A stretch of DNA of 64,000 nucleotides from an uncultured delta proteobacterium (GTDB lineage: Bacteria; Desulfobacterota; Binatia; DP-6), in assembly GCA_963815115.1 (NCBI GenBank), contig CAWFFN010000008.1:704001-768000 (forward strand), given 5' to 3'. The notes under the pieces were generated by a model. The model saw only the letters and a list, made by a program, of their open reading frames with translations, searched no databases and was not told the DNA's origin. The position numbers were made by a program, and so were the translations under genes. The stretch's first letter is position 1; every line of letters starts with the position of its first letter. This document shows positions 1 through 64,000 of this stretch, in pieces.

Positions 1-1412
1 GTCGGCATGTAATCGCCGAGCACGGCCGCCTCGGTTCCCGGAAGGGCAACGCCGTTGATGCCGTGGCTGAACGCCGGGTCGGGAAGGAGCTGTCGATAGG
101 CGATCATGCCCATCTCGCGACGGCCTCCCTTCTCCGGCGGCAGCAGCGTTCCGGGAATCCCCCTCGGGTCCCCGCCGGGCACGTAGTCCGGCGCCCCATC
201 CCCGCGAGTCGGCCAGTCGAGCCAGGCCACGCCGCAGGCGCGCTTCGCGTTGAAGGGCCTGTCCATGGGGTCACCCGTGACGATCGTGTAGGTGTCGTCG
301 CGGGCGATCGGGATGTCCTGATCGAACAGGCAGTCGACGTAGCGGCTGCTCTGGAACTCGTTCTGGCAGAAGGACCAGTAGCGGACCTGGCCGGAGCCCA
401 TCGTCGTCTCGCCGTTGTAGGTGGCCGGCACCGTCGGCGCCCGCCCGTGGATCACCAGCAGCTGGCCGAACCCTCGGTCGCCGAAGGTGACCATCGTGTA
501 GCCGTCCTTGTTGCTCAGCGGGCCACCGGTTGCCGCGGCCGAGATCGTCGATCGGTCCACCAACGGCGTCGAGAACCCCGGATAGGTCTGATAGAACTGC
601 CCGACCAGCGAGTAGCGGTAGTTGAAGTAGCGCTCCCAGCGCGGAGGATTCACGCCCGGATGGGTAACGGGCGGCGGAACGTCAGACTCGACGCCGTTCA
701 CCAGCGTCTTGGTGCGCAGCCGTGCGTAGGTGGGAACGTCGATCAGACCCTGCGCGCCTCCTAGCCTCTCCACGCTCAACGCCTCACAGATGTCGGACCC
801 ACCGCTGATCACGCTGCCGTCGGCCAGGTGGAGTTCGGCCTGGGGAAGGCCGGCGTCGCCGTCTACGGAAGTCCCCCCGTCGGCCAGGTAGATCCGGTAG
901 ACGAGCGTCACGCCAAGCCCCGATTCGCGACCGGTGTAGACGGTGTTCGGCGCCCGGTCGGCGGGGTTCGCCGGTGCGGCGCCGCTGACCACCGTGACCG
1001 TGTAGTCGCGGTTGGCGCCGTCGCGGGGCTGCCCGGGAACGTATGGATTGGTGGAGCCGGGATCAGGCTCGATCTGAACGTCGTAGAGCGAGTCGTTCGG
1101 GCCCAGGCTCGTCGGCGGCTGGTTGAAGTTGTAGGTGTTGAACGACATGTACCGCGCGTGCGGGAACTGGGCGTGCAGAACCAGCTCCGCACCTTCCGGA
1201 AGCCCCAGGGTCCAGCTCGACCCCCAGTAGGCGGCGAACTCGTCCGGGTAGTTGATGTTGCTGGTCGCGAGGGTCTCCGGGTTCGTGGAGCCCGCCCAGA
1301 AGCGGTCGCATGGGTCGAGGGGGATGCCCCAGGCAGGCGTGGCGGCCAGCGCCGCCATCGTCGATACCGCCGCCAGCGTCGCGGCGCACGCGCTAAGCCG
1401 CCTTGCTCTCAT
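1..1412 (-). CDS. Secreted hypothetical protein (3' end runs off window)
   Basis: ATG at 1412 with GAGGAGG RBS; signal-peptide-like N-terminus MRARRLSACAATLAAVSTMAALAATPAWG; frame appears open to position 1, which explains its absence from the ORF track. Confidence 0.8.
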   Translation of the reverse strand, partial: MRARRLSACAATLAAVSTMAALAATPAWGIPLDPCDRFWAGSTNPETLATSNINYPDEFAAYWGSSWTLGLPEGAELVLHAQFPHARYMSFNTYNFNQPPTSLGPNDSLYDVQIEPDPGSTNPYVPGQPRDGANRDYTVTVVSGAAPANPADRAPNTVYTGRESGLGVTLVYRIYLADGGTSVDGDAGLPQAELHLADGSVISGGSDICEALSVERLGGAQGLIDVPTYARLRTKTLVNGVESDVPPPVTHPGVNPPRWERYFNYRYSLVGQFYQTYPGFSTPLVDRSTISAAATGGPLSNKDGYTMVTFGDRGFGQLLVIHGRAPTVPATYNGETTMGSGQVRYWSFCQNEFQSSRYVDCLFDQDIPIARDDTYTIVTGDPMDRPFNAKRACGVAWLDWPTRGDGAPDYVPGGDPRGIPGTLLPPEKGGRREMGMIAYRQLLPDPAFSHGINGVALPGTEAAVLGDYMP

Positions 1413-1428
1413 CGTCTCCTCCTCGGGA

Positions 1429-2218
1429 TCAGTGATACGGGTTGCTCGGGTCGGGGAACTGGCACGGCTCGCCCGGCCCGCAGTTGATGGGATAGGGTCG
1501 CCGGAGGCTCTCGAGTGAGGCGACCGGCGTGCCGTCGACGAGCCAGTGACCCATGTCCGCTTGCACCCGGTCGGCCTCGCCGATCGAGACCTGGCAGCCC
1601 CGCCGGTCGTGCTGGAAGGCGCAGGCGGCGATGCCATGCATCTTCCGCCGTACGTCCCAGACGTCATAGTCGTCCAGCACCGCGTTCCCCCCTGCGAGCG
1701 CGATCTCGAGCGGCACGGCGTGATTGGCCGGCAGAGTGCAGGCGCCGTTCTGGGCGAAGCGAACGAGGTCCATATCGAGCACGTCTGCCAGGTGCTCGAC
1801 GGCCTGGTCGAAGCCGGCCGACAGCTGGTCATACCGCAGCAGCGAATCGAACGGCGAGATCGGCGGAGTCTGGTAGGTGGAGTGGATCACTACGTAGCCG
1901 TGCGATGCCAGCACCTCCATCAGCCCCATACATTGAACCGCCTCGGTCGCCCCGTAAGCGTGAGACCAGAAGATCACGGGATGGAGACCCGGGGCGCCGG
2001 TCGGGGAGATCACCGTGACGACCGGCTTTGGCCGCGGGGCGTTGGTGGGATCGTCGGATGCACGAGGGTCGTGATCTGCGTCGAATAAGGACCTGTGGTG
2101 CCGTACCCGTCGTCGGGCTGACCAACGCAGTCGCCGACGGCGGCCCGCACGGGACTCGACAGGGCAGCGGCAATGGCCGCCATGACTACGAGAGTCAGTC
2201 CCCCCCCCTGACACCCAT
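1429..2218 (-). pseudogene. Frameshifted secreted alpha/beta-hydrolase-like gene
   Basis: RBS+ATG at 2218 put out of frame by a G9 run; signal peptide in one frame, HPVIFWSHAYGA..LASHGYVV in another; no GxSxG nucleophile motif visible, suggesting an internal deletion. Confidence 0.6.
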
Positions 2219-2361
2219 GGGCTCTCCCTCTTCCTGAGGTCAACCAGTGGGATACATTTCGTACCCACCAGTTCGGTAAGTCGCATTCGAGCACCGCTCC
2301 GCGCTTCTGTCAAGCCCGATCCAACAGCCGATACGACAACCGACGCGCGGCGTGCGTGCGC

Positions 2362-3120
2362 CTAGCGAGTCGACGCCGTCCGGGCGGTCGGGGAGTCGAG
2401 CGCGGCAAGGACCCGCCGGCTCATGTTGGTGAGACCCGAGTTCAGGAACGATCCGACGATTCGGGCCGCCGTCTCACGATCCCACTGCTCGCGCTCCGTG
2501 CGTCGGGCGGCGAACACACACATGCCTACGGTCGCCTCGGCGAGGAGAGTGGCCCCGTGGTCGGCGCTGACCCCGTGCTGCGCGAATTCTCGCCGGAGGA
2601 TCTGCGCAACCTTCTCGGCTATACGTCGCAGCGCCAACGCGATGCGGTCCGACGCCTCGGGCGCTGCCGGCCGGTCGGCGATGAAGATCAGCCGAAATGC
2701 GTCCGGATGCTGTTGGGCAAAGTCAAAGATCGCCCGCACGCACATTCGAGCCATATCCTCGCTGGGAAGACCCACCGAGGCGGCGTAGGCACGGAAGAGA
2801 AACTCCTCGAGCCGATCGCACTCCCGCTCGACCACGGCAATGAAGGCCTCTTTCTTCGACGGGAACTGTCGGTAGAGGTTGGGCTTGCGGACCCCGGACT
2901 CGGTCGCGATCGCCTCCATCGTGGTACCGTGGAGGCCGCGGTTGGCGAACAACTGGGTCGCAGTCGAGAGGACCACTGCTTCGCGCACCTCATCCGGGAT
3001 GCGGGGCGGGCGGCCGACTCGGCGCTTCGCTGCCCTTGGGCGCATGGTAGAGGAGTCGCCGGATTTCGAACCGCGGTGGGGCGAAAGTACCATCATGGAA
3101 CCGATAGCAGGAAGGGACAC
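2362..3120 (-). CDS. TetR/AcrR family transcriptional regulator
   Basis: LFANRGLHGTTMEAIATESGVRKPNLYRQFPSKKEAF TetR HTH; true start may be downstream of 3120. Confidence 0.9.
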   Translation of the reverse strand: MSLPAIGSMMVLSPHRGSKSGDSSTMRPRAAKRRVGRPPRIPDEVREAVVLSTATQLFANRGLHGTTMEAIATESGVRKPNLYRQFPSKKEAFIAVVERECDRLEEFLFRAYAASVGLPSEDMARMCVRAIFDFAQQHPDAFRLIFIADRPAAPEASDRIALALRRIAEKVAQILRREFAQHGVSADHGATLLAEATVGMCVFAARRTEREQWDRETAARIVGSFLNSGLTNMSRRVLAALDSPTARTASTR

Positions 3121-3129
3121 GCGGGAGAA

Positions 3130-3235
3130 GGGCGTGAGTTCGGGCCCGACGCGGTCGAGCGCGCGATGCGCGAGCGCCTACGGGCGATCGAGCAGACTGT
3201 GGAGGAGGAGGCGGAGGCGGCACTGGGGAGCGGGA
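3130..3235 (+). mobile_element. IS256-like transposase N-terminal remnant
   Basis: DAVERAMRERLRAIEQTVEEEAEAALG resembles IS256 N-terminus; no continuation. Confidence 0.45.
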
Positions 3236-3344
3236 CGGTCGGCACGGTTGGGCACTCTTCTGTGAAGCGAAACCGTACCTCTCATTGGAAAGCGGTGAAG
3301 CTGCTTTTGGAATTGAATGGCGTTGGCTCCAGAGGGAGGGCGCC

Positions 3345-3520
3345 GCGCGACCACTCGCTCTCGGTCGCGGCTTCGAGCAGTATCCGCGCCCGTGCCCGGC
3401 CGCCACGCAGGACGGTGAACCTCTCTCGCGTCGTCCGGATGCGGTGCTCGAGCACGATCGCCCGCGGCGTCCTCGATGCAGACCTGGCTTTCCTGCTTGT
3501 GCACGTCCATGCTAGTATAT
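3345..3520 (-). mobile_element. IS110 transposase N-terminal remnant
   Basis: MDVHKQESQVCI then, shifted, RIRTTRERF..RARILLEAATESEW (DEDD N-terminus). Confidence 0.7.
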
Positions 3521-3562
3521 TCGAGGCTGGAGCCGACACGAACCCGCGGAAGGGAAGAAGCG

Positions 3563-3849
3563 ATGAGAACGGCAGCGGAGATCCACGAGCTGGTCCGCGT
3601 GGTGGAGCCGCAACCGGCGGGCGTCTCGGGACCTGCTTGCCAACGAGCTTGATCGGGCGCTGGAGCTAATCGAGCACGTACCCCAGGCCGGGCGTCGCAC
3701 GACGAGCAAGCTCTTCCGTGATGTCTGCCGTCTGCTCCTCCGGAGGAGTGGGGTATCACCTCTACTACCAGCTACTCGACGCGCAGCACGCCGTCCACGT
3801 CGTGTACTTCCGCCACGCTCGCCGACGACCGATCACCTGGCGGAGATGA
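3563..3849 (+). pseudogene. RelE/ParE family toxin, frameshifted
   Basis: WWSRNRRASRDLLANELDRALELI...RRSGYHLYYQLLD..VHVVYFRHARRRP after a shift near 3598. Confidence 0.65.
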
Positions 3850-3952
3850 GTCCGGGGGTCAACGCGTCGGAACGTACATTGGCCACGTCAGTGCTCACCT
3901 GCGGTTTGCAGGCGGGTTTCTCCGGCCTACCGCCGGTCCGCCGGGCTTCGAG

Positions 3953-4154
3953 AATCAGTAGGTCAACGCCTCCACCCGTCCATCGGTCAGTCTCCATCCA
4001 GTCACCATGCCGATGCCTGCCGGTGCCTGCCGATGGGTGAGCCTCGACGGGTAACCCTCGAATCTTCCGAGACACGGCCACCCGCCGGAACCTGCCGGCA
4101 ACCTCCTGCGTCCTTTCGTAATCAGTAGGTCGCCGGTTCGACTCCGGCGGGTGG
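3953..4154 (+). repeat. ~200-bp att-like repeat copy 1 ending in tRNA-Thr(CGT) 3' half
   Basis: 4115-4154 TTCGTAA-TCAGT-AGGTC-GCCGG-TTCGACT-CCGGC-GGGTGG; highly similar to 29763-29966 and 42512-42682. Confidence 0.9.
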
Positions 4155-4160
4155 GGACCC

Positions 4161-4400
4161 ATGACCTCCTGCCGGCGGACGACGCGGGGATCGCCGACGC
4201 GGTCGTCTGCGCCACCTTCCTGCGCTTCAAGGGACTCGAGCTGCCGGCCGTGGTCGTGACCGACTCGGGCATCGCGAACACCAAGCGCGAGGTGCGCCTG
4301 TACATCGCGCTCACGCGCGCGCTGGACCTCGTGCGGATCGTCGCGGACGAGACGACGATTGGGCAAGACCCGTTCTTCGCGAGCTCGTCGGGACGTGACC
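4161..4400 (+). pseudogene. UvrD-like helicase C-terminal fragment
   Basis: TFLRFKGLELPAVVV...LYIALTRA (SF1 motifs V/VI) starting immediately after the att repeat. Confidence 0.7.
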
Positions 4401-4429
4401 GCGGACGGCCTCGTACCCCCGTCGTCAAG

Positions 4430-4595
4430 GCACGACGACGAATCCCTCGCGCCGCGCGGCCTCAGCGAGGTGATCGTCGAGGGTGACGAAGCGAAGCACG
4501 TCGGAGCACTCGTCGCACGCTACTAGCGCGGCGGCGAGCTGGAGGGCATCGGCGGCTCGCAGAGGATGCGCGGCGAGGAGCCGTCGGGTCGCCGG
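4430..4595 (-). pseudogene. VapC/PIN toxin C-terminal fragment
   Basis: RRLLAAHPLRAADALQLAAAL..FVTLDDHLAEAARREGF. Confidence 0.7.
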
Positions 4596-4768
4596 TACTT
4601 AATCTGGTACTTTGGCATCCGCTTGGTCTCCTTGCACCGAAATGATCAGATCACCCGACGGCACCACTCGGTCCGCCAGCGTCGCCTGCGAGAGCGGGCC
4701 ACTCTCGGCTTCGCCCATCACTCTGAGCGGCATCCGCGCGGTTAGGTCATGCCATTGCCCTGACTGCC

Positions 4769-4797
4769 TGCCAACAACCGGCTGATCAGCGGCGGCC
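4769..4797 (-). repeat. attC-like 3' half downstream of higA
   Basis: minus strand CCGCCGCTGATCAGCCGGTT-GTTGGCA resembles L'/R' boxes; no clear 5' half. Confidence 0.35.
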
Positions 4798-4841
4798 GGA
4801 GCGGGACGATGCACTCGACGGCGAGGAGGCGACCAAGCAAC

Positions 4842-5162
4842 TCACGCCGCTCGCCGGCTGATCTCCCGAGCGATCTCGGCTCTCGATGCCCCGACGAGCA
4901 GGAGCGACCGCACCAGGAGATCCACGCTCACCGAGCGGTCTCCCGCCTCCATCTTGGCCACCCGCGACTGGCTCGAACCGAGTAGCTTGGCCATCGCCTC
5001 CTGTGACAACCCGCGGTTCGTTCGCACGTCGCGCAGGCGACGCGCCAGGTTCAGCTTCATCTCGACCAGCGCTGCCTCCTCGGGCTTCAAGCGCAGGAAC
5101 TCGGCCGCGCTACCCACTCGCCACCCGGCTGCCTCGAGTCGCTTCCTTTTCCTTGCCTTCAT
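4842..5162 (-). CDS. higA: HigA-like XRE-HTH antitoxin
   Basis: RKRLEAAGWRVGSAAEFL..GLSQEAMAKLLGSSQSRVAKMEAG; overlaps upstream toxin stop. Confidence 0.85.
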   Translation of the reverse strand: MKARKRKRLEAAGWRVGSAAEFLRLKPEEAALVEMKLNLARRLRDVRTNRGLSQEAMAKLLGSSQSRVAKMEAGDRSVSVDLLVRSLLLVGASRAEIAREISRRAA

Positions 5163-5521
5163 CGCACTTTCTCCTTGCTGGCTCGGTCATACCTAGCAGC
5201 GCGAGCCTGACAGGTTGTGACGACGGCAACGGGCGTAGCCCCTGTCGTCTTGCTGAACACCTCGAGGATCACTATCGCGTCGCGATCGATGCGGTACATC
5301 ACGCGCCAGGTTCTATCGCGGTCGTTGATACGGAGCTCGTGACAGCGTGGGCCGATCGCCGGCATCGGCCGCGAATGGGGCATTGCGAGCAGCTCACCCC
5401 TCTGCAGCCGGCGGAGCAAAACTCCTGCCTCGATGCGGGCAGCCGCCGACAGCGGGGGGGTCTTGATCTCGCCCCCGAGCCAGACGAGCGGTTTGTCCAG
5501 CCGTCGCGCCAAGGCGCCCAA
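5159..5521 (-). CDS. higB: HigB/RelE (Gp49-like) toxin
   Basis: DKPLVWL.GEIKTPP..MPHSRPMPAIGPRCHELRI..WRVMYRID..FSKTT. Confidence 0.85.
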   Translation of the reverse strand: MGALARRLDKPLVWLGGEIKTPPLSAAARIEAGVLLRRLQRGELLAMPHSRPMPAIGPRCHELRINDRDRTWRVMYRIDRDAIVILEVFSKTTGATPVAVVTTCQARAARYDRASKEKVR

Positions 5522-5523
5522 GA

Positions 5524-5543
5524 CTATGTCAGATCCGACATAG
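5524..5543. promoter_or_regulatory. Probable HigA operator palindrome
   Basis: CTATGTC-N6-GACATAG perfect inverted repeat directly upstream of the toxin start. Confidence 0.6.
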
Positions 5544-5599
5544 ACTCAAGCCCCCAGACGGTGGCTCCTTATCAATCAACGGGAACATTCCCGATGACC

Positions 5600-5676
5600 T
5601 CTACCATCAGGTCCTCGACGCGCAGCACGCCGTCCACGTCGTGCACCTCGTCACGCGCGCCGACCACCGATCACCA
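5600..5676 (+). pseudogene. Second ParE toxin C-terminal remnant
   Basis: ctcgacgcgcagcacgccgtccacgtcgtg...ccgatcacc nearly repeats 3775-3838. Confidence 0.6.
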
Positions 5677-5740
5677 AAAGCTCCCCGTTGACCGCACCGT
5701 CCCGACAGCAGTACTGCACCGCGAAGATGGGAAGCACGGC

Positions 5741-7216
5741 ATGACGCGATACCAGATGCTCATCGGCGGGGAGCTGGTCGATGCCGAGGGCGACCGCCGC
5801 CTCGACGCCGTCAATCCGTACACGCGGGATGTATTCGCGACGATCCCCGACGCGTCGAGCGCCGACGTTCACGCAGCCGTCGATGCCGCGCACCGTGCGT
5901 TCGACCGGACGTGGTCCACGGTGTCCGGCGCGGAGCGGGCCCGTCTCATGCACCGCCTGGCCGATCTGATCGACGAGCGCACCGACGAGCTCGGCCGGCT
6001 GGAGTCGACGGACAACGGAAAGATCCTGCGGGAGACCAGCGGCCAGGCCAGATTCGCCGCGCGCAACTATCGCTTCTTTGCCGGCTACGCGGACAAGCTC
6101 TACGGCCGCACGATCCCTCTCGATACGGCGTCCAGTCTGGACTACACGCTGCGCGAGCCGGTGGGCGTCGCGGCCCTCGTCACCGCGTGGAACTCGCCGA
6201 TGCAGCTGCTGGCCAACAAGCTCGCTCCCGCGCTGGCCGCCGGCAACACCGTCGTGATCAAGCCATCGGAGCACGCCTCGGCGACGACCCTGGACCTGTC
6301 GCTCCTGGTCGCCGCGGCGGGCTTCCCGCCGGGAGTCATCAACGTGGTGAGTGGCGGGGTCGAGGCGGGCACGGCACTGGCCGCCCACCCCGGGCTCGGC
6401 CGCATCAGCTTCACGGGTAGCGTGGCCACGGGCCAGGCGATCGCGGCGGCGGCGGCGCAGACGCTCGTCCCGGTGACGCTGGAGCTGGGCGGCAAGTCGC
6501 CGAACATCGTATTCCCGGATGCTGATCTGAAACGCGCAGTCACGGGGGCGCTCATCGGCATCTTCTCCGCGGGTGGTCAGACATGTATTGCCGGCAGCCG
6601 CCTGCTCGTCCACAGCGCGGTCTACGACGAGGTGGTCGAGGCGATCGCCCGGCGGACCAAGGCGATCCGGCTCGGCGACCCGTTGGCGCCGACGACCCAC
6701 ATGGGACCGGTGGCCAACGAGCCGCAGTACGAGCGCATCCGCCAGATGGTGGCGGCCGGCAAGGAGTCCGGCGCAACGATGGTAGCCGGGGACGAAGGGC
6801 TGGACGGCGCCGACCTGGGCCGAGGCCTGTTCGTGCGCCCGACGGTCTTCGCCGGCGTCCGCAACACGGCCAGGTTGGCACGCGAAGAGATCTTCGGACC
6901 GGTCCTCAGCATCATCAGGTTCGACGACGACGCGGAGGCCATCACCCTGGCCAACGACAGCGAGTTCGGGCTGGCGTCGGCGATTTGGACGAACGATCTG
7001 AGCCGAGCCCACACTGTGGCGCGACGGCTCGTGGCAGGCACCGTGTGGGTCAACACCTACCGTGCGAGCGCGGCGCAGGCACCCTTCGGCGGCGTACGCC
7101 GGTCTGGGTATGGGCGGGAGCGCGGCAGCGAGGCGCTGGAAGAATACCTCCGGACGAAGAACGTGATGATCGACCTGTCGGGCAGCACGGCCGACCCGTT
7201 CGTACCGTTCGAATAG
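5741..7216 (+). CDS. Aldehyde dehydrogenase
   Basis: AWNSP, FTGS, LELGGKSP, GQTCIAGSR, EEIFGPV motifs; start at ATG 5741. Confidence 0.95.
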   Translation: MTRYQMLIGGELVDAEGDRRLDAVNPYTRDVFATIPDASSADVHAAVDAAHRAFDRTWSTVSGAERARLMHRLADLIDERTDELGRLESTDNGKILRETSGQARFAARNYRFFAGYADKLYGRTIPLDTASSLDYTLREPVGVAALVTAWNSPMQLLANKLAPALAAGNTVVIKPSEHASATTLDLSLLVAAAGFPPGVINVVSGGVEAGTALAAHPGLGRISFTGSVATGQAIAAAAAQTLVPVTLELGGKSPNIVFPDADLKRAVTGALIGIFSAGGQTCIAGSRLLVHSAVYDEVVEAIARRTKAIRLGDPLAPTTHMGPVANEPQYERIRQMVAAGKESGATMVAGDEGLDGADLGRGLFVRPTVFAGVRNTARLAREEIFGPVLSIIRFDDDAEAITLANDSEFGLASAIWTNDLSRAHTVARRLVAGTVWVNTYRASAAQAPFGGVRRSGYGRERGSEALEEYLRTKNVMIDLSGSTADPFVPFE

Positions 7217-7236
7217 TGAAAGGTAGCGAGGACACC

Positions 7237-8139
7237 ATGACACGACAGGACGGGCCGGTGGCGCTGGCGGGGCTCGGGAACATGGGCTCGGCCGTCGCAG
7301 GCCGGCTGGCCCAGCGGTTCAGGGTGCTCGGCTTCGATGTCGATCCGAGGCGCCGGGCCGACGCCGCCGACCGCTACAAGATAGCCGTCGTCGAGGATGT
7401 AGCCCTGCTCGCGCAAGCGTCTATCCTGGTCCTGTCGCTGCCGACCCCCGAGATCTCCGCGACCGTGGTGCGGACCTTGCTCGCGGATCTGCCCCCGGGC
7501 ACGCTCATCGTGGAGACCAGCACAGTCAACCCCACGGACATGTGGCGCCTGCGCGATGTCTGCTCGCCCGCGGGAGTTCGCGTGGTCGACGGCGCCATCC
7601 TGTCGGGTGTCGCCCAGATGGCGGCCGGTCGATCCACCCTCCTCGTCGGCGGGAAGGCCGAAGACCTCGATGCGGCAGCAGGAGTGTTCGCAGCGCTCGC
7701 CCCGCGGGTGCTCCGCTTCGGTGACGTCGGCACCGGCATGGCCGCGAAGGTCATCAACAACGCAGTGGCGCATGCTGTCATGGTGATCCTCGTCGAGGCG
7801 GGGGCGATGGCGGCGGCGACCGGCGTGGCGTTGCACGACTTGGCGAACCTGCTGGCCGATCCCGACGCGGGACTGCTGCGCCCGCTTACGCACCGCTTCG
7901 TCGAGCGTGTCCTGCGCGCCGACTACGAAGGCGGCATGCCGACGGAAGCAGCTCGCAAAGACTCCACGCTCGCCCTGGCCCTGGCACAAACCAGCGGTGT
8001 CCCGCTGTTCGCCATCCAGGGCGCCCACACGGTCTACGAGTTGGCCCTCGCCGACGGGTTGGGACGCCTCGACTATGCGTCGATCGCGCAACTCTGGGAG
8101 GGCTGGACGAATCGCAGCCTCTGCAAGACAGCAGAATGA
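7237..8139 (+). CDS. NAD(P)-dependent oxidoreductase, beta-hydroxyacid dehydrogenase family
   Basis: GLGNMG Rossmann motif, GTGMAAKVINN catalytic Lys motif. Confidence 0.9.
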   Translation: MTRQDGPVALAGLGNMGSAVAGRLAQRFRVLGFDVDPRRRADAADRYKIAVVEDVALLAQASILVLSLPTPEISATVVRTLLADLPPGTLIVETSTVNPTDMWRLRDVCSPAGVRVVDGAILSGVAQMAAGRSTLLVGGKAEDLDAAAGVFAALAPRVLRFGDVGTGMAAKVINNAVAHAVMVILVEAGAMAAATGVALHDLANLLADPDAGLLRPLTHRFVERVLRADYEGGMPTEAARKDSTLALALAQTSGVPLFAIQGAHTVYELALADGLGRLDYASIAQLWEGWTNRSLCKTAE

Positions 8140-9650
8140 GTGACGTCTCCTTCGAGGTCGTGGTCGTCGGGGGAGGTAACGCCGGATTCAGCGCCGCCCA
8201 CGCCGCACGCGAGATGGGTGCCTCGGTGCTCCTGCTCGAGAAGACGGTGCAGGCGCAGGCGGGCGGCAACAGCTACTACACCGCGGGAGCCTTCCGCGTC
8301 GCATTCAACGGCCTCGATGACCTCCTCCCGTTACTTGCCGACCCGACGGACGCACGGCTCGCCACGACAGTCGTGCCCCCGTATCCGGAGACCGAGTTCC
8401 GGCGCGACATGGAACGCATGACCGAGGGCCGCTGTGAGCCACTTCTCACCGACATCCTCATCTCCCAATCGGCTGAGACGCTGGCCTGGCTGCGCGACAA
8501 GGGCCTCAAGTTCAGGCTCATGTACGAGCGCCAGGCGTATTCGTCCGGCGACGCGTGGGTCTTCTTCGGCGGCCTGCCCCTTGGCTCCGTCGGCGGCGGC
8601 AAGGGCCTGGTAGCGCAACACACCGTGGCCGCGATCGAGGCGGGCGTCGTGATCCAGTACGGCGCGGCGCTGTCCGGCCTGCGGCGCGATGCGCGCGGGA
8701 CGGTCGTCGGCGTCACCTACAGCGACCTCGACGGACGCCCGCACGACGTGGACGCGGGGGCGGTCGTCCTCGCCGCGGGCGGGTTCGAGTCCGACCCGGA
8801 ACGGCGCGAACGCTACCTCGGGCCGGGCTGGTCGCGCGCCCTCGTGCGAGGAACCCCGTCCAACACGGGCGAAGTCCTGGACCTGGCGGTCGAGGCCGGC
8901 GCGGCACGCTTCGGCGACTGGGGCGCGTGCCACAGCGTCGCATGGGACGCGGGCGGGCCACCCGGCGGCGGCAACCGTGACCTGACGAACCAGCTGACCC
9001 GGCAGAGCTACCCGCTCGGGATCGTCGTCAACGCGCAGGGACGGCGGTTCGTGGACGAGGGGGCCGACTTCCGCAACTATACCTACGCGAAGTACGGTCG
9101 CGAGATCCTCGCGCAGCCCGGCGGCATCGCCTTCCAGCTCTTCGACGCCAAGACCCGTCCGTTGCTGCGGCCCGAGGAGTACGATTCGCAACCCATCACC
9201 GGCGCGTCGGCTGACACCCTCGACGCACTCGCCGATCGGCTCGGGATCGACGTCGACGGGCTCCGGCGCACGATCAACGACTTCAACTCCGCCATCGTGG
9301 ACGTGCCCTTCGACCCCGCGGTCAAGGATGGTCGGGCGTCCCTCGTCGACCCGCCGAAGTCGAACTGGGCGCAGGCGCTCGATTCCCCGCCGTTCTACGG
9401 TTACGCGGTCTCCTGCGGGATCACGTTCACCTTCGGCGGAATCCACATTGACCGGCACGCCCGGGTGCTCGACTCGTCCGAGGCATCCATCGGCGGCCTC
9501 TACGCCGCCGGCGAGATGGTCGGTGGGCTCTTCTACGGCAACTATCCCGGCGGCACGGGGCTCACCTCCGGTGCCGTCTTCGGGCGGATCGCAGGTCACC
9601 ACGCCACGCGCCAGGTGAGTCTGCGTGCCGTCGAGGAGCAGCACGCATGA
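8136..9650 (+). CDS. FAD-dependent tricarballylate dehydrogenase (TcuA)-like flavoprotein
   Basis: GGGNAG, AGGNSYYTAGA, RRFVDEGADFRNYTYAKYG, GITFTFGG, NYPGGTGL. Confidence 0.85.
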   Translation: MSDVSFEVVVVGGGNAGFSAAHAAREMGASVLLLEKTVQAQAGGNSYYTAGAFRVAFNGLDDLLPLLADPTDARLATTVVPPYPETEFRRDMERMTEGRCEPLLTDILISQSAETLAWLRDKGLKFRLMYERQAYSSGDAWVFFGGLPLGSVGGGKGLVAQHTVAAIEAGVVIQYGAALSGLRRDARGTVVGVTYSDLDGRPHDVDAGAVVLAAGGFESDPERRERYLGPGWSRALVRGTPSNTGEVLDLAVEAGAARFGDWGACHSVAWDAGGPPGGGNRDLTNQLTRQSYPLGIVVNAQGRRFVDEGADFRNYTYAKYGREILAQPGGIAFQLFDAKTRPLLRPEEYDSQPITGASADTLDALADRLGIDVDGLRRTINDFNSAIVDVPFDPAVKDGRASLVDPPKSNWAQALDSPPFYGYAVSCGITFTFGGIHIDRHARVLDSSEASIGGLYAAGEMVGGLFYGNYPGGTGLTSGAVFGRIAGHHATRQVSLRAVEEQHA

Positions 9651-10432
9651 CACCGTTCGCCGTGTACGCGATCCGCTACGCCCACCGGGAGGCTTCGTTG
9701 CGGGGGGAGCACTTCTACCGTGGCGACGCCCGCGCAGCCGACCCCTACCCGATCGACTACTTCGTCTGGGCGGCCGTCTCTCCGGAGGCAACGGTCATCG
9801 TCGATGCGGGTTTCACGCCCGAGACTGCGAAGCGTCGTGGCAACCGCGACTATCTCCAGTCCCCCATGGACACTCTGCGGCAGCTCGGTGTGGAGGCGGG
9901 AGCCGTCGAACACCTCGTCATCACGCATCTGCACTACGACCACGTCGGGCACGTGAGGGATTTTCCCGCTGCCCAGGTCCTGGTGCAGCGGTCCGAGTAC
10001 GGGTTCTGGACGGGGCCGTTTGCGATGCGAGGCGAGTACGGCCACCTGCACGAACGGGAAGACATGGTTTATCTCCGGGAGCAGGCGGCCTCCGGCCGGC
10101 TCCGACTCATCGATGGCGACTTCACCGTCGTGCCCGGTGTCACGCTGCACCCTCTCGGTGGCCATACCCAGGGCCTACAGGTCGTACGTGTCACGACGGC
10201 GGCCGGTCAGGTGGTCCTGGCCTCGGACGCGAGTCATTTCTACGAGAACATCGGCAGCGACCGACCCTACTCGATCGTCGACCACCTCCCCTCCATGTAC
10301 CGGGCGTTCGACCGCATCCGCGAGCTGGCCGACGCGGAAGAGCTCATCATCCCGGGGCATGATCCGGCGGTGCTGAAACGGTTCCCGGCTGCGGCTCCCG
10401 GTCTGGCGGGCCTGGCCGTGCGCGTGGCCTGA
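9647..10432 (+). CDS. Metallo-beta-lactamase-fold hydrolase, AHL-lactonase family
   Basis: THLHYDHVG, GGHTQG, ASDASH, IPGHD. Confidence 0.9.
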   Translation: MTPFAVYAIRYAHREASLRGEHFYRGDARAADPYPIDYFVWAAVSPEATVIVDAGFTPETAKRRGNRDYLQSPMDTLRQLGVEAGAVEHLVITHLHYDHVGHVRDFPAAQVLVQRSEYGFWTGPFAMRGEYGHLHEREDMVYLREQAASGRLRLIDGDFTVVPGVTLHPLGGHTQGLQVVRVTTAAGQVVLASDASHFYENIGSDRPYSIVDHLPSMYRAFDRIRELADAEELIIPGHDPAVLKRFPAAAPGLAGLAVRVA

Positions 10433-10464
10433 GAAGACGCGACAACTGGTCCGCACATTACCGG

Positions 10465-10500
10465 TTAACTCAGGTGTCTACCCGGCCGGGGGCAAGATCA
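10465..10500 (+). mobile_element. Orphan IS3-family terminal inverted repeat
   Basis: TTAACTCAGGTGTCTACCCGGCCGGGGGCAAGATCA resembles the IS3 end at 33190-33224 (reverse complement TTAACTCAGGTGTTCGCCCGGACGGGGCAAGACCA). Confidence 0.7.
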
Positions 10501-10763
10501 GGGAGGCTGCAATTGCGAATGGGCACGAGATTCCTGGCCTTCCCGGACCCGTTGGGCCAGCGGGGCCGACCGGGCCCAGCCCGAAACGGCTGGAAAGACC
10601 CGTGGGGGGATTCTCGAGCGTGCGGCGATGGCCACAGGTCGGAGCGCCGAACAAACCTCCATCGTCCCTGGGAAAATCGGCAATCCGCAGCGCGCGGGGC
10701 CGTGTTGCGTTATCCCGTTTCTGCTACCGCCGCCGAAAAACCGTTGCCCGCAAGGGCCAAAGA

Positions 10764-10808
10764 AGCTTCCCAAGCTGGACGTCGCCGGTTCGACCGCGGT
10801 CGCCCGCT
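10764..10808 (+). repeat. tRNA-Gly(CCC) 3' half (att-site remnant)
   Basis: AGC-TTCCCAA-GCTGG-ACGTC-GCCGG-TTCGACC-GCGGT-CGCCCGC-T; no D-arm or 5' acceptor strand. Confidence 0.8.
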
Positions 10809-11063
10809 CTTCGTAAGCGCCGTGATTATGTCGGAATCCTCGACCAATTCGGACAGGGGTAGATTTTCGCGGGTGGATTCGGACAGCCGTTCAAGCCGCG
10901 TGAGCGTTCGGCAGGCGCCCCTTCGTGCGCAACCTGAACAATCGGCTCAACGTGATTGATTTCGGCGGGCTTTTTTCCGGCAACGCGATTGGGCCGGCGC
11001 GGAGCGGGTTCGTGCGGCTCACCACCAGCTTCTAGGCGACTCCCCAACATCCACAGGCTGCGG

Positions 11064-12116
11064 TCACTGCTTCGCGGAACTCGCCGCCGTAACGTGCGGC
11101 TCGCCGAAATAGGGGAATTCCGCGCGCATTAACCGCCGTTCGGGCGCCACGCCATCGCCGAGGGCCGTGTTGGTGGCCAGGGTGAGGATCACGTCCATCA
11201 CGTCGTCGCAGAGGCCGCGGCCGTTGAATGCGGCAAAGGTGAATGCGGCGGGCGTATCCAATTCGTATGGAAGGACTGCTGGGCAGAGGCGCGCGAGAAG
11301 CTGTGTGGCGTAGGCGGATGGGTCGGCCGCTGAGTGGGCGAGCGCGGTGACTTTTTCCACGAAGTCGCGGATCGGTTTGGAGAACAGCGCCACTTCGTCC
11401 GCCGGGACCGCGCGGTTGTAGTTTTCCGATGCGTCGTGCAGCGAAGGATCGGAGAGCAGGATGTGGGTGATCATCGGCAGGCCCCAACGCGATACCTGCA
11501 CCTCCGGCGCGTGCCCGTAGAGCGATGCGGTGGCCCAGGCGTGCACCACACCACGGCCGATCAGGCTGCTGGGGACCTCGAGGACGATGGCGGTGACATT
11601 CTTGCCGCCGAAGAAGTTCTGGCGATTCTGGAACGCCTCCGGGGCAAACCGATTTTCGGACCACAGAGCTTTTCTGAAGGCACCAAAACCGGCGCCATCG
11701 GTGGCGAACAGGTCGGGCGCGAGGCCTGCGTACGCCAGGCAGCCTTGATCCGCTTTCACCACGCGTCCCGTATTCCCGGAAATGATGAGTTCGCCCGCGG
11801 CGCCTTTCAGCGCGTCCGCTCCGGTGGCGCGCCGGACCTCGAAGGTCTGAACGTGCCGGTGCGCATCGCCATCGGCGTGGGCGGGCGCGCCGAACTGGAC
11901 CTTGAACGCGACGTCTTCGCGAAGATCGCGATTCGTATCGAAGCGAAAGGCGTAGAGGCCCTCGTCACGGAAAGTGTCCGGCGCGCCGACGCCGGCGTTC
12001 GGGTTCACGGTCAGGGCCATTACCGTTGTGCCGGGGCGGCCCCGAAAGAGATAGAAGTCGCAGACGTTGATGCGGGGGTCTTCTTTTGCGGTAGGCGTAT
12101 CGAAATGATGCGACAT
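11064..12116 (-). CDS. DUF4331 family protein
   Basis: MSHHFDTP..DPRINVCDFYLF N-terminus, NGRGLCDDVMD, FPYFG C-terminus. Confidence 0.8.
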   Translation of the reverse strand: MSHHFDTPTAKEDPRINVCDFYLFRGRPGTTVMALTVNPNAGVGAPDTFRDEGLYAFRFDTNRDLREDVAFKVQFGAPAHADGDAHRHVQTFEVRRATGADALKGAAGELIISGNTGRVVKADQGCLAYAGLAPDLFATDGAGFGAFRKALWSENRFAPEAFQNRQNFFGGKNVTAIVLEVPSSLIGRGVVHAWATASLYGHAPEVQVSRWGLPMITHILLSDPSLHDASENYNRAVPADEVALFSKPIRDFVEKVTALAHSAADPSAYATQLLARLCPAVLPYELDTPAAFTFAAFNGRGLCDDVMDVILTLATNTALGDGVAPERRLMRAEFPYFGEPHVTAASSAKQ

Positions 12117-12331
12117 GAGGAATCCCCTCTTTATGATTTGGTTCAAACGACTTTTCCCAGGACGCGAAGAACGTCGCCGGGCGCGACCTCACTGCCGCCG
12201 CTGCTCAGTCCGCGCTGTCCATCCCCATCGCCGAGGTCATCCCGCTCGCCCAGATGGACTACTGGTGCCACGCCTGCGCGCCGCCCTGGCGGACCTGCTG
12301 CCCGCCGACGCCGCTGTCCTTACCGGTGATC

Positions 12332-12733
12332 TCAGCTCTTCGTGACGGCCACGCAGTCGATCTCGATATCGAACGGACCGGTCCACTCCGGGACGCAGAA
12401 GAAGATTCGGGCAGGCGGGTTCTTGGGGAAGTAGCGTTTGTAGATCTCGTTGAAGGTCTTGAAGCGCTCGGCGGATATGCAGAGCACGTTGCACTTCAGC
12501 ACGTGATCGAGGTCCGACCCCGCCGCCTCCAGCGCTGTCTTCATTTGTTCGAGGATGCGCTCGGCCTGGCGCTCGAACGGCGCATGCTGCAGGACCTCGC
12601 CGGTGTCCGGGTCGAAGGGCGGCATGCCGGACATGAACACCATGTCCCCAGCTCGGGTGCAGACCGAGACGGGAGCGCCCCATTTCTCAAAATTGGTGTC
12701 GAACGGTTCGACGCGGATGATCTCTCGTTCCAT
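12332..12733 (-). CDS. RidA/YjgF family protein
   Basis: VFMSG..NEIYKRYFPKNPPAR..IEIDCVA. Confidence 0.9.
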   Translation of the reverse strand: MEREIIRVEPFDTNFEKWGAPVSVCTRAGDMVFMSGMPPFDPDTGEVLQHAPFERQAERILEQMKTALEAAGSDLDHVLKCNVLCISAERFKTFNEIYKRYFPKNPPARIFFCVPEWTGPFDIEIDCVAVTKS

Positions 12734-12749
12734 GGCCTTCCTCCTTTAA

Positions 12750-12914
12750 GTCGTGATGGCTCACGAAACCCGTGACCGTCTGGACGCGGAGGTCGCCGTC
12801 CTCCCAGACCTGGTCGTTGGGAATGACGCGGTAGATCTCATGCCGCTCCAAGGAAGCCGCAAAGCCCGAGTTGTCAATACACACCGCGAACCGCGTTCGA
12901 GAGCCCTTCCGCAT
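12750..12914 (-). pseudogene. Small TA-locus-type hypothetical protein, 3'-truncated
   Basis: RFAVCIDNSGFAASLERHEIYRVIP..GDLRV then runs into RidA upstream region. Confidence 0.4.
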
Positions 12915-13031
12915 GGTGACTAGTTGCCCGGCCGGTTCTGCACGCCAGCAGCTGCCCGCTCTACGCCTCCTTGGCGGTGATCAGGTTCGGTTGGCACGGA
13001 GTTTCGAGTCGGGTCCTTCAGGGGGCGTCAC

Positions 13032-13229
13032 CTAGCCGTTCATCGAGAACGTCACACTCCGCGGCTCCTCCACACGCTGAGACGCGTCGAGCACCTCGAT
13101 GGACAGCAGGTTGCCCGCCTCGTCGTAGTCGAGGATCACGCCCGGCTTGTCCTCGTCACTCTCGGCCACCACGCCTTCGCGAAGCGTGACCGTCAGCGTG
13201 TCCGTCTCGCCGTCGTATTCGACCTTCAT
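13032..13229 (-). CDS. DUF2283 protein (putative antitoxin)
   Basis: MKVEYDGETDTLTVTL..GVILDYDEAGNLLSIEVLDAS. Confidence 0.85.
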   Translation of the reverse strand: MKVEYDGETDTLTVTLREGVVAESDEDKPGVILDYDEAGNLLSIEVLDASQRVEEPRSVTFSMNG

Positions 13230-13379
13230 GTGACTCTCCAGTCCTCAATAAGCCTGCTCGCCCGATACTCGTGACCGAGGGAGTAGTACCGCGGAGCAGT
13301 TGCGCCGGGAGTGGTGCAGCGCCAGGGGCAATGATCGGGCGGGTTCGAGGCGATGGCTCGAACGGCGAGCGGCCGCCGC

Positions 13380-13604
13380 CTACGCCACGACGTAATGGCG
13401 AACATGTACCTGCACGCCCGCCTGCGCTGCGGCGTCGGCCGTCTTGAGCAGCTCGGCCGTCGTCGTCCCATCGAGATACTCCTCGCCACAGTTGTCGCAG
13501 ACGCGCGCGGGCACCCCCCGGACAACGACGATGGCTCCACCGCGCTCTAGCGTCACGCTTGCCTTCCCGGGTTGGATCTCGCCCTGTCGGCAGATGACAC
13601 ACAT
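13380..13604 (-). CDS. YgiT/MqsA-type zinc-finger antitoxin
   Basis: CVIC..GVPARVCDNCGEEY; only a short toxin-like tail (WETGFTRR) survives upstream. Confidence 0.85.
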   Translation of the reverse strand: MCVICRQGEIQPGKASVTLERGGAIVVVRGVPARVCDNCGEEYLDGTTTAELLKTADAAAQAGVQVHVRHYVVA

Positions 13605-13712
13605 GATGGCTTCTTCCTCCTCGTGAACCCGTCTCCCAGCCCGCCGTCACGGCCGGCGAGGGCTCCCCGACGACCGTGGCGGTCCGAACAGTGCCCTGCT
13701 ACCGTATGCCCC

Positions 13713-13931
13713 ATGCGGCTTGCCAGTGCCCGGGTGGTCAGGGGTTCGATCGTCACACGCGCGAGGTTCCCCGACGGGACACGCCTGACGCTCGTTCCTC
13801 ACGACGACGGACCACCGGTCGGCCTCGACCCCGACGAGGAAGCCGGGGTGCTCAAGGGGATATCCGAGATTGCGTCGGGCCGAGGCATCCCGGCGCGCAC
13901 CGTTCGTCGGAAGCTTCGCCGCCGCCCCTGA
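13713..13931 (+). CDS. Putative antitoxin upstream of ParE remnant
   Basis: LDPDEEAGVLKGISEIASGRGIPARTV; followed by ParE N-terminus. Confidence 0.55.
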   Translation: MRLASARVVRGSIVTRARFPDGTRLTLVPHDDGPPVGLDPDEEAGVLKGISEIASGRGIPARTVRRKLRRRP

Positions 13932-13979
13932 CCGCCGTAGGGGAAGACTCAGGCGGTACCTCCCTACGCCGCCACCGTT

Positions 13980-14080
13980 GCGCCGATCGCCAATGCACAG
14001 ATCGAAGCCGCGCTGCTGTGGTGGAGTCGCAACCGACCAGCGTCCCGAGGCTTGCTTGCGAACGAAGTTGATCGTGCCAC
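13980..14080 (+). pseudogene. ParE toxin N-terminal remnant
   Basis: PIANAQIEAALLWWSRNRPASRGLLANEVDRA, homologous to 3600-3660. Confidence 0.6.
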
Positions 14081-14181
14081 GAATCAAGATGTGATCGGCA
14101 AGTCGCGTGACACGACCGGTTGTGAGATGGTCGACTCACGATGAGTCGAATCTGTACTGAGGAGAACTCCAGATTCGCAGC

Positions 14182-14736
14182 GTGACCTACTCGATGGCCG
14201 TGTCGCTGGACGGCTACGTCGTCGGGCCGGACGGGTCCTTCGACTGGATGGCACCGGACGAGGAGGTCTTTAACCTAGCCACCGACGAGGTACGCAAGGT
14301 CGGAGTCCATCTGCTTGGACGACGGCTGTACGAAACCATGCTGTACTGGGAGACCGCCGACCAGAACCCGTCGCTCGACTACTCGACGCTCGAATTCGCC
14401 GCGATCTGGAGGGCGCTCCCGAAGGTTGTGTTCTCCACCACGCTGTCGGCGGTACAGGGAAACGCCCGCCTGGCGTCCGGCGGTCTAGAGGAGGAGATCG
14501 AGCGTTTGCGAGCCGAAGCGGCGGAGGGCGACATCGCGATCGGCGGCGCGACGCTCGCCACCGAGGCGGCCGCGTTGGGTCTCATCGACGAGTATCGGAT
14601 CAGGGTCTTGCCGGTGCTGGTGGGCGGTGGCCGTCCCTTCTTTCCCCAACGCGAGGACCGGGTGAACCTCGAACTCATCGAGTCCCGTACCCTCAATTCG
14701 AGAGTGGTCTACCTCCGCTACCGCGTGGCCCGCTAG
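14182..14736 (+). CDS. Dihydrofolate reductase / RibD C-terminal domain protein
   Basis: SMAVSLDGYV, LLGRRLYE, GGATLA..LIDEY..PVLVGGGRPFF. Confidence 0.9.
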   Translation: MTYSMAVSLDGYVVGPDGSFDWMAPDEEVFNLATDEVRKVGVHLLGRRLYETMLYWETADQNPSLDYSTLEFAAIWRALPKVVFSTTLSAVQGNARLASGGLEEEIERLRAEAAEGDIAIGGATLATEAAALGLIDEYRIRVLPVLVGGGRPFFPQREDRVNLELIESRTLNSRVVYLRYRVAR

Positions 14737-14929
14737 CCGACTCGTCCCGCCGAGCACAAGAAGGGACACGCCAGCCAACGGCAAACCGATCCACAGGTCT
14801 TGACTATTGCTCTTCGAATTCGCGGGCGGCCGATAGTAAGGACAACCCTGCGACTCAACAACGGGACACCTTGCCGAGATCTGAAATATGTCTGCTTCGG
14901 CGGGCGGGGGGGACTGAGGAGCCTGCGTT

Positions 14930-16477
14930 ATGCGCGGAAGACATCACCTGAAACTACTCTCCACTATGGCCGCATTGGGCCTGGTGGCCACGGCCGCTGT
15001 CACTGCCTGTTCCCGACAGGCTGAGAAGCCGTCCTATTCGTACGAGACGGCGCCGTGTCCGAATCCGAACATCCCCGAGATCGGCCCCGCCGCCAATCTT
15101 GGGCCGGAATTCACGTGCGGGTACCTGACCGTTCCGGAGAATCGTGACAAGCCGGATGGGCGCAAGACTCGTGTCGCGGTCGCCCACGCCAAGGCGGCCT
15201 CGGCCACACCGAAGCCGGACCCGATCATCTTCCTGACCCACGGGCCGGGCGGAATCGCGTTCCTCGACGCCGTCAGCCAGGTGGCCGCCGGCATGAACGC
15301 CGACCGGGACGTCTACTTCGCCGCCCAACGCGGCAACTACCACTCCGAGCCCCAGCTCACCTGTCCCGACTACGACACGTTCACCGACCAGACGGCCATC
15401 AGCCTAAAATTCGTGGCCCCATCCAACGGCGCTCAAGATCTAGAAGCCGTCAAGGCCTGCCGTGACCACCTGGCGGCCACCGGCGCCGACCTGGCCGCCT
15501 ACAACACCGTGGAAAACGCCGCCGACATCGCTGACCTGCGTAAGGCCTTGGGGATCAAGGAGTGGAACGTCTACGGCGTGTCTTATGGGACGAACGTGGC
15601 CCAGGTGCTCCTGCGCGATCACCCGGAAGGTATCCGCAGCATGGTGCTCGACTCGGTCTCGCCACTGAATCAGAACCTTTTCAAAGAGGGATGGCCGGCT
15701 TCCGCGGGCATGTACCAGGCCATCTTCGACGCCTGCGCCAGCCAGCCGGTGTGTGCGGCGGCCTACCCAAACCTGAAAGAGGAATTCACGGCTACCGTCA
15801 GCCGCCTCAACCAGACCCCGCTCGTCGCGACCGCGAACAACGCTCAGGGTCAGCCGGTACAGGTCAATATCGACGGCTACACCCTTGCCTGGCTGGTGAG
15901 CGGCCAAAGTTATTCGGGACCGAGCGGGTTCGCCACGATCCCCAGCATGATCCACGCGGCGGCCAACGGTGATGGCAGCAAGGCCGCGGCTGCCCGGGTC
16001 GCACGCATTGTCCCGCCGGGGCTGCTCGGCTACGGCTTGGCGTTCGGGGCCTACTGCCGGGAGATTGCGTCGTGGACCAGTGAGGACGAGGTCCTAGCGG
16101 CGGGCAAGGCGGTTCTACCGGGCTTCCCCGATGAGGTGCTCCGAACGGTCATGGTGTCCGGACGGGTGTTCAGCGAATGCGCCGCCTGGAACGTCGGCAA
16201 CGCGACAGCCGCTGAGCGCGCTCCCGTTGAAAGCGATGTGCCGTCCCTGCTCATGGGCGGAACCTTCGACGCGGTCACACCCGCTAAGTGGACCGAGGTC
16301 GTGGCGAAGGGCCTGAAGAACTCCGAGGTGATTCCGATCCCAGGGGCCGGACACAGTGTGATCACACAGTCGCCGTGCGCGCGCTCTATGATGAACGCGT
16401 TCTTCAACGATCCGACCCATCCCGTCGACCGCTCGTGCATAAACGACATCACGATACCGCCGTTTGCGACGTCCTGA
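14930..16477 (+). CDS. Secreted lipoprotein alpha/beta hydrolase (TAP-like peptidase/esterase)
   Basis: Lipobox VTAC, HGPGG, GVSYGT nucleophile, FDAVTP, GAGHS. Confidence 0.85.
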   Translation: MRGRHHLKLLSTMAALGLVATAAVTACSRQAEKPSYSYETAPCPNPNIPEIGPAANLGPEFTCGYLTVPENRDKPDGRKTRVAVAHAKAASATPKPDPIIFLTHGPGGIAFLDAVSQVAAGMNADRDVYFAAQRGNYHSEPQLTCPDYDTFTDQTAISLKFVAPSNGAQDLEAVKACRDHLAATGADLAAYNTVENAADIADLRKALGIKEWNVYGVSYGTNVAQVLLRDHPEGIRSMVLDSVSPLNQNLFKEGWPASAGMYQAIFDACASQPVCAAAYPNLKEEFTATVSRLNQTPLVATANNAQGQPVQVNIDGYTLAWLVSGQSYSGPSGFATIPSMIHAAANGDGSKAAAARVARIVPPGLLGYGLAFGAYCREIASWTSEDEVLAAGKAVLPGFPDEVLRTVMVSGRVFSECAAWNVGNATAAERAPVESDVPSLLMGGTFDAVTPAKWTEVVAKGLKNSEVIPIPGAGHSVITQSPCARSMMNAFFNDPTHPVDRSCINDITIPPFATS

Positions 16478-16908
16478 TCGCGCTATTCGAGACGTCCTGA
16501 CCGATAGCGCGACGACACCCATCCGCTTGGGTTCGCGTGCTGTGGTCCCGTCGGAACAAGGTTGGTGACCGTCGAATAACACCGATTCGGTATGCACGCG
16601 GGCGAACTCTGCGAGCCCCGTGGACCGGTTGCTTACCCGCTCATGTCGCACATCACACGACGGCACGCCGACGCTGCACGTCGGATTCTGTGCCGGAGCC
16701 ACTCGCGGCCGGCCGGAGGCGGCAGTCCGTCGCGCGACCGGCCATCGACGCCACTCCCGATCGCTTGCAAACTGCTTGCAAACCGTAGCGTACATTGAGT
16801 GACAAATGCGTCGCGGGCACACCAGGAATCGCCAGGTCGTCTGACGAGAATCGTAGCGGAGTCGCGGTATTGGCGTCCCACGAGGTGCAAATGGTAGCGA
16901 TATGCTGA

Positions 16909-16937
16909 CACCCGCCGGAGCGCTTCGTAATCAGTAG
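16909..16937 (+). repeat. Short tRNA-Thr att core
   Basis: CACCCGCCGGA-GCGC-TTCGTAATCAGTAG; tandem GCTTGCAAAC x2 about 150 bp upstream. Confidence 0.6.
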
Positions 16938-17074
16938 TTTTTCATCGGCCGGGCCGACCCCGCGGGATGAAGCGTGGGGAGCGAGCGCGCTAGGATTGGC
17001 CGTGGCGACGGCACAGAGGTCGGCGACGTCCATGGTGCGCAGAGCCCGTTCAGTAGTTGGACCTGTACCGCCCG

Positions 17075-17320
17075 TGCGCATCCAGGCGCTGCGCGACCTC
17101 ACGCGCACCCGCAAGCAGCTCGTGCGCGAAGTCGCGCAGCACTCGCTGCGCATCCAGAAGGTCCTGGAAGACGCCAACCTCAAGGTCGCCAGCGTCCTCT
17201 CCAACATCCTCGGCAAGAGCGGGCGCGCCATGCTGGCCGCGCTCATCGCCGGCGAGACCGATCCCGAGCGCCTCGCCGCCCTCGCGCAGGGGACCGCCCG
17301 CCAGAAGCACGCGGCCCTGG
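17075..17320 (+). mobile_element. IS110 transposase internal fragment
   Basis: LRDLTRTRKQLVRE..RIQKVLEDANLKVASVLSNILGKSGRAML. Confidence 0.85.
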
Positions 17321-17445
17321 GGATGGTGCGTGCCCACTGCCGCAAGGGCCCGAGCGCGCGCTCGACACGCTCGAGCGGCCCCGCCGGGCTGCGCGCCACG
17401 TCGATTGCCTGCTTGGCCACGTCGATGCCGATCCATACCGGTCTC
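17320..17445 (-). mobile_element. Second IS110 N-terminal fragment, opposite strand
   Basis: VWIGIDVAKQAIDVA. Confidence 0.65.
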
Positions 17446-17918
17446 CCCGCCCGCGCGGTTCGATTCCCCCCCTGCCTCCACCTAATTTCGCAGAGGCTGT
17501 TGAGAGGCTCCCAGCCGCAGAAAGGCCCGGTTCTACAGGCCGGCGCGGCTCCAGATGGTGTGTGCGGGTGATCCTGAATCCTGCGCGTCTTCCTGGATGA
17601 GGAAGGAGCCCCGTCCAGGTGACCTGAGCTCGAACGATCGAGAGCGCCCTTGCGGCTCCAGCCGCTCGCCGGCATCGTGCACGTCCGTGGATCCGGGGCC
17701 GATTCGAACGATGCTCGCGCGCGGGAAATCGGGAGGTCTCGGCGTCCCACGTCGAGGAATCGCGCGGGGCGTAGGGGCCGATATCCGCGTGTGTCGCTCG
17801 CGGTTCCTCCGGTACGCCACGGTGAAACGTCCTTACGAGGGGCGGCGGCACGATGTTCGCGAGCTCGCTCCACTTCCTCGCTTGCCGTTGGAGCGTGCCA
17901 TTCCGGTCCCGCACCCGG

Positions 17919-19033
17919 TGTTCCGCCGTCGCGCGCGTCTGCGCGCGCCGCTGGTCGCCGTCATGCTCGCGATCGGCGGATCCGCCGGCGCCGGCGGCGT
18001 GGGAACCGACCTCTCCTCGCTGAACTTCTGCCTCTACGGCGACTGCGAGGCGCGCGGCACCTACGCCGCCGATCCCTGGGGGTTCTCTAATCCCGGTACC
18101 CTTCCACTCGCGGTGCACAACCACCTCATCTCACGCGGCGTGGTGCTGAGCGGCAGCTACTTTCATCTGGACGTGGGCGGGGTCGCGGGCGACATCGGCT
18201 CGGGAGTGGTCACCGGCGCCTGGGAGCCGGTGGTCGTCCAGGTGGCCACCGCGTACGCTGAGGCCGAGGGGCCGGTCGAGGGACTGCCCGGCGTCAGGAT
18301 GACTTTCCGGACCACCGCCGTTCGGCTCGCGGCGGGTATCGACGCGGAGCGCGTGCTCGGGTTGCGCGGGCTGTGTCTGGGACTTGCGGGCGTCGTCCCC
18401 GGCACCACCAGCGACGTCGGCCTCAGCGCCGGCGGCCAGCGGTTCGCCCACTCCGAGGAGACGCGCGCCCTCGAGCTCGTCCCTGGATTCAACTGGCACG
18501 GAGGCGAGCGCGACTGGCTCATGCTGGGCGGCCTCGCCGACGTCCTGCGCAACGACGTGTCGACGCAGGGTTTCGATCCGGCTACCGGGCACCCCTTCCG
18601 GAGCGAGGGGACGACGAACACGTTGTTCGCCCGCGTCGGGACGAGCCTGCTGCCGTTCGTGCCGCTCCGATTGGCCGACGGCGCCGGGCTGCGAGCGCAG
18701 TGGCTGTCGGAGCTGCGGCTCGGGATCGACGTCGAGTACCGGAACATCGCCGTGCCGGGCGAGGGCAGCACCGACGGCGCAACGGCTTATTTTGGCGTGG
18801 ACGGACCGCTCGTGCCCGACGCCTGGAACCCGCTCGCGCGGTGGATGCGGCTCTGGATGCTCGGTGGCGTCGACACGCGCGGCGGCTGGGGCATCGGCGC
18901 CGGGCTCTATGGCGCGGGAGCGCTGCGGTTTCTCGGCTGCAACCCAGCCTACTCGTCGCGGCCGCTCACCCAGGTGATCGGCGACCGGGTGGACACGTTC
19001 GCGGTGACCTGCAGCGCGATGTTCCCCTTGTAG
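17919..19033 (+). CDS. Hypothetical exported, probable outer-membrane beta-barrel protein
   Basis: Hydrophobic leader, alternating beta-strand pattern, strong codon bias; start uncertain. Confidence 0.6.
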
Positions 19034-19404
19034 GCTACACGTCCGCCGCAAGAAAGGAGGACGACCCTGAGGATTCACGCGCATCGCCGTGCGGATCTCC
19101 GTTGAAGCTGAAGCGTTACTGACGGAAGAAGTCCCATACCGGGACTGACTCAACCTCACGGTTTCGTGGGGAAGTGCGGTCTCGGGCGCGCTACGGTGCT
19201 GCGCCCCTGGATGCCGTGACGGCCGCGCGGTGGCGCGAGAAGTCGCCGACTTCCTCAACGCCGCAAGGGGTGAACACTGGGGGCTATGGGTGGGCTATGG
19301 GGCGTCTAGATCGGCAGGATATCTCACAGGCGCGGGGCTTCGATGCGACACTCGGCTGCGGATCCGGTCGACGCAGTCGTACGCGTGGAGCGCTCGCTCG
19401 CCGG

Positions 19405-19720
19405 AGTGGCGGGCGACGATCGCTTCGTCACGCTCCTCTGCATGGTCCTCGATCCCACGATCAGTTGTTGACGGTCGTCAACGCGGGGCACCTGCCGCCT
19501 CTCGTGCGGCATCGAGTCGGTCATGTCGAGGAGATCGGCGAAGAGCCAGCGGGGTTGCCCCTGAACGTGTTGCCGGGCAGCGTCCCGCCCCGGGCAGCGA
19601 CGACCCGGCCGGAGCCCGGTGCGGTTGTGCTCGCCGTCACCGACGGCGTCACCGAGCGATGGACTCGCACGGACGCGTCTTCGGGCTCGAGCGGCTTCGG
19701 TCTCTGTTGGCCCGCCCGGA
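19405..19720 (+). pseudogene. SpoIIE/PP2C phosphatase C-terminal remnant
   Basis: DRFVTLL..VVNAGHLPPL..TDGVTE..FGLERL across frameshifts. Confidence 0.75.
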
Positions 19721-19751
19721 GGCGGGGCGCGGTACCCCCGGAGTTGTGAGC

Positions 19752-19905
19752 GCGTGCCCCGGCGCGCAGCGCGCGCGCATGGAGGCGCGCTCCGCCATTC
19801 CCGCCTTGCTCGCGCGGTTTCCCCGCCTCGCGCTCGGCGGCGAGCCGTGTGGCGGCGGACGATCGTCCTGCACGGCCTCGAGCGGCTCCCCGTACGCCGT
19901 GACCG
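19752..19905 (+). pseudogene. Cytochrome P450 C-terminal remnant
   Basis: ACPGAQRARMEAR..LLARFPRL..LHGLERLPV. Confidence 0.65.
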
Positions 19906-19910
19906 CGCCG

Positions 19911-21059
19911 TCAGGTCGTGCCGGTGCGTCCGGAGCGCGGATGCTGCTCGCGGTAGTCGGCGCAGTCCGAGAGGCGTCCGGCGTAGGGGCAGAAGCTGCG
20001 GACGACCTCGTCGTGGCAGCCGTAGGTGTAGGGGTACGGGCGCGCGTAGGCCGATGCGACGACGCTCTCGATCTCGGCGGCGGCCAGCGGCTGCGACTGG
20101 CTGGCCGCCCAGGCGCGCAGCAGCACCAGGGTGTCCGCGTGCCCGAAGCCGGCGACGCGGAAGGCCGACGCCAGGCGGATGGCGGCGTTGTTGCGGGCGC
20201 CGGGCGCCAGGTCAGCGCGCCACATCGCGAGCCGCGCCGCGCAGAGGGCCTCCTCGGCGCGCTCCGGCGGCGGGCCAGTGCGATAGGGATGCGGACCGCG
20301 CTCGCGACGCAGCGCGCGGCGCGCGCGCTGGAACTGCAGGGCCAGCCCCGGCACGGGCCGCACGTCCTCCAAGGGCTCGAGCCCCGCCGCCGCGACGCGC
20401 GTCAGCGGCCGCGGCGCACGCGCCAGCGCCGCGATTTCCGCGGCCGCCCGGTGCATGAGCTCGTCCGGCGCGAGGGGAACCTTCCATAGCCCGCTGCCGG
20501 CGTGGCGCGTGTTCGGCAGCCGGAGGAGGCGGACCGCGTCGCCGATGGCGAGATCGAACAGCAGGCGCGCGTGGTCGGGCAGCTCGCGCAGGACGGCGAG
20601 ACGCAGGCGGGTGAAGAGGCGGTGCAGATCGGCCGCCGGAGCGACGCGGCCGAACGCGCGCGTGTCGACGAGGACGTGGAACCCCTTGGCGCCGCTGAAG
20701 TAGACGTGGAGCGCCTCGGGCGACGCCTCCCACCGACGGGTGAGCAGGTCGTACACCCGGCGCGCGACGCCGAGCGCGTCGTCGAGCGTGGCGGCGGGCG
20801 GGTGCGCGTCGACGTCGAGCGGCAGGAAGGGCGCCCACAGACGGCCGTCGTACCCGGCGATCGAGGGCAGACCGCCGACCCGATGCTCGGCCATGTAGCG
20901 GAGCACGTCCGCCGAGAAGCGGAAGATGCTGGCGTAGCACTCCTCGGCGCCGAAGCGCGCGACCAGCGCCGGCACCTCGTCGACGGGGACGACGTGGTTG
21001 CGGAAGCCCGGCTGCGTGCGGGCCGCGAAGTCGACCCAGCGAAAGGCGGTCAAGGGCAT
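19911..21059 (-). CDS. Archaeo-eukaryotic primase (AEP) with PriCT-like C-terminal domain
   Basis: PLDVD, YFSGAKGFHV, DAVRLLRLPNTRH; RNNAAIRLA..PLAAAEIESVVASAY; terminal GCH..FCPY..DC. Confidence 0.8.
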   Translation of the reverse strand: MPLTAFRWVDFAARTQPGFRNHVVPVDEVPALVARFGAEECYASIFRFSADVLRYMAEHRVGGLPSIAGYDGRLWAPFLPLDVDAHPPAATLDDALGVARRVYDLLTRRWEASPEALHVYFSGAKGFHVLVDTRAFGRVAPAADLHRLFTRLRLAVLRELPDHARLLFDLAIGDAVRLLRLPNTRHAGSGLWKVPLAPDELMHRAAAEIAALARAPRPLTRVAAAGLEPLEDVRPVPGLALQFQRARRALRRERGPHPYRTGPPPERAEEALCAARLAMWRADLAPGARNNAAIRLASAFRVAGFGHADTLVLLRAWAASQSQPLAAAEIESVVASAYARPYPYTYGCHDEVVRSFCPYAGRLSDCADYREQHPRSGRTGTT

Positions 21060-21114
21060 CAGCCGCCCCACCAGGCGCCGTGGGTTCGGCGGCACGTGAT
21101 CGGCGACCTGCCGC

Positions 21115-22362
21115 TCACCCCACGCTCGCAACGCAGCGCCGGATGCCGTCCTCGAGCCGGCCGAGCGCCTCGTCGCAATACGCGGCGTCGACGAGGAGCC
21201 CGGCCTTGAACTGCAGCACTGACGTGTCGAACCCGGCGAACATGGCCCAGAGCCCGGCGTCATAGCATGCGCGCGTCATCATCTGCCCGCCGCGCGGATG
21301 CGCGAAGCGGAGACCCATCACGACCCCGAGGCGGCGGATCTCGACGAGCCAGCTCGCGTAGCGCGAGCGGAGCGTCTCGAGCCCCGCGGCCAGGCGCGCC
21401 GACGCCACGGCGACGTTCGCGAGCACCTCCGGCCGCGTGGTGATCTCGAGCACCTTCTGCGCGACGCGGCAGCCGAGCTCGGCGCCGCCGAAGGTCGAGA
21501 CGTGCCCCCAGCCGTCCTCCTCGAGCCAGCGCGCCGCGCGCGGCGAGAGCACGGCCGCCGACATCGGATAGAGGCCGCCCGAGAGGCCCTTGCCGGTCAC
21601 GAGCACGTCGGGGACGACGTCGAAGCACTGGACGCCCCACATGCGCCCGGTCCGTCCGAGGCCCGTCTGCACCTCGTCGGCGACGTATAGCGCGCCGTGC
21701 CGCTCGCAGAGCGCCTTCACGCCGCGCAGGTAGCCGGGACGGGGCATCGGGAACCCGGAGGTGGCGGGCACGGTTTCCAGCAGCACCGCCGCGGCCTCGT
21801 GGCGCTCGAGCGCGGCCCCCATCGCGTCTAGGTCGTCGAACGGCACCTGGACGAACTCTCCGGGAGCACCTTCGGAGCGGAACAGCCGCGAGAACCGCTC
21901 GTCGCCCGCCGCGAGCGCCAGCCCCGTGTGCCCGTGGTAGCCCTTCGCGATGGAGACGATCGTCCGCCGCCCGGTCGCGTGGCGCGCCGACTTGATGGCG
22001 ACGTCGATCGCCTCGCCGCCGCTCGGCGCGTACACGACGTACCGGAGGTCGCCCGGCATCGTCCGCACGAGCGCCTCGGCGAGCTCGGCCCGCGCGACGC
22101 TCGGGAAGTGATGGTTGCCGACGTCGAGCGTCTCGAGGGCCTCGCGGAGAGCGGCCACCACCTCCGGATGCCGGTGCCCCAGGTTGAAGACGCCGCCGTT
22201 CAAGTGCAGGTCGAGGAGCTCGCGGCCCTCGAGGTCCCAGAGCCGATACCCCTCGCGACGTCCGATCACGAGATCCACGCCGAGCGCGCCGAACGTCCGC
22301 ACGCGATCCGGACAGACGTGGCGAGCCGCGAGCTCGAGCACGCGCCGCTTCTCGTCGTTCAT
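21115..22362 (-). CDS. Class III PLP-dependent aminotransferase
   Basis: SGGEA, GYHGHT, DEVQTGLGRTG, GKGLSGG, STFGG; ATGA overlap with upstream kinase. Confidence 0.92.
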   Translation of the reverse strand: MNDEKRRVLELAARHVCPDRVRTFGALGVDLVIGRREGYRLWDLEGRELLDLHLNGGVFNLGHRHPEVVAALREALETLDVGNHHFPSVARAELAEALVRTMPGDLRYVVYAPSGGEAIDVAIKSARHATGRRTIVSIAKGYHGHTGLALAAGDERFSRLFRSEGAPGEFVQVPFDDLDAMGAALERHEAAAVLLETVPATSGFPMPRPGYLRGVKALCERHGALYVADEVQTGLGRTGRMWGVQCFDVVPDVLVTGKGLSGGLYPMSAAVLSPRAARWLEEDGWGHVSTFGGAELGCRVAQKVLEITTRPEVLANVAVASARLAAGLETLRSRYASWLVEIRRLGVVMGLRFAHPRGGQMMTRACYDAGLWAMFAGFDTSVLQFKAGLLVDAAYCDEALGRLEDGIRRCVASVG

Positions 22363-23348
22363 CGCTCCTCCCCGAGCACCTTCGCGGCCTGGACGGCGGC
22401 GAGCTCGACCACCACGGCCGTGAAGTCGCGCGCCATGGCGGTCTCGCGGCGGGTGTGCATCCAGCCGAGGCCGAGCAGCAGGCGCGCCATGACGAGCGTC
22501 TCGATCTCGCGGACGTGATCGTCGGGCAGCAGGGCGACCGCGCGATACCCGTCGACCCATGCGTCCCGCACGAGCGCGAAGCCGGGATCGGCGACCTTGA
22601 GCGCCAGGAGCGTCGCGAGGTCGTAGAGGTACCACCCGTATCCTCCGTCGTCGAAGTCGATGACGAAGGGCACGCCGTCCGCCACGAGAATGTTGTCGGG
22701 CATGAGGTCGCCGTGGGTGAGCCCGAACCGGTCCGACGCGCGCCCGAAGGCGGCGAGCCGCCGGCGGACCACGTCGGCGGCCCGGTGCATGAGGTCCCGC
22801 TGCACGTCCGAGAGCGTCGTCAGATCGGCATAGTCGCCCCACAAGGCGCGCGGTCCGACGAGCGCGTCCACGTTCCAGGTCGGGCGGGTGAAGGCGGCGG
22901 GCGGGGTCCAGCTCCGGCCATGCTGCTGGATGAGCGCGGAGGTCCGGCCGACCAGGCGGTACACCTCCGCGGTGTCGCCCTCGAGGTCGAGCGAGCGCCC
23001 GTCGATCCAGCCGAGCACGTCGACCTGCAGCGTGTCGCCGCCGTCCACCGCCACCGCCTGCACCGGGTCGCCGTCCACGCCCGGGCGCGCGCGTGGTGTC
23101 GGTACGCCCGCCTCGCGGAGCGCGTCCATCCACGCGAGTTCGGACCGGATCTCGGGCGTCGCGCGGTACCCGGCGCGATGGACGCGCAGCGCGAACGAAC
23201 GCCCGTCGGCGGGATCGGCCACCCGGAAGACGGCGTTCTCGCGATGCTGGACGAGCGTCACCGGCGCGTCGGCCGCGATGCCGAACCGCGGCAGCCCTCG
23301 GCGCGCCGTCGCCTCCAGGCGGGGAACGGGGTCGTCCGAGTCGTGCAT
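22359..23348 (-). CDS. APH/homoserine kinase type II-like phosphotransferase
   Basis: RENAVFRV..ALRVHR, HGDLMPDNIL, IDFDD..WYLYDLA. Confidence 0.9.
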   Translation of the reverse strand: MHDSDDPVPRLEATARRGLPRFGIAADAPVTLVQHRENAVFRVADPADGRSFALRVHRAGYRATPEIRSELAWMDALREAGVPTPRARPGVDGDPVQAVAVDGGDTLQVDVLGWIDGRSLDLEGDTAEVYRLVGRTSALIQQHGRSWTPPAAFTRPTWNVDALVGPRALWGDYADLTTLSDVQRDLMHRAADVVRRRLAAFGRASDRFGLTHGDLMPDNILVADGVPFVIDFDDGGYGWYLYDLATLLALKVADPGFALVRDAWVDGYRAVALLPDDHVREIETLVMARLLLGLGWMHTRRETAMARDFTAVVVELAAVQAAKVLGEER

Positions 23349-23383
23349 CGTCGGATCCGGCGACGCGAAGCCGGCAGACCCGC

Positions 23384-23953
23384 TCAGCTCTCCTCGATCG
23401 GGACGCTCCGGCCCTTGACCGGCTTCGGCGGCGCCGGCATCGTCACCTCGAGAACGCCGTCCTTGAACGTGGCCTTCGCGCTCGCGGGATCCATTCCCTC
23501 GGGCAACGGAACCTGGCGGAAGAAACTGCCGTAGCTCCGCTCGCTGCGGAAGAACCCCTTCCGCTTCTCCTCGCGCTCGTGCCGCCGCTCACCCTGGATC
23601 GTGAGCGCGTCCTCGCGAACCTCCACCCGCACATCCTCCTTCGCGAGCCCGGGCAGCTCGGCGCGGACGACGAGCTGCCCGCCCCGCTCGGTCACCTCGA
23701 CCGGCGGCGCCCAGGCGGCGTCGATCCGCGGAAAGTCGAGCCGGGGGAAGAGCTGGGTGCGGAAGTCGTCAAAGAGCCGGTCCATCTCCTCCGCGAAGCG
23801 GCGCATCATGCCGAACGGGCTCGCGAGCGCCGCCGGTGCCACGGGCTGCGGGACGAGCGCCCTTCCGGCTTGCGCGGGCCGCGCGGGTGCCTTCGCGGAC
23901 TCTGGCGTCTTCGGCTGCGCCGGTGCCTTTGCCTTCTTGCGCGTCTTGGCCAT
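23384..23953 (-). CDS. Hsp20 small heat-shock protein
   Basis: VRAELPGL..SERSYGSFFRQVPLP..ATFKDGVLEV. Confidence 0.92.
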   Translation of the reverse strand: MAKTRKKAKAPAQPKTPESAKAPARPAQAGRALVPQPVAPAALASPFGMMRRFAEEMDRLFDDFRTQLFPRLDFPRIDAAWAPPVEVTERGGQLVVRAELPGLAKEDVRVEVREDALTIQGERRHEREEKRKGFFRSERSYGSFFRQVPLPEGMDPASAKATFKDGVLEVTMPAPPKPVKGRSVPIEES

Positions 23954-24227
23954 TCGGCTTTTCCTATCACGGTGCGGAGGCGGTGCGAACGGACGCGTCC
24001 GCAACGAAAGCTCGGCCGGGACGTGGGTCCCCGGGGTGCCGCTCGGGACGTGACGCGCGCGAGCCTCGCGCCAGGGACCTCAGGGCCTGGGGATGACGAC
24101 GGGGTCGAAGTTGGCGATCGTGGCGTTGTAACTCGACGACGTCGCCCGCAGGACCTTCACCGTCTGCCCGGTGTAGCGCGCGAGGCTGTACGTCGTGCCC
24201 ACGGGCGAGGCTCAGGTTCAGTCCCGT

Positions 24228-24854
24228 TCAACTGCTGCCTCCCCGAGGGCGACGGAAGTTCGCGGTGTAGCTCCAGGGCGGTCCGAAGTGCTCTTCGAGC
24301 GTGAAGCCCTCGCCCTCGACGAGCGCGCGCAGCGTGGACAGGCTGCTGAAGTCCGGATCCGGCAGATGCTCGGTGATCGACAAGAGGCCACCTGGACGGA
24401 GGATCCGGTGAAGCGCGCGCAGGCACTTGCGCGGCTCGGGAACCTCGCCGAGAACCGCGACCAAAAACGCGACGTCGAACGAGGCGCGCGGAAAGGGAAG
24501 CCGCCGCGCGTCGCCCTGCGTGTAGCCGACGACCTTCCCCAGTCCCGCCGCGCGGATCTTGCCCCGCGCCCTCTCCAGCATCTCCGCCTGCAGGTCGAAG
24601 AGCTCCAGGTGCCCGTCCGGCACGCGGCGCGCGACCTCAACGCTGAAGACGCCCGAGCCGCAGCCCACTTCGAGAACCATGGAGTCTTCCTTCAGCTTCA
24701 GACGATCGGCCAGCTGCGACGGGGAGATCAGCAGCCGCCGCAGAGGAAGCTCGAGGATGAAGGACATCTGGTGCGGGAAATACGGCTGCCGCCTGGCGAT
24801 GTGTCGGCACCAACTGGCGAACCCTTCAAGAGCCATCGGCGTCTTCTCGAGCAC
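24228..24854 (-). CDS. Class I SAM-dependent methyltransferase
   Basis: VLEVGCGSG, GDARRLPF..FDVAF, RILRPGG. Confidence 0.88.
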   Translation of the reverse strand: MLEKTPMALEGFASWCRHIARRQPYFPHQMSFILELPLRRLLISPSQLADRLKLKEDSMVLEVGCGSGVFSVEVARRVPDGHLELFDLQAEMLERARGKIRAAGLGKVVGYTQGDARRLPFPRASFDVAFLVAVLGEVPEPRKCLRALHRILRPGGLLSITEHLPDPDFSSLSTLRALVEGEGFTLEEHFGPPWSYTANFRRPRGGSS

Positions 24855-25070
24855 GACTACGTCTGTCTGCGCAGCGGTTCAAGGGCCGCGATGATGTGCT
24901 GTCCACCCTAACGCATTGCGCGCTGCGTGGCACCGGTGCTGCCGCCGAACATGCGCCGGATACGGTGCGCCGCCGAGAAAACGTGACGTGGAAGTGCTGA
25001 TTCACCGTCGCGCGCGCTATCTCGACTACCGACCGACCGTCCCGCAACCCGTCTCGATGAACGGAGTGCG

Positions 25071-26468
25071 TCACATACTTGAGGCGTCGTTCCATATCAG
25101 GGGAGCAGTGCGTCGGGCAGCAAGCCCCGCCCGCCTCCGACGGGCCAGCCGAACCTCGATGGTGTCGCGCGTCACCAGCTCGTAGACGACCGCGCGCTTG
25201 CCCTCGCGTGGCCGGAGCAGGCGCCCTACGCGTTGCACGTGCTCGCGCTGGCCCAGTGCACCGCCCATGACAATCGCGACGTCGGCATCAGGTACGTCGA
25301 TGCCCTCGTTGAGCACACGCGCCGACACGAGTGCTCGGAGCGCCCCTTCGCGGAACCATGTAAGAGCCTCCTCGCGCTCCTTCCGCCCGATGTCGCAGGT
25401 CATCGGCATGATCAAACGCTCGCGGGCGACGGCGTAGGCGCTGTCGTTGTCTGCCGTGAAGATCAACGCCCGCGCGTCTCGATGTCGCTGGAGCAGCACG
25501 CGGAGCATCTCGCGCTTGGCCCCCGTGAAGGCAACCAAACGGCACGCGCGGCGGAAGGCGTCGAGCGCGCGACGGCCTTCGGTCGTTCGTGCCGCGGTGC
25601 GCGCGAAGTCCTCCCAGGTCGCGCGGGGCGCCACGCGCCGAAACTGCCCATGCACGGCGCGAAAGATCGTCATCCAGCCCTCGTACGCTTGGCGCTCGCC
25701 GGTTGTCAGCCCGAGGTGTAGGGTCACGCTGTCGAAGTGCGAGAGAAAGCTGCCAGCGAGGTCGCCGATCGTGAGCTCGTATGCCGTCCGGCCGACGAGC
25801 TCTGCAAGCCGCCGAGCGACCGCCTCGTCGTGGGGAGGGGTCGCGGTCAGGCCCAGCCGGGCATCCGCGATCGACATCTCCAGCGCCTCGTCGCGCAGGC
25901 CGCAGCCGAAGTGGTGCGCCTCATCCACCACGATCAGATCGAAGCGGTTCCCCAGCCGGTCCATGTGCCGGTAGGCGCTCTCGAACGTCGCGACGGTCAC
26001 CGCCGCCAACTCGTGCGCGCCGTCCCCGTAGCAGCCGATCGGACCCGCATACGCTCCGGCGATCTGCTGTTGCCACTGCGCGAGCAGGGCCCTCGTGGGA
26101 ACGAGGCAGAGAGCACTCGACTGCATGCGAGCCATGGCAGCGATCGCCAGCCTGGTCTTCCCACTCCCCGTCGGAAGGACGACGAGCGCGCGCCGCTGCG
26201 CGAGCTCCCACGCCCAGAGCGCCGCTTCCTGGTAGGGGCGCAGCTCGACGCCAGACCAGGCGCCAGGCGGAGGAGCCGGGGACCGCACCTCATCCGAGAA
26301 CGGTACGCCACGTCGCGCGAGCTCCCTGCGGAGTGTGTGACATCGAGAGGCAGGTGCACGGTGGGCTCCGACGCGCGGGTCCCAGAGGACGCCCGCGATC
26401 TCCAGGAGGTCGAAGCCAGGAGGGGAATCGCGGAGGAGTATCGTGCCGCGATCGAAGAGGAGGCGCAC
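25071..26468 (-). CDS. XPB/Rad25-like SF2 helicase
   Basis: LRPYQ, LPTGSGKT, DEAHH, GLTAT, VLNEGIDVPDA, QRVGRLLR; GTG start at 26468. Confidence 0.88.
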   Translation of the reverse strand: MRLLFDRGTILLRDSPPGFDLLEIAGVLWDPRVGAHRAPASRCHTLRRELARRGVPFSDEVRSPAPPPGAWSGVELRPYQEAALWAWELAQRRALVVLPTGSGKTRLAIAAMARMQSSALCLVPTRALLAQWQQQIAGAYAGPIGCYGDGAHELAAVTVATFESAYRHMDRLGNRFDLIVVDEAHHFGCGLRDEALEMSIADARLGLTATPPHDEAVARRLAELVGRTAYELTIGDLAGSFLSHFDSVTLHLGLTTGERQAYEGWMTIFRAVHGQFRRVAPRATWEDFARTAARTTEGRRALDAFRRACRLVAFTGAKREMLRVLLQRHRDARALIFTADNDSAYAVARERLIMPMTCDIGRKEREEALTWFREGALRALVSARVLNEGIDVPDADVAIVMGGALGQREHVQRVGRLLRPREGKRAVVYELVTRDTIEVRLARRRRAGLAARRTAPLIWNDASSM

Positions 26469-26795
26469 GGAAATATGCACCGAGCAACGAGCATGCCGGA
26501 GCGACCGGTGTGAGGGTCTCCCCCGTGCCCCTGAGTGCGGGGAGTGTGACGTGGTTGATGCAACGACGCGCAACGGGGCGTTTCGGCCGCCCGCGGCGTT
26601 GAGCAGGACCTACGGAAACTCGCTCTTGAAAGATGCGGCCCGAGCGAAAGGTACCAGGAGCGCGCGGGCCAACCGCCGAGGTTGTCATAGCCGAGGATTC
26701 GACGGCCGCCAGTGACCAGGGAGGGGTCGGTTCGCTGGTTGCCTGCCATCCACTTCCCGTGACACGGGCCGTCCGATCCGTTACGCCTTTCCCTC

Positions 26796-27446
26796 ATGCC
26801 GTCCCCACGCCCGTCCCGGGGCCCCGCTCGCCCGCGCCTCGCATCGCCGAAGGCGCCGAGCACTCAGCAAGTTCCGAAGGCTGCCCAGCCAGTCACGATC
26901 CACCAGCTGAAGATCACCCTCCGTCACATCTGCCCGCCGATCTGGCGGCGCGTCCAGGTGTCGAGCGCCGCCTCCCTCGCGACCCTACACGCGGTGCTCC
27001 AGCGAACCTTCGACTGGACCGACAGCCACCTTCACGAGTTCGAGGCCGGCCGCCGCCGGTTCGGACCGCCGCAGCTCGATGTCGGGTGGGGCGAGGAGGA
27101 GGGCGTCGAGGACGAACGCCGGGTGACGCTGGGCCGCGTCGCGCCGCGCAAGGGAGCGAAGCTCCTGTACCGCTACGACCTCGGCGACGACTGGCAGCAC
27201 GACATCGTCGTCGAGGACATCCTGCCAGCCGACCCGACCATCCACTCCCCGCACTGCCTCGGCGGCCAGCGGGCCGCGCCGCCGGACGACTGCGGCGGGC
27301 CCTTCGGTTACGCTGAGCTGCTCGACGCGCTCGCTGAGCCCACCAGCAAGGACCACGCCGAGCGGCTCGAGTGGCTCGGCGACCGATTCGACCCCGAGAC
27401 GTTCGACCTCGCCGCAACGAACCGCGCGCTCGCCCGCATCCGCTGA
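26796..27446 (+). CDS. Plasmid pRiA4b ORF3-family protein
   Basis: PPIWRRVQV..HLHEF..YRYDLGDDWQH..PPDDCGG. Confidence 0.9.
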   Translation: MPSPRPSRGPARPRLASPKAPSTQQVPKAAQPVTIHQLKITLRHICPPIWRRVQVSSAASLATLHAVLQRTFDWTDSHLHEFEAGRRRFGPPQLDVGWGEEEGVEDERRVTLGRVAPRKGAKLLYRYDLGDDWQHDIVVEDILPADPTIHSPHCLGGQRAAPPDDCGGPFGYAELLDALAEPTSKDHAERLEWLGDRFDPETFDLAATNRALARIR

Positions 27447-27452
27447 GCAGCG

Positions 27453-28676
27453 TCACCGGCCGTCCACCACCACCGCCGCCGCGATCGCCGCACATCGCGC
27501 CGCGCGTGCCGGGTCAGCCGTGTCCGATCGCGCGGCCGTCTCGGCGGCGAGCCAACGGCGGAGGCGGTTGCCGAAGCGCGCGCGCCGCAGCGCGGCGGGC
27601 ACGCTGTCCAGATGGCCGAGGTGGTCGTCGAGGTACGCGTCGAGGAGGGGCGCGAGCACGAGCCGGCTCCGGTCGGGTCGCGCGCGGCGGGCCAGTGCGA
27701 CGGCCGTCTCGCCGAGCTGCGTGCAGGCCGCGTGCAGAGCGGGCGTGTCGGCCGCGGCGCGGAGGCGGCCCAGCAAGTTGGCGGCTGCGGCGCAGGCCAC
27801 GTCGGGTCGCGCCGCCCCGGTGGCGCGGATGCGATCGACCAGCTCGCCGAGGTCGAGCGCGAGCCGGAGCTGCCGCCTTGTCGGTACGGGCGCCCCGTCG
27901 AGCAACGCGTCGATGCGTCTCCGGAAGCCCAGCTCGAGTATCGTGTCGTCAGCCGCGCGGCCGAGCACGTCAGCATAGCGTTCCCGCATGGCGGGCGTCA
28001 GGCCGAGCACGTCGACGATGCCGTTCACGATGGCGTCCCGTGGCGCCGTATCCGGAACCACCGCCAGTGGCGCGCCGCGGGCGGCCAGGGCCTCTTCGAG
28101 GCGCGCGTAGGCGGCGTCGAGTGCGACCCGACGGCGGCGGTCGCGCGTGTGGTTCGCCTCCGCGGCCACATGTCCCAGGACGTCGTCGAACTCGGCCTCC
28201 GTTCCGGCGAGCACGACCGCGGCGTCGTCCACCGTCGCCGCGGCGAGCAGCGCGGGCGTCTCGACGCCGATCGCCTCGCAACCGCGCAGATGGGTGTACT
28301 CGTCGTGGGAGAGCCGTACTTCGATCAGAGGCCCCGGCCGGTCGGCGGCAGCCCCGCGCAGGTCCCAAGCCGTCTCCGCCCAGCCCGAGATGACACCGCG
28401 GTCTCCACACGTCGCGCACCTCCACTCGACCGTCTCGGTCGCGTCCGAGCGCCGCACGCTGACGTGCCCCGTACACCGCTCCCGGCGGTGCGACCGCCGG
28501 CAGTGGACCGCAGACCCGTCCCAGGCGCCGTCTGGGCGCACCGTCGCCGCCTCGACGAGGTGGCACCAGTACGCTGCGCGCCGCCCGGGCGGGCCGCCGA
28601 CCGGCAGGCCGGCGTCGTCAAGGAAGTGACGGAGGTCGGTGATCCAAGAGCCGGGCATCGAGTGCCGAGGTGTCAA
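27453..28676 (-). CDS. Hypothetical protein with N-terminal Cys-rich region
   Basis: WITDLRHFLD..CRR..C..WRCATCGDRGVISGW; long ORF with typical codon bias. Confidence 0.65.
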   Translation of the reverse strand: MTPRHSMPGSWITDLRHFLDDAGLPVGGPPGRRAAYWCHLVEAATVRPDGAWDGSAVHCRRSHRRERCTGHVSVRRSDATETVEWRCATCGDRGVISGWAETAWDLRGAAADRPGPLIEVRLSHDEYTHLRGCEAIGVETPALLAAATVDDAAVVLAGTEAEFDDVLGHVAAEANHTRDRRRRVALDAAYARLEEALAARGAPLAVVPDTAPRDAIVNGIVDVLGLTPAMRERYADVLGRAADDTILELGFRRRIDALLDGAPVPTRRQLRLALDLGELVDRIRATGAARPDVACAAAANLLGRLRAAADTPALHAACTQLGETAVALARRARPDRSRLVLAPLLDAYLDDHLGHLDSVPAALRRARFGNRLRRWLAAETAARSDTADPARAARCAAIAAAVVVDGR

Positions 28677-28731
28677 TCCCGGACCACGTCGATCAGCCCG
28701 GTGTCGGCGAGTGTCTGGTCACTGTAAGCAC

Positions 28732-29217
28732 TCACTCTCCGACAAGCGCAGAGGCGGCATCGAGTAGGCCGGGCGTCACGTACATGCCGACGGCAGCCAG
28801 ACGCTCCAAGACCGGCCGCGCTGCCGGAACGGCCCCCAGCCGCTTGGCTCGGAGCACGACTCCGATCGTCCCGAACGCCGGTACCCCAAGCGCGGCAGCA
28901 CAGCGTCGAGCCTCGCGGTCGTCCAGGATCGCGTGGGCGCCGGGCAGCGCCCGTGCTACCGCGAGCACCGCCGACTCTCCGGCGCCCAGATTCCACGCAG
29001 CGATCGCCGCCGGCACGCTACCCGGGTCGACTCTCGTGGCCCACGTCGCGCGCAACAGTGCTTGCGCCGCCATATCCTCACCACCCTTAATTTCCACTTC
29101 ATCCACTACGGAGACGGGAACACACACGATACGCGCCACTGATCGCAGGAGTTCCAAGCGTCCGATTCGCGACAGCAGGATAATCGGGGAGGCGTTGACG
29201 ATGGCCTGCTCAACCAT
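28732..29217 (-). CDS. DUF3368 PIN-domain toxin
   Basis: IVNASPII..LGAGESAVL..ILDDREARR..GTIGVVLRAK. Confidence 0.88.
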   Translation of the reverse strand: MVEQAIVNASPIILLSRIGRLELLRSVARIVCVPVSVVDEVEIKGGEDMAAQALLRATWATRVDPGSVPAAIAAWNLGAGESAVLAVARALPGAHAILDDREARRCAAALGVPAFGTIGVVLRAKRLGAVPAARPVLERLAAVGMYVTPGLLDAASALVGE

Positions 29218-29461
29218 CGCCCAGTTCGCGCGGAAGTTCGTCCGGGTCGACCTGCACTACCTCGATCCGGCGAGCGGCAAGCGCGTCGATGAAGTCCGCG
29301 CGGGGCACCCCCGCGATCTCGGCCGCACGCCCCTGCGACAGCAGGCCGCGTCGATACCAATCGACGGCAGCCGCCAGTCGCACCTCGGCCTGCATCTCGA
29401 CGGGCGAGCGATGTAGTGCTGCCAAGAGGTCATCTGGGAGGGCGATCGTTACGGTCGTCAT
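29210..29461 (-). CDS. UPF0175 antitoxin
   Basis: EVRLAAAVDWYRRGLLSQGRAAEIAGVPRADF; overlaps toxin start. Confidence 0.85.
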   Translation of the reverse strand: MTTVTIALPDDLLAALHRSPVEMQAEVRLAAAVDWYRRGLLSQGRAAEIAGVPRADFIDALAARRIEVVQVDPDELPRELGDG

Positions 29462-29588
29462 CCTGATCTCCTTCGCTGAGGCCGCCTGGGCGATCACGCC
29501 CGGAGCTATTGTCACCGAGCGAGTCACTCGTCGGAAACCCCTTGTAGCACAGGAGACGCGGGGCCGCTCTGCCGGGAGTGCGGTGAGC

Positions 29589-29700
29589 ATGCCAATCGAG
29601 GAGTCGGAAGCGGCGGTAAAAGTGGGTGAAGTCCTCGGGCCGTTCAAGGCCGCCGGGCCCGCAATGAAGGCAGGCAAGGCCCATACGCGCCGTGCCGACC
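29589..29700 (+). pseudogene. C-terminal remnant of AbrB-type antitoxin
   Basis: IEESEAAVKVGEVLGPFKAAGPAMKA..AH.RR matches 42115-42220. Confidence 0.6.
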
Positions 29701-29762
29701 TCCCATGGGCGGCTGAAGGCCGCGCCCGCCAGCAGCGTCGCGGCACACTCTCGCCGCGCGTG

Positions 29763-29966
29763 GAATCAATAGGTCACTGCCTCACCTGCGCATCGGTCAG
29801 TCTCCATCCAGTCACCATGCCGATGCCTGCCGGTGCCTCCCGCTGGGTCAGCGCCGACGCGTAACCCCCGAATCTTCCAAGACACGGCCACCCGCCGGAA
29901 CCTCCCGGCAACCGCCTGCGTCCTTTCGTAATCAGTAGGTCGCCGGTTCGACTCCGGCGGGTGGCT
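29763..29966 (+). repeat. ~200-bp att-like repeat copy 2 with tRNA-Thr(CGT) 3' half
   Basis: Aligns to 3953-4154; ends GGGTGGC-T at 29966. Confidence 0.9.
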
Positions 29967-29989
29967 CTTCCTCCCCGCCCCCAGCCGCC

Positions 29990-30620
29990 GACTCGAACAC
30001 ACGATGCGGCCCCGGAACACCTTCTTGCGATGCCACGCCGCAACCCCCCCACGCACCGGAGGCTCGCCCGCTTGCGGCCCCACGAGGGGCGCACCGCTGA
30101 CCCGCAGGAAGCGGGCCTCCCATTCGCCGCCGCCCCGGAAGTCGCGGGACACCGGGACCTTGTGATCGTCGGAGCTCGCGATCGCTCCGAGGTCGAACGC
30201 CCTGTGGTGCAACGAGCAGAGGGAGAGACCGTTCTCGACCACGTCCGGGCCGCCGTGCGAGAACCACTTCACGTGCGCGGCCTCGATCCCGTTCTGATCT
30301 TCCCGACCTGTCGGTCGTACGCGCACACGGCGCACCGGTATTCGTAAGCGCGCAGCACCGCTGGAGCGAAGCCAGGATCGCGCCGCGCGCGCGCTGGGTA
30401 CGACTCGGCCGGTCGCTCGGCGACGCCGACGTCCAGACCGACCTTCGTCAGGATATCAGGATGCAGTGAAGTCGGAAGTGCTCCTCGAGAACCGTCCTGG
30501 CGACACGTGTCACGAATTCCGGGTCGGCCCGCAAGGTCCGATCCACCGATTCGGGGAATCCGCCACGGACCCCGTCCCGTCGCAGCTCGGTCATCTTGGG
30601 GTCGGTATTGCTGCGGCGCA
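29990..30620 (-). pseudogene. HNH restriction endonuclease remnant (resembles phosphorothioate-dependent SBD-HNH type)
   Basis: RRDPGF..VLRAYEYRCAVC / IEAAHVKWFSHGGPDVVENGLSLCSLHHRAFD..WHRKKVF, frameshifted and 5'-truncated. Confidence 0.75.
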
Positions 30621-30646
30621 TCCGCCCCGGGCATGGTCCCGCTCGC

Positions 30647-31288
30647 TCACTCCATCATCGTCCGGAGCCGCTTCGCCGGATCGTCGAAGTGCACCGCTGC
30701 GGGGTCGAAGTCGTCAGCGTCGTACGTCCCGCCCGCCCACGTGAGCATCGCATCGTGCTCGTCGTGCTGCGGATCGGCGATCGCCGCCAGGAACTCCTCG
30801 AAGCCTCCGATCCCGCCGCAGTCCTCGGGCGGACATCGCCGCGCGCCGCCGACGCAGCGCGGGTATTTCGCCTCCGCCTCTCGGCGCGACCGGCCCTCGA
30901 ACGTCACTCGATGGACCCAGTCGTCACCGAAGTCGTACACGTAGCGTACGGTCACGCCCGGTTCGCGGAAGTACGGCGCCACCGGTAGCAGCCAGCCCGG
31001 CGCCATCGGGCGCTCGTCCGGGAACTCATCGTCCGGGATGCCGACGCGCACCACGTCGCCTGTCGACGGATCGGTCACTTCGAACTCGTGCAAGTGGCTG
31101 TCGAGCCACCCCATCGCATCCTGGATGGCCACATGCAGCCCCCAGAAGTCGTACGTGGCAGGGATCTCGATGCGACGCCAGATCGGCGGCTCGGTCTCCT
31201 CCAGCGTGACGGTGAAGCGCAGCACGGTGTCGAACTCCTCGCTCGGTCGGGAATGCGGCGCTCTTTTTTGCGGCCAGCGCTTCGCCAT
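30647..31288 (-). CDS. Second pRiA4b ORF3-family protein
   Basis: PPIWRRIEI..HLHEF..YVYDFGDDWVH..CPPEDCGG. Confidence 0.9.
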   Translation of the reverse strand: MAKRWPQKRAPHSRPSEEFDTVLRFTVTLEETEPPIWRRIEIPATYDFWGLHVAIQDAMGWLDSHLHEFEVTDPSTGDVVRVGIPDDEFPDERPMAPGWLLPVAPYFREPGVTVRYVYDFGDDWVHRVTFEGRSRREAEAKYPRCVGGARRCPPEDCGGIGGFEEFLAAIADPQHDEHDAMLTWAGGTYDADDFDPAAVHFDDPAKRLRTMME

Positions 31289-31773
31289 GTCGCTGCGGTA
31301 GCAGAACGTGGGCCGACCGTGTAGTCCGGCGCGGGGCCGGACGTCAGGCAACGCGTCGACGCCACGCCGGTCCCACTCAGCCCCTGGGGCCTTCGGCGGC
31401 GTATCCAGAGAGCAGTTGCCGGGCGGAGTCTTCCAGCAGGCAGCGGGCTATGAGGGGGGGGCGAGCCCCTGGCGCCGGCGATCGCCGAGGTCGCAACAGG
31501 CTGGTTCCGGCGTCGCGTTCCTCCGGACATCCGATGTACCGACCACGCGGTGCGCTCCCTCGAGGCGCGCTGTGGGCCTTTGATCGCGGTGGGTCGTCCG
31601 CGACGGCACGCCGCTCGCTGTCAGCCTGAGCAACGATGCGAACACGACCGAAGCGGTCTACGGGCCAGCTCGCGGGCGCGTGTTTGCGGCACGCGGGCAT
31701 CCGGGCAGTGCTGCGCCGAGTGGTGGATGGGTGAAGAGACCGCGGCGTTGGCCGCTTTGGCTCGCCGCAACTA

Positions 31774-32715
31774 TCACGAGCCCTTCCTGAACATCTCGTA
31801 GCGTTCCGCGAGAAAATCGCGACTGGGCCGGAGCTTCGGGGAGTGGGGAAGGTGAGCCACTTGCCGGCGATGGAAGCCCTGCAGTCCGTGCACGAGCATT
31901 GGGCCGTCTTCCTCCTCGAGCACGTCCTGGCGCACCTCGACCTCGAGATCCGGGCTCACGCCCAGCACGTGCGCGTCGAAGGCCGCGTGATGAAGCCCGC
32001 ACAGCGTCAGCCCGTTGGGCACGATCGGCATCCCGCGCGGATGCCCATCGGGCAGGATGTGCGCAGCCTGGAGCAGCTCTTCGTGGCCCAGGCGGCAGAT
32101 GGCGCAACGCGTGTGATAGGCATGCAGCACCCGGAGGCGAAACGACTTCTGGTGGAGGCGCACCAGCGACTGTCGGGTGACCCAGCGGCGCGTGTCCTCC
32201 AGCTCGGCCTCTGCAGCGATCGTCGCGCCCGAGAGCGGGCCGCTCAGCGCGGCTGGCAGGCCGATCTCGACCGTGAACGTCAGAGCCGCCGGATCGTCGT
32301 GCACGACGTACGCCGGCCACTCGGACGAATACCACCCCGGCGCCAGGCCGTAGAGGTAGACGAGCGGCGTCCGCGTTCGCATCGCCTCGCGCAGCCCCTC
32401 GTTTTCGGGATGTGCGCGATCCGTTCCGCGGTACTTGTAGAGGATCAATCCTTCTGAGTCCTGCTCATCTTCGTACGGCCGCGCCCGCCCCTCGACGATC
32501 GGCGCGGTGCGCATCGAGAGTGGTAATCGGCACACGGCGGGCTTGAAGATGCCCTGCTGGCTCACGAGAGGCACGCGTCGACCCTCGAAGTCGAAGCCCG
32601 CGAGCAACACGCGCCATGGGATTCCGTTCGGGTGGATCTGGCTCAGCCGAACAAGAAAGGCGAAGGCCCGCGTTCTGACGCGCTGGTCGGCGGCGTCTGC
32701 CGAGACTGGCCCCAT
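31774..32715 (-). CDS. HNH endonuclease, putative modification-dependent restriction enzyme
   Basis: RLHQKSFR..CAIC..AAHIL..NGLTLCGLHHAAFD; N-terminal GIFKP..YKYRG..N.GLR domain. Confidence 0.85.
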   Translation of the reverse strand: MGPVSADAADQRVRTRAFAFLVRLSQIHPNGIPWRVLLAGFDFEGRRVPLVSQQGIFKPAVCRLPLSMRTAPIVEGRARPYEDEQDSEGLILYKYRGTDRAHPENEGLREAMRTRTPLVYLYGLAPGWYSSEWPAYVVHDDPAALTFTVEIGLPAALSGPLSGATIAAEAELEDTRRWVTRQSLVRLHQKSFRLRVLHAYHTRCAICRLGHEELLQAAHILPDGHPRGMPIVPNGLTLCGLHHAAFDAHVLGVSPDLEVEVRQDVLEEEDGPMLVHGLQGFHRRQVAHLPHSPKLRPSRDFLAERYEMFRKGS

Positions 32716-32883
32716 GGACGGCGATGCACCGCGTATCCTGGGTCGGATCGGAGGTGCAAGTTCCTCTTGGTCGTGAGCGCTCGCTCGGCCCGCATCTCCC
32801 GCGCGCCCGTGTGGTGACGTCTGATCCTTCCCCGCCCCCGGGTCGATCCCCTGATGCCATCCAACAGCGCGGTCAGACGATCG

Positions 32884-33180
32884 TCAGTGCTCGTATCGCG
32901 CCGTCAACGCACGAGCGATCAGCGGCCGCCAGCGCCGCCGGGAGCCCGCTGCATCCGCTTGGTGTGCGGCCCTCGCCGCTGCCGGAATCACTGGGGCGAG
33001 CGCCCTCAGAACCTCGTTGACCGATGCGCCATCGGGGAACACGTCGAGGACGTCCGGATCGACAACGATCACGTTCGCTCCCTGAGCGTACCGAGCGGCG
33101 GTGACACCCCGCTCGCCCTTCGCGAAGTCATACTCCGCACGTATCGTGTCGCGATCGGCCTCGCCGAGCCCCGTCTTATT
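32884..33180 (-). pseudogene. BrnA-like antitoxin, start lost at the IS3 boundary
   Basis: IRAEYDFAKGERG..VVDPDVLDVFPDGASVNEVLRAL; no start codon before IS3 end. Confidence 0.65.
32902..32967 (-). repeat. Degenerate integron attC-like site
   Basis: minus strand GCACACC-AAGCGGATGCAGCGG..CCGCTGATCGC..GTTGACG; 66 bp, paired L boxes with unpaired bases, R'' mutated. Confidence 0.55.
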
Positions 33181-33220
33181 AGAGCAGCGTGGTCTTGCCC
33201 CGTCCGGGCGAACACCTGAG

Positions 33221-34102
33221 TTAAGCCGCTGCGCGGCGATTCCAGTATCGGTCCTCGTAGTCGACGGGGCTCATCATGTCGATGGCTGAGTGCCGACGCT
33301 GGCGGTTGTAGACGGCTTCGATCCAGTGAACGGTCGCCGTCCGTGTGCGAGCCCGGGTCGGCCATGACCGGGGCTCGATGAGCTCGAGCTTGTAGGTCGC
33401 GAAGAAGGACTCGGCGAGGGCGTTGTCCCAGCAGACGCCGGTCTTTCCCATTGACTGTTTCACGCCGTGCGCATCGCACAGTGCCCGGAACTCGGCCGAG
33501 GTGTATTGGCTTCCCCTGTCCGAGTGGAAGATGACACCCTCAACGTTTCCGCTGCGCGTAGCGACGGCCATCATCAACGCATCGCACACGAGCGATGCGC
33601 GCAAGTGACCGGCGAGGGAGAATCCGATCACGCGACGCGAGAAGACGTCGATGACCGTCGCCAGGTACAGCCAGCCCTCCCACGTGCGGATGTAGGTGAT
33701 GTCGCCGACCCACAGCATGTCGGGGGACGGCGCTTCGAACTTCCCATGCACGAGATCGGGGATCGCCGGCGGTGTCGGTTCCGGTGTCGTCGTACGGACC
33801 CAGCGCGGTGGGCGACGACCTCGCAGGCCCGCTGCCTTCATCAACCGCGCTACGCGCTTGCGGCCGACCTCGTGGCCCTGGGCCTGCAACTCAGCCAGCA
33901 CGCGGGGCACGCCGTATTGGCCGTCCGACGCCGCATGGATCGCCTTGATCTTCGCCAGCAGTGCCGCATCGTCTCGTTCACGCTGCGACGGCGGCCCGTC
34001 CTGCCACTCGTAGTAGGCGGTGCGGGAGACCTGGGCGATCCGGCAAAGCTGCGTCACCGAATACCGACGACTCTCCGCCTCGACGAACCGGTACCGGCTC
34101 AT
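33221..34102 (-). CDS. IS3 OrfB DDE transposase
   Basis: WVGDITYI, HSDRGSQY, CWDNALAESFFATYKLE. Confidence 0.95.
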   Translation of the reverse strand: MSRYRFVEAESRRYSVTQLCRIAQVSRTAYYEWQDGPPSQRERDDAALLAKIKAIHAASDGQYGVPRVLAELQAQGHEVGRKRVARLMKAAGLRGRRPPRWVRTTTPEPTPPAIPDLVHGKFEAPSPDMLWVGDITYIRTWEGWLYLATVIDVFSRRVIGFSLAGHLRASLVCDALMMAVATRSGNVEGVIFHSDRGSQYTSAEFRALCDAHGVKQSMGKTGVCWDNALAESFFATYKLELIEPRSWPTRARTRTATVHWIEAVYNRQRRHSAIDMMSPVDYEDRYWNRRAAA

Positions 34103-34416
34103 CGGGTCTCCATCGCGAAGAAAGCCGCCGCCCGCTTCAAGATGTCCCGCTCGTCGCGGAGCACCCGCACCTCGCGCCGCAACCGCCGCAGCTCCTCGCG
34201 CTCCTCGGTCGTCAGCCCCTCCCGTTCGCCCGCGTCGACCGCCACCTGCTCGACCCAGCGGCGCACCGCCGTCTCGCTCAGGTCCATCTCCCGACAAATC
34301 GTCGGGATCGTCCGGTCACCCTGTCGCACCAAGGCGACGACCTCGGCCTTGAACGAACTCGTGAACGATCGCCGTGGGCGGCGACTCGCTCCCTTGCCCT
34401 CCACCTTCTTCCGCAT
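34099..34416 (-). CDS. IS3 OrfA
   Basis: RRSFTSSFKAEVV..ELRRLRREVRVLRDERDILKRAAAFFA; ATGA overlap with orfB. Confidence 0.92.
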   Translation of the reverse strand: MRKKVEGKGASRRPRRSFTSSFKAEVVALVRQGDRTIPTICREMDLSETAVRRWVEQVAVDAGEREGLTTEEREELRRLRREVRVLRDERDILKRAAAFFAMETR

Positions 34417-34550
34417 CCGAACACCCTCCTCGTGGGCTCACGCCCACATCTGGGGTGTTCGCCGGTCGGGGGCAAGTCCAACCCCAGCAGGGCTCTCTCA
34501 GCTTCGTCTGTCGGCTTGACCACGACGGCGGCACGGCACCATACTCGAGC

Positions 34551-34757
34551 ATGTCGCGTGGTGCGGCCCCTGTCTCCCCTGAGGAGTTCATTCTGTCGGT
34601 GCTCTCGCCCGAGGATCGGCTGGAAGCGGCATTCGCCGTCGCGCGCGAGGCCTTCAGGGGCTCGACACTCACCCTCGATGACATCGAGGCGGCGGTGCGG
34701 AAGGTGAGGCGGCGGCGAGTGTCCGCCGGACGACGTGTCCGAGCGGGCCGTCGTTGA
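34551..34757 (+). CDS. Putative small antitoxin
   Basis: LTLDDIEAAVRKVRR; overlaps PIN toxin start. Confidence 0.5.
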   Translation: MSRGAAPVSPEEFILSVLSPEDRLEAAFAVAREAFRGSTLTLDDIEAAVRKVRRRRVSAGRRVRAGRR

Positions 34758-35199
34758 CACCGGGATCATCGTCTCCGCTCTCGCGTTTGGCGGAACTCCA
34801 CGTGCTGCCTTGCGCGAGTTGATTCGCCGATCCGTCCTGTTCGTGTCCCCGGCGCTCCTCGACGAGTACCGTGCGGTTCCGGGGGAACTGCTCGCGGCCC
34901 GCAAGATCACCCAGGAACAGTGGCGCGTCCTCGTCGCCGGGACGGGGGCCTTCGTCGCGAGCGCTCGGACAGTTACGCCCGCCGTTCGGGTTCGGGCTTG
35001 CCGTGATCCCGGTGACGACATGGTGCTCGAGTGCTGCGTCGCCGCGCGAGCAGACCTCCTCTTGACCGGTGATCGCGACCTCCTCGACCTCGATCGGGAC
35101 CTTCTCGGCGCTGCGGGCCTCGGGAGCTTGCGCGTCCTCACACCGCGCGCCTATCTCGCATCAACCACACGAGTGCCAAGGAAGCCTCGGAGCAGGTAG
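34735..35199 (+). CDS. PIN-domain toxin (PIN_3 type)
   Basis: AVVDTGIIVSAL..CRDPGDDMVLECCV..LLTGDRDLL. Confidence 0.88.
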   Translation: MSERAVVDTGIIVSALAFGGTPRAALRELIRRSVLFVSPALLDEYRAVPGELLAARKITQEQWRVLVAGTGAFVASARTVTPAVRVRACRDPGDDMVLECCVAARADLLLTGDRDLLDLDRDLLGAAGLGSLRVLTPRAYLASTTRVPRKPRSR

Positions 35200-35228
35200 C
35201 TCAACGACTGGCCGCTCAGCTGCGGCCG
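35199..35228 (-). repeat. attC-like 3' half (L'/R')
   Basis: minus strand CGGCCGCAGCTGAGCGGCCAGTC-GTTGAGC; GTTRRRY matches exactly. Confidence 0.5.
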
Positions 35229-35632
35229 GGCAAGATCTCCACGACCCCTGGGGTGCTCGATTCGCTCCGCACGAACGCAGCATGCACTCGATTCATCCGG
35301 CGAAGGTAAGTCTCTGGATCTACATCGAGCATCCGCAACCGGGCCGAGCACCACGCACCCCGGAAGTGAATCCTGAGGCGACCGTCATTCGCAAGCGCGT
35401 TGCGGACCCAGTGGGCGCGCGCGCCATCCTCAACGACGACGATGATTCGGCCGCCGTCGTCGAGATATCCCACCGGGACGCGGCGCCGCTCACCCGATCG
35501 ACGACCGACTGTTTCGACGATCAGCGCGTTTCCCCGCGTGTACGGAGGCCGCGGGATGCCAGCGAGAAGGGCTAGGTTGGTGACCGCGTTCGCGAGACGT
35601 ACGACCGGCTTCGGAAGCTTCGGAAGTTGCAT
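35216..35632 (-). CDS. Deazaflavin (F420)-dependent nitroreductase family protein
   Basis: IVETVGRRSGERRRVPV..AHWVRNALA. Confidence 0.8.
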   Translation of the reverse strand: MQLPKLPKPVVRLANAVTNLALLAGIPRPPYTRGNALIVETVGRRSGERRRVPVGYLDDGGRIIVVVEDGARAHWVRNALANDGRLRIHFRGAWCSARLRMLDVDPETYLRRMNRVHAAFVRSESSTPGVVEILPGRS

Positions 35633-35641
35633 CTATGGCTC

Positions 35642-35810
35642 TCACACGCTCGGCGCCGCCTTGCGGAGGACGATCGCGGTGGCGAGCCCTTGGAAGCCCC
35701 CGCCGGCGATGGCGACGTCGACCCCGAGATCACCCGCGAGTGCCGGGCTGGGAAGGTGGGGACCGTACTCGGCCAGCCACAAGGACGGTGGAGAGTCCGA
35801 CAGCGGCATG
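35642..35810 (-). pseudogene. FAD-dependent oxidoreductase N-terminal fragment
   Basis: SLWL..LAGDLGVDVAIAGGGFQGLATA then stop. Confidence 0.65.
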
Positions 35811-35982
35811 GAGCCCTCCTTCGACGACCGCACGTCGAGCACCGTCTAGCACGCGCAGCGGATGCCGTGGAGTAGCTCGGGCCTTCGCCTTGCCTCGAGT
35901 CCCTTCTCCAGTCAACCTGGGCTTTCCAAGGTCGGAGCGCGTTTCGTCAACCGAGGCTTCCGCTCGGACCTGAGGAGGACGC

Positions 35983-36687
35983 ATGGATCTGTACATGCCG
36001 CTTGCGGAAGCGATGCGAACCCAGCGCTCCATCCGCCGCCTCAAGCCCGATCCGGTCGATGATGCCTTGATCATGAAATTGCTCGAACTCGCGCTCAAGG
36101 CACCCTCGGGCGGCAACCGCCAGAACGCGGAATTCGTCGTCGTACGAGACCCAGCGGTCAAGAGAGGACTTGGGCGGCTGAACCGCGTCGCGTGGGGTAT
36201 GTACGGTCGAATCTGGAAGTTCTTCGCCAGGAACGACGCGAAGACCCTCCGCGCCATGAAGGCGGTAGACTGGGAAGCCGATCACTACGCAGAGATCCCC
36301 GTCCTCATCGTGGCGTGCCTCCGATGGACGGCGTACGGCCCCATCGTGAGCGGATGGCGTCCACCCTTTCCCCCGTTTCTCGCGGGCATCTACTACGGCT
36401 CCATCTTTCCAGCAGTGCAAAATCTGCTGCTTGGAGCCCGAGCGGCGGGCCTCGGTGCTTCGCTGACGGTCATGCCTCTGTGGAGCGTCTCGCTCGCACG
36501 TCGCGTTCTCGACCTGCCGTTGTGGGTGTCTCCGGTGGCGGTCATCCCGATTGGTTGGCCCGTCGGACGCTATGGCCCGACCACCCGGGTTCCCGTGGGC
36601 GACGCGGTGCATTTCGACCAGTACGGCAACAGGCCGTACCGGGGGATGACGGCCGACTCCCTCGCAACCGGCGGTGGCGCGGTGTAG
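35983..36687 (+). CDS. Nitroreductase family protein
   Basis: TQRSIRRL..APSGGNRQ..VQNLLLGARAAGLG..IPIGWP. Confidence 0.9.
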   Translation: MDLYMPLAEAMRTQRSIRRLKPDPVDDALIMKLLELALKAPSGGNRQNAEFVVVRDPAVKRGLGRLNRVAWGMYGRIWKFFARNDAKTLRAMKAVDWEADHYAEIPVLIVACLRWTAYGPIVSGWRPPFPPFLAGIYYGSIFPAVQNLLLGARAAGLGASLTVMPLWSVSLARRVLDLPLWVSPVAVIPIGWPVGRYGPTTRVPVGDAVHFDQYGNRPYRGMTADSLATGGGAV

Positions 36688-36882
36688 ACGCGTCTCTTCG
36701 CGTCGGCTTGGCGTGGTAGGACGCGACTTTGTCGGACCGGTCACGTTCTCCCAGGCCACCTCGGCACCGATCTGGTTAAAGCAATACGGCGACTCGATCC
36801 GAACTGTGCTTACCCGACGCTTTCGTTGTTCACACCGAGGGCCAGCACATGCGTGGCCGGCGAACGGCAGGACCCCCGACGG

Positions 36883-38823
36883 ATGAGCAGCTACGTGGTG
36901 ACGGGTGCGACCGGGTTCATCGGTCGCCACACGGTGCGGGCACTCCTCGCGCGCGGTGGTGTTTGCCACTTGGTGGTGCGCGAGGAGTCGTGGCATCGCC
37001 TGGATCGCCTGCTGGACGAGTGCGACGCGGCACGCGAACGAATCCATGCCCTAGTGGGCGACGTCACGCGGCCCGACGTCGGGCTGTCGCGCGACCAGGT
37101 TGCCGCCCTGCGGGGCGGTGTCGATCACTTCCTCCACCTCGCCGCGGCCTGCGACTGGCGCACAGCCGAGGCCACGGCCCTGGCGGTGAACGTCGAGGGC
37201 ACACGGCATGCGATCGAGCTGGCGCGGCAGCTCCAGGTCGAGGGCGGCTTCCATTTCCTCAGCTCCATTGCCGTCGCCGGCCGGTACGCGGGCCGCTTCA
37301 CCGAGCACATGCTCGACGAGGGGCAGGCCTTCGACCACGCCGTCGGCGAATCGAAATGTCGCGCCGAGGCACTGGTGCGCGCGGTTCGCGACCTGCCCTT
37401 CCGCATCTACCGGCCTGGCATCGTCGTGGGCGACTCGCGCACCGGCGCCGTGGACGAGGCCGACGGGCTCTACCGTCTCTTCCCCTTCATCCATGAGCTG
37501 CGTGGTCTGCTGCCGCAGTGGGTACCACTCGTCGGTCTCGAGGGTGGAGTCCTTCCCGTCGTGCCGGTCGACTTCGTGGCCGCGGCGATCGACCACCTGG
37601 CACACGCGCCGGGCCTCGACGGCAAGACCTTCCAACTGGTGGACCCGGGGGCACCCACAGCGGGAAAGGCCTTCAACGTCCTCTGCGCGGCGGCGCACGC
37701 TCCCGGGTTCGTCCTACGGCTCGGCGTGCCCGACCTGACGTCGTTCCTCCCGGGCCCGGTGCGGGAGCGGCTGCCGCACGCAATCCGCCTCCTGCCCGAG
37801 GGGATCCTGACCGAGCTGGGCATCCCCCCCGAAGCGCTCGCGTCGATCTACGGCAGGACGGTCTTCGATGCGGCCGAAGCCCGCGCGGCGCTGGCGGGAT
37901 CCGGAGTCACGTGTCCGCCGTTCGAGAGCTACGCGGCACGCCTCTGGCAGTACTGGGAGGATCACCTCGACCCGCAGGCGCACCGTCCGGCAGCGCGCCG
38001 CGGCCGCCGGCGTCAGCTCGACGGCCAGGTGGTCGTCGTCACAGGCGCCTCGGGTGGTATCGGGCGCGAGGTGGCGCGCCAGGTGGCGGCGCTCGGCGGC
38101 CGGCCGCTCCTGCTGGCACGGCGCCAGAAGGAGCTCGCCGAACTGGCGGCCGAGATCCGCGACGCGGGTGGCCAGTGCGGCGATTACCCCATCGACCTGA
38201 CCGACCTTGACGCCTGCGACCGTGTCGTCGAGCGCATCCTCGCCGAGCATGGCCGGATCGACGTCCTGGTCAACAACGCCGGGCACTCGATTCGCCGCGC
38301 GGTCGAGCTGTCGCTGCACCGTTTCCACGACTTCCAGCGCACGATGCAGCTCAACTACTTCGCGCCGGTGCGTCTCATCCTGGGGGTCCTGCCCGGCATG
38401 CGCGTGCGACGCCAGGGGCACATCGTCAACATCTCGACGGCCGGGGTGCAGTTCGGCGCCCCGCGCTTCGCGGCCTACGTCGCCAGCAAGGCAGCCCTCG
38501 ACGCCTTCTCGCGCACACTCGCCACCGAGGTGATGGGCGACGGCATCCACGTGACGACGGTCTACATGGGCCTCGTCCGCACGCCGATGATCGAACCGAC
38601 CCGCGTCTATCGCCACGTACCGGCGCTGAGCCCCGCGCGAGCCGCCCGCCTGGTGGTCGATGCGCTGCGTACGCGGCCCGCCACGGTGTCGACCCCGTTC
38701 GGGACGTTGGCCGAGGTGCTGCACGTCCTCGCGCCGGATGCCTCCGACCGGATGCTCAACGTCCTGTACCGGATCTTCCCGGCCGGGGATTCGCCGGACC
38801 AGGGCCGGAGCGGAACGACCTGA
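36883..38823 (+). CDS. Two-domain SDR, fatty acyl-CoA reductase-like
   Basis: N-terminal TGATGFIG/IYRPGIVVGD and C-terminal TGASGGIG, NNAGHSIRR, YVASK, LVRTPMI. Confidence 0.85.
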   Translation: MSSYVVTGATGFIGRHTVRALLARGGVCHLVVREESWHRLDRLLDECDAARERIHALVGDVTRPDVGLSRDQVAALRGGVDHFLHLAAACDWRTAEATALAVNVEGTRHAIELARQLQVEGGFHFLSSIAVAGRYAGRFTEHMLDEGQAFDHAVGESKCRAEALVRAVRDLPFRIYRPGIVVGDSRTGAVDEADGLYRLFPFIHELRGLLPQWVPLVGLEGGVLPVVPVDFVAAAIDHLAHAPGLDGKTFQLVDPGAPTAGKAFNVLCAAAHAPGFVLRLGVPDLTSFLPGPVRERLPHAIRLLPEGILTELGIPPEALASIYGRTVFDAAEARAALAGSGVTCPPFESYAARLWQYWEDHLDPQAHRPAARRGRRRQLDGQVVVVTGASGGIGREVARQVAALGGRPLLLARRQKELAELAAEIRDAGGQCGDYPIDLTDLDACDRVVERILAEHGRIDVLVNNAGHSIRRAVELSLHRFHDFQRTMQLNYFAPVRLILGVLPGMRVRRQGHIVNISTAGVQFGAPRFAAYVASKAALDAFSRTLATEVMGDGIHVTTVYMGLVRTPMIEPTRVYRHVPALSPARAARLVVDALRTRPATVSTPFGTLAEVLHVLAPDASDRMLNVLYRIFPAGDSPDQGRSGTT

Positions 38824-38833
38824 CCGGCGACGG

Positions 38834-39420
38834 TCAGCGGCAAACACCCTGCGCGACGAGCGCCTCGACCTCGGACTCGGCGAGCCCCAGCACGCGCGTC
38901 AACACCTCCACGGTTTGCGCGCCGAGGCCGGGCGCGGGCGCGGCCGGCGCCATGCGCATGCGGCTCATCCGAATCGGATTCGCGGTGTGGCGCGCCGCGC
39001 CGGCCTCGGGGTGCACGACGGTGACGAATGCGCCCCGCGCCGCCAGGTGAGGGTCGGCGCGATGCTCCTCCGGACCCTGCACCGGCATCGCCGAGACACC
39101 GGCGGCCTGGAGGATGGCGGCGGCTTCTTCGGGCCCCCGCGCCCGCGTCCAGGTGGCGACCCGCTCGTCGAGCACGGCGCTGTCGGCAAGGCGACCCTCG
39201 AGGGTCGCGAGCCGCGTCTCCGGCGGCCACCCCACCACCTGCCGGAAGCGCTCCCAGGCGTCATCGCCGACTACGGCGATAGCGCACCACATATCCTCGC
39301 CCTTGCACGGGTAGACCCCGTGCGGACAGGCGTAGTCGACGGCGTTGCCACGCTGGCGGGTCGGCCGGCCGGTCAGCGCCCGCTCGAGATAGAACTCGCC
39401 CATCACGCTGTCCATGCCCG
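38834..39420 (-). pseudogene. Family III CoA-transferase C-terminal fragment
   Basis: PHGVYPCKGEDMWCAIAV..DPHLAARG..APGLGAQT; N-terminal half absent. Confidence 0.75.
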
Positions 39421-39505
39421 AACTCCGCGAGTCACCGCGACCTACCCGAGCCGTCGTCCGCAAATCAACCCGCCGGAGCTCCCGCTCCCCATCGGCAGGG
39501 AACGC

Positions 39506-40477
39506 ATGCTACGGAGGGTCGTGGCTCTCGCGCCGCGCCTCGAGGGCAGCATCTGGCTCCGCCACGGACGCTCGATCGGCTTCGCCGAGTACGGCGTTCC
39601 GCTCGGCACGCCCGTGCTGTGGTTCCACGGCACCCCGGGCGGGCGTCACCAGATTCCGCCCGCGGTGCGGCTCGCCGCCGGGCAGCGTGGCGTGCGGCTG
39701 ATCGCTCTCGAACGACCCGGCGTGGGCACCTCGACACGGCACGTCTACTCTTCGGTCCTCGGATGGGCAGACGACGTGGAGGAGGTGACGAATCATCTCG
39801 GCCTGCCGCGCTTCGCCCTGATCGGCCTCTCTGGGGGCGGCCCCTACGTGCTCGCGTGCGCATATCGACTCCCCGAACGCGTGGTGGCGGGCGCGGTGCT
39901 GGGCGGCGTCGCGCCGGCGCGCGGCGACGACGCGATCCCGGGCGGATTGATGGCCGTGGCGGTCGCCCTCTCCCCCGTCCTCGAGGCCGCGCGGGAGCCG
40001 CTCGGCCACCTCGTGTGGCGTCTCTTCCGAACCCTCGGGCCGATCTCCTCGGAAGCCTTCGACGCCTTCATCCGGTTCCTGCCGGAAGGGGATCAGGTGG
40101 TGTACCGGCGGCCCGAGATGAAGGCGATGTTCCTCGACGACCTGGACCGCGCGTCGCGCCGGCAGCTGCACGCCCCGATCTACGACATCCTCCAGTTCAC
40201 CCGGCCCTGGGGGTTCTCGCTGCGCGACGTGCACGTGCCGATCCGCTTCTGGCATGGTGACGCCGATCCCATCGTGCCCCTCGTACACGCCGAGCACATG
40301 GCGGCGCTGGTCCCGGATGCCGCTTTGCGGGTGCGCGCCGGCGAGGGACACATCGGGAACCTCGACGCGGCGCACGAGGTATTGGACGCGATCCTCGGCC
40401 TGTGGGACAGGGCGCCCGGGTCGGATGTGCGAGAGGCAGGCACGACGACACCCGCGGACGCACGCGAGTCGCGTTGA
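39506..40477 (+). CDS. Alpha/beta hydrolase
   Basis: WFHGTPG, GLSGGGPY, WHGDAD, GEGH. Confidence 0.88.
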   Translation: MLRRVVALAPRLEGSIWLRHGRSIGFAEYGVPLGTPVLWFHGTPGGRHQIPPAVRLAAGQRGVRLIALERPGVGTSTRHVYSSVLGWADDVEEVTNHLGLPRFALIGLSGGGPYVLACAYRLPERVVAGAVLGGVAPARGDDAIPGGLMAVAVALSPVLEAAREPLGHLVWRLFRTLGPISSEAFDAFIRFLPEGDQVVYRRPEMKAMFLDDLDRASRRQLHAPIYDILQFTRPWGFSLRDVHVPIRFWHGDADPIVPLVHAEHMAALVPDAALRVRAGEGHIGNLDAAHEVLDAILGLWDRAPGSDVREAGTTTPADARESR

Positions 40478-41766
40478 GTCTCGACGACCACACGTGCGGC
40501 TGGATCGCGCAGCTTCCGGCGCCGCCACCTCCACGGCCGCTCGCTGGCCGCGAGCGCGCGGACTGCATCGTGATCGGCGCCGGGTTCACCGGGCTCGCGG
40601 CCGCCCGCCAGCTCGCCCTGCACAGGCCGGACTGGCGCATCGTCGTGCTCGAGGCCCGGCGGGTCGGATCGGGAGCGTCCGCGCGGAATTCGGGGTTCAT
40701 CGTCGATCTGGGCCACTTCGTCCCTGCGGTCGGTGTCGACGGCAACCGGCGAATGGCCCGCATCGCTCGTGCCGGGCTCGACCGGCTCCGCGCACTCGTG
40801 CGGGCGCATGACATCGAGTGCACGTGGACCGAGGGCGGCCGCCTGCACGGAGCAGCCAGCGACGTGGGGTTGCGAGCGCTCGAGCGCTTCCTGCGGGGCC
40901 TGGACGCCATGGGCGAGCCGTACGACGCGCTCGATGCGGCCGCGATGGCGACGCGCACGGGGACGGGCCACTACCGCGCCGGCGCGCACACGCGCGGCAC
41001 GGTGACCATGCAGCCGGCCGCCTTGGTGCGCGGGATCGCGAGCACCCTGCCGGAGAATGTGGAGATCTTCGAGGACTCGGCCGTCGCGCGCGTCGGAGGC
41101 GGGCGGCCGTTCCACCTCACCGTCGCCGGCGGCGGGGAGATCGCCGGTGACCGCCTCTTCCTCGCCGCGAATGCGTACACCCCGGCGCTGGGCTTCCTGC
41201 GCCGGCGCATGTTTCCGCTCTTCACCTTCGCCAGCCTGACGCGCGTGCTCACGCGCGACGAGCAGTCGACCCTCGGGGGGGCTGTCGAGTGGGGCCTCGT
41301 CCCCGAGGAGCCCATGGGCACGACCGTCCGCCGCACCCGCGACCAGCGCATCCTCGTGCGCAACACGGTGCACTACGCGCCCAGCTTGCGGGTGAGCGCC
41401 CGGGTGCTGGGCGCGGTTCGCACGGCTCACCGGCGCACGTTCCTCGAGCGCTTCCCGATGCTCCAGAAAGTCGAGCTCGAGTACACCTGGGGCGGCGCCA
41501 TGGGAATCACGCTGAACGGCGCCCACTACTTCGGCCGGCTGGGTCGGAATCTCTACGCCGCCGCAGGCTGCAACGGGGTCGGGGTCGCGCTCGGCACGGC
41601 AAGCGGCGCGCTGCTCGCCGACCTGGCGGTTGCCGCCGACTCGGACCTGCTGCGCGACATCCTGGCCCTGCCGCGACCGTCCTGGATCCCGCCCGAGCCG
41701 TTCCTGGGCGTCGGCCTGCGTCCGGTGTTGGGGTTCCTGCGCCGGCGCGCGCGGAGCGAGCTCTGA
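40474..41766 (+). CDS. FAD-dependent oxidoreductase (DAO/PuuB-like)
   Basis: IGAGFTG, GASARNSGF, GCNGVG. Confidence 0.88.
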   Translation: MSLDDHTCGWIAQLPAPPPPRPLAGRERADCIVIGAGFTGLAAARQLALHRPDWRIVVLEARRVGSGASARNSGFIVDLGHFVPAVGVDGNRRMARIARAGLDRLRALVRAHDIECTWTEGGRLHGAASDVGLRALERFLRGLDAMGEPYDALDAAAMATRTGTGHYRAGAHTRGTVTMQPAALVRGIASTLPENVEIFEDSAVARVGGGRPFHLTVAGGGEIAGDRLFLAANAYTPALGFLRRRMFPLFTFASLTRVLTRDEQSTLGGAVEWGLVPEEPMGTTVRRTRDQRILVRNTVHYAPSLRVSARVLGAVRTAHRRTFLERFPMLQKVELEYTWGGAMGITLNGAHYFGRLGRNLYAAAGCNGVGVALGTASGALLADLAVAADSDLLRDILALPRPSWIPPEPFLGVGLRPVLGFLRRRARSEL

Positions 41767-41941
41767 CCGGAACTCGCTCGGAGTGCGCGATTCGGTCGGA
41801 AGGAGCGATATCGTCAAGAGTGGTGGATCGCCTGAAGGACGGCTCCAGCCCGAGCTAGCGTCTTCGGCACCATCGGAGGCGAGGACAGCGTTGACAGAGC
41901 CGCCCCTGCCCCTACGCTATGCAAGTAGGACTTTCGTACCC

Positions 41942-42243
41942 ATGGCAAGCGCTGCAACCAAGGTTGGGCCGAAGTTCCAGGTCACTATCCCGAAGAACGT
42001 TCGAGATGCGGTCGGCCTCAAGGTGGGCGACCTGGTCGAGCCTCCGTGGGACGTGACGGTATCGTCCTTCGCCAGAAAGTTCTCATCGACAAGCCAGTCA
42101 GCCTGACGCGGCAACTCGAGGAGTCAGAAGCGGCAGTGAAGGCGGGGAGGGTCCTCGGACCGTTCAGGTCGGCCGGCGCCGCAATGAAGGCCGTGAGGGC
42201 CCATGCGCGCCGTCCTGACCGAAACCGTTCGCCGCTGATCTGA
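41942..42243 (+). pseudogene. AbrB/MazE antitoxin, frameshifted
   Basis: KVGPKFQVTIPKNVRDAVGLKVGDLVE, shift near 42040, GIVLRQK..LEESEAAVKAG. Confidence 0.75.
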
Positions 42244-42450
42244 TCGCGAGTCCACCGGAGGTCCAGAAGGTCTTCGGCAAGCAGCTCGCCAACCTCCTCC
42301 GCGACCTGCGCCACCCCTTTCCTGCGAGCGAAGAAGTGCGAGGAGCGCACGGGCCGCTGGTAAGCCCGGATCAACGACGACTGGCGCATGTACTTCACCA
42401 TCGAGAGGGACGCCTATGTGCTGCGAGCGATCACCCCGCACCCCAACTTG
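42203..42450 (+). pseudogene. RelE-like toxin, multiply disrupted
   Basis: PEVQKVFGKQLANLLRDLRHP..RINDDWRMYFTIE..ITPHP with stops and shifts. Confidence 0.7.
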
Positions 42451-42511
42451 CTCGCTCCCTCGCGCGCTCCGCGACGCTCGTCAAAGCGTCGCGGTCGCGC
42501 TCTCCCCCTTG

Positions 42512-42682
42512 GAATCAGTGGGTCACTGCCCTGCGTACGCATCGGTCAGTCTCCCATCCAGTCACCATGCCCATGCCTGCCCGTGCCTGCCGGTGGCTCA
42601 GCGCTGACGCCTAACCGTCGAATCTTCCAAGAAACGAGCACCCGCCGGAACCTCCCGGCAACCTCCTGCGTCCTTTCGTAAT
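42512..42682 (+). repeat. att-like repeat copy 3, cut at the anticodon loop
   Basis: Aligns to copies 1 and 2 up to TTCGTAAT (42675-42682), then diverges. Confidence 0.88.
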
Positions 42683-42774
42683 TCGTTCCGACCCACTGAT
42701 GGAAAATCAGTGAGTCGGCGCGGTCTTCGTAACGCGAGCGAATCCGCTCACCGCAATGTACACAAGTTGCGGCC

Positions 42775-43065
42775 TTGAGTTTCCATCGCGTAGCATCAGC
42801 TGAAGTGAGGAGAGCGCGCGACAGCCATGATGGCACGGATGCATCGGACCATCCAGCGCACGCTGGCCGTTCACCCGCGCGCCTTCTCCGATGCCGAGAG
42901 GTCTGCGCACGCACGGGACTGTCTCGGACAACACTCTGGCGTCTGGAGTGTCGGGGGCAATTTCCTTCCAGCCGCCAACTCACCACGAACACGGTGGGGT
43001 GGCTGGAGGCCGAGGTTGAAGATTGGATCGCGACCCGTGTGTCCCGCCGTGAGCGCCACAAATGA
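42775..43065 (+). CDS. AlpA-family regulator/excisionase
   Basis: RLLRCREVCARTGLSRTTLWRLE..FPSSRQL..VGWLEAEVEDWI; start uncertain. Confidence 0.85.
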   Translation: MSFHRVASAEVRRARDSHDGTDASDHPAHAGRSPARLLRCREVCARTGLSRTTLWRLECRGQFPSSRQLTTNTVGWLEAEVEDWIATRVSRRERHK

Positions 43066-43169
43066 GGTGACGGTGATTCGTCCGATATCCTTTGCGGCGT
43101 GGCACCTCCCGTCACGGAGCGAAGCCTTCCGGCGGTGGCCGGTACCAGCGCCTTCACCTTCCCCACTCC

Positions 43170-43487
43170 TCACCCGAACAGACGATGCGGCCCGCGAAAC
43201 ACCTCCTTGCGGTGCCACGTCGCAAACTCCGCGCGGACCGGTGGCACGCCCGCTTGCGGCCCCACAAGGGGCGCACCGCTGACCCGAAGGAAGCGGGCCT
43301 CCCATTCCCCGCCGCCCCGGAAGCCGCGGGACACGAGCACTTTCTGACCGTCGAGATCGCGATCGCTCTGAGGTCGAACGCCTTGTGGTGCAACGAACAG
43401 AGGGAGAGACCGTTCGCGACCACGTCTGGGCCGCCGTGCGAGAACCACTTCACGTGCGCGGCCTCGATGCCGACGCTGATCTTCCCA
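43170..43487 (-). pseudogene. Second copy of the HNH nuclease 3' fragment
   Basis: IEAAHVKWFSHGGPDVVANGLSLCSLHHKAFD..WHRKEVFRGP, near-duplicate of 29990-30305. Confidence 0.8.
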
Positions 43488-43522
43488 AGCTGGACGTCGC
43501 CGGTTCGACCCTGGCCGCCGCT
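43481..43522 (+). repeat. tRNA-Gly(CCC) 3' half, degenerate
   Basis: CTTCCCAAGCTGGACGTCGCCGGTTCGACC identical to 10766-10795. Confidence 0.8.
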
Positions 43523-43584
43523 CTCTCGCAAGCTTGGATCCGCCCGGGGGGGTCGATCGCCGTGTGGCCCGGCTCCCGGAGCGG

Positions 43585-44169
43585 TCATGAGTCGCGGGCG
43601 ACACTCTTGAGCCCTTTCGCCACCGTCTCGAGTACCCGTCGTGAAAGCGATTCCTCGCCGACCGCGCGTGCGAGGATCAGCGCGCCCACCATTGCCGAGA
43701 AGAGCTGAATCGCCACGTCGTGGCGTCGTGATGCCGCCTTCGCCGGGACCAGGCCGGCGAGGACCTCGAGACCCTCCTCGAGTCTCTTCGTGAAGACTTC
43801 CCGGGCCTTCCTCGACTGCCGAGGGAGATCGGAGCCGAGGGCTGCGACGGCGCACCCCTTGCCGAGCGCATTTCGATGGCGCGGCGACAGGTAGCCGTCG
43901 ATGATGCTCTCGAGGGCGCGACGCTTGTCGGCTCCGCTGGCGCCCTGCACCCACAACGCGTTCGACTCGTCCAGGACCAGGCGCAAGGCCTCCACGACGA
44001 CGGCCTCCTTCGATCCGAACTGGCTGTAGAAGGCACCGTGCGTGAGGCCGGCGGCCTCCGTGATGGCATCGACGCCGGCGCCGTCAATCCCGTGTTCCCG
44101 GAAAAGCCGCGCTGCCGCGGTGAGGATCCGTTGGCGATTTTCGGCCGCCGCCTGCCTGGATACACGCAC
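43585..44169 (-). CDS. TetR/AcrR regulator
   Basis: RLFREHGIDGAGVDAITEAAGLTHGAFYSQFGSKE; divergent from operon. Confidence 0.92.
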   Translation of the reverse strand: MRVSRQAAAENRQRILTAAARLFREHGIDGAGVDAITEAAGLTHGAFYSQFGSKEAVVVEALRLVLDESNALWVQGASGADKRRALESIIDGYLSPRHRNALGKGCAVAALGSDLPRQSRKAREVFTKRLEEGLEVLAGLVPAKAASRRHDVAIQLFSAMVGALILARAVGEESLSRRVLETVAKGLKSVARDS

Positions 44170-44189
44170 GAGATGGTCCTCCGTCGCCC

Positions 44190-44218
44190 TTGACTCGTTT
44201 GATGGCGCTCGTCATGAT
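44190..44218 (+). promoter_or_regulatory. Sigma70-type promoter with overlapping imperfect palindrome (probable TetR operator)
   Basis: TTGACT-17 bp-CATGAT; TGATGGCGCTCGTCAT lies in the spacer. Confidence 0.55.
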
Positions 44219-44309
44219 TCGGTCGCTGATTGGTGACGGGCGTAATGAAACCCATACTTAGCCATCGGCCGCGAGGATCGCAAGCGCCTCGCGAGCGCCG
44301 GGAGGATCC

Positions 44310-46637
44310 ATGGCGGACTGGAAGCAAACGTTCTGCATCCTCTGCTACGTGAACTGCGGCCTCGAGGTCGCGACGGAGGGGGGCAAGATCACCCGGGTGC
44401 GGGGCGATCGCGCGAACGCGCGCTCGCAAGGATACCTCTGCCAGAAGCCGCAGCGCCTGCAGTGGTACGGCGACCACGCCGACCGCCTGACGATGCCGCT
44501 TCGCCGCCGCCCCGACGGCACGCACGAGGCGATCTCGTGGGAGACGGCGTTCACCGAGATCGCCGCCCGCCTGAACGCGATCCGCGCCGAGCACGGCGGT
44601 GAGGCGTTCGCGTTTTACGGCGGCGGTGGGCAAGGCAACCACCTCGGCGGCACGGGCTTCCTGGCGCTTCAGGGCGCGCTCGGCGCGACCAAGTACTTCA
44701 ACGCGCTCTCGCAGGAGAAGACCGGTGATTTCTGGGTGAACGGGCGGCTCTACGGCAATCAGCTCTGCCACACGGCGGAGGACGTCGAGCACACGGACCT
44801 GCTCGTGGTGCTCGGATGCAATCCCTGGATGTCGAACGGCTTCCAGGGGGCGCGGAACGAAGTGAACGAGATCAAGAAGGCGCCCGGCCGTCGCATGATC
44901 GTCATCGACCCCCGCCGTACGGAGGTCGCAGACGTCGCCGACATCCACTTGCCGCTCCGACCCGGCACGGACGCCTTCCTGCTCGCGGCGATCCTGGCGA
45001 TCATTCTCAAACGGGGTGGCGAAAACGCCGCGTTCCTTTCCCGGCACACCGTCGGCTGGGAGGACGTTCGGGCGGTGCTCGCCCGCACGCCGATCGAGGC
45101 GTGGGTGGCGCACGCCGGAGTCCCGCTCGCCGACGTCGAGCGCGTGGTCGACATGATCCTCGCGGCGCGCTCGATGGTCGTCAGGGTGGAGCTCGGGATC
45201 CAGCAGAGCCGGCATTCGACGCTGAACTCCTACCTCGAAAAGCTCCTCTACCTCGTGACCGGGAACTTCGGCCGGCCGGGGACGAACGGCATCCATACCT
45301 GGCTCCTCCCGCTCTTTCGCGACTCGCAGGGCGAGCGCTCGAGCGTGACGGGCCAGGAGGTCATCGGCGGCCTCCTGCCGACGAACCGGTTCGCCGACGA
45401 GGTCCTGACCGACGACCCGCGGCGCGTGCGCGCACTCTGGGTCGAATCCACAAACCCGGCGAACACGACCTCGGATACCACCCGCTTCGAGGCCGCGGTT
45501 CGCGCGCTCGACCTCTCTGTCGTCGTCGACGTCGCCTACACGGAGACGGCCGAGCTCGCACACTACGTGCTGCCGGCGGCGGCGCAGTACGAGAAGTGGG
45601 AGACGACGCTCTTCAACTTCGAGTGGCCGCGGAACTTCTTCCACCTCCGCGCCCCGCTCTTCGAGCCGCTTTCGGGGACGCTCCCGGAGCCCGAGATCTA
45701 CGCCCGACTGCTGCGGGCCATGGGCGACCTGCCCGATGGCGACGCGCTCGCCGAGCTGCGTGCGCTGGCCGCGGAGGACCGCGGCAAGATGATGCAGCGC
45801 GCGTTCCAGATGTTCGTCGAGAACCCGAAGCTGGTGCCGGTCGCGCCGATGCTCCTCTACCGGACGCTCGGCCCGACGCTGCCGGACGGCGCGGCGGCGG
45901 CGGCGCCGCTCTATGCAGGCTGCCAGCAGACGGCAATGGAGCATACCGTCGCGGTCCAGCGCGCCCTCGAGACGACCGTGCCTCCGCCGCTCCTCGGCGA
46001 CGCGCTCTTCGAGAAGATGCTCGCCAGTCGCTCGGGCTTCGTCTTCACGGCGCACGAGTACGACGAGATCTTCCAGCTCGTGAAGCACCTCGACGGCAAG
46101 ATTCATCTTGCCGTGCCCGAGCTCCTCGACTGGCTCGCACGGCTCGACCCGGCGGCCGACCAGATCGATCCCGCGTATCCGTTCACGCTGGTCGCCGGGC
46201 AGCGACGGATGCACAACGCGAACCAGATCTTCCGCACCCCGGCCTGGCGGAAGAGCGATCCGGACGGAGCGCTCCGCATCCATCCCGACGACATCGCCGC
46301 GGTCGGCGGAACCGACGGCGGTTGGATGGCGGTGTCGACGCGGACCGGGCGCCTCGTGTGCCGGGTCGAGAGCGACCCGTCCATGCGGCGCGGCCTGGTC
46401 GCGCTGCCGCACGGCTACGGCCAATCGTATCCCGACGGACAGGGCGGCCGCATCGTCGACGGCCCGCGCCTGAACTTCATCACCGCCCACGACGACTGCG
46501 ACCCGATCGCGGCGACCCCGTATCACAAGAACGTCGCTGTCCACCTGGCGCCGGTCATCGGTGCGGAGGCCGAAGCGGCGGAGGCGGCATCCGCACGCGT
46601 GCGGGCGGTCGCGGCGGCACACGTGAACGCGGCATGA
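44310..46637 (+). CDS. Molybdopterin-dependent oxidoreductase with N-terminal 4Fe-4S
   Basis: CILCYVNCG..GYLCQK, IDPRRTE, RPGTD, AHYVLPAA, IHPDD. Confidence 0.9.
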   Translation: MADWKQTFCILCYVNCGLEVATEGGKITRVRGDRANARSQGYLCQKPQRLQWYGDHADRLTMPLRRRPDGTHEAISWETAFTEIAARLNAIRAEHGGEAFAFYGGGGQGNHLGGTGFLALQGALGATKYFNALSQEKTGDFWVNGRLYGNQLCHTAEDVEHTDLLVVLGCNPWMSNGFQGARNEVNEIKKAPGRRMIVIDPRRTEVADVADIHLPLRPGTDAFLLAAILAIILKRGGENAAFLSRHTVGWEDVRAVLARTPIEAWVAHAGVPLADVERVVDMILAARSMVVRVELGIQQSRHSTLNSYLEKLLYLVTGNFGRPGTNGIHTWLLPLFRDSQGERSSVTGQEVIGGLLPTNRFADEVLTDDPRRVRALWVESTNPANTTSDTTRFEAAVRALDLSVVVDVAYTETAELAHYVLPAAAQYEKWETTLFNFEWPRNFFHLRAPLFEPLSGTLPEPEIYARLLRAMGDLPDGDALAELRALAAEDRGKMMQRAFQMFVENPKLVPVAPMLLYRTLGPTLPDGAAAAAPLYAGCQQTAMEHTVAVQRALETTVPPPLLGDALFEKMLASRSGFVFTAHEYDEIFQLVKHLDGKIHLAVPELLDWLARLDPAADQIDPAYPFTLVAGQRRMHNANQIFRTPAWRKSDPDGALRIHPDDIAAVGGTDGGWMAVSTRTGRLVCRVESDPSMRRGLVALPHGYGQSYPDGQGGRIVDGPRLNFITAHDDCDPIAATPYHKNVAVHLAPVIGAEAEAAEAASARVRAVAAAHVNAA

Positions 46638-46653
46638 GTCGCGGAGAGATCCG

Positions 46654-47442
46654 ATGACGACCGAACAGCGAACGCCCGAAGTGCGAATGACCGTCGACGG
46701 TCACGTCTGCGTGATCTCGCTGGACAACATCGCGAAGAAGAACGCCATCACCCCGGAGCTGATGGACCAGCTGTCGAAGCATCTGACGACCTTCGAGAAC
46801 GACGACAGCCTGTGGGTCGCGATCATGGATCCGGCGGGCGAGCACACGACCGCCGGCCTGGACATGCCCAAGTTCTTCGGCCCCACCGCCACGGCGAAGC
46901 CCATCCCGAAGGATCAGGTCGACCCGTTCGCCCTCCACAGACGCACGGCCAAGCCGGTGATCTCCGTGGTGCACGGCATCACCTACACGATCGGGATCGA
47001 GATGATGCTGGCGGGCGACATCGTCATCGCGGCCGACACGGCGCGGTTCTGTCAGCTCGAGTCGAAGCGCGGGATCGCGCCGCTCGGCGGTGCGCACTTC
47101 CGCTATCTGACCCGTACGGGCTGGGGCAACGCGATGTACCACCTGTTCCTCTGCGACGAGTTCGATGCCCAGGAGGCTTTGCGGATCGGGTTCGTGCAGG
47201 AGGTCCATCCGTACGGCAAGCACCGTGAGCGCGCGATGGAGATCGCGCGACGGATTTGCCAGTGCGCGCCCCTCGGGCTGCGGGCGACGAAGAAGGCGGC
47301 GCTGACGTACCTCGAGCAGGGAGAGCGGGCGGCGATCGAGGCCATTCCGTCCATCGAAAAGGCCGTCTTCGCCACCGAGGACTTCAAGGAAGGCGTTCAA
47401 TCCTTCATCGAACGGCGCGAAGCGCGCTTCCAGGGGCGGTGA
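46654..47442 (+). CDS. Enoyl-CoA hydratase/crotonase family
   Basis: KKNAI..AGLD..KPVISVVHG..GIEMML..EDFKEGVQSFIERR. Confidence 0.9.
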   Translation: MTTEQRTPEVRMTVDGHVCVISLDNIAKKNAITPELMDQLSKHLTTFENDDSLWVAIMDPAGEHTTAGLDMPKFFGPTATAKPIPKDQVDPFALHRRTAKPVISVVHGITYTIGIEMMLAGDIVIAADTARFCQLESKRGIAPLGGAHFRYLTRTGWGNAMYHLFLCDEFDAQEALRIGFVQEVHPYGKHRERAMEIARRICQCAPLGLRATKKAALTYLEQGERAAIEAIPSIEKAVFATEDFKEGVQSFIERREARFQGR

Positions 47443-47446
47443 CTCG

Positions 47447-48304
47447 ATGAAGGCCGAGACAGCGCTCGTCACGGGAGCCTCGTCAGGTATCGGCGAAGCA
47501 ACGGCAGCGCGCCTCACGAAGGCCGGCTACAGGGTCTACGGCACCAGCAGGCGTGGAGCCCAGGCGGGCCAGCGACCATTCCCGATGCTGCCGCTCGACG
47601 TGACCAGCGACGACTCCGTCGACGCCGCCGTCAGGGAAGTGATACGGCTGGACGGACGCATCGACCTGCTCGTGAACAACGCCGGCTTCGGTGTCGCTCC
47701 CGCCGGAGCGGAGGAGAGCTCGATCGAACAGGCCCGGGCGATCTTCGATACGAACTTCTTCGGGATCGTCCGGATGACACGAGCTGTGGTGCCCCACATG
47801 CGACGCCAGGGGGGCGGTCGTATCATCAACATCGGCTCCGTGTTGGGCTTCCTACCGGCGCCGTACATGGCGCTCTACTCCGCGAGCAAGCACGCGATCG
47901 AAGGATATTCGGAATCCCTCGACCACGAGCTCCGCACGAGAGGCATCCGGGTCTCAGTCGTCGAGCCTGCGTACACGAGGACACAGTTCGAGGCGAGCTT
48001 GCTGGAACCCGACTCGAAGCTCGACGAGTACGAGGCGGTTCGTGTGGCCTTGAGTAAGAGAATGAAGGACCTGCTCGCGGAGGCCGATGAGCCCGGCGTC
48101 GTCGCCGCCGTGGTGCTGAAGGTCGCTTGCGCGGCGCGCCCGAAGCTCCGATACACAGCGGGTAGCCTCGCGGGTCGCGTGGGGTTGCTGCGCAGATTTG
48201 CACCCGCTCGCCTGGTGGACGCCGGAATTCGAAGAGACCTGCTGCTCGACACGTTGGCGGCATCGCCGCGCCGCATTCCGGTCGTGGCCACGTCGACCCG
48301 GTAG
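47447..48304 (+). CDS. Classical SDR oxidoreductase
   Basis: TGASSGIG, NNAG, YSASK. Confidence 0.92.
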   Translation: MKAETALVTGASSGIGEATAARLTKAGYRVYGTSRRGAQAGQRPFPMLPLDVTSDDSVDAAVREVIRLDGRIDLLVNNAGFGVAPAGAEESSIEQARAIFDTNFFGIVRMTRAVVPHMRRQGGGRIINIGSVLGFLPAPYMALYSASKHAIEGYSESLDHELRTRGIRVSVVEPAYTRTQFEASLLEPDSKLDEYEAVRVALSKRMKDLLAEADEPGVVAAVVLKVACAARPKLRYTAGSLAGRVGLLRRFAPARLVDAGIRRDLLLDTLAASPRRIPVVATSTR

Positions 48305-48346
48305 CCAAGTGCGCGGAGGTGCCATGAGCTCGAGGGGAGATCGAAC

Positions 48347-49111
48347 GTGAAACCCGTTTGCCTGGTGATCGGTGCCGGTGCGGGCATCGGCGGAACTGTC
48401 GCCCGACGCTTCGCCCAGGAGGGCTATCACGCATGTCTGTGCCGTCGCAGTGACGCGGACGGATTGAATGGACTGGTGGACGCGATCAAGAGCGACGGAG
48501 GTTCGGCAACGGGCTTTCTCCTCAACGCCGTCGAGCCGAACTCCATCGAAGAGCGAGTTGCCGCCATCGAGGCCGGCATCGGTCCAATCGAAGTGGCGGT
48601 CTACAACCTGGGTGCCCAGATTGGCGACAGGGCGTTGAAGGACACGTCGCCCAAGGCTTTCGAAACAGGCTGGCGGCTGGGGACGTTTGCTCTCTTTCGC
48701 CTTGCGTCGGCCGTGTGCCCTCTGATGGAAGGGCGAGGCAAGGGGACGATCCTCGTGACCTCATCGACAGCGGCGATGCGTGGCAACGGGGGTCAACATT
48801 CGCATGCGGCTGCCATGGGGGGACGGCGAATGCTCTGCCAGTCACTCAATGCGGAGTTTGCGTCGAAGGGAATCCACGTCGTCCATATCGTGATCGACGG
48901 CGCCGTGGATGCGCCCGACACCCTGGGGAAGATGCTGGGACCAGAGAGGTTCCAAGCGCTGCGAGAGACCCGAGGCAAGGAACATGACGGCCTCATGCTT
49001 CCCACGCACATCGCGGAAACCTATGTCCACCTCGCGAAGCAACACCGATCCACGTGGACGCACGAGATCGACCTGCGGGCGTTCTCCGACCGCCCATGGT
49101 GGAATCACTGA
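48347..49111 (+). CDS. SDR-fold protein lacking YxxxK
   Basis: GAGAGIG; HAAAM at catalytic position; HVVHIVIDG. Confidence 0.85.
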   Translation: MKPVCLVIGAGAGIGGTVARRFAQEGYHACLCRRSDADGLNGLVDAIKSDGGSATGFLLNAVEPNSIEERVAAIEAGIGPIEVAVYNLGAQIGDRALKDTSPKAFETGWRLGTFALFRLASAVCPLMEGRGKGTILVTSSTAAMRGNGGQHSHAAAMGGRRMLCQSLNAEFASKGIHVVHIVIDGAVDAPDTLGKMLGPERFQALRETRGKEHDGLMLPTHIAETYVHLAKQHRSTWTHEIDLRAFSDRPWWNH

Positions 49112-49155
49112 GGGAAGCCAGCAACGCATGGAACGCAACCGGAGGTAGACGGAGC

Positions 49156-49935
49156 ATGACTCGATCCGACAAGCGCGACACGCAGCCTTCACGAGACGTT
49201 GCCATCATCGTCGGGGGTGGCCCCGGCATCAGCGCGAGCTGCGCCAGGCTATTCACGGACAGCGGCATGCGAGTCGGCATCGCAGCCAGGGACCCTGACA
49301 AACCGGTCCTGCAGAATCTCGAGAAGACGCACGGCGTGCGCCGCTACGCGTGCGATGCAAGCGAGCCTGCGGCCGTGGAGCTGCTCTTCCAGAGTGTCGT
49401 TCGAGACCTCGGGGCTCCCACCCTCGTCGTCCACAACATCGACGGTCGGATGCTCGGTATCTTTCGGAAGGGGATCACCGAAGCCGACCCGAGCATGGCG
49501 CTCGAGACTCTGAGAAACTCGGCGTTCAGCGCGTTCCTGGTAGGTCAGCAGGCGGCTCGGCTGATGCGCGAGAACGAACCCGATGCCAACGGCGCAAAAG
49601 GAACGATCATCTTCACCAACGCCAGCGCGGCGCTGAAAGGCTTCCCGTTGAGCGGTGCCTTCGCGATGGCGTGTCAGGCCAAGGCAGGACTTGCACAGAG
49701 CATGGCAAGGGAACTGATGCCGGAGGGCATCCACGTCGCGAATGTGCCGATCGATGCCGCGATCGGATGGACGCAGGAAGACGGCACGCGCGCGCACCGA
49801 CTGGCAGGGACGAGCGTCGACGACAACATGGCCGACCCGGACTACATCGCGGAGGCCTACCTGCAGCTGCATCGGCAGCACCGGTCGACGTGGGCGTTCG
49901 AGGTTGTGCTGCGACCGTGGGTCGAGAAATGGTGA
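49156..49935 (+). CDS. SDR-fold protein lacking YxxxK
   Basis: GGGPGIS; FAMAC at catalytic position; QHRSTWAFE. Confidence 0.85.
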   Translation: MTRSDKRDTQPSRDVAIIVGGGPGISASCARLFTDSGMRVGIAARDPDKPVLQNLEKTHGVRRYACDASEPAAVELLFQSVVRDLGAPTLVVHNIDGRMLGIFRKGITEADPSMALETLRNSAFSAFLVGQQAARLMRENEPDANGAKGTIIFTNASAALKGFPLSGAFAMACQAKAGLAQSMARELMPEGIHVANVPIDAAIGWTQEDGTRAHRLAGTSVDDNMADPDYIAEAYLQLHRQHRSTWAFEVVLRPWVEKW

Positions 49936-49939
49936 TGGA

Positions 49940-50434
49940 TCAACCGTCGATCTTGTCCGAGGCGTTCTTGTGCCCCGACCATTTCGGCAGGCCGTCATCG
50001 ACGTCGACGACGCGCTGTCCGTAGAAGATGTGGCAGGTCGGCCGAAAAGCTTTGGGAACCTCGCCCTTCGCGCCGAAATCGAAGAGCGTCGGGAACGCGA
50101 GCCACATGCGCCGCCCTTCGTCGGCGATCGGCGTGCCGCAAAGCGCGCAGCTCACTTTGCAAGGAGGCACGCGCCCGGGCCGGTCGAGCCCGCCGGAATA
50201 GAAGCGGAGATGCTCGATCCCGCGAACCATTCGGACATGGCGCTTCGTGAAGATCGCGGCCCACTGCATGGGGGCACCGTGCAATGTCTGGCAGTTCCGG
50301 CAGTGGCAGATCTTGGCATCCACCGGATCGGCGCCGACCTCGTAGCAGACCGCGCCGCAATGGCAGCGTGCGCGGTAGCGCGCGACGAACGTCTCGTCGT
50401 CGACCGTGGCGTAGTCGGGACCGAGATCGCTCAT
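49940..50434 (-). CDS. GFA/Mss4-like Zn-binding protein
   Basis: CHCGAV..CHCRNCQ..CALCGTP..PTCHIFY. Confidence 0.85.
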   Translation of the reverse strand: MSDLGPDYATVDDETFVARYRARCHCGAVCYEVGADPVDAKICHCRNCQTLHGAPMQWAAIFTKRHVRMVRGIEHLRFYSGGLDRPGRVPPCKVSCALCGTPIADEGRRMWLAFPTLFDFGAKGEVPKAFRPTCHIFYGQRVVDVDDGLPKWSGHKNASDKIDG

Positions 50435-50492
50435 CGCCGTCTTGATTCGTTGGATAGCGGTCGTCCTGCTTACCGCCGAGGAGAATGCGTTC

Positions 50493-50951
50493 ATGCCTGA
50501 GATCACCCTCGACGTCTACAAGGCAATGGTTGGTCAAGAGGTGGGCGTCTCTCGCTGGATCCAGGTGGCGCAGGACCGCATCGACACCTTTGCGGATGTG
50601 ACCGAGGACCACCAGTTCATCCACGTGGATCCGGAGCGTGCCAAGGCGACGCCGTTCGGTGGCACGGTCGCGCACGGCTTCCTGACCATATCTCTGCTTG
50701 CGCCGATGGCCTTCGACGCCCAGCCGACCCTTGCCGGAACGGTGATGGTCGTGAACTACGGCTTCGACCGTCTGCGCCTCATCGCTCCGGTCCGCGCGGG
50801 GAGTCGCATCCGCGGACGCTTCGTGCTCAAGGAAGTGGTGGACCGCGGGCCAAAGGAGATCATGGCCAAGACACAGGTGACCGTAGAGATCGAGGGCGGC
50901 GACAAGCCGGCCCTGGTGGCGGATCTGCTCGGCCTCACCCGTTTCGCCTGA
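50493..50951 (+). CDS. MaoC-family dehydratase
   Basis: FADVTEDHQFIHVD..GTVAHGFLT..NYGFDRLR. Confidence 0.92.
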   Translation: MPEITLDVYKAMVGQEVGVSRWIQVAQDRIDTFADVTEDHQFIHVDPERAKATPFGGTVAHGFLTISLLAPMAFDAQPTLAGTVMVVNYGFDRLRLIAPVRAGSRIRGRFVLKEVVDRGPKEIMAKTQVTVEIEGGDKPALVADLLGLTRFA

Positions 50952-51024
50952 TCGCTGTCCGTCATGCTTGCTGACAATCGATGACGAGCGTCGTCAAAAG
51001 CGAGATTGGCCGCTGCTGCTACAA

Positions 51025-51290
51025 CCCCGCCCCCTCTTCGACGCCTTCTGGAGCGAGGGGCTCGACGTGAATGACCGAGCGGTGTTGGCGAGGCGACTCG
51101 ACGCGGCGGGGCTCGACGCAAGGCGCTGCTCGAAACGGCCGATGCCGCGGAGCACGCCGAGCGGCTCGAGAAGAACATGAGGCTCGCCGGCGATCGCGGC
51201 GTTTTCGGGTCCCCGACCTTCATCGTCGGTGAAGACGTGTTCTTCGGCAACGACCGGCTCGAGTTTCTCGAAGAGCGACTCCGGAGCTGA
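51025..51290 (+). pseudogene. DsbA / 2-hydroxychromene-2-carboxylate isomerase C-terminal remnant
   Basis: LFDAFWSEG..RGVFGSPTFIVGEDVFFGNDRL across a frameshift. Confidence 0.75.
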
Positions 51291-51319
51291 CGCTGGCGGC
51301 GCACGGAAAGGAGCAACCG

Positions 51320-52030
51320 GTGAAAGAGAACCGTCCCGTCGCGTTGATCACCGGCGCAGGCCCAGGCACCGGAGCCGCGATGGCCCGCCGATTCGCCCGC
51401 GGCGGCTACTCGGTTGCGATGCTCGCCCGGAGCCGAGAGAGGCTGGACGCGCTCGAGCGCGAGATCGAGCACTCGCGCGGCTATGCCTGCGACGTGACCG
51501 ACGAAGCGCAGCTCGACGCCACGATCGAGCGAGTGCGCGCGGAGCTTGGCCCGCCGAGGGTCCTGATCCACAACGCCGTGGGCGGCGCCTTCGGCACGTT
51601 CCTCGAGATCGAGCCCGAGGTGCTGAATCGGAATTTCCAGGTCAACACGATGGCGCTTCTCCATCTGGCCCGGCGACTGGCGCCCGCGATGATCGACGCG
51701 GAGGAAGGAGCCATCATCGTCACCGGGAACACGTCGGCGCTGCGAGGGAAGGCGAAGTTCGCCGGCTTTGCGCCGACCAAGGCGGCGCAACGGATCCTCG
51801 CCGAGGCGATCGCTCGCGAGGTCGGGCCGAAAGGCGTGCACGTCGCGTATGTCGTGATCGACGCCGTCATCGACCTCGAATGGACGCGAGCGATGGTTTC
51901 GAAGCTGGCAGGAGACCCTTTCTTCATCCAGCCCTCCGCGATCGCCGAAGAGGTGTGGCACGTGGCCCAGCAGGAGCGGTCCGCGTGGTCGTTCAACGTC
52001 GAGATCCGGCCGTTCGCGGAGCCGTGGTGA
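51320..52030 (+). CDS. SDR-fold protein with Phe in place of catalytic Tyr
   Basis: TGAGPGTG; FAPTK; HVAYVVIDA. Confidence 0.85.
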   Translation: MKENRPVALITGAGPGTGAAMARRFARGGYSVAMLARSRERLDALEREIEHSRGYACDVTDEAQLDATIERVRAELGPPRVLIHNAVGGAFGTFLEIEPEVLNRNFQVNTMALLHLARRLAPAMIDAEEGAIIVTGNTSALRGKAKFAGFAPTKAAQRILAEAIAREVGPKGVHVAYVVIDAVIDLEWTRAMVSKLAGDPFFIQPSAIAEEVWHVAQQERSAWSFNVEIRPFAEPW

Positions 52031-52037
52031 GGACGTC

Positions 52038-52838
52038 ATGAGCCAGCTTCGGATATTCTCGTACCTGCCGAACCCACGGATCTGGAAGGCGACGATCGCC
52101 GCTCGCCTATGCGGCGTGGAGATCGAAGTCCGCGGAGCGCCGCCCACCGAGCTCCAGTCCTGGCTCTGGGACTTCGACGCGCGGCCGCTCTTGCCGGCCG
52201 ACGACTCCGAGCCCGCGGGCGAGCAGATCGGTCGAACCGGCTTCAAGGGAGTGAAGCTGCGGAAGACCCGCGCCTTTCTCGAAGCGCATCCGTTCGGCAC
52301 CGTCCCGGCCGCGTTCAGCCCGGACGGCACCATCGGCATCTTCGAGTCGAACAGCATCATGCGAGCGGTCGCCCGGCTCGGCGAGGGACGCTTCCCGCTC
52401 TACGGGCAGGATCCCTACGAGGCGTCGCGTGTAGACAGCTTCCTCGACGCGAGTCTCGTCTTCGCTCGCGATGCGCAGACGTACTTGCTGTCGCTGCTCG
52501 ATGGATCCGTCTCTGCCGAGATTCAATCGCGAGCCCAGGATGCTCTCGCCACCTATCTCGGCGGGATCAGCCTGGCGCTCCTTCCGGAGCGCCACTTCTT
52601 GGTCGGCGAGAAGATCACTCTCGCCGACATCTGCTTCGTCGCCGAGCTCGCGCTCTTCTCGAACGAGCGAGCACGGAGAGACGTGCTCGAACGACGAGGC
52701 CTCTCGCCAGTCCTCGACGGGATGAGGAGCGACGCGGGGTACACCCGGGCCTTCGCGCATTTCGATCGCTTGCGGAAGCATCCCGCGTTCGCCCCCGACG
52801 TCGAGCCGTATCTCGAAAAGATCGACCGTACGGCTTAG
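52038..52838 (+). CDS. Glutathione S-transferase family protein
   Basis: PFGTVP, IFESNSI, FLVGEKITLADI. Confidence 0.85.
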   Translation: MSQLRIFSYLPNPRIWKATIAARLCGVEIEVRGAPPTELQSWLWDFDARPLLPADDSEPAGEQIGRTGFKGVKLRKTRAFLEAHPFGTVPAAFSPDGTIGIFESNSIMRAVARLGEGRFPLYGQDPYEASRVDSFLDASLVFARDAQTYLLSLLDGSVSAEIQSRAQDALATYLGGISLALLPERHFLVGEKITLADICFVAELALFSNERARRDVLERRGLSPVLDGMRSDAGYTRAFAHFDRLRKHPAFAPDVEPYLEKIDRTA

Positions 52839-52901
52839 CGAGACGCGCATGCCTCGTGACGACCGACGCGTGGTCAAGTTCCTCTTCACTACGGCGACAC
52901 C

Positions 52902-53144
52902 ATGAGCCACGACGTACCGCCGGCCGGCTTTGAGCCTCACGACCGCAAGAGCCCACTGACGGCGCCGTGGGAGCCGATCTACTGCAACGCGAATGGCGAC
53001 TGGGTCGTTCTGGGCGTCGAAATCCGCGCGGCGCACACGAACACTCGGGGCCTGGTGCACGGTGGATTCGTTGCCGCGCTGCTCGACAACGTCATGGGGT
53101 CGCACCACCTCGGTTACGAGGTCACGCTCCGCCCCGCCGCCTGA
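52902..53144 (+). pseudogene. PaaI thioesterase, truncated
   Basis: HTNTRGLVHGGFVAALLDNVMG then premature end. Confidence 0.7.
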
Positions 53145-53422
53145 CGCCGCGTACCGAGCGAGTTACTTGGTAGAACCCCGGTGGGCCAAGCATCTAGCGA
53201 ATTCACCGAACGTCCGGTCGCTCGCTCTCCTCGGTCCCATAGAAGACAAAGGGTTCCTTCACCCTTGACGGCCCCGGGTCGTCGCTCGTTACGGCGCCTG
53301 CAAGAGGCCGTGGCAGGATGGGCCGCCACGGCCGGGGCTCGCTCGAAGTGCCGAGAAGACGTCGAGCTGGGGGCGCCGAACTGTCTTCGATGCCGATGTC
53401 AGGCCATCGCCGCGTCTCGCGC

Positions 53423-54310
53423 CTACGCGAGCGCCCGCGCCCACGTCTCCTCGCCGATGACGAGGAGGCCGACGCCGTTCGCTTCACGGGCGTGCTTCTC
53501 GGCGCCCCGGCCGCCCATGACGAGCCGCGTCCCGCGCGGCAGCTGCCGCGCCACCTCGCGCAGGACGCTCCGGAAGACGCGAGCTCCAGGATCCTGCACG
53601 CACGAGAGCGCGACGATGTCGGGCCGAAGCTCCCGCACGACGCGCGCCAGGTCCAGCTGCGGCGTGCGTGCGCCGACGTACGTCACCCGGAACCCGGCCT
53701 GGCGGAAGCGGAGCGCCGCACCCAGGAGCCCAATCTCGTGCGGCTCCTCCGGGAAGCACGCGCAGACGACATGTCGCCGCCCGCCGGCCGGCGCCGCGTG
53801 AAGGAGCTGGACGAGCCGCGAGCGGACGGCGTGGCTCACGAGATGCTCTTCCGCGACGCCGAGGCTTCCCGCGTGCCAGCGCTCTCCGATCTGGCGTTCG
53901 ACGCTCACCATCAGCCGCTCGTACACGACGAGCGGAGGCAGAGCGGCGAGCGCGTGGTCGAGCACCGCCTCTACCGTCCGCTGGTCGAGGCGTCTGGCCG
54001 CCGCGATGATGTCACGCTCGTACAGGCGGACCTGGTCGCCGTCCGCGCTGGCGAGCGCCGCCGACGTGCCCCGTCCGGCCGTCTCCTCGCCACCATCCGC
54101 GGCGAGCTGCACCGCCTCGCTGATCGGAACGCCGTCTTCCGTGAGCTCGCGGAGCCGGAGCAGGAGCCGGATGTCGTCCTCGGTGTACGCGCGGTAGCCG
54201 CCCGCGGTCCGCGGCGGCACTGGCACCCCGTAGCGGCGCTCCCAGGCGCGGATCACGTGCTCCGACAGCCCGGTGCGCGAGGCGGCCTCGCCGATGCGAT
54301 ACCGCCTCAT
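53423..54310 (-). CDS. carH: CarH/LitR-type B12-dependent MerR photoregulator
   Basis: IRAWERRYG, GGYRAY; W-x9-EH (WHAGSLGVAEEH) and E-x-H-x2-G (EPHEIG). Confidence 0.85.
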   Translation of the reverse strand: MRRYRIGEAASRTGLSEHVIRAWERRYGVPVPPRTAGGYRAYTEDDIRLLLRLRELTEDGVPISEAVQLAADGGEETAGRGTSAALASADGDQVRLYERDIIAAARRLDQRTVEAVLDHALAALPPLVVYERLMVSVERQIGERWHAGSLGVAEEHLVSHAVRSRLVQLLHAAPAGGRRHVVCACFPEEPHEIGLLGAALRFRQAGFRVTYVGARTPQLDLARVVRELRPDIVALSCVQDPGARVFRSVLREVARQLPRGTRLVMGGRGAEKHAREANGVGLLVIGEETWARALA

Positions 54311-54335
54311 GCCCCGGCCTGTGCCCGGGAGCGCA

Positions 54336-55609
<1,274 letters not shown>

Positions 55610-55634
<25 letters not shown>

Positions 55635-56503
55635 ACCGTGGCGGCCGCGAGGGCGAGCTTCCGGCGCCCGGGGACGACGGCGCGTCGGCGAAAGACGTCG
55701 TAGTCCCGCTCCGTGATGACGCGGAGGATGTCCCGGTAGAAGACGGCCATCAGCCCGACGGCGAGCCGCGCGCGGGCGCCGGCGAGGTGGGGGATGCCAG
55801 GGAGGGCGCGCGCGTAGCCGGCGCGGGCACGGGCGATCTGGGCCCGCATGAAGGCGCGGAAGCGGTCGTCGACGCGTCCCGCATGCAGGTCGCCCTCCTC
55901 GAGCCCGGCGGCGCGGAGCTCGTCGAGCGGCAGGTAGAGGCGGCCGCGCGCAAGATCCTCGCCGATGTCGCGCAGGATGTTGGTGAGCTGCATGGCCCGG
56001 CCGAGCTCGTCCGCGTAGCGGAGGGCGGCGGGATCGCCGTAGCCGAGCACGGGTGCGAGCATCAGCCCCACCGTGCCCGCGACCCGGTGGCAGTAGAGGT
56101 CGAGCTCGGCGAAGGACGCGTACCGGGTCTTGACGAGGTCCATCTCGACGCCGTCGACCAGCGTCAGGAGCGGCTCGACCGGGATGCGGTGGCGGGCGAT
56201 CGTGTCCCTGAGCGCCGCGAGCTCGTGCGGGTGCCAGGGCGCGGATGCGACCGGCGACGTCCGCCCTCCGCCGAGCGCGCGCACCACGCGGCGCATCCTG
56301 TCGAGCCGCAGCCCGACGGTCGAACGGTCGCTCCCCTCCGGCTCGTCCACGAGGTCGTCGAGACGGCGGCAGAAGGCGTAGAGCGCCATCGCCGATCGCC
56401 GGCGCTCCGCATCGAGGCAGAAGGCCGCGGCGAAGAAGCTCCGCGCGTGCGCGCGCGTGACGCCCCGGCAGCGGCGATGGCCATCACGCAGCGCCGCCGT
56501 CAT
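55610..56503 (-). CDS. crtB: Phytoene synthase
   Basis: CRRLDDLVD, YCHRVAGTVG, QLTNILRDIGED..GRLYLP. Confidence 0.93.
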
Positions 56504-58011
56504 GCCGCCTCGCCGCTCGTCACGGCATCCAGGTGGCGTACGATCCGTTCGGTCACGAGCCGCGCCGAGAGCATGACCATCGGGAGGCCCGTCCCCGGCT
56601 GCGTCGAGGCGCCGACGAAGAACAGGTTCGGGACGTTCGCGTCCTGGTTGCGCGGCCGGAACGGGCCGACCTGGAAGAAGTCGTGCGAGAGACCGAAGGC
56701 GGCGCCGCGCTCGAGGTTCAGCTCCGACTCCCAGTCGTCGGGGGTGAACTGCCGCTCGACCACGACGTGCTCGGCGACGTCCGGGCAGCCGATGTCCGCG
56801 AGCCGCGCGAGCACTTGTGCGCGCAGTCGCGGACCCTCGACCGCCCAGTCGAGCCCGGGGCGGCGATGGGGGACCGGGACGAGAACGTAGATGTTGTCAC
56901 CGCCGGGCGGCGCGCAGCCGGGATCGGTGCGCGCCGAGACGTTCACGTAGAAGCTCGGGTCCGCCGGCACCCGGAAGCGCTCGAAGATGTCATCGAACGC
57001 CCCGCGGTAGTCGCTCCCGAAGAGCACGTTGTGGTGGAGCAGCGCCGGGTAGCTCTTGCTCGTGCCGAGGTACAGCATGAACGCGCTCGACGTGTAGCGC
57101 AGCCGATCGGCGTGCCGGAGGGTCGTCTCCCGCGGGTCGATGAGATTCCGGTACGCCCACGGGAGGTCGGCGTTGCACAGGACCACCTCCGCCGGCACGA
57201 AGGTGCCGTCGGCGAGCTGGAGCCCGCGCGCCCGCCGATTCTCGATCGCGATCCTCGCGACCGGCGCGCCGTAGTGGACCCGGACGCCGAGCTCGACGGC
57301 GAGCCGGGCGAGCGCCAGCGGAAGGGCATGCAGCCCGCCGCGCGGATACCAGATGCCTCCGGCGAGCTCGGTGTAGGGCAAGAGTCCGTAGACGGCGGGA
57401 CTCCGGAACGGGGAGATGCCGAGGTACATCGTCTGGAAGGTCAGCGCGGCACGCAGGCGATCGTCGCGAAAGTAGCGCGCCACCTCGGGATACATCCGGC
57501 GATGCGCCCGGACCGCGAGGATGCCACGCAGGTTCGCGGGGGTGAGGAACTGCCCCAGATGGTCGAAGTTGCGGCCGACGAAGCGGTCGAGCGACGTCCG
57601 GTACTGCACGTGCCCGCGGGCGAGGAGCGCGAGGTAGCGCGGGAAGCTCCCCGGCTCGACGCGCTCGAGCTCGCGTGCCATGCGCTCCAGGTCGGACGTG
57701 AACGTGAGCGCCGAGCCGTCCCGGAAGTGGATGCGATAGTTGGGGTCGCACCGCTCGAGCGTCAGGTAGTCATCGAGACGGCGGCCGCCGGCGGCGAACG
57801 TCTCCTCGAGCACTTCCGGCATGAGGAGGAGCGTCGGTCCCGTGTCGAAGGTGAAGCCGCCGAGCTCGAGACGCCCACACCGTCCGCCGGGAGCGTCGCC
57901 GCGCTCGAACATCTCCACCGCGAAGCCCGCGTGCGCGAGCCGGACCGCGGCGGCCAGGCCACCCACCCCCGCTCCGATGACCGCGACCCGGCCTCTCGTC
58001 GTGCGCGTCAT
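56500..58011 (-). CDS. crtI: Phytoene desaturase
   Basis: IGAGVGGL, FTFDTGPT, NLFFVGASTQPGTGLPMV. Confidence 0.93.
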   Translation of the reverse strand: MTRTTRGRVAVIGAGVGGLAAAVRLAHAGFAVEMFERGDAPGGRCGRLELGGFTFDTGPTLLLMPEVLEETFAAGGRRLDDYLTLERCDPNYRIHFRDGSALTFTSDLERMARELERVEPGSFPRYLALLARGHVQYRTSLDRFVGRNFDHLGQFLTPANLRGILAVRAHRRMYPEVARYFRDDRLRAALTFQTMYLGISPFRSPAVYGLLPYTELAGGIWYPRGGLHALPLALARLAVELGVRVHYGAPVARIAIENRRARGLQLADGTFVPAEVVLCNADLPWAYRNLIDPRETTLRHADRLRYTSSAFMLYLGTSKSYPALLHHNVLFGSDYRGAFDDIFERFRVPADPSFYVNVSARTDPGCAPPGGDNIYVLVPVPHRRPGLDWAVEGPRLRAQVLARLADIGCPDVAEHVVVERQFTPDDWESELNLERGAAFGLSHDFFQVGPFRPRNQDANVPNLFFVGASTQPGTGLPMVMLSARLVTERIVRHLDAVTSGEAA

Positions 58012-58024
58012 GCCACATCTCCCT

Positions 58025-59080
58025 TCATCGGACGACGGTCTCCAGGATTTCCTCGAGCGCCGCCCGCATCCCGCCAGTGTCGGGCAGCATCCGCGTCCAG
58101 TGACGCGCCGTGCGCGTCGCCCCCGCGATCGCCTGCTCGGCGACGCGCCGGCCGCCGTGGTTCTCGACCAGGCCCCGCATCTCGGCGGTGGCCGCGGGCT
58201 CGGCGGCGGCCGCCTCCCACAGCGCCTCCAGCCGGTGCCGGACCGACGCGGGCGCCTGCGCGTATGCGGCGAGCACCGGCAGCGTCAGCTTGCGCGCCTC
58301 GAGGTCGCGGACCGGCTTCGCCGCGGCGGCGGAGTTCCCGAACAGGCCGGTCAGGTCGTCGCGCAGCTGGTAGGCGAGCCCCGCCGCGTGGCCGACGCGC
58401 TCGAGGGCGTCGACGAGGCGGGTCGCGCCGCCCCCGAGCCGGGCCCCGGCGACGAGCGGTGCGACGAAGCTGTAGCGCGACGTCTTGAGGGCGGCAATCC
58501 GGATGGCCTGCAACGGCCGGGCAGCAGCGAGTTCGGCGCCGGAGAGCTCGAGATCGAGATATTGACCCGCCGCCGTCTCGCGACAGACGCCCAGATAGTA
58601 CCGCACGACCGCGGGCGTCGCCGGGAGATTGCACCCCAGCATGAGATCGACGGCGAGCGCGAACAGGTGGTCGCCGACCACGATCGCGAGGTCCTCGCCC
58701 CTTCTCCCCCCGCCGAGGCAGCGGTGCAGCGCGGGCCCGCCGCGGCGCGTGTCGGCGCCGTCCGCGACGTCGTCGTGGACGAGCAGGAAGGTGTGCAGGA
58801 GCTCCACGCCGATCGCGAAGGACCAGAGCCCTTCCGGCACGGATCCCTTGCGGCGCGCGAGCCCGTGGCCGATCGCCAGCAAGGCGGGCCGCAGTCGCTT
58901 CGCGGGCCGGAGCGCGTAGTACCGCGTCTCCTTCAGCGCACGCCCCCAGCGTGCCTCGAGTGCGCGCTCCGCCGGCAGCTCGAGGACCCGCCCGAGTCTG
59001 CGCTCGAGGTCGGCCTGGAAGTCCGCGAGCCACGACGTGTGATCGAACCAATCCGACCTTGCCTGCTGGGCTGCGTTCAT
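58025..59080 (-). CDS. crtE: Geranylgeranyl diphosphate synthase
   Basis: KRLRP, LVHDDVAD..RRG, GQYLD, KTSRYS, YQLRDD. Confidence 0.9.
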   Translation of the reverse strand: MNAAQQARSDWFDHTSWLADFQADLERRLGRVLELPAERALEARWGRALKETRYYALRPAKRLRPALLAIGHGLARRKGSVPEGLWSFAIGVELLHTFLLVHDDVADGADTRRGGPALHRCLGGGRRGEDLAIVVGDHLFALAVDLMLGCNLPATPAVVRYYLGVCRETAAGQYLDLELSGAELAAARPLQAIRIAALKTSRYSFVAPLVAGARLGGGATRLVDALERVGHAAGLAYQLRDDLTGLFGNSAAAAKPVRDLEARKLTLPVLAAYAQAPASVRHRLEALWEAAAAEPAATAEMRGLVENHGGRRVAEQAIAGATRTARHWTRMLPDTGGMRAALEEILETVVR

Positions 59081-59088
59081 GAAGGCGT

Positions 59089-59128
59089 TGTCTAGTCTTG
59101 TGTCCAAGGCTTGTCAAGAGTATGTAGA
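59089..59128. promoter_or_regulatory. CarH-type operator over divergent promoters
   Basis: Minus strand TCTACA, TTGACA, TGGACA, TAGACA at 11, 11 and 12 bp spacing. Confidence 0.75.
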
Positions 59129-59135
59129 GGCCATC

Positions 59136-59882
59136 ATGCCCCGACACGGCACCCTCGCGCTTCCAATCGCGATGACACTCGCCGTCGTCGCCGGGCGCGT
59201 CGAGGCCGTGTTGCCGCTCGCTGCCGGGACCTACCGGCTGGAGATGCGCTTCGGGAGCCACGCCGACCTGCCCTTCGTCGGCGCGGTGCGGTCGACCACC
59301 GTCTCGACGTCCCTCGTCGACATCCGCGCGCGAGACGGCGCGCTCGAGCAGACGCACCGGGTGTGCGACGCGCACCTCGAGGGCGCCGCGCCCGGCGTGC
59401 GGGTCGAGATGCCGTCGCGTTTCATCGCGGCGCTCGGCACGCACTCCTACCCGATCGCGGTGTCGTGGGACGGCGCCGGATGGCGCTACCATGCCGATCT
59501 CGGGATGGAGTACGTCGGCTGGCACCCCGACGACGACGCCCCGCTCCCCGGGAGCCCGGACGATCCCGGTGTCTACGACTGGGACGGCGACGGCCGGCCG
59601 GCCGCGACGCTCCGCCTGATCTTGCCGATCCTCCCCGCGGGTGAGCTCTACGTCGTGCAGCGCGCCCACTCCGTGCTCGACGGCCGCATGGTCGCGCTAG
59701 ACCGCGTCGAGGGACGGATCGACCTCCCGCTCTTCGAGCAGGCCGTCATCGGAGCACGCCCCGGATTCCTGCGCCGCTCGCCCCGGGCGACGCAGGACCC
59801 CGAACGCAGCCGGTTCGTACTCGAACGCGTTGCGACGGGAACAGCGTGTCCCGACCTCGTGGAAGCACGGAGCGGCCGGTGA
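59136..59882 (+). CDS. Secreted hypothetical protein
   Basis: Signal peptide TLALPIAMTLAVVAGRVEA; DWDGDGRP motif; GTGA overlap with next gene. Confidence 0.7.
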   Translation: MPRHGTLALPIAMTLAVVAGRVEAVLPLAAGTYRLEMRFGSHADLPFVGAVRSTTVSTSLVDIRARDGALEQTHRVCDAHLEGAAPGVRVEMPSRFIAALGTHSYPIAVSWDGAGWRYHADLGMEYVGWHPDDDAPLPGSPDDPGVYDWDGDGRPAATLRLILPILPAGELYVVQRAHSVLDGRMVALDRVEGRIDLPLFEQAVIGARPGFLRRSPRATQDPERSRFVLERVATGTACPDLVEARSGR

Positions 59883-61042
59883 CGATCATTGCCGGCATCG
59901 TCCTCTTGCTGCAGGCCGTCCTCGCCGTGCGTGTCCTCGCCCGCCTCGTGCGGACGGCGGGCGGCGACCGCATCCACGCGGACGATCGGCTGCGCGACGC
60001 GCGGGTCGCGATCGTTGTCCCCGTGCTCGACGAGCGCGAGCGGATCGGCGCCTGTCTCGCGGCGCTCGCGGCGCAATCCGACGAGGTGCGGGAGATCCTC
60101 GTGGTGGACGGCGGGTCGCAGGACGGCACCCAGGCGGTCACCGCGGCACACGCCGCCGCCGATCCTCGCATCCGGCTCGTCGACGCCAGTCCGGTGCCGC
60201 CGGACGCGACCGGCAAGGCGTGGGGCCTGAGCGTCGGCCTCCGCCGGACGTCGCCCGGGACGGAGTGGATCCTCTGCGTCGACGCCGACGTGCGTGCCGC
60301 CCCGGGGCTCACCCGCGCGCTCATCGCGCACGCGGAGCGTACCGGCGTTCCCGCCTTCTCGGTGGCGACGCGGCAGCGGCTGTCCGGCGCGGGCGAGGCG
60401 CTGATCCACCCGAGCCTCCTCGCGACACTCGTCTATCGCTTCGGCAGCCCCGGCCACGCCACCGCCGATCCGTCCGCGGTGCAGGCGAACGGCCAGTGCT
60501 TCCTCGCGCGCCGCGACCTGCTGCTCGCGACCGGCGCCGTCGAGGCGGCACGCACGTCGCTCTGTGAGGACGTGACCATCGCGCGTGCGCTCGCGGCGGG
60601 CGGCCATCGCGTGGGCTTCTACGAGGCGGACGGCCTCGCCACCGTCGGCATGTACCGGAGCGGGCGAGAGGCGTGGCGGAACTGGCCGCGTTCCCTTCCC
60701 ATGCGCGACGGGTTCTTCGGATGGCGCGAGGCGCTCGGGCTCCTCGAGGTCGTGTTCGTGCAGGCGCTGCCGGGGCCCCTGCTCGTCCTCACGGCGGCCC
60801 TCGGCGGGTCACGTGCGGCGATCGGGCTCGAGGTCATGCTCGTCGCCTGCCGCCTCGGCGTGCTCGCCGGCATGGCGCGGGCCTACGTCGACCGCCCGCT
60901 CGCCTATTGGCTGTCGCCGCTGACCGACGTGCCGGTGGCGGTTCGCCTGATGACGAGCGCGCTGCGGCGCCGGCACCGGTGGCGAGGATGGTCATATGTG
61001 CGGCGCCCCCGCGGCTGGGTGCGTGTCGAGGAGGGATCGTGA
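59879..61042 (+). CDS. GT2 glycosyltransferase, probable carotenoid glycosyltransferase
   Basis: VPVLDE, VVDGGSQDGT, GKAW, VDADV, ANGQC, EDV. Confidence 0.85.
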   Translation: MTIIAGIVLLLQAVLAVRVLARLVRTAGGDRIHADDRLRDARVAIVVPVLDERERIGACLAALAAQSDEVREILVVDGGSQDGTQAVTAAHAAADPRIRLVDASPVPPDATGKAWGLSVGLRRTSPGTEWILCVDADVRAAPGLTRALIAHAERTGVPAFSVATRQRLSGAGEALIHPSLLATLVYRFGSPGHATADPSAVQANGQCFLARRDLLLATGAVEAARTSLCEDVTIARALAAGGHRVGFYEADGLATVGMYRSGREAWRNWPRSLPMRDGFFGWREALGLLEVVFVQALPGPLLVLTAALGGSRAAIGLEVMLVACRLGVLAGMARAYVDRPLAYWLSPLTDVPVAVRLMTSALRRRHRWRGWSYVRRPRGWVRVEEGS

Positions 61043-61878
61043 TGCTCGTCGGATACGTGCTCCTCGCGGCGCACGTCGTGTCGATCGTGTTCTCCGTCTC
61101 CGGGATCGTGATCGCGCTCCGGTACCCCGAGCTGTGGGCCGATTCAGCGACCGCCACCTGGGTGTTCTCCATCGGCATGCGCTGGGGCGCTCCCGGACAG
61201 ATCGCCCTCGGCGCGGGCGCCGTGCTGGTCCTTGGCGCCGCCACGCTCGGGTGGCGGCGCGTGGCGACCTTCTTCGCGCTCGCGGTGGCGGTGTCACTCG
61301 CCGCGGAGCTCGTCGGTACGACGACCGGCTGGCCGTTCGGCGCCTACGCCTACGGCGACGCGCTCGGGCCGAAGATTCTCGATCGCGTGCCGTACGCGAT
61401 CCCGCTGTCGTGGTTCTACATCGGGTTCGCGTCCTACCTCCTCGCGTCGCACCTGACGGCGCGTGCCGGTTTCGGGCGTCGGGCGGCGGCGACGGTGCTG
61501 ATCGGCGCCTGGCTGGTCACCGTGTGGGACCTCGTGCTCGACCCCGCGATGGCGCACCCGGCCATGCCGATCAAGTTCTGGATGTGGCACCAGGACGGTG
61601 CGTACTTCGGGATGCCACTCTGGAACTTCGTCGGCTGGGGCATGACCGCTGCCACCTTCATGGGCCTGGCGCGCTGGGCGTTGGGGGAGCTGCCCGTCAC
61701 GCAGCGGACCCTCCAATGGGCCGCCGCCGTCTACGGGGCGAACCTCGTCTTCGCCGCGCTGCTCGATGCTGGCGCGGGTTTCTGGGGCCCGATCGTGTTC
61801 GCGATCGTCGGGGTGTCGGTGCCGGCGCTCGCCTTCCGCGCCCGGCAGTCCGTCCGGCGCATCGCCTGGAACGTCTGA
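61042..61878 (+). CDS. cruF: CruF-type carotenoid 1,2-hydratase (DUF422)
   Basis: ELVGTTTGWPFGAYAY, VPYAIPLSW, WDLVLDP, GMPLWNFVGW. Confidence 0.85.
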   Translation: MLVGYVLLAAHVVSIVFSVSGIVIALRYPELWADSATATWVFSIGMRWGAPGQIALGAGAVLVLGAATLGWRRVATFFALAVAVSLAAELVGTTTGWPFGAYAYGDALGPKILDRVPYAIPLSWFYIGFASYLLASHLTARAGFGRRAAATVLIGAWLVTVWDLVLDPAMAHPAMPIKFWMWHQDGAYFGMPLWNFVGWGMTAATFMGLARWALGELPVTQRTLQWAAAVYGANLVFAALLDAGAGFWGPIVFAIVGVSVPALAFRARQSVRRIAWNV

Positions 61879-61885
61879 GCCGCCC

Positions 61886-62635
61886 ATGCGGGTCGTGGAA
61901 GGGATGGCGGGACGGACGATCGCCGCGGCGGCGGCCCGCATCGCCGCGCGCCGTCTCGACGTGGTCGTGGACGGGCTCGAGCACGTGCCGGCGAGCGGCC
62001 CGCTTCTGATCGTCGCGCGCCACTACCATCATCTCTACGACGGCGTGATGCTTCTCGCCGCCGTGCCGAGACGGCTGCACATCGTGGTGGCGCTCGACTG
62101 GGCGCGGACGCGCCGGGAGCGGGCGGTGATGGAATGGGCCGTCGGCGCCGCGCGCTGGCCCGCGCTGCTGCGCGACGACGCGCTCGCGGCCGGTCGGCAG
62201 CGGAGTGCGTTCCGTCGCGACGAGGTGGCGCGCTATCGTCTGGCGGCCGTCCGTCTGGCCGTCAGGCTCCTCGCCGCCGGCGCCGCGGTGCTGGTTTTCC
62301 CGGAGGCGTATCCGGACGTCGACCCGCGGTTCACGCCCAAGACGCGGCCCGGCGAGATGCTGCCGTTTCGTCCCGGTTTCGCCGTGATCCGCGAGCTCAC
62401 GCGCCGGCGGACGGGCATGAAGGTGCCGATCGTTCCCGCGGGGCTCGCCTACGAGCCCGGGACGCGCTGGGGGGCGGCGCTGCGCTTCGGGCCGGCCCTG
62501 CCCGCGGACGCGGCGACGGCCACGCTCGTGCGGATCGCCGAGCGTCGCGTCGCGGCCTTGAGCGCACCGATTCGGAGTGGGCGTGTCTCGACTGCCCTCG
62601 ACCAACGGGAGCTCGTGCTCCGGAGCCATGTCTAG
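61886..62635 (+). CDS. PlsC-like acyltransferase, probable carotenoid glycoside acyltransferase
   Basis: GLEHVP..HYHHLYD (HxxxxD), VFPEA, PIVPAG. Confidence 0.8.
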   Translation: MRVVEGMAGRTIAAAAARIAARRLDVVVDGLEHVPASGPLLIVARHYHHLYDGVMLLAAVPRRLHIVVALDWARTRRERAVMEWAVGAARWPALLRDDALAAGRQRSAFRRDEVARYRLAAVRLAVRLLAAGAAVLVFPEAYPDVDPRFTPKTRPGEMLPFRPGFAVIRELTRRRTGMKVPIVPAGLAYEPGTRWGAALRFGPALPADAATATLVRIAERRVAALSAPIRSGRVSTALDQRELVLRSHV

Positions 62636-64000
62636 TACTTCCGCCGCGACGTCTCCGCGCACCGGCGTCGTCCTCGTGGCCGGCGCGACCGGCTACGTTG
62701 GCGGGCGGCTGGTCCCCGCGCTCGAGCGCCTCGGCCACCGCCTCCGCTGCCTCGCGCGCAGACCCGAGCACCTGCGCCACCGCGTCGGGCCGCGGACCGA
62801 GGTGGTGCGCGGCGACGTCCTCGACCCCGCCTCGCTCGCCGATGCGATGCGCGGGGTGGAAGTCGCCTACTATCTCGTCCATTCGATGGGCGCCCGCGGG
62901 CCGTTCGAGGAAACTGATCGGATGGCGGCCGTGAACTTCGGCCGCGCCGCGTCCGCGGCCGGGGTCCGGCGGATCGTCTACCTCGGCGGGCTCGGCGACG
63001 AGGGGGCTCCACTCTCACCGCATCTCCGCAGCCGGCACGAGGTCGGACGCGTCCTGCGCGCGAGTCGCGTCCAGGTGATCGAGTTCCGCGCCTCGATCGT
63101 CATCGGCTCCGGGAGCCTCTCCTTCGAGATGGTGCGCGCCCTGGTCGAGCGGATCCCGATCATGGTGACACCGCGCTGGGTCGACGTTCCGGCCCAGCCG
63201 ATTGCCATCGACGACCTGCTCGGCTACCTCGTTGCAGCTCTCGACGTCGCCGTCGCCGGGAGCCCGATCTTCGAGATCGGCTGCGCCGACCAGGTGTCGT
63301 ACGCCGACATCATGCGCGAGTATGCACGCCAGCGCGGTCTCCGCCGCATCATGGTCCGGGTTCCCGTGCTGACCCCGCGGCTGTCAAGCCTCTGGCTCGG
63401 GCTCGTCACGCCGCTCTACGCGCGCGTCGGCCGGAAGCTGATCGACAGCATCCGTCATCCGACCGTTGTGCGCGACACGGCGGCCGCGCACGTCTTCGCC
63501 GTCCGTCCCCGGGGGCTGCGCGAGGCGATCGCGAGCGCGCTCCGGCGCGAGGACGCCGCGTACGCGGCCACCCGCTGGTCCGACGCGCTGTCGGCGTCGG
63601 GCACGGGCACGGACAGGAGCGACATGCGGTTCGGACGGCGCCTCGTGGACTCCCGCACGGTGCGCCTGCCGGTCCCGCCGCCGGCGGCCTTTGCACCGAT
63701 CCGCCGCATCGGCGGCGCCTGCGGCTGGTACTTCTCCGACTGGCTCTGGACCCTGCGCGGACTCCTCGATCTGCTCGCGGGCGGCGTCGGCATGCGGCGC
63801 GGACGGCCGGATCCCGATCGCCTGCACGTCGGCGACACCGTGGACTGCTGGCGCGTTGAGGCGCTGGAGCCGGACCGGCGGCTCCGCCTCGCGGCCGAGA
63901 TGCGCCTCCCCGGCCGGGCGTGGCTCGAGTTCGAGGTCACCGAGGACGGTGACGGATCGCTCGTCCGGCAGACGGCAATCTTCGATCCGGTCGGACTGGC
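62628..64000 (+). CDS. NAD(P)-binding SDR with DUF2867 domain (YbjT-like), runs off window
   Basis: GATGYVGGRL, YYLVHSM, SPHLRSRHEVG, IGGACGWY, AEMRLPGRAWLEF. Confidence 0.88.
   Translation, partial: MSSTSAATSPRTGVVLVAGATGYVGGRLVPALERLGHRLRCLARRPEHLRHRVGPRTEVVRGDVLDPASLADAMRGVEVAYYLVHSMGARGPFEETDRMAAVNFGRAASAAGVRRIVYLGGLGDEGAPLSPHLRSRHEVGRVLRASRVQVIEFRASIVIGSGSLSFEMVRALVERIPIMVTPRWVDVPAQPIAIDDLLGYLVAALDVAVAGSPIFEIGCADQVSYADIMREYARQRGLRRIMVRVPVLTPRLSSLWLGLVTPLYARVGRKLIDSIRHPTVVRDTAAAHVFAVRPRGLREAIASALRREDAAYAATRWSDALSASGTGTDRSDMRFGRRLVDSRTVRLPVPPPAAFAPIRRIGGACGWYFSDWLWTLRGLLDLLAGGVGMRRGRPDPDRLHVGDTVDCWRVEALEPDRRLRLAAEMRLPGRAWLEFEVTEDGDGSLVRQTAIFDPVGL

Follow-up and report, generated by a model that had tools for sequence, protein, structure and literature searches.

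The 64,000-nucleotide stretch of DNA analysed here (the window), from an uncultured delta proteobacterium, carries repeated ~200-bp units in which the 3' half of a tRNA-Thr is preceded by its own inverted copy, and the question raised by this locus is whether such units belong to an undescribed recombination system, as the original prediction proposed, or to attachment sites of a known kind. The three + strand copies and their tandem motifs were present where that prediction had placed them, at 3952-4154 (c1), 29763-29966 (c2) and 42512-42682 (c3), with 84-92% identity to c1. A search of the window with the probe TTCGTAATCAGTAGGTC, allowing up to three mismatches, returned three matches against 0.02 expected from shuffled sequence, and none of 100 shuffles reached three. 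The units contain the tandem motifs CAGTCTCCAT/CAGTCACCAT and TGCCTGCCG; in 15-16 aligned copies two CAGTCNCCAT and two TGCCTGCCG, which are putative arm-type sites, are invariant or nearly so, and the 60 nt adjoining the core are nearly invariant in 14 copies from three sources.

All three units were assigned to the same type (type A). Unit c1 opens with a distal pseudo-core, GAATCAGTAGGTCA, followed by a P arm with both CAGTCNCCAT and both TGCCTGCCG motifs, the inverted tRNA copy (4078-4109) and the tRNA-Thr identity block (4115-4154). Its end is abutted by the C-terminal fragment of a UvrD-like helicase gene (4151-4486, + strand), and the last tRNA bases are absent from the junction (GGGTGG directly followed by GGACC), a sign that the next block underwent a deletion at its left end. 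In c2 both the P arm and the tRNA block are complete; a UPF0175 (antitoxin-like) gene lies just to its left on the - strand (29210-29746), in a left flank that also carries a helicase, PRiA4_ORF3 and a 407-aa protein. The left end of the block that follows c2 (29991-30310, + strand, with an HNH_2 gene on the - strand) is 88.5% identical to 43172-43492, after c3. A degraded MazE-like/ParE-like toxin-antitoxin (TA) module (41630-42440, + strand) lies left of c3, and the ~830-bp module of TA genes and unit is common to c4 and c6 (84-94% identity) and to a contig from an unrelated MAG. The expectation that c3 carries the tRNA 3' half held in part: the unit is there, but it ends directly after TTCGTAAT and the remaining tRNA half is absent. 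A foreign stretch of ~440 bp (42683-43139, + strand), with a 151-aa ORF (42827-43282) that has no family match, stands in place of the middle of its tRNA block, and a degenerate remnant of the tRNA end, TTCCGGCGGTGGC, is found at 43127-43139. The core at 16909, previously taken for a short copy of the unit, proved to be a separate, decayed att variant (type C, 16825-16970, + strand) with a pseudo-core, GGAATCGCCAGGTCG, and an arm of its own, in which CACCCGCCGGAG is the exact complement of CTCCGGCGGGTG, 3 nt from TTCGTAATCAGTAG; its other tRNA-half sequence is eroded and carries a 10-nt insertion, and an IS110-family fragment follows.

ARAGORN called no tRNA in the window. The intact tRNA-Thr(CGT) is found at C8:696366-696439, 7.6 kb before the window begins, in the same orientation as the units, although the integrase that had been anticipated next to it is missing. 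Identity between units and tRNA starts exactly at the anticodon loop, TTCGTAA, and from there to the tRNA 3' end 39-42 of 42 nt are common to both, which bears out the proposal of an att-site family with arm-type repeats on this segment of tRNA-Thr(CGT). An island of ~118 kb (C8:696440 to ~814930) begins at the intact tRNA and contains six full units (one inverted), a truncated seventh at C8:814866 and remnants of two other att types; further units, including the inverted one, lie just beyond the window. Units are confined to the span between the tRNA and the conserved flank, with none in the 6.9-Mb genome outside the island. They separate blocks of 9-26 kb, whose cargo includes metabolic genes, a carotenoid cluster, defence genes and TA modules. 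TA modules adjoin c3, c4, c6 and the truncated seventh unit as well as the MAG copy, in each case at the unit end of the block; those of c3, c4 and c6 point towards the unit, and no co-oriented gene reads into c1 or c2. Block left ends show deletions and truncated genes, and the TA modules and tRNA blocks of c3, c6 and the terminal copies are decaying. Upstream of the tRNA we found a Phd/PIN pair and unknowns. In a congener (G002) the tRNA is followed by a 1.4-kb remnant and then by the homologue of C8:814897 onward, and the region is therefore an insertion relative to a related genome.

It is very probable that the units are attR-type junctions of tyrosine-integrase elements that accreted at tRNA-Thr(CGT), and that the blocks are now CIME-like relics. 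Each unit would be the P arm of an integrative element fused to a 44-nt tRNA block common to attP and attB, spanning the anticodon loop to the tRNA 3' end. Related elements would have entered the same gene successively, every insertion rebuilding the tRNA and moving older junctions downstream, and the outcome would be an island of cargo blocks, each ending in a unit and often with a TA module before it. Every block in this genome would have lost, or never had, its integrase and P' end, and could move only with an integrase provided by a helper element of matching att type. The tandem motifs would serve as arm-type integrase sites, the distal AATCAGTAGGTC and the inverted tRNA copy may be additional protein-binding sites of attP, and the palindrome would act as duplex DNA rather than as a folded strand.

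No tyrosine or serine recombinase was found in the island (PF00589 gave only one 19-bit fragment, PF00239 and PF07508 nothing), and tblastn with the integrase of a related element (from G006, below) gave no match there. Since the blocks are att-bounded and the island holds no integrase, and they carry no recombination or transfer genes, we class them as CIME-like relics. However, that no integrase relic can be recognised in any of eight or more blocks goes beyond what simple decay predicts, and this counts against our preferred explanation.

Cis-mobilisable elements at accretion arrays are reportedly known from the ICESt1/CIME work in Streptococcus thermophilus. As in the island, such arrays consist of tandem elements at one tRNA gene with direct repeats of the tRNA 3' part between them, include remnants without integration and transfer genes, and it has been suggested that a functional neighbour could mobilise these in cis. 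The island differs in having eight or more blocks over 118 kb with no integrase and no helper, in its three att types, and in repeats of ~200 bp that comprise the whole P arm rather than the tRNA block alone. In the parts of the literature consulted, AICEs and defective AICEs are described as accreting at a Streptomyces tRNA-Arg, with remnants at actinobacterial tRNA sites (PMC9513070), and Dehalococcoides as carrying genomic islands in tandem at ssrA, its tmRNA gene (PMC3146451). The latter, as far as that account goes, resemble the present case in repeated site-specific insertion at one small-RNA gene, giving a multi-island region, and differ in the target gene.

A homologue of the unit is found in G006, from another genus of the same family. 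It matches at 73% identity over 215 nt and forms the closing end of a ~10-kb element with the order tRNA, P' arm with CAGTCACGGT repeats, integrase, HTH_17 Xis-like gene, P arm and core. The integrase (456 aa, PF00589, 2e-18) converges on the tRNA, and a second, truncated integrase is next in tandem. An undescribed system is not supported, given that the copies look like ordinary attR-type junctions in a tandem array starting from an intact tRNA and that their homologue is the end of a classical element with integrase, Xis-like gene and P' arm. A classification of tRNA-gene integration by sublocation is said to go back to Williams in 2002, and L5 reportedly has an attP core of the kind used by tyrosine integrases that target a tRNA anticodon loop. 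With attP sites of the lambda/L5 type the units share the identity block from anticodon loop to tRNA 3' end, the arm-type direct repeats on both arms (in G006) and the integrase and Xis-like gene beside the site; they differ in a P arm where 33 nt of the tRNA 3' half, T arm and acceptor strand among them, recur in inverted form, and in a second, direct AATCAGTAGGTC copy ~190 bp upstream.

Gene content switches at the units, which delimit cargo blocks as had been foreseen. Contig G401:C105 of the MAG matches the sequence left of c2 at ~90% identity and has other sequence beyond the unit, whereas the chromosomal flanks of the two genomes match at only 65-70%. Ten of 12 soil-metagenome matches are type-A units with varied flanks, and in three of these ten the C-terminus of an integrase, of two different kinds, lies just right of the unit and converges on it. 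No usable circular or excision junction was seen in the assembled contigs of four soil/rhizosphere metagenomes.

These observations also bear on a rather doubtful alternative, namely that the blocks are working hitch-hikers, integrase-less cargo with a functional P arm and core that is moved at the tRNA by a helper integrase in trans. Accretion-mobilisation would then be an island-scale cassette system, and the array a record of repeated helper visits and not of decay. The absence of an integrase from all eight or more blocks while their units remain 84-92% alike, the near-invariance of the 60 nt beside the core, the TA modules at unit ends, the block end better conserved than the chromosome in an unrelated MAG and the two integrase kinds right of the unit in metagenomes all favour it. 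It is opposed by the damaged block ends, genes, TA modules and tRNA blocks described above, and by the lack of a helper of type-A att specificity in this genome and in 401 genomes of the class. The idea of an integrase in trans is supported in that no block has its own, so that any movement would need one. The best integrase matches in this genome are 32-36% identical and lie at tRNA-Lys and tRNA-Arg sites. Several results weigh against the preferred accretion explanation as well: the type-A arm motif occurs in one of the 401 class genomes searched, namely this one; the unit was absent from the 24 other genomes of the order; CAGTCNCCAT is not repeated on the right side of any unit here; neither a cognate integrase nor a P' arm of the type-A unit was present in any complete genome searched; and the assembled metagenome contigs showed no excision junction.

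The most conspicuous feature of the unit is an imperfect palindrome of ~80 nt (4076-4156 in c1, + strand), a hairpin if single-stranded. In its outer stem of 12-13 bp the acceptor/T-stem copy pairs with the tRNA end, GCCACCCGCCGGA being the exact reverse complement of TCCGGCGGGTGGC; in the inner stem CCGGCAACCTCCTG pairs with CAGTAGGTCGCCGG (12 of 14 bases match the complement), and the 14-nt loop, CGTCCTTTCGTAAT, contains the anticodon-loop sequence. Folding and shuffling agree with the hairpin that had been described: the potential is strong on both strands, with a dG as DNA of −24.9 to −28.8 kcal/mol (z −4.4 to −5.6; none of 200 shuffles folds as well) while, taken as RNA, the ~80-nt stretch has a z of −5.3 to −6.0 and the unit reaches −48 kcal/mol (z −5.3 to −6.7). 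Nevertheless, compensatory change was found in none of 25 pairs, and nearly every change breaks a pair. Variation amounts to fifteen unpaired and two G-U cells only, and 95% of cells are paired because of sequence conservation alone.

The folding data were weighed against two further readings. One holds that the palindrome, like the attC sites of integrons, recombines in folded single-stranded form through an integrase whose gene lies elsewhere. TA modules occur within chromosomal integrons, and those inside the array recall this likeness; moreover, like attC, the palindrome is imperfect, falls within 60-140 nt and stands at one end of each gene block in a single orientation, and same-orientation sites bound the blocks of the array. 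Apart from the missing compensation, two outer pairs are lost in four of 12 distinct sequences, blocks of 9-26 kb are larger than cassettes, neither an integrase nor an attI flanks the array, an integron integrase is absent, and the pairing is combined with arm-type repeats and a tRNA identity block. The homologous G006 unit is part of a classical arm-type attP element, and an att family at the same tRNA in G010 has no inverted copy. This part of the original prediction, already disfavoured, is extremely unlikely. In the other reading the unit would act as RNA, read-through from the upstream TA operon yielding a stable stem or tRNA-like cloverleaf that ends or processes the transcript; the RNA fold and the TA genes pointing to the unit in c3, c4 and c6 are consistent with this. 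Since no Rfam family was recovered (best E-value 0.13, far below gathering scores), ARAGORN calls no tRNA, covariation is absent and no co-oriented gene runs into c1 or c2, we regard it as very improbable.

There remains the inverted copy itself, which under the preferred accretion explanation would be one of the protein-binding sites of attP. The dyad is, as claimed, longer than usual: a comparison of 20 att remnants from 11 tRNAs of this genome gave one of such length (12-13 nt exact, z about −4.3) for the tRNA-Thr type-A units alone. The copy is found in three att types (type A, G006 and the 16909 remnant) and, in its 33-nt form, lies 6 nt out of anticodon-stem register, so it cannot be a standard core half-site beside a 7-bp overlap. 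Both this offset and the restriction of the long dyad to type A weigh against the preferred explanation. At a tRNA-Arg(ACG) site (C7:1091632), which adjoins the 36%-identical integrase, the anticodon loop is flanked in register by a 12-bp stretch of that tRNA in inverted form. Our literature search returned no description of a 33-nt inverted tRNA copy together with a second direct AATCAGTAGGTC in a P arm.

It is possible, though somewhat unlikely, that the inverted copy is a neutral, now functionless relic, left when the tRNA half of an ancestral attP folded back or was duplicated in inverted orientation long ago. AACCTCCTG of type A and AACCCACTG of the G006 type depart from the ideal GACCTACTG at different positions, as expected of drift from a perfect copy, the T-stem copy of G006 is eroded, and changes disrupt pairs. 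Against drift, CACCCGCCGGA(A/G) is exact in all three att types, the rest of their arms being either ~70% alike or unalignable, and such retention resembles that of a binding site. A bolder reading, which we hold to be improbable, makes the copy a working part of a distinct attP design that also lets integrase-less blocks keep a helper-usable P arm and core, with tRNA-Thr as an island-scale cassette dock serviced in trans. If it were true, a clade of integrases would use a second core-like inverted site (CACCCGCCGGA...CCGGCAACCT), 6 nt out of register, that could assist intasome assembly or orientation, or set directionality.

Taken together, there is no new recombination system here: gene content does switch at the core, yet the sites are ordinary att sites of a known kind without compensatory change in the hairpin, and the array reflects ordinary accretion and decay, though the long palindrome is unusual. 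The long inverted tRNA copy in an attP arm is the unusual feature left, outside the textbook picture of att sites; should integrase or Xis prove to bind it, the picture of site recognition by tRNA-targeting integrases would be refined, and att-site prediction would benefit. The units themselves are the base-precise seams of a 118-kb mosaic island and show that a large accessory region was assembled at one tRNA gene.

The three copies of the ~200-bp element put forward in the original prediction were recovered on the forward strand at window positions 3952-4154, 29763-29966 and 42512-42682, with 84-92% identity to copy 1, and a TTCGTAATCAGTAGGTC probe gave three matches in the window against 0.02 expected. 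Each unit runs from GAATCAGTAGGTCA through CAGTCTCCAT-CCAGTCACCAT and ATGCCTGCCGGTGCCTGCCG to GCCACCCGCCGGAACCTSCCGGCAACCTCCTG, the spacer CGTCCT and TTCGTAATCAGTAGGTCGCCGGTTCGACTCCGGCGGGTGG, and consists of a P arm and a block of identity with tRNA-Thr(CGT) whose boundary falls precisely at the anticodon loop (TTCGTAA) and which reaches to the 3' end. The proposal that the left part is an inverted copy of the right part held: in this unit type (type A) GCCACCCGCCGGA is the exact complement of TCCGGCGGGTGGC, and CCGGCAACCTCCTG agrees with the complement of CAGTAGGTCGCCGG at 12 of 14 bases. The left part is not a degenerate 5' tRNA half, as the real one reads GCCACCC-TA-GCTCAGTTGGTAGAGC-A-ACTGA, nor is the whole a degenerate tRNA gene, since the left half is the complement of the 3' half and has no D arm match; ARAGORN detected no tRNA within the 64-kb window.

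By BLAST against the whole genome (6.9 Mb, 70% G+C, 12 contigs), the unit is confined to contig C8 downstream of an intact tRNA-Thr(CGT) (C8:696366-696439, forward), which lies 7.6 kb before the window and at which the array begins. Complete copies on the forward strand are c1 (C8:707952-708154), c2 (C8:733763-733964), c4 (C8:770704-770905) and c6 (C8:796613-796814); c3 (C8:746512-746682, forward) is cut after TTCGTAAT and c5 (C8:780121-780325, reverse) is inverted. Further forward-strand elements are a decayed remnant of another att type, type C (C8:720825-720970, window 16825-16970), a tRNA half of 95% identity behind a different arm, type B (C8:809418-809460), and a truncated unit at C8:814866 made of a toxin gene and GGAATCAATAGCTCA. 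In a congener, G002, the genes upstream of the tRNA are syntenic with this genome, and the tRNA is followed by a 1.4-kb remnant and then by the homologue of C8:814897 onward, so that C8:696440 to ~814930 (~118 kb) represents an island at the tRNA. A dispersed MITE/REP-like repeat does not account for copies restricted to the tRNA-Thr array, nor plain tandem duplication for blocks of differing content. The type-B arm family, with repeats CTGCTACC, recurs at tRNA-Thr in this genome, a congener and a metagenome-assembled genome (MAG), its sites being C8:795626-795829, C8:809262-809460, L056:7459-7658 and L020:10423-10628; the CTGCTACC motif was also seen in right flanks of some metagenome type-A units.

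The predicted hairpin was likewise reproduced, an 81-nt stretch folding as a single imperfect hairpin whose 14-nt loop contains the anticodon-loop sequence. As DNA it has a dG of −24.9 and −25.4 kcal/mol on the forward strand and −28.8 kcal/mol on the reverse strand (z −4.5 to −5.6; none of 200 shuffles folded equally well), and as RNA it gave z values of −5.3 and −6.0; an Rfam search of the unit returned chance hairpin matches only, none near the gathering score. Covariation was assessed over 25 pairs in 14 complete copies representing 12 distinct sequences (13 type-A copies and that of G006, a genome of the same family but another genus). Pairing is kept in 95% of cells, and the compensatory change that a folded, attC-like site would lead one to look for did not appear: none of the 25 pairs changed on both sides, the variation comprises 15 unpaired and 2 G-U cells, and the outermost two pairs are broken in 4 of the 12 sequences. 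The 3' side of the hairpin is the tRNA block and is fixed, so true covariation could hardly arise and the test cannot prove a structure; the changes on the free side show no constraint toward pairing. The 60 nt adjoining the core are almost invariant across copies, unpaired spacer included, and this near-invariance fits a recognition of duplex DNA by protein. Type A, G006 and the remnant at window position 16909, which differs in other respects, all retain CACCCGCCGGA(A/G) without change; in the remnant it lies 3 nt from the loop. This motif is probably a protein-binding site.

The nature of the unit is clearest in G006, where a unit with 73% identity over 215 nt lies ~10 kb downstream of tRNA-Thr(CGT) and has the type-A layout (GGAATCAACAGGTCAG; CATCGGTCAGTCACGGTCCAGTCGCGGT; CACCCGCCGGAACC...GCAACCCACTG; a 6-nt spacer; TTCGTAAT...). 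From the tRNA side, a P' flank bearing the same arm repeat (CAGTCACGGTTCAGTCAC) is followed by a 456-aa tyrosine integrase converging on the tRNA (PF00589, 2e-18), an HTH_17 Xis-like ORF, several family-less ORFs and a TerL-ATPase-like ORF. A second, truncated integrase is arranged alike to the right of the unit, so a tandem is present in G006 as well. The whole is a classical attP element of the arm type, and the homologous unit is its attR, composed of P arm and core. The G006 integrase found by tblastn only 32-36% relatives in the present genome, at C8:375450 and C7:1091728, and no match in the tRNA-Thr island; a P' arm sought in this genome by the arm motif was not found to the right of any unit.

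Gene content switches at the units. Pfam searches of 115 candidate island ORFs revealed metabolic genes, a carotenoid/isoprenoid cluster, toxin-antitoxin pairs, IS elements, a PriCT_1 primase-like protein, PRiA4_ORF3 and HNH proteins, together with the defence-type genes XPB, SNF2 and AEP-TOTE; large island ORFs of no assigned family had neither NCBIfam nor Pfam matches. A six-frame genome search with PF00589 gave 20 matches, the island containing just a 19-bit fragment (C8:797207-797308), and PF00239 and PF07508 had no island match; by these three families the island encodes no recombinase able to serve the unit sites in cis. A ~830-bp module of MazE-like antitoxin, 81-aa ParE-like toxin and unit is common to c3, c4 and c6 at 84-94% identity, is degraded at c3, and its toxin end is found again at the truncated seventh unit. 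Left block ends look damaged at c1, where the final tRNA bases are missing and a C-terminal piece of a UvrD-like gene adjoins the unit, and at c3, where ~440 bp replace the middle of the tRNA block.

Several further features of the blocks were recorded. Three consecutive large ORFs of the first block (420, 514 and ~644 aa; L001:13085-15961 and window 3-1832, reverse strand) matched nothing in Pfam or NCBIfam and show an unusually low first-position G+C. An IS110-family transposase fragment (window 16996-17571; NF033542 2e-10, Pfam DEDD_Tnp_IS110 3e-4) lies ~60 bp past the 16909 att remnant. The isoprenoid/carotenoid cluster of the c3-c4 block (window 53423-59107), with a native-like GC3 of 0.90-0.93, encodes a MerR and B12-binding regulator, HMG-CoA reductase, phytoene/squalene synthase, desaturase and polyprenyl synthetase. 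Between c4 and the inverted c5, an SNF2-family helicase beside an AEP-TOTE primase-helicase (PF22548, 4e-96; L002:4020-8971, C8:772020-776971) forms a TOTE-type conflict-system pair. Copies of the tRNA-Gly(CCC) 3' half (95-100% identity over 29-42 nt) occur inside the island at window 10768-10809 and 43483-43511 and at C8:768191-768232, shortly beyond the window, with a further one at C8:15898-15938; some sub-blocks thus carry att remnants of elements targeting another tRNA, which points to a mosaic of islands. Segments C8:777374-779870, 781127-782863, 768352-769182 and 784758-785524 are 98-99.9% identical to segments of C5:1.213-1.237 Mb, within an island at tRNA-Ala(GGC) with three tRNA-half remnants, which points to sequence having recently been exchanged or duplicated between the islands. 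A RibD_C gene (window 14182-14736) is 99.9% identical to a copy at C8:376937-377641 adjoining an integrase (C8:375450-376511) in a tRNA-Lys(CTT) array.

An exact arm and core pattern matched genome contigs once, on a MAG contig (L023), and the P arm was absent from 24 other genomes of the order and the arm motif from 400 others of the class, leaving this genome alone among 401. An inverted-acceptor and core pattern matched 5 of these 401, with real units only here and in G006; in the remaining three the pattern hit a true tRNA and, by chance, sequence upstream of it. A match at G001:C15 is merely a short, internally deleted arm fragment, and scans of viral contigs gave nothing for the unit or for a P' pattern of tRNA end and arm motif. 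On that single MAG contig (G401:C105) the left flank of the unit is ~90% identical to that of c2, with the same toxin-antitoxin pair; the right flank is unlike that of c2, and a type-B att 3.9 kb further on precedes chromosomal two-component genes of 65-70% identity to this genome. With a pattern not requiring the inverted acceptor copy, 12 short soil-metagenome contigs were matched, ten being this unit with flanks varying left and right and two being cut at the T loop. An integrase C-terminus converges from the right on three of the ten, one kind having 60% identity over 78 aa to the C8:375450 integrase and the other being different. Pairwise BLAST of 22 right flanks yielded three similar pairs only (c5/L044, L037/L038 and, by a 17-nt match, L036/L056). 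Twenty soil or rhizosphere runs contain 25-39% of the words of window 2500-6500; in four, ~99% contigs cover 4110-10578 with little left of c1, and these assembled contigs offered no trustworthy joint at a unit.

To place the inverted copy, we surveyed 20 non-tRNA copies of 3' halves of 11 tRNAs in this genome, scanning 110 nt upstream of each. An exact 12-13-nt inverted match was confined, among the 20, to tRNA-Thr type-A units (z about −4.3 relative to shuffled arms). The second-best dyad belongs to a tRNA-Arg(ACG) remnant, GCCGACCTTCCTG-CTACGAAT-CAGAAGGTCGGC, beside an integrase (C7:1091728-1092804) with 36% identity to that of G006. The dyad there is an inverted repeat of 12 bp that copies the site's own tRNA segment and keeps to the register of the anticodon stem; two further Arg remnants retain parts of it. 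At C7:1090444-1092804 three such 3'-half remnants stand in tandem within 1.2 kb beside this 398-aa integrase, the one nearest to it carrying the 12-bp inverted-repeat core on either side of the anticodon loop. In this integrase group the free attP core half thus mimics the complement of the tRNA-derived half, tracking the target tRNA. Unlike at the tRNA-Arg site, the Thr copy is longer (33 nt), taking in the T arm and acceptor strand as well, and is shifted by 6 nt (CGTCCT; GCACTT in G006), so that it provides no standard half-site flanking a 7-bp anticodon-loop overlap. The extended, shifted copy is the one feature that we cannot place in the textbook att scheme. Another att family at tRNA-Thr(CGT), in genome G010, also starts its identity at TTCGTAA, with distal GAGATCAGTTGGTCC and GGCAACC, and has no inverted acceptor copy.

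The CIME concept, of att-bounded blocks devoid of an integrase, and the tRNA sublocation classes provide the general background. Successive integrations into the tRNA (accretion) would leave one attR per event, and with integrase and P' ends deleted or never present the resulting CIME-like blocks would be movable only by a helper; the unit repeats and the inverted copy would act as protein-binding sites. A cognate type-A integrase was not identified among the 401 class genomes searched, this one included, and a full-text literature search, which is no proof of absence, turned up no account of an attP containing such an inverted copy of a tRNA half. A Streptomyces study (PMC9513070) describes accretion, remnants and possible cis-mobilisation for actinobacterial tRNA sites. 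The type-A accretion system is known in kind, and its variant features are an array of at least eight blocks without an integrase, the distal direct copy of AATCAGTAGGTC, and the inverted tRNA copy, in both its length and its placement.
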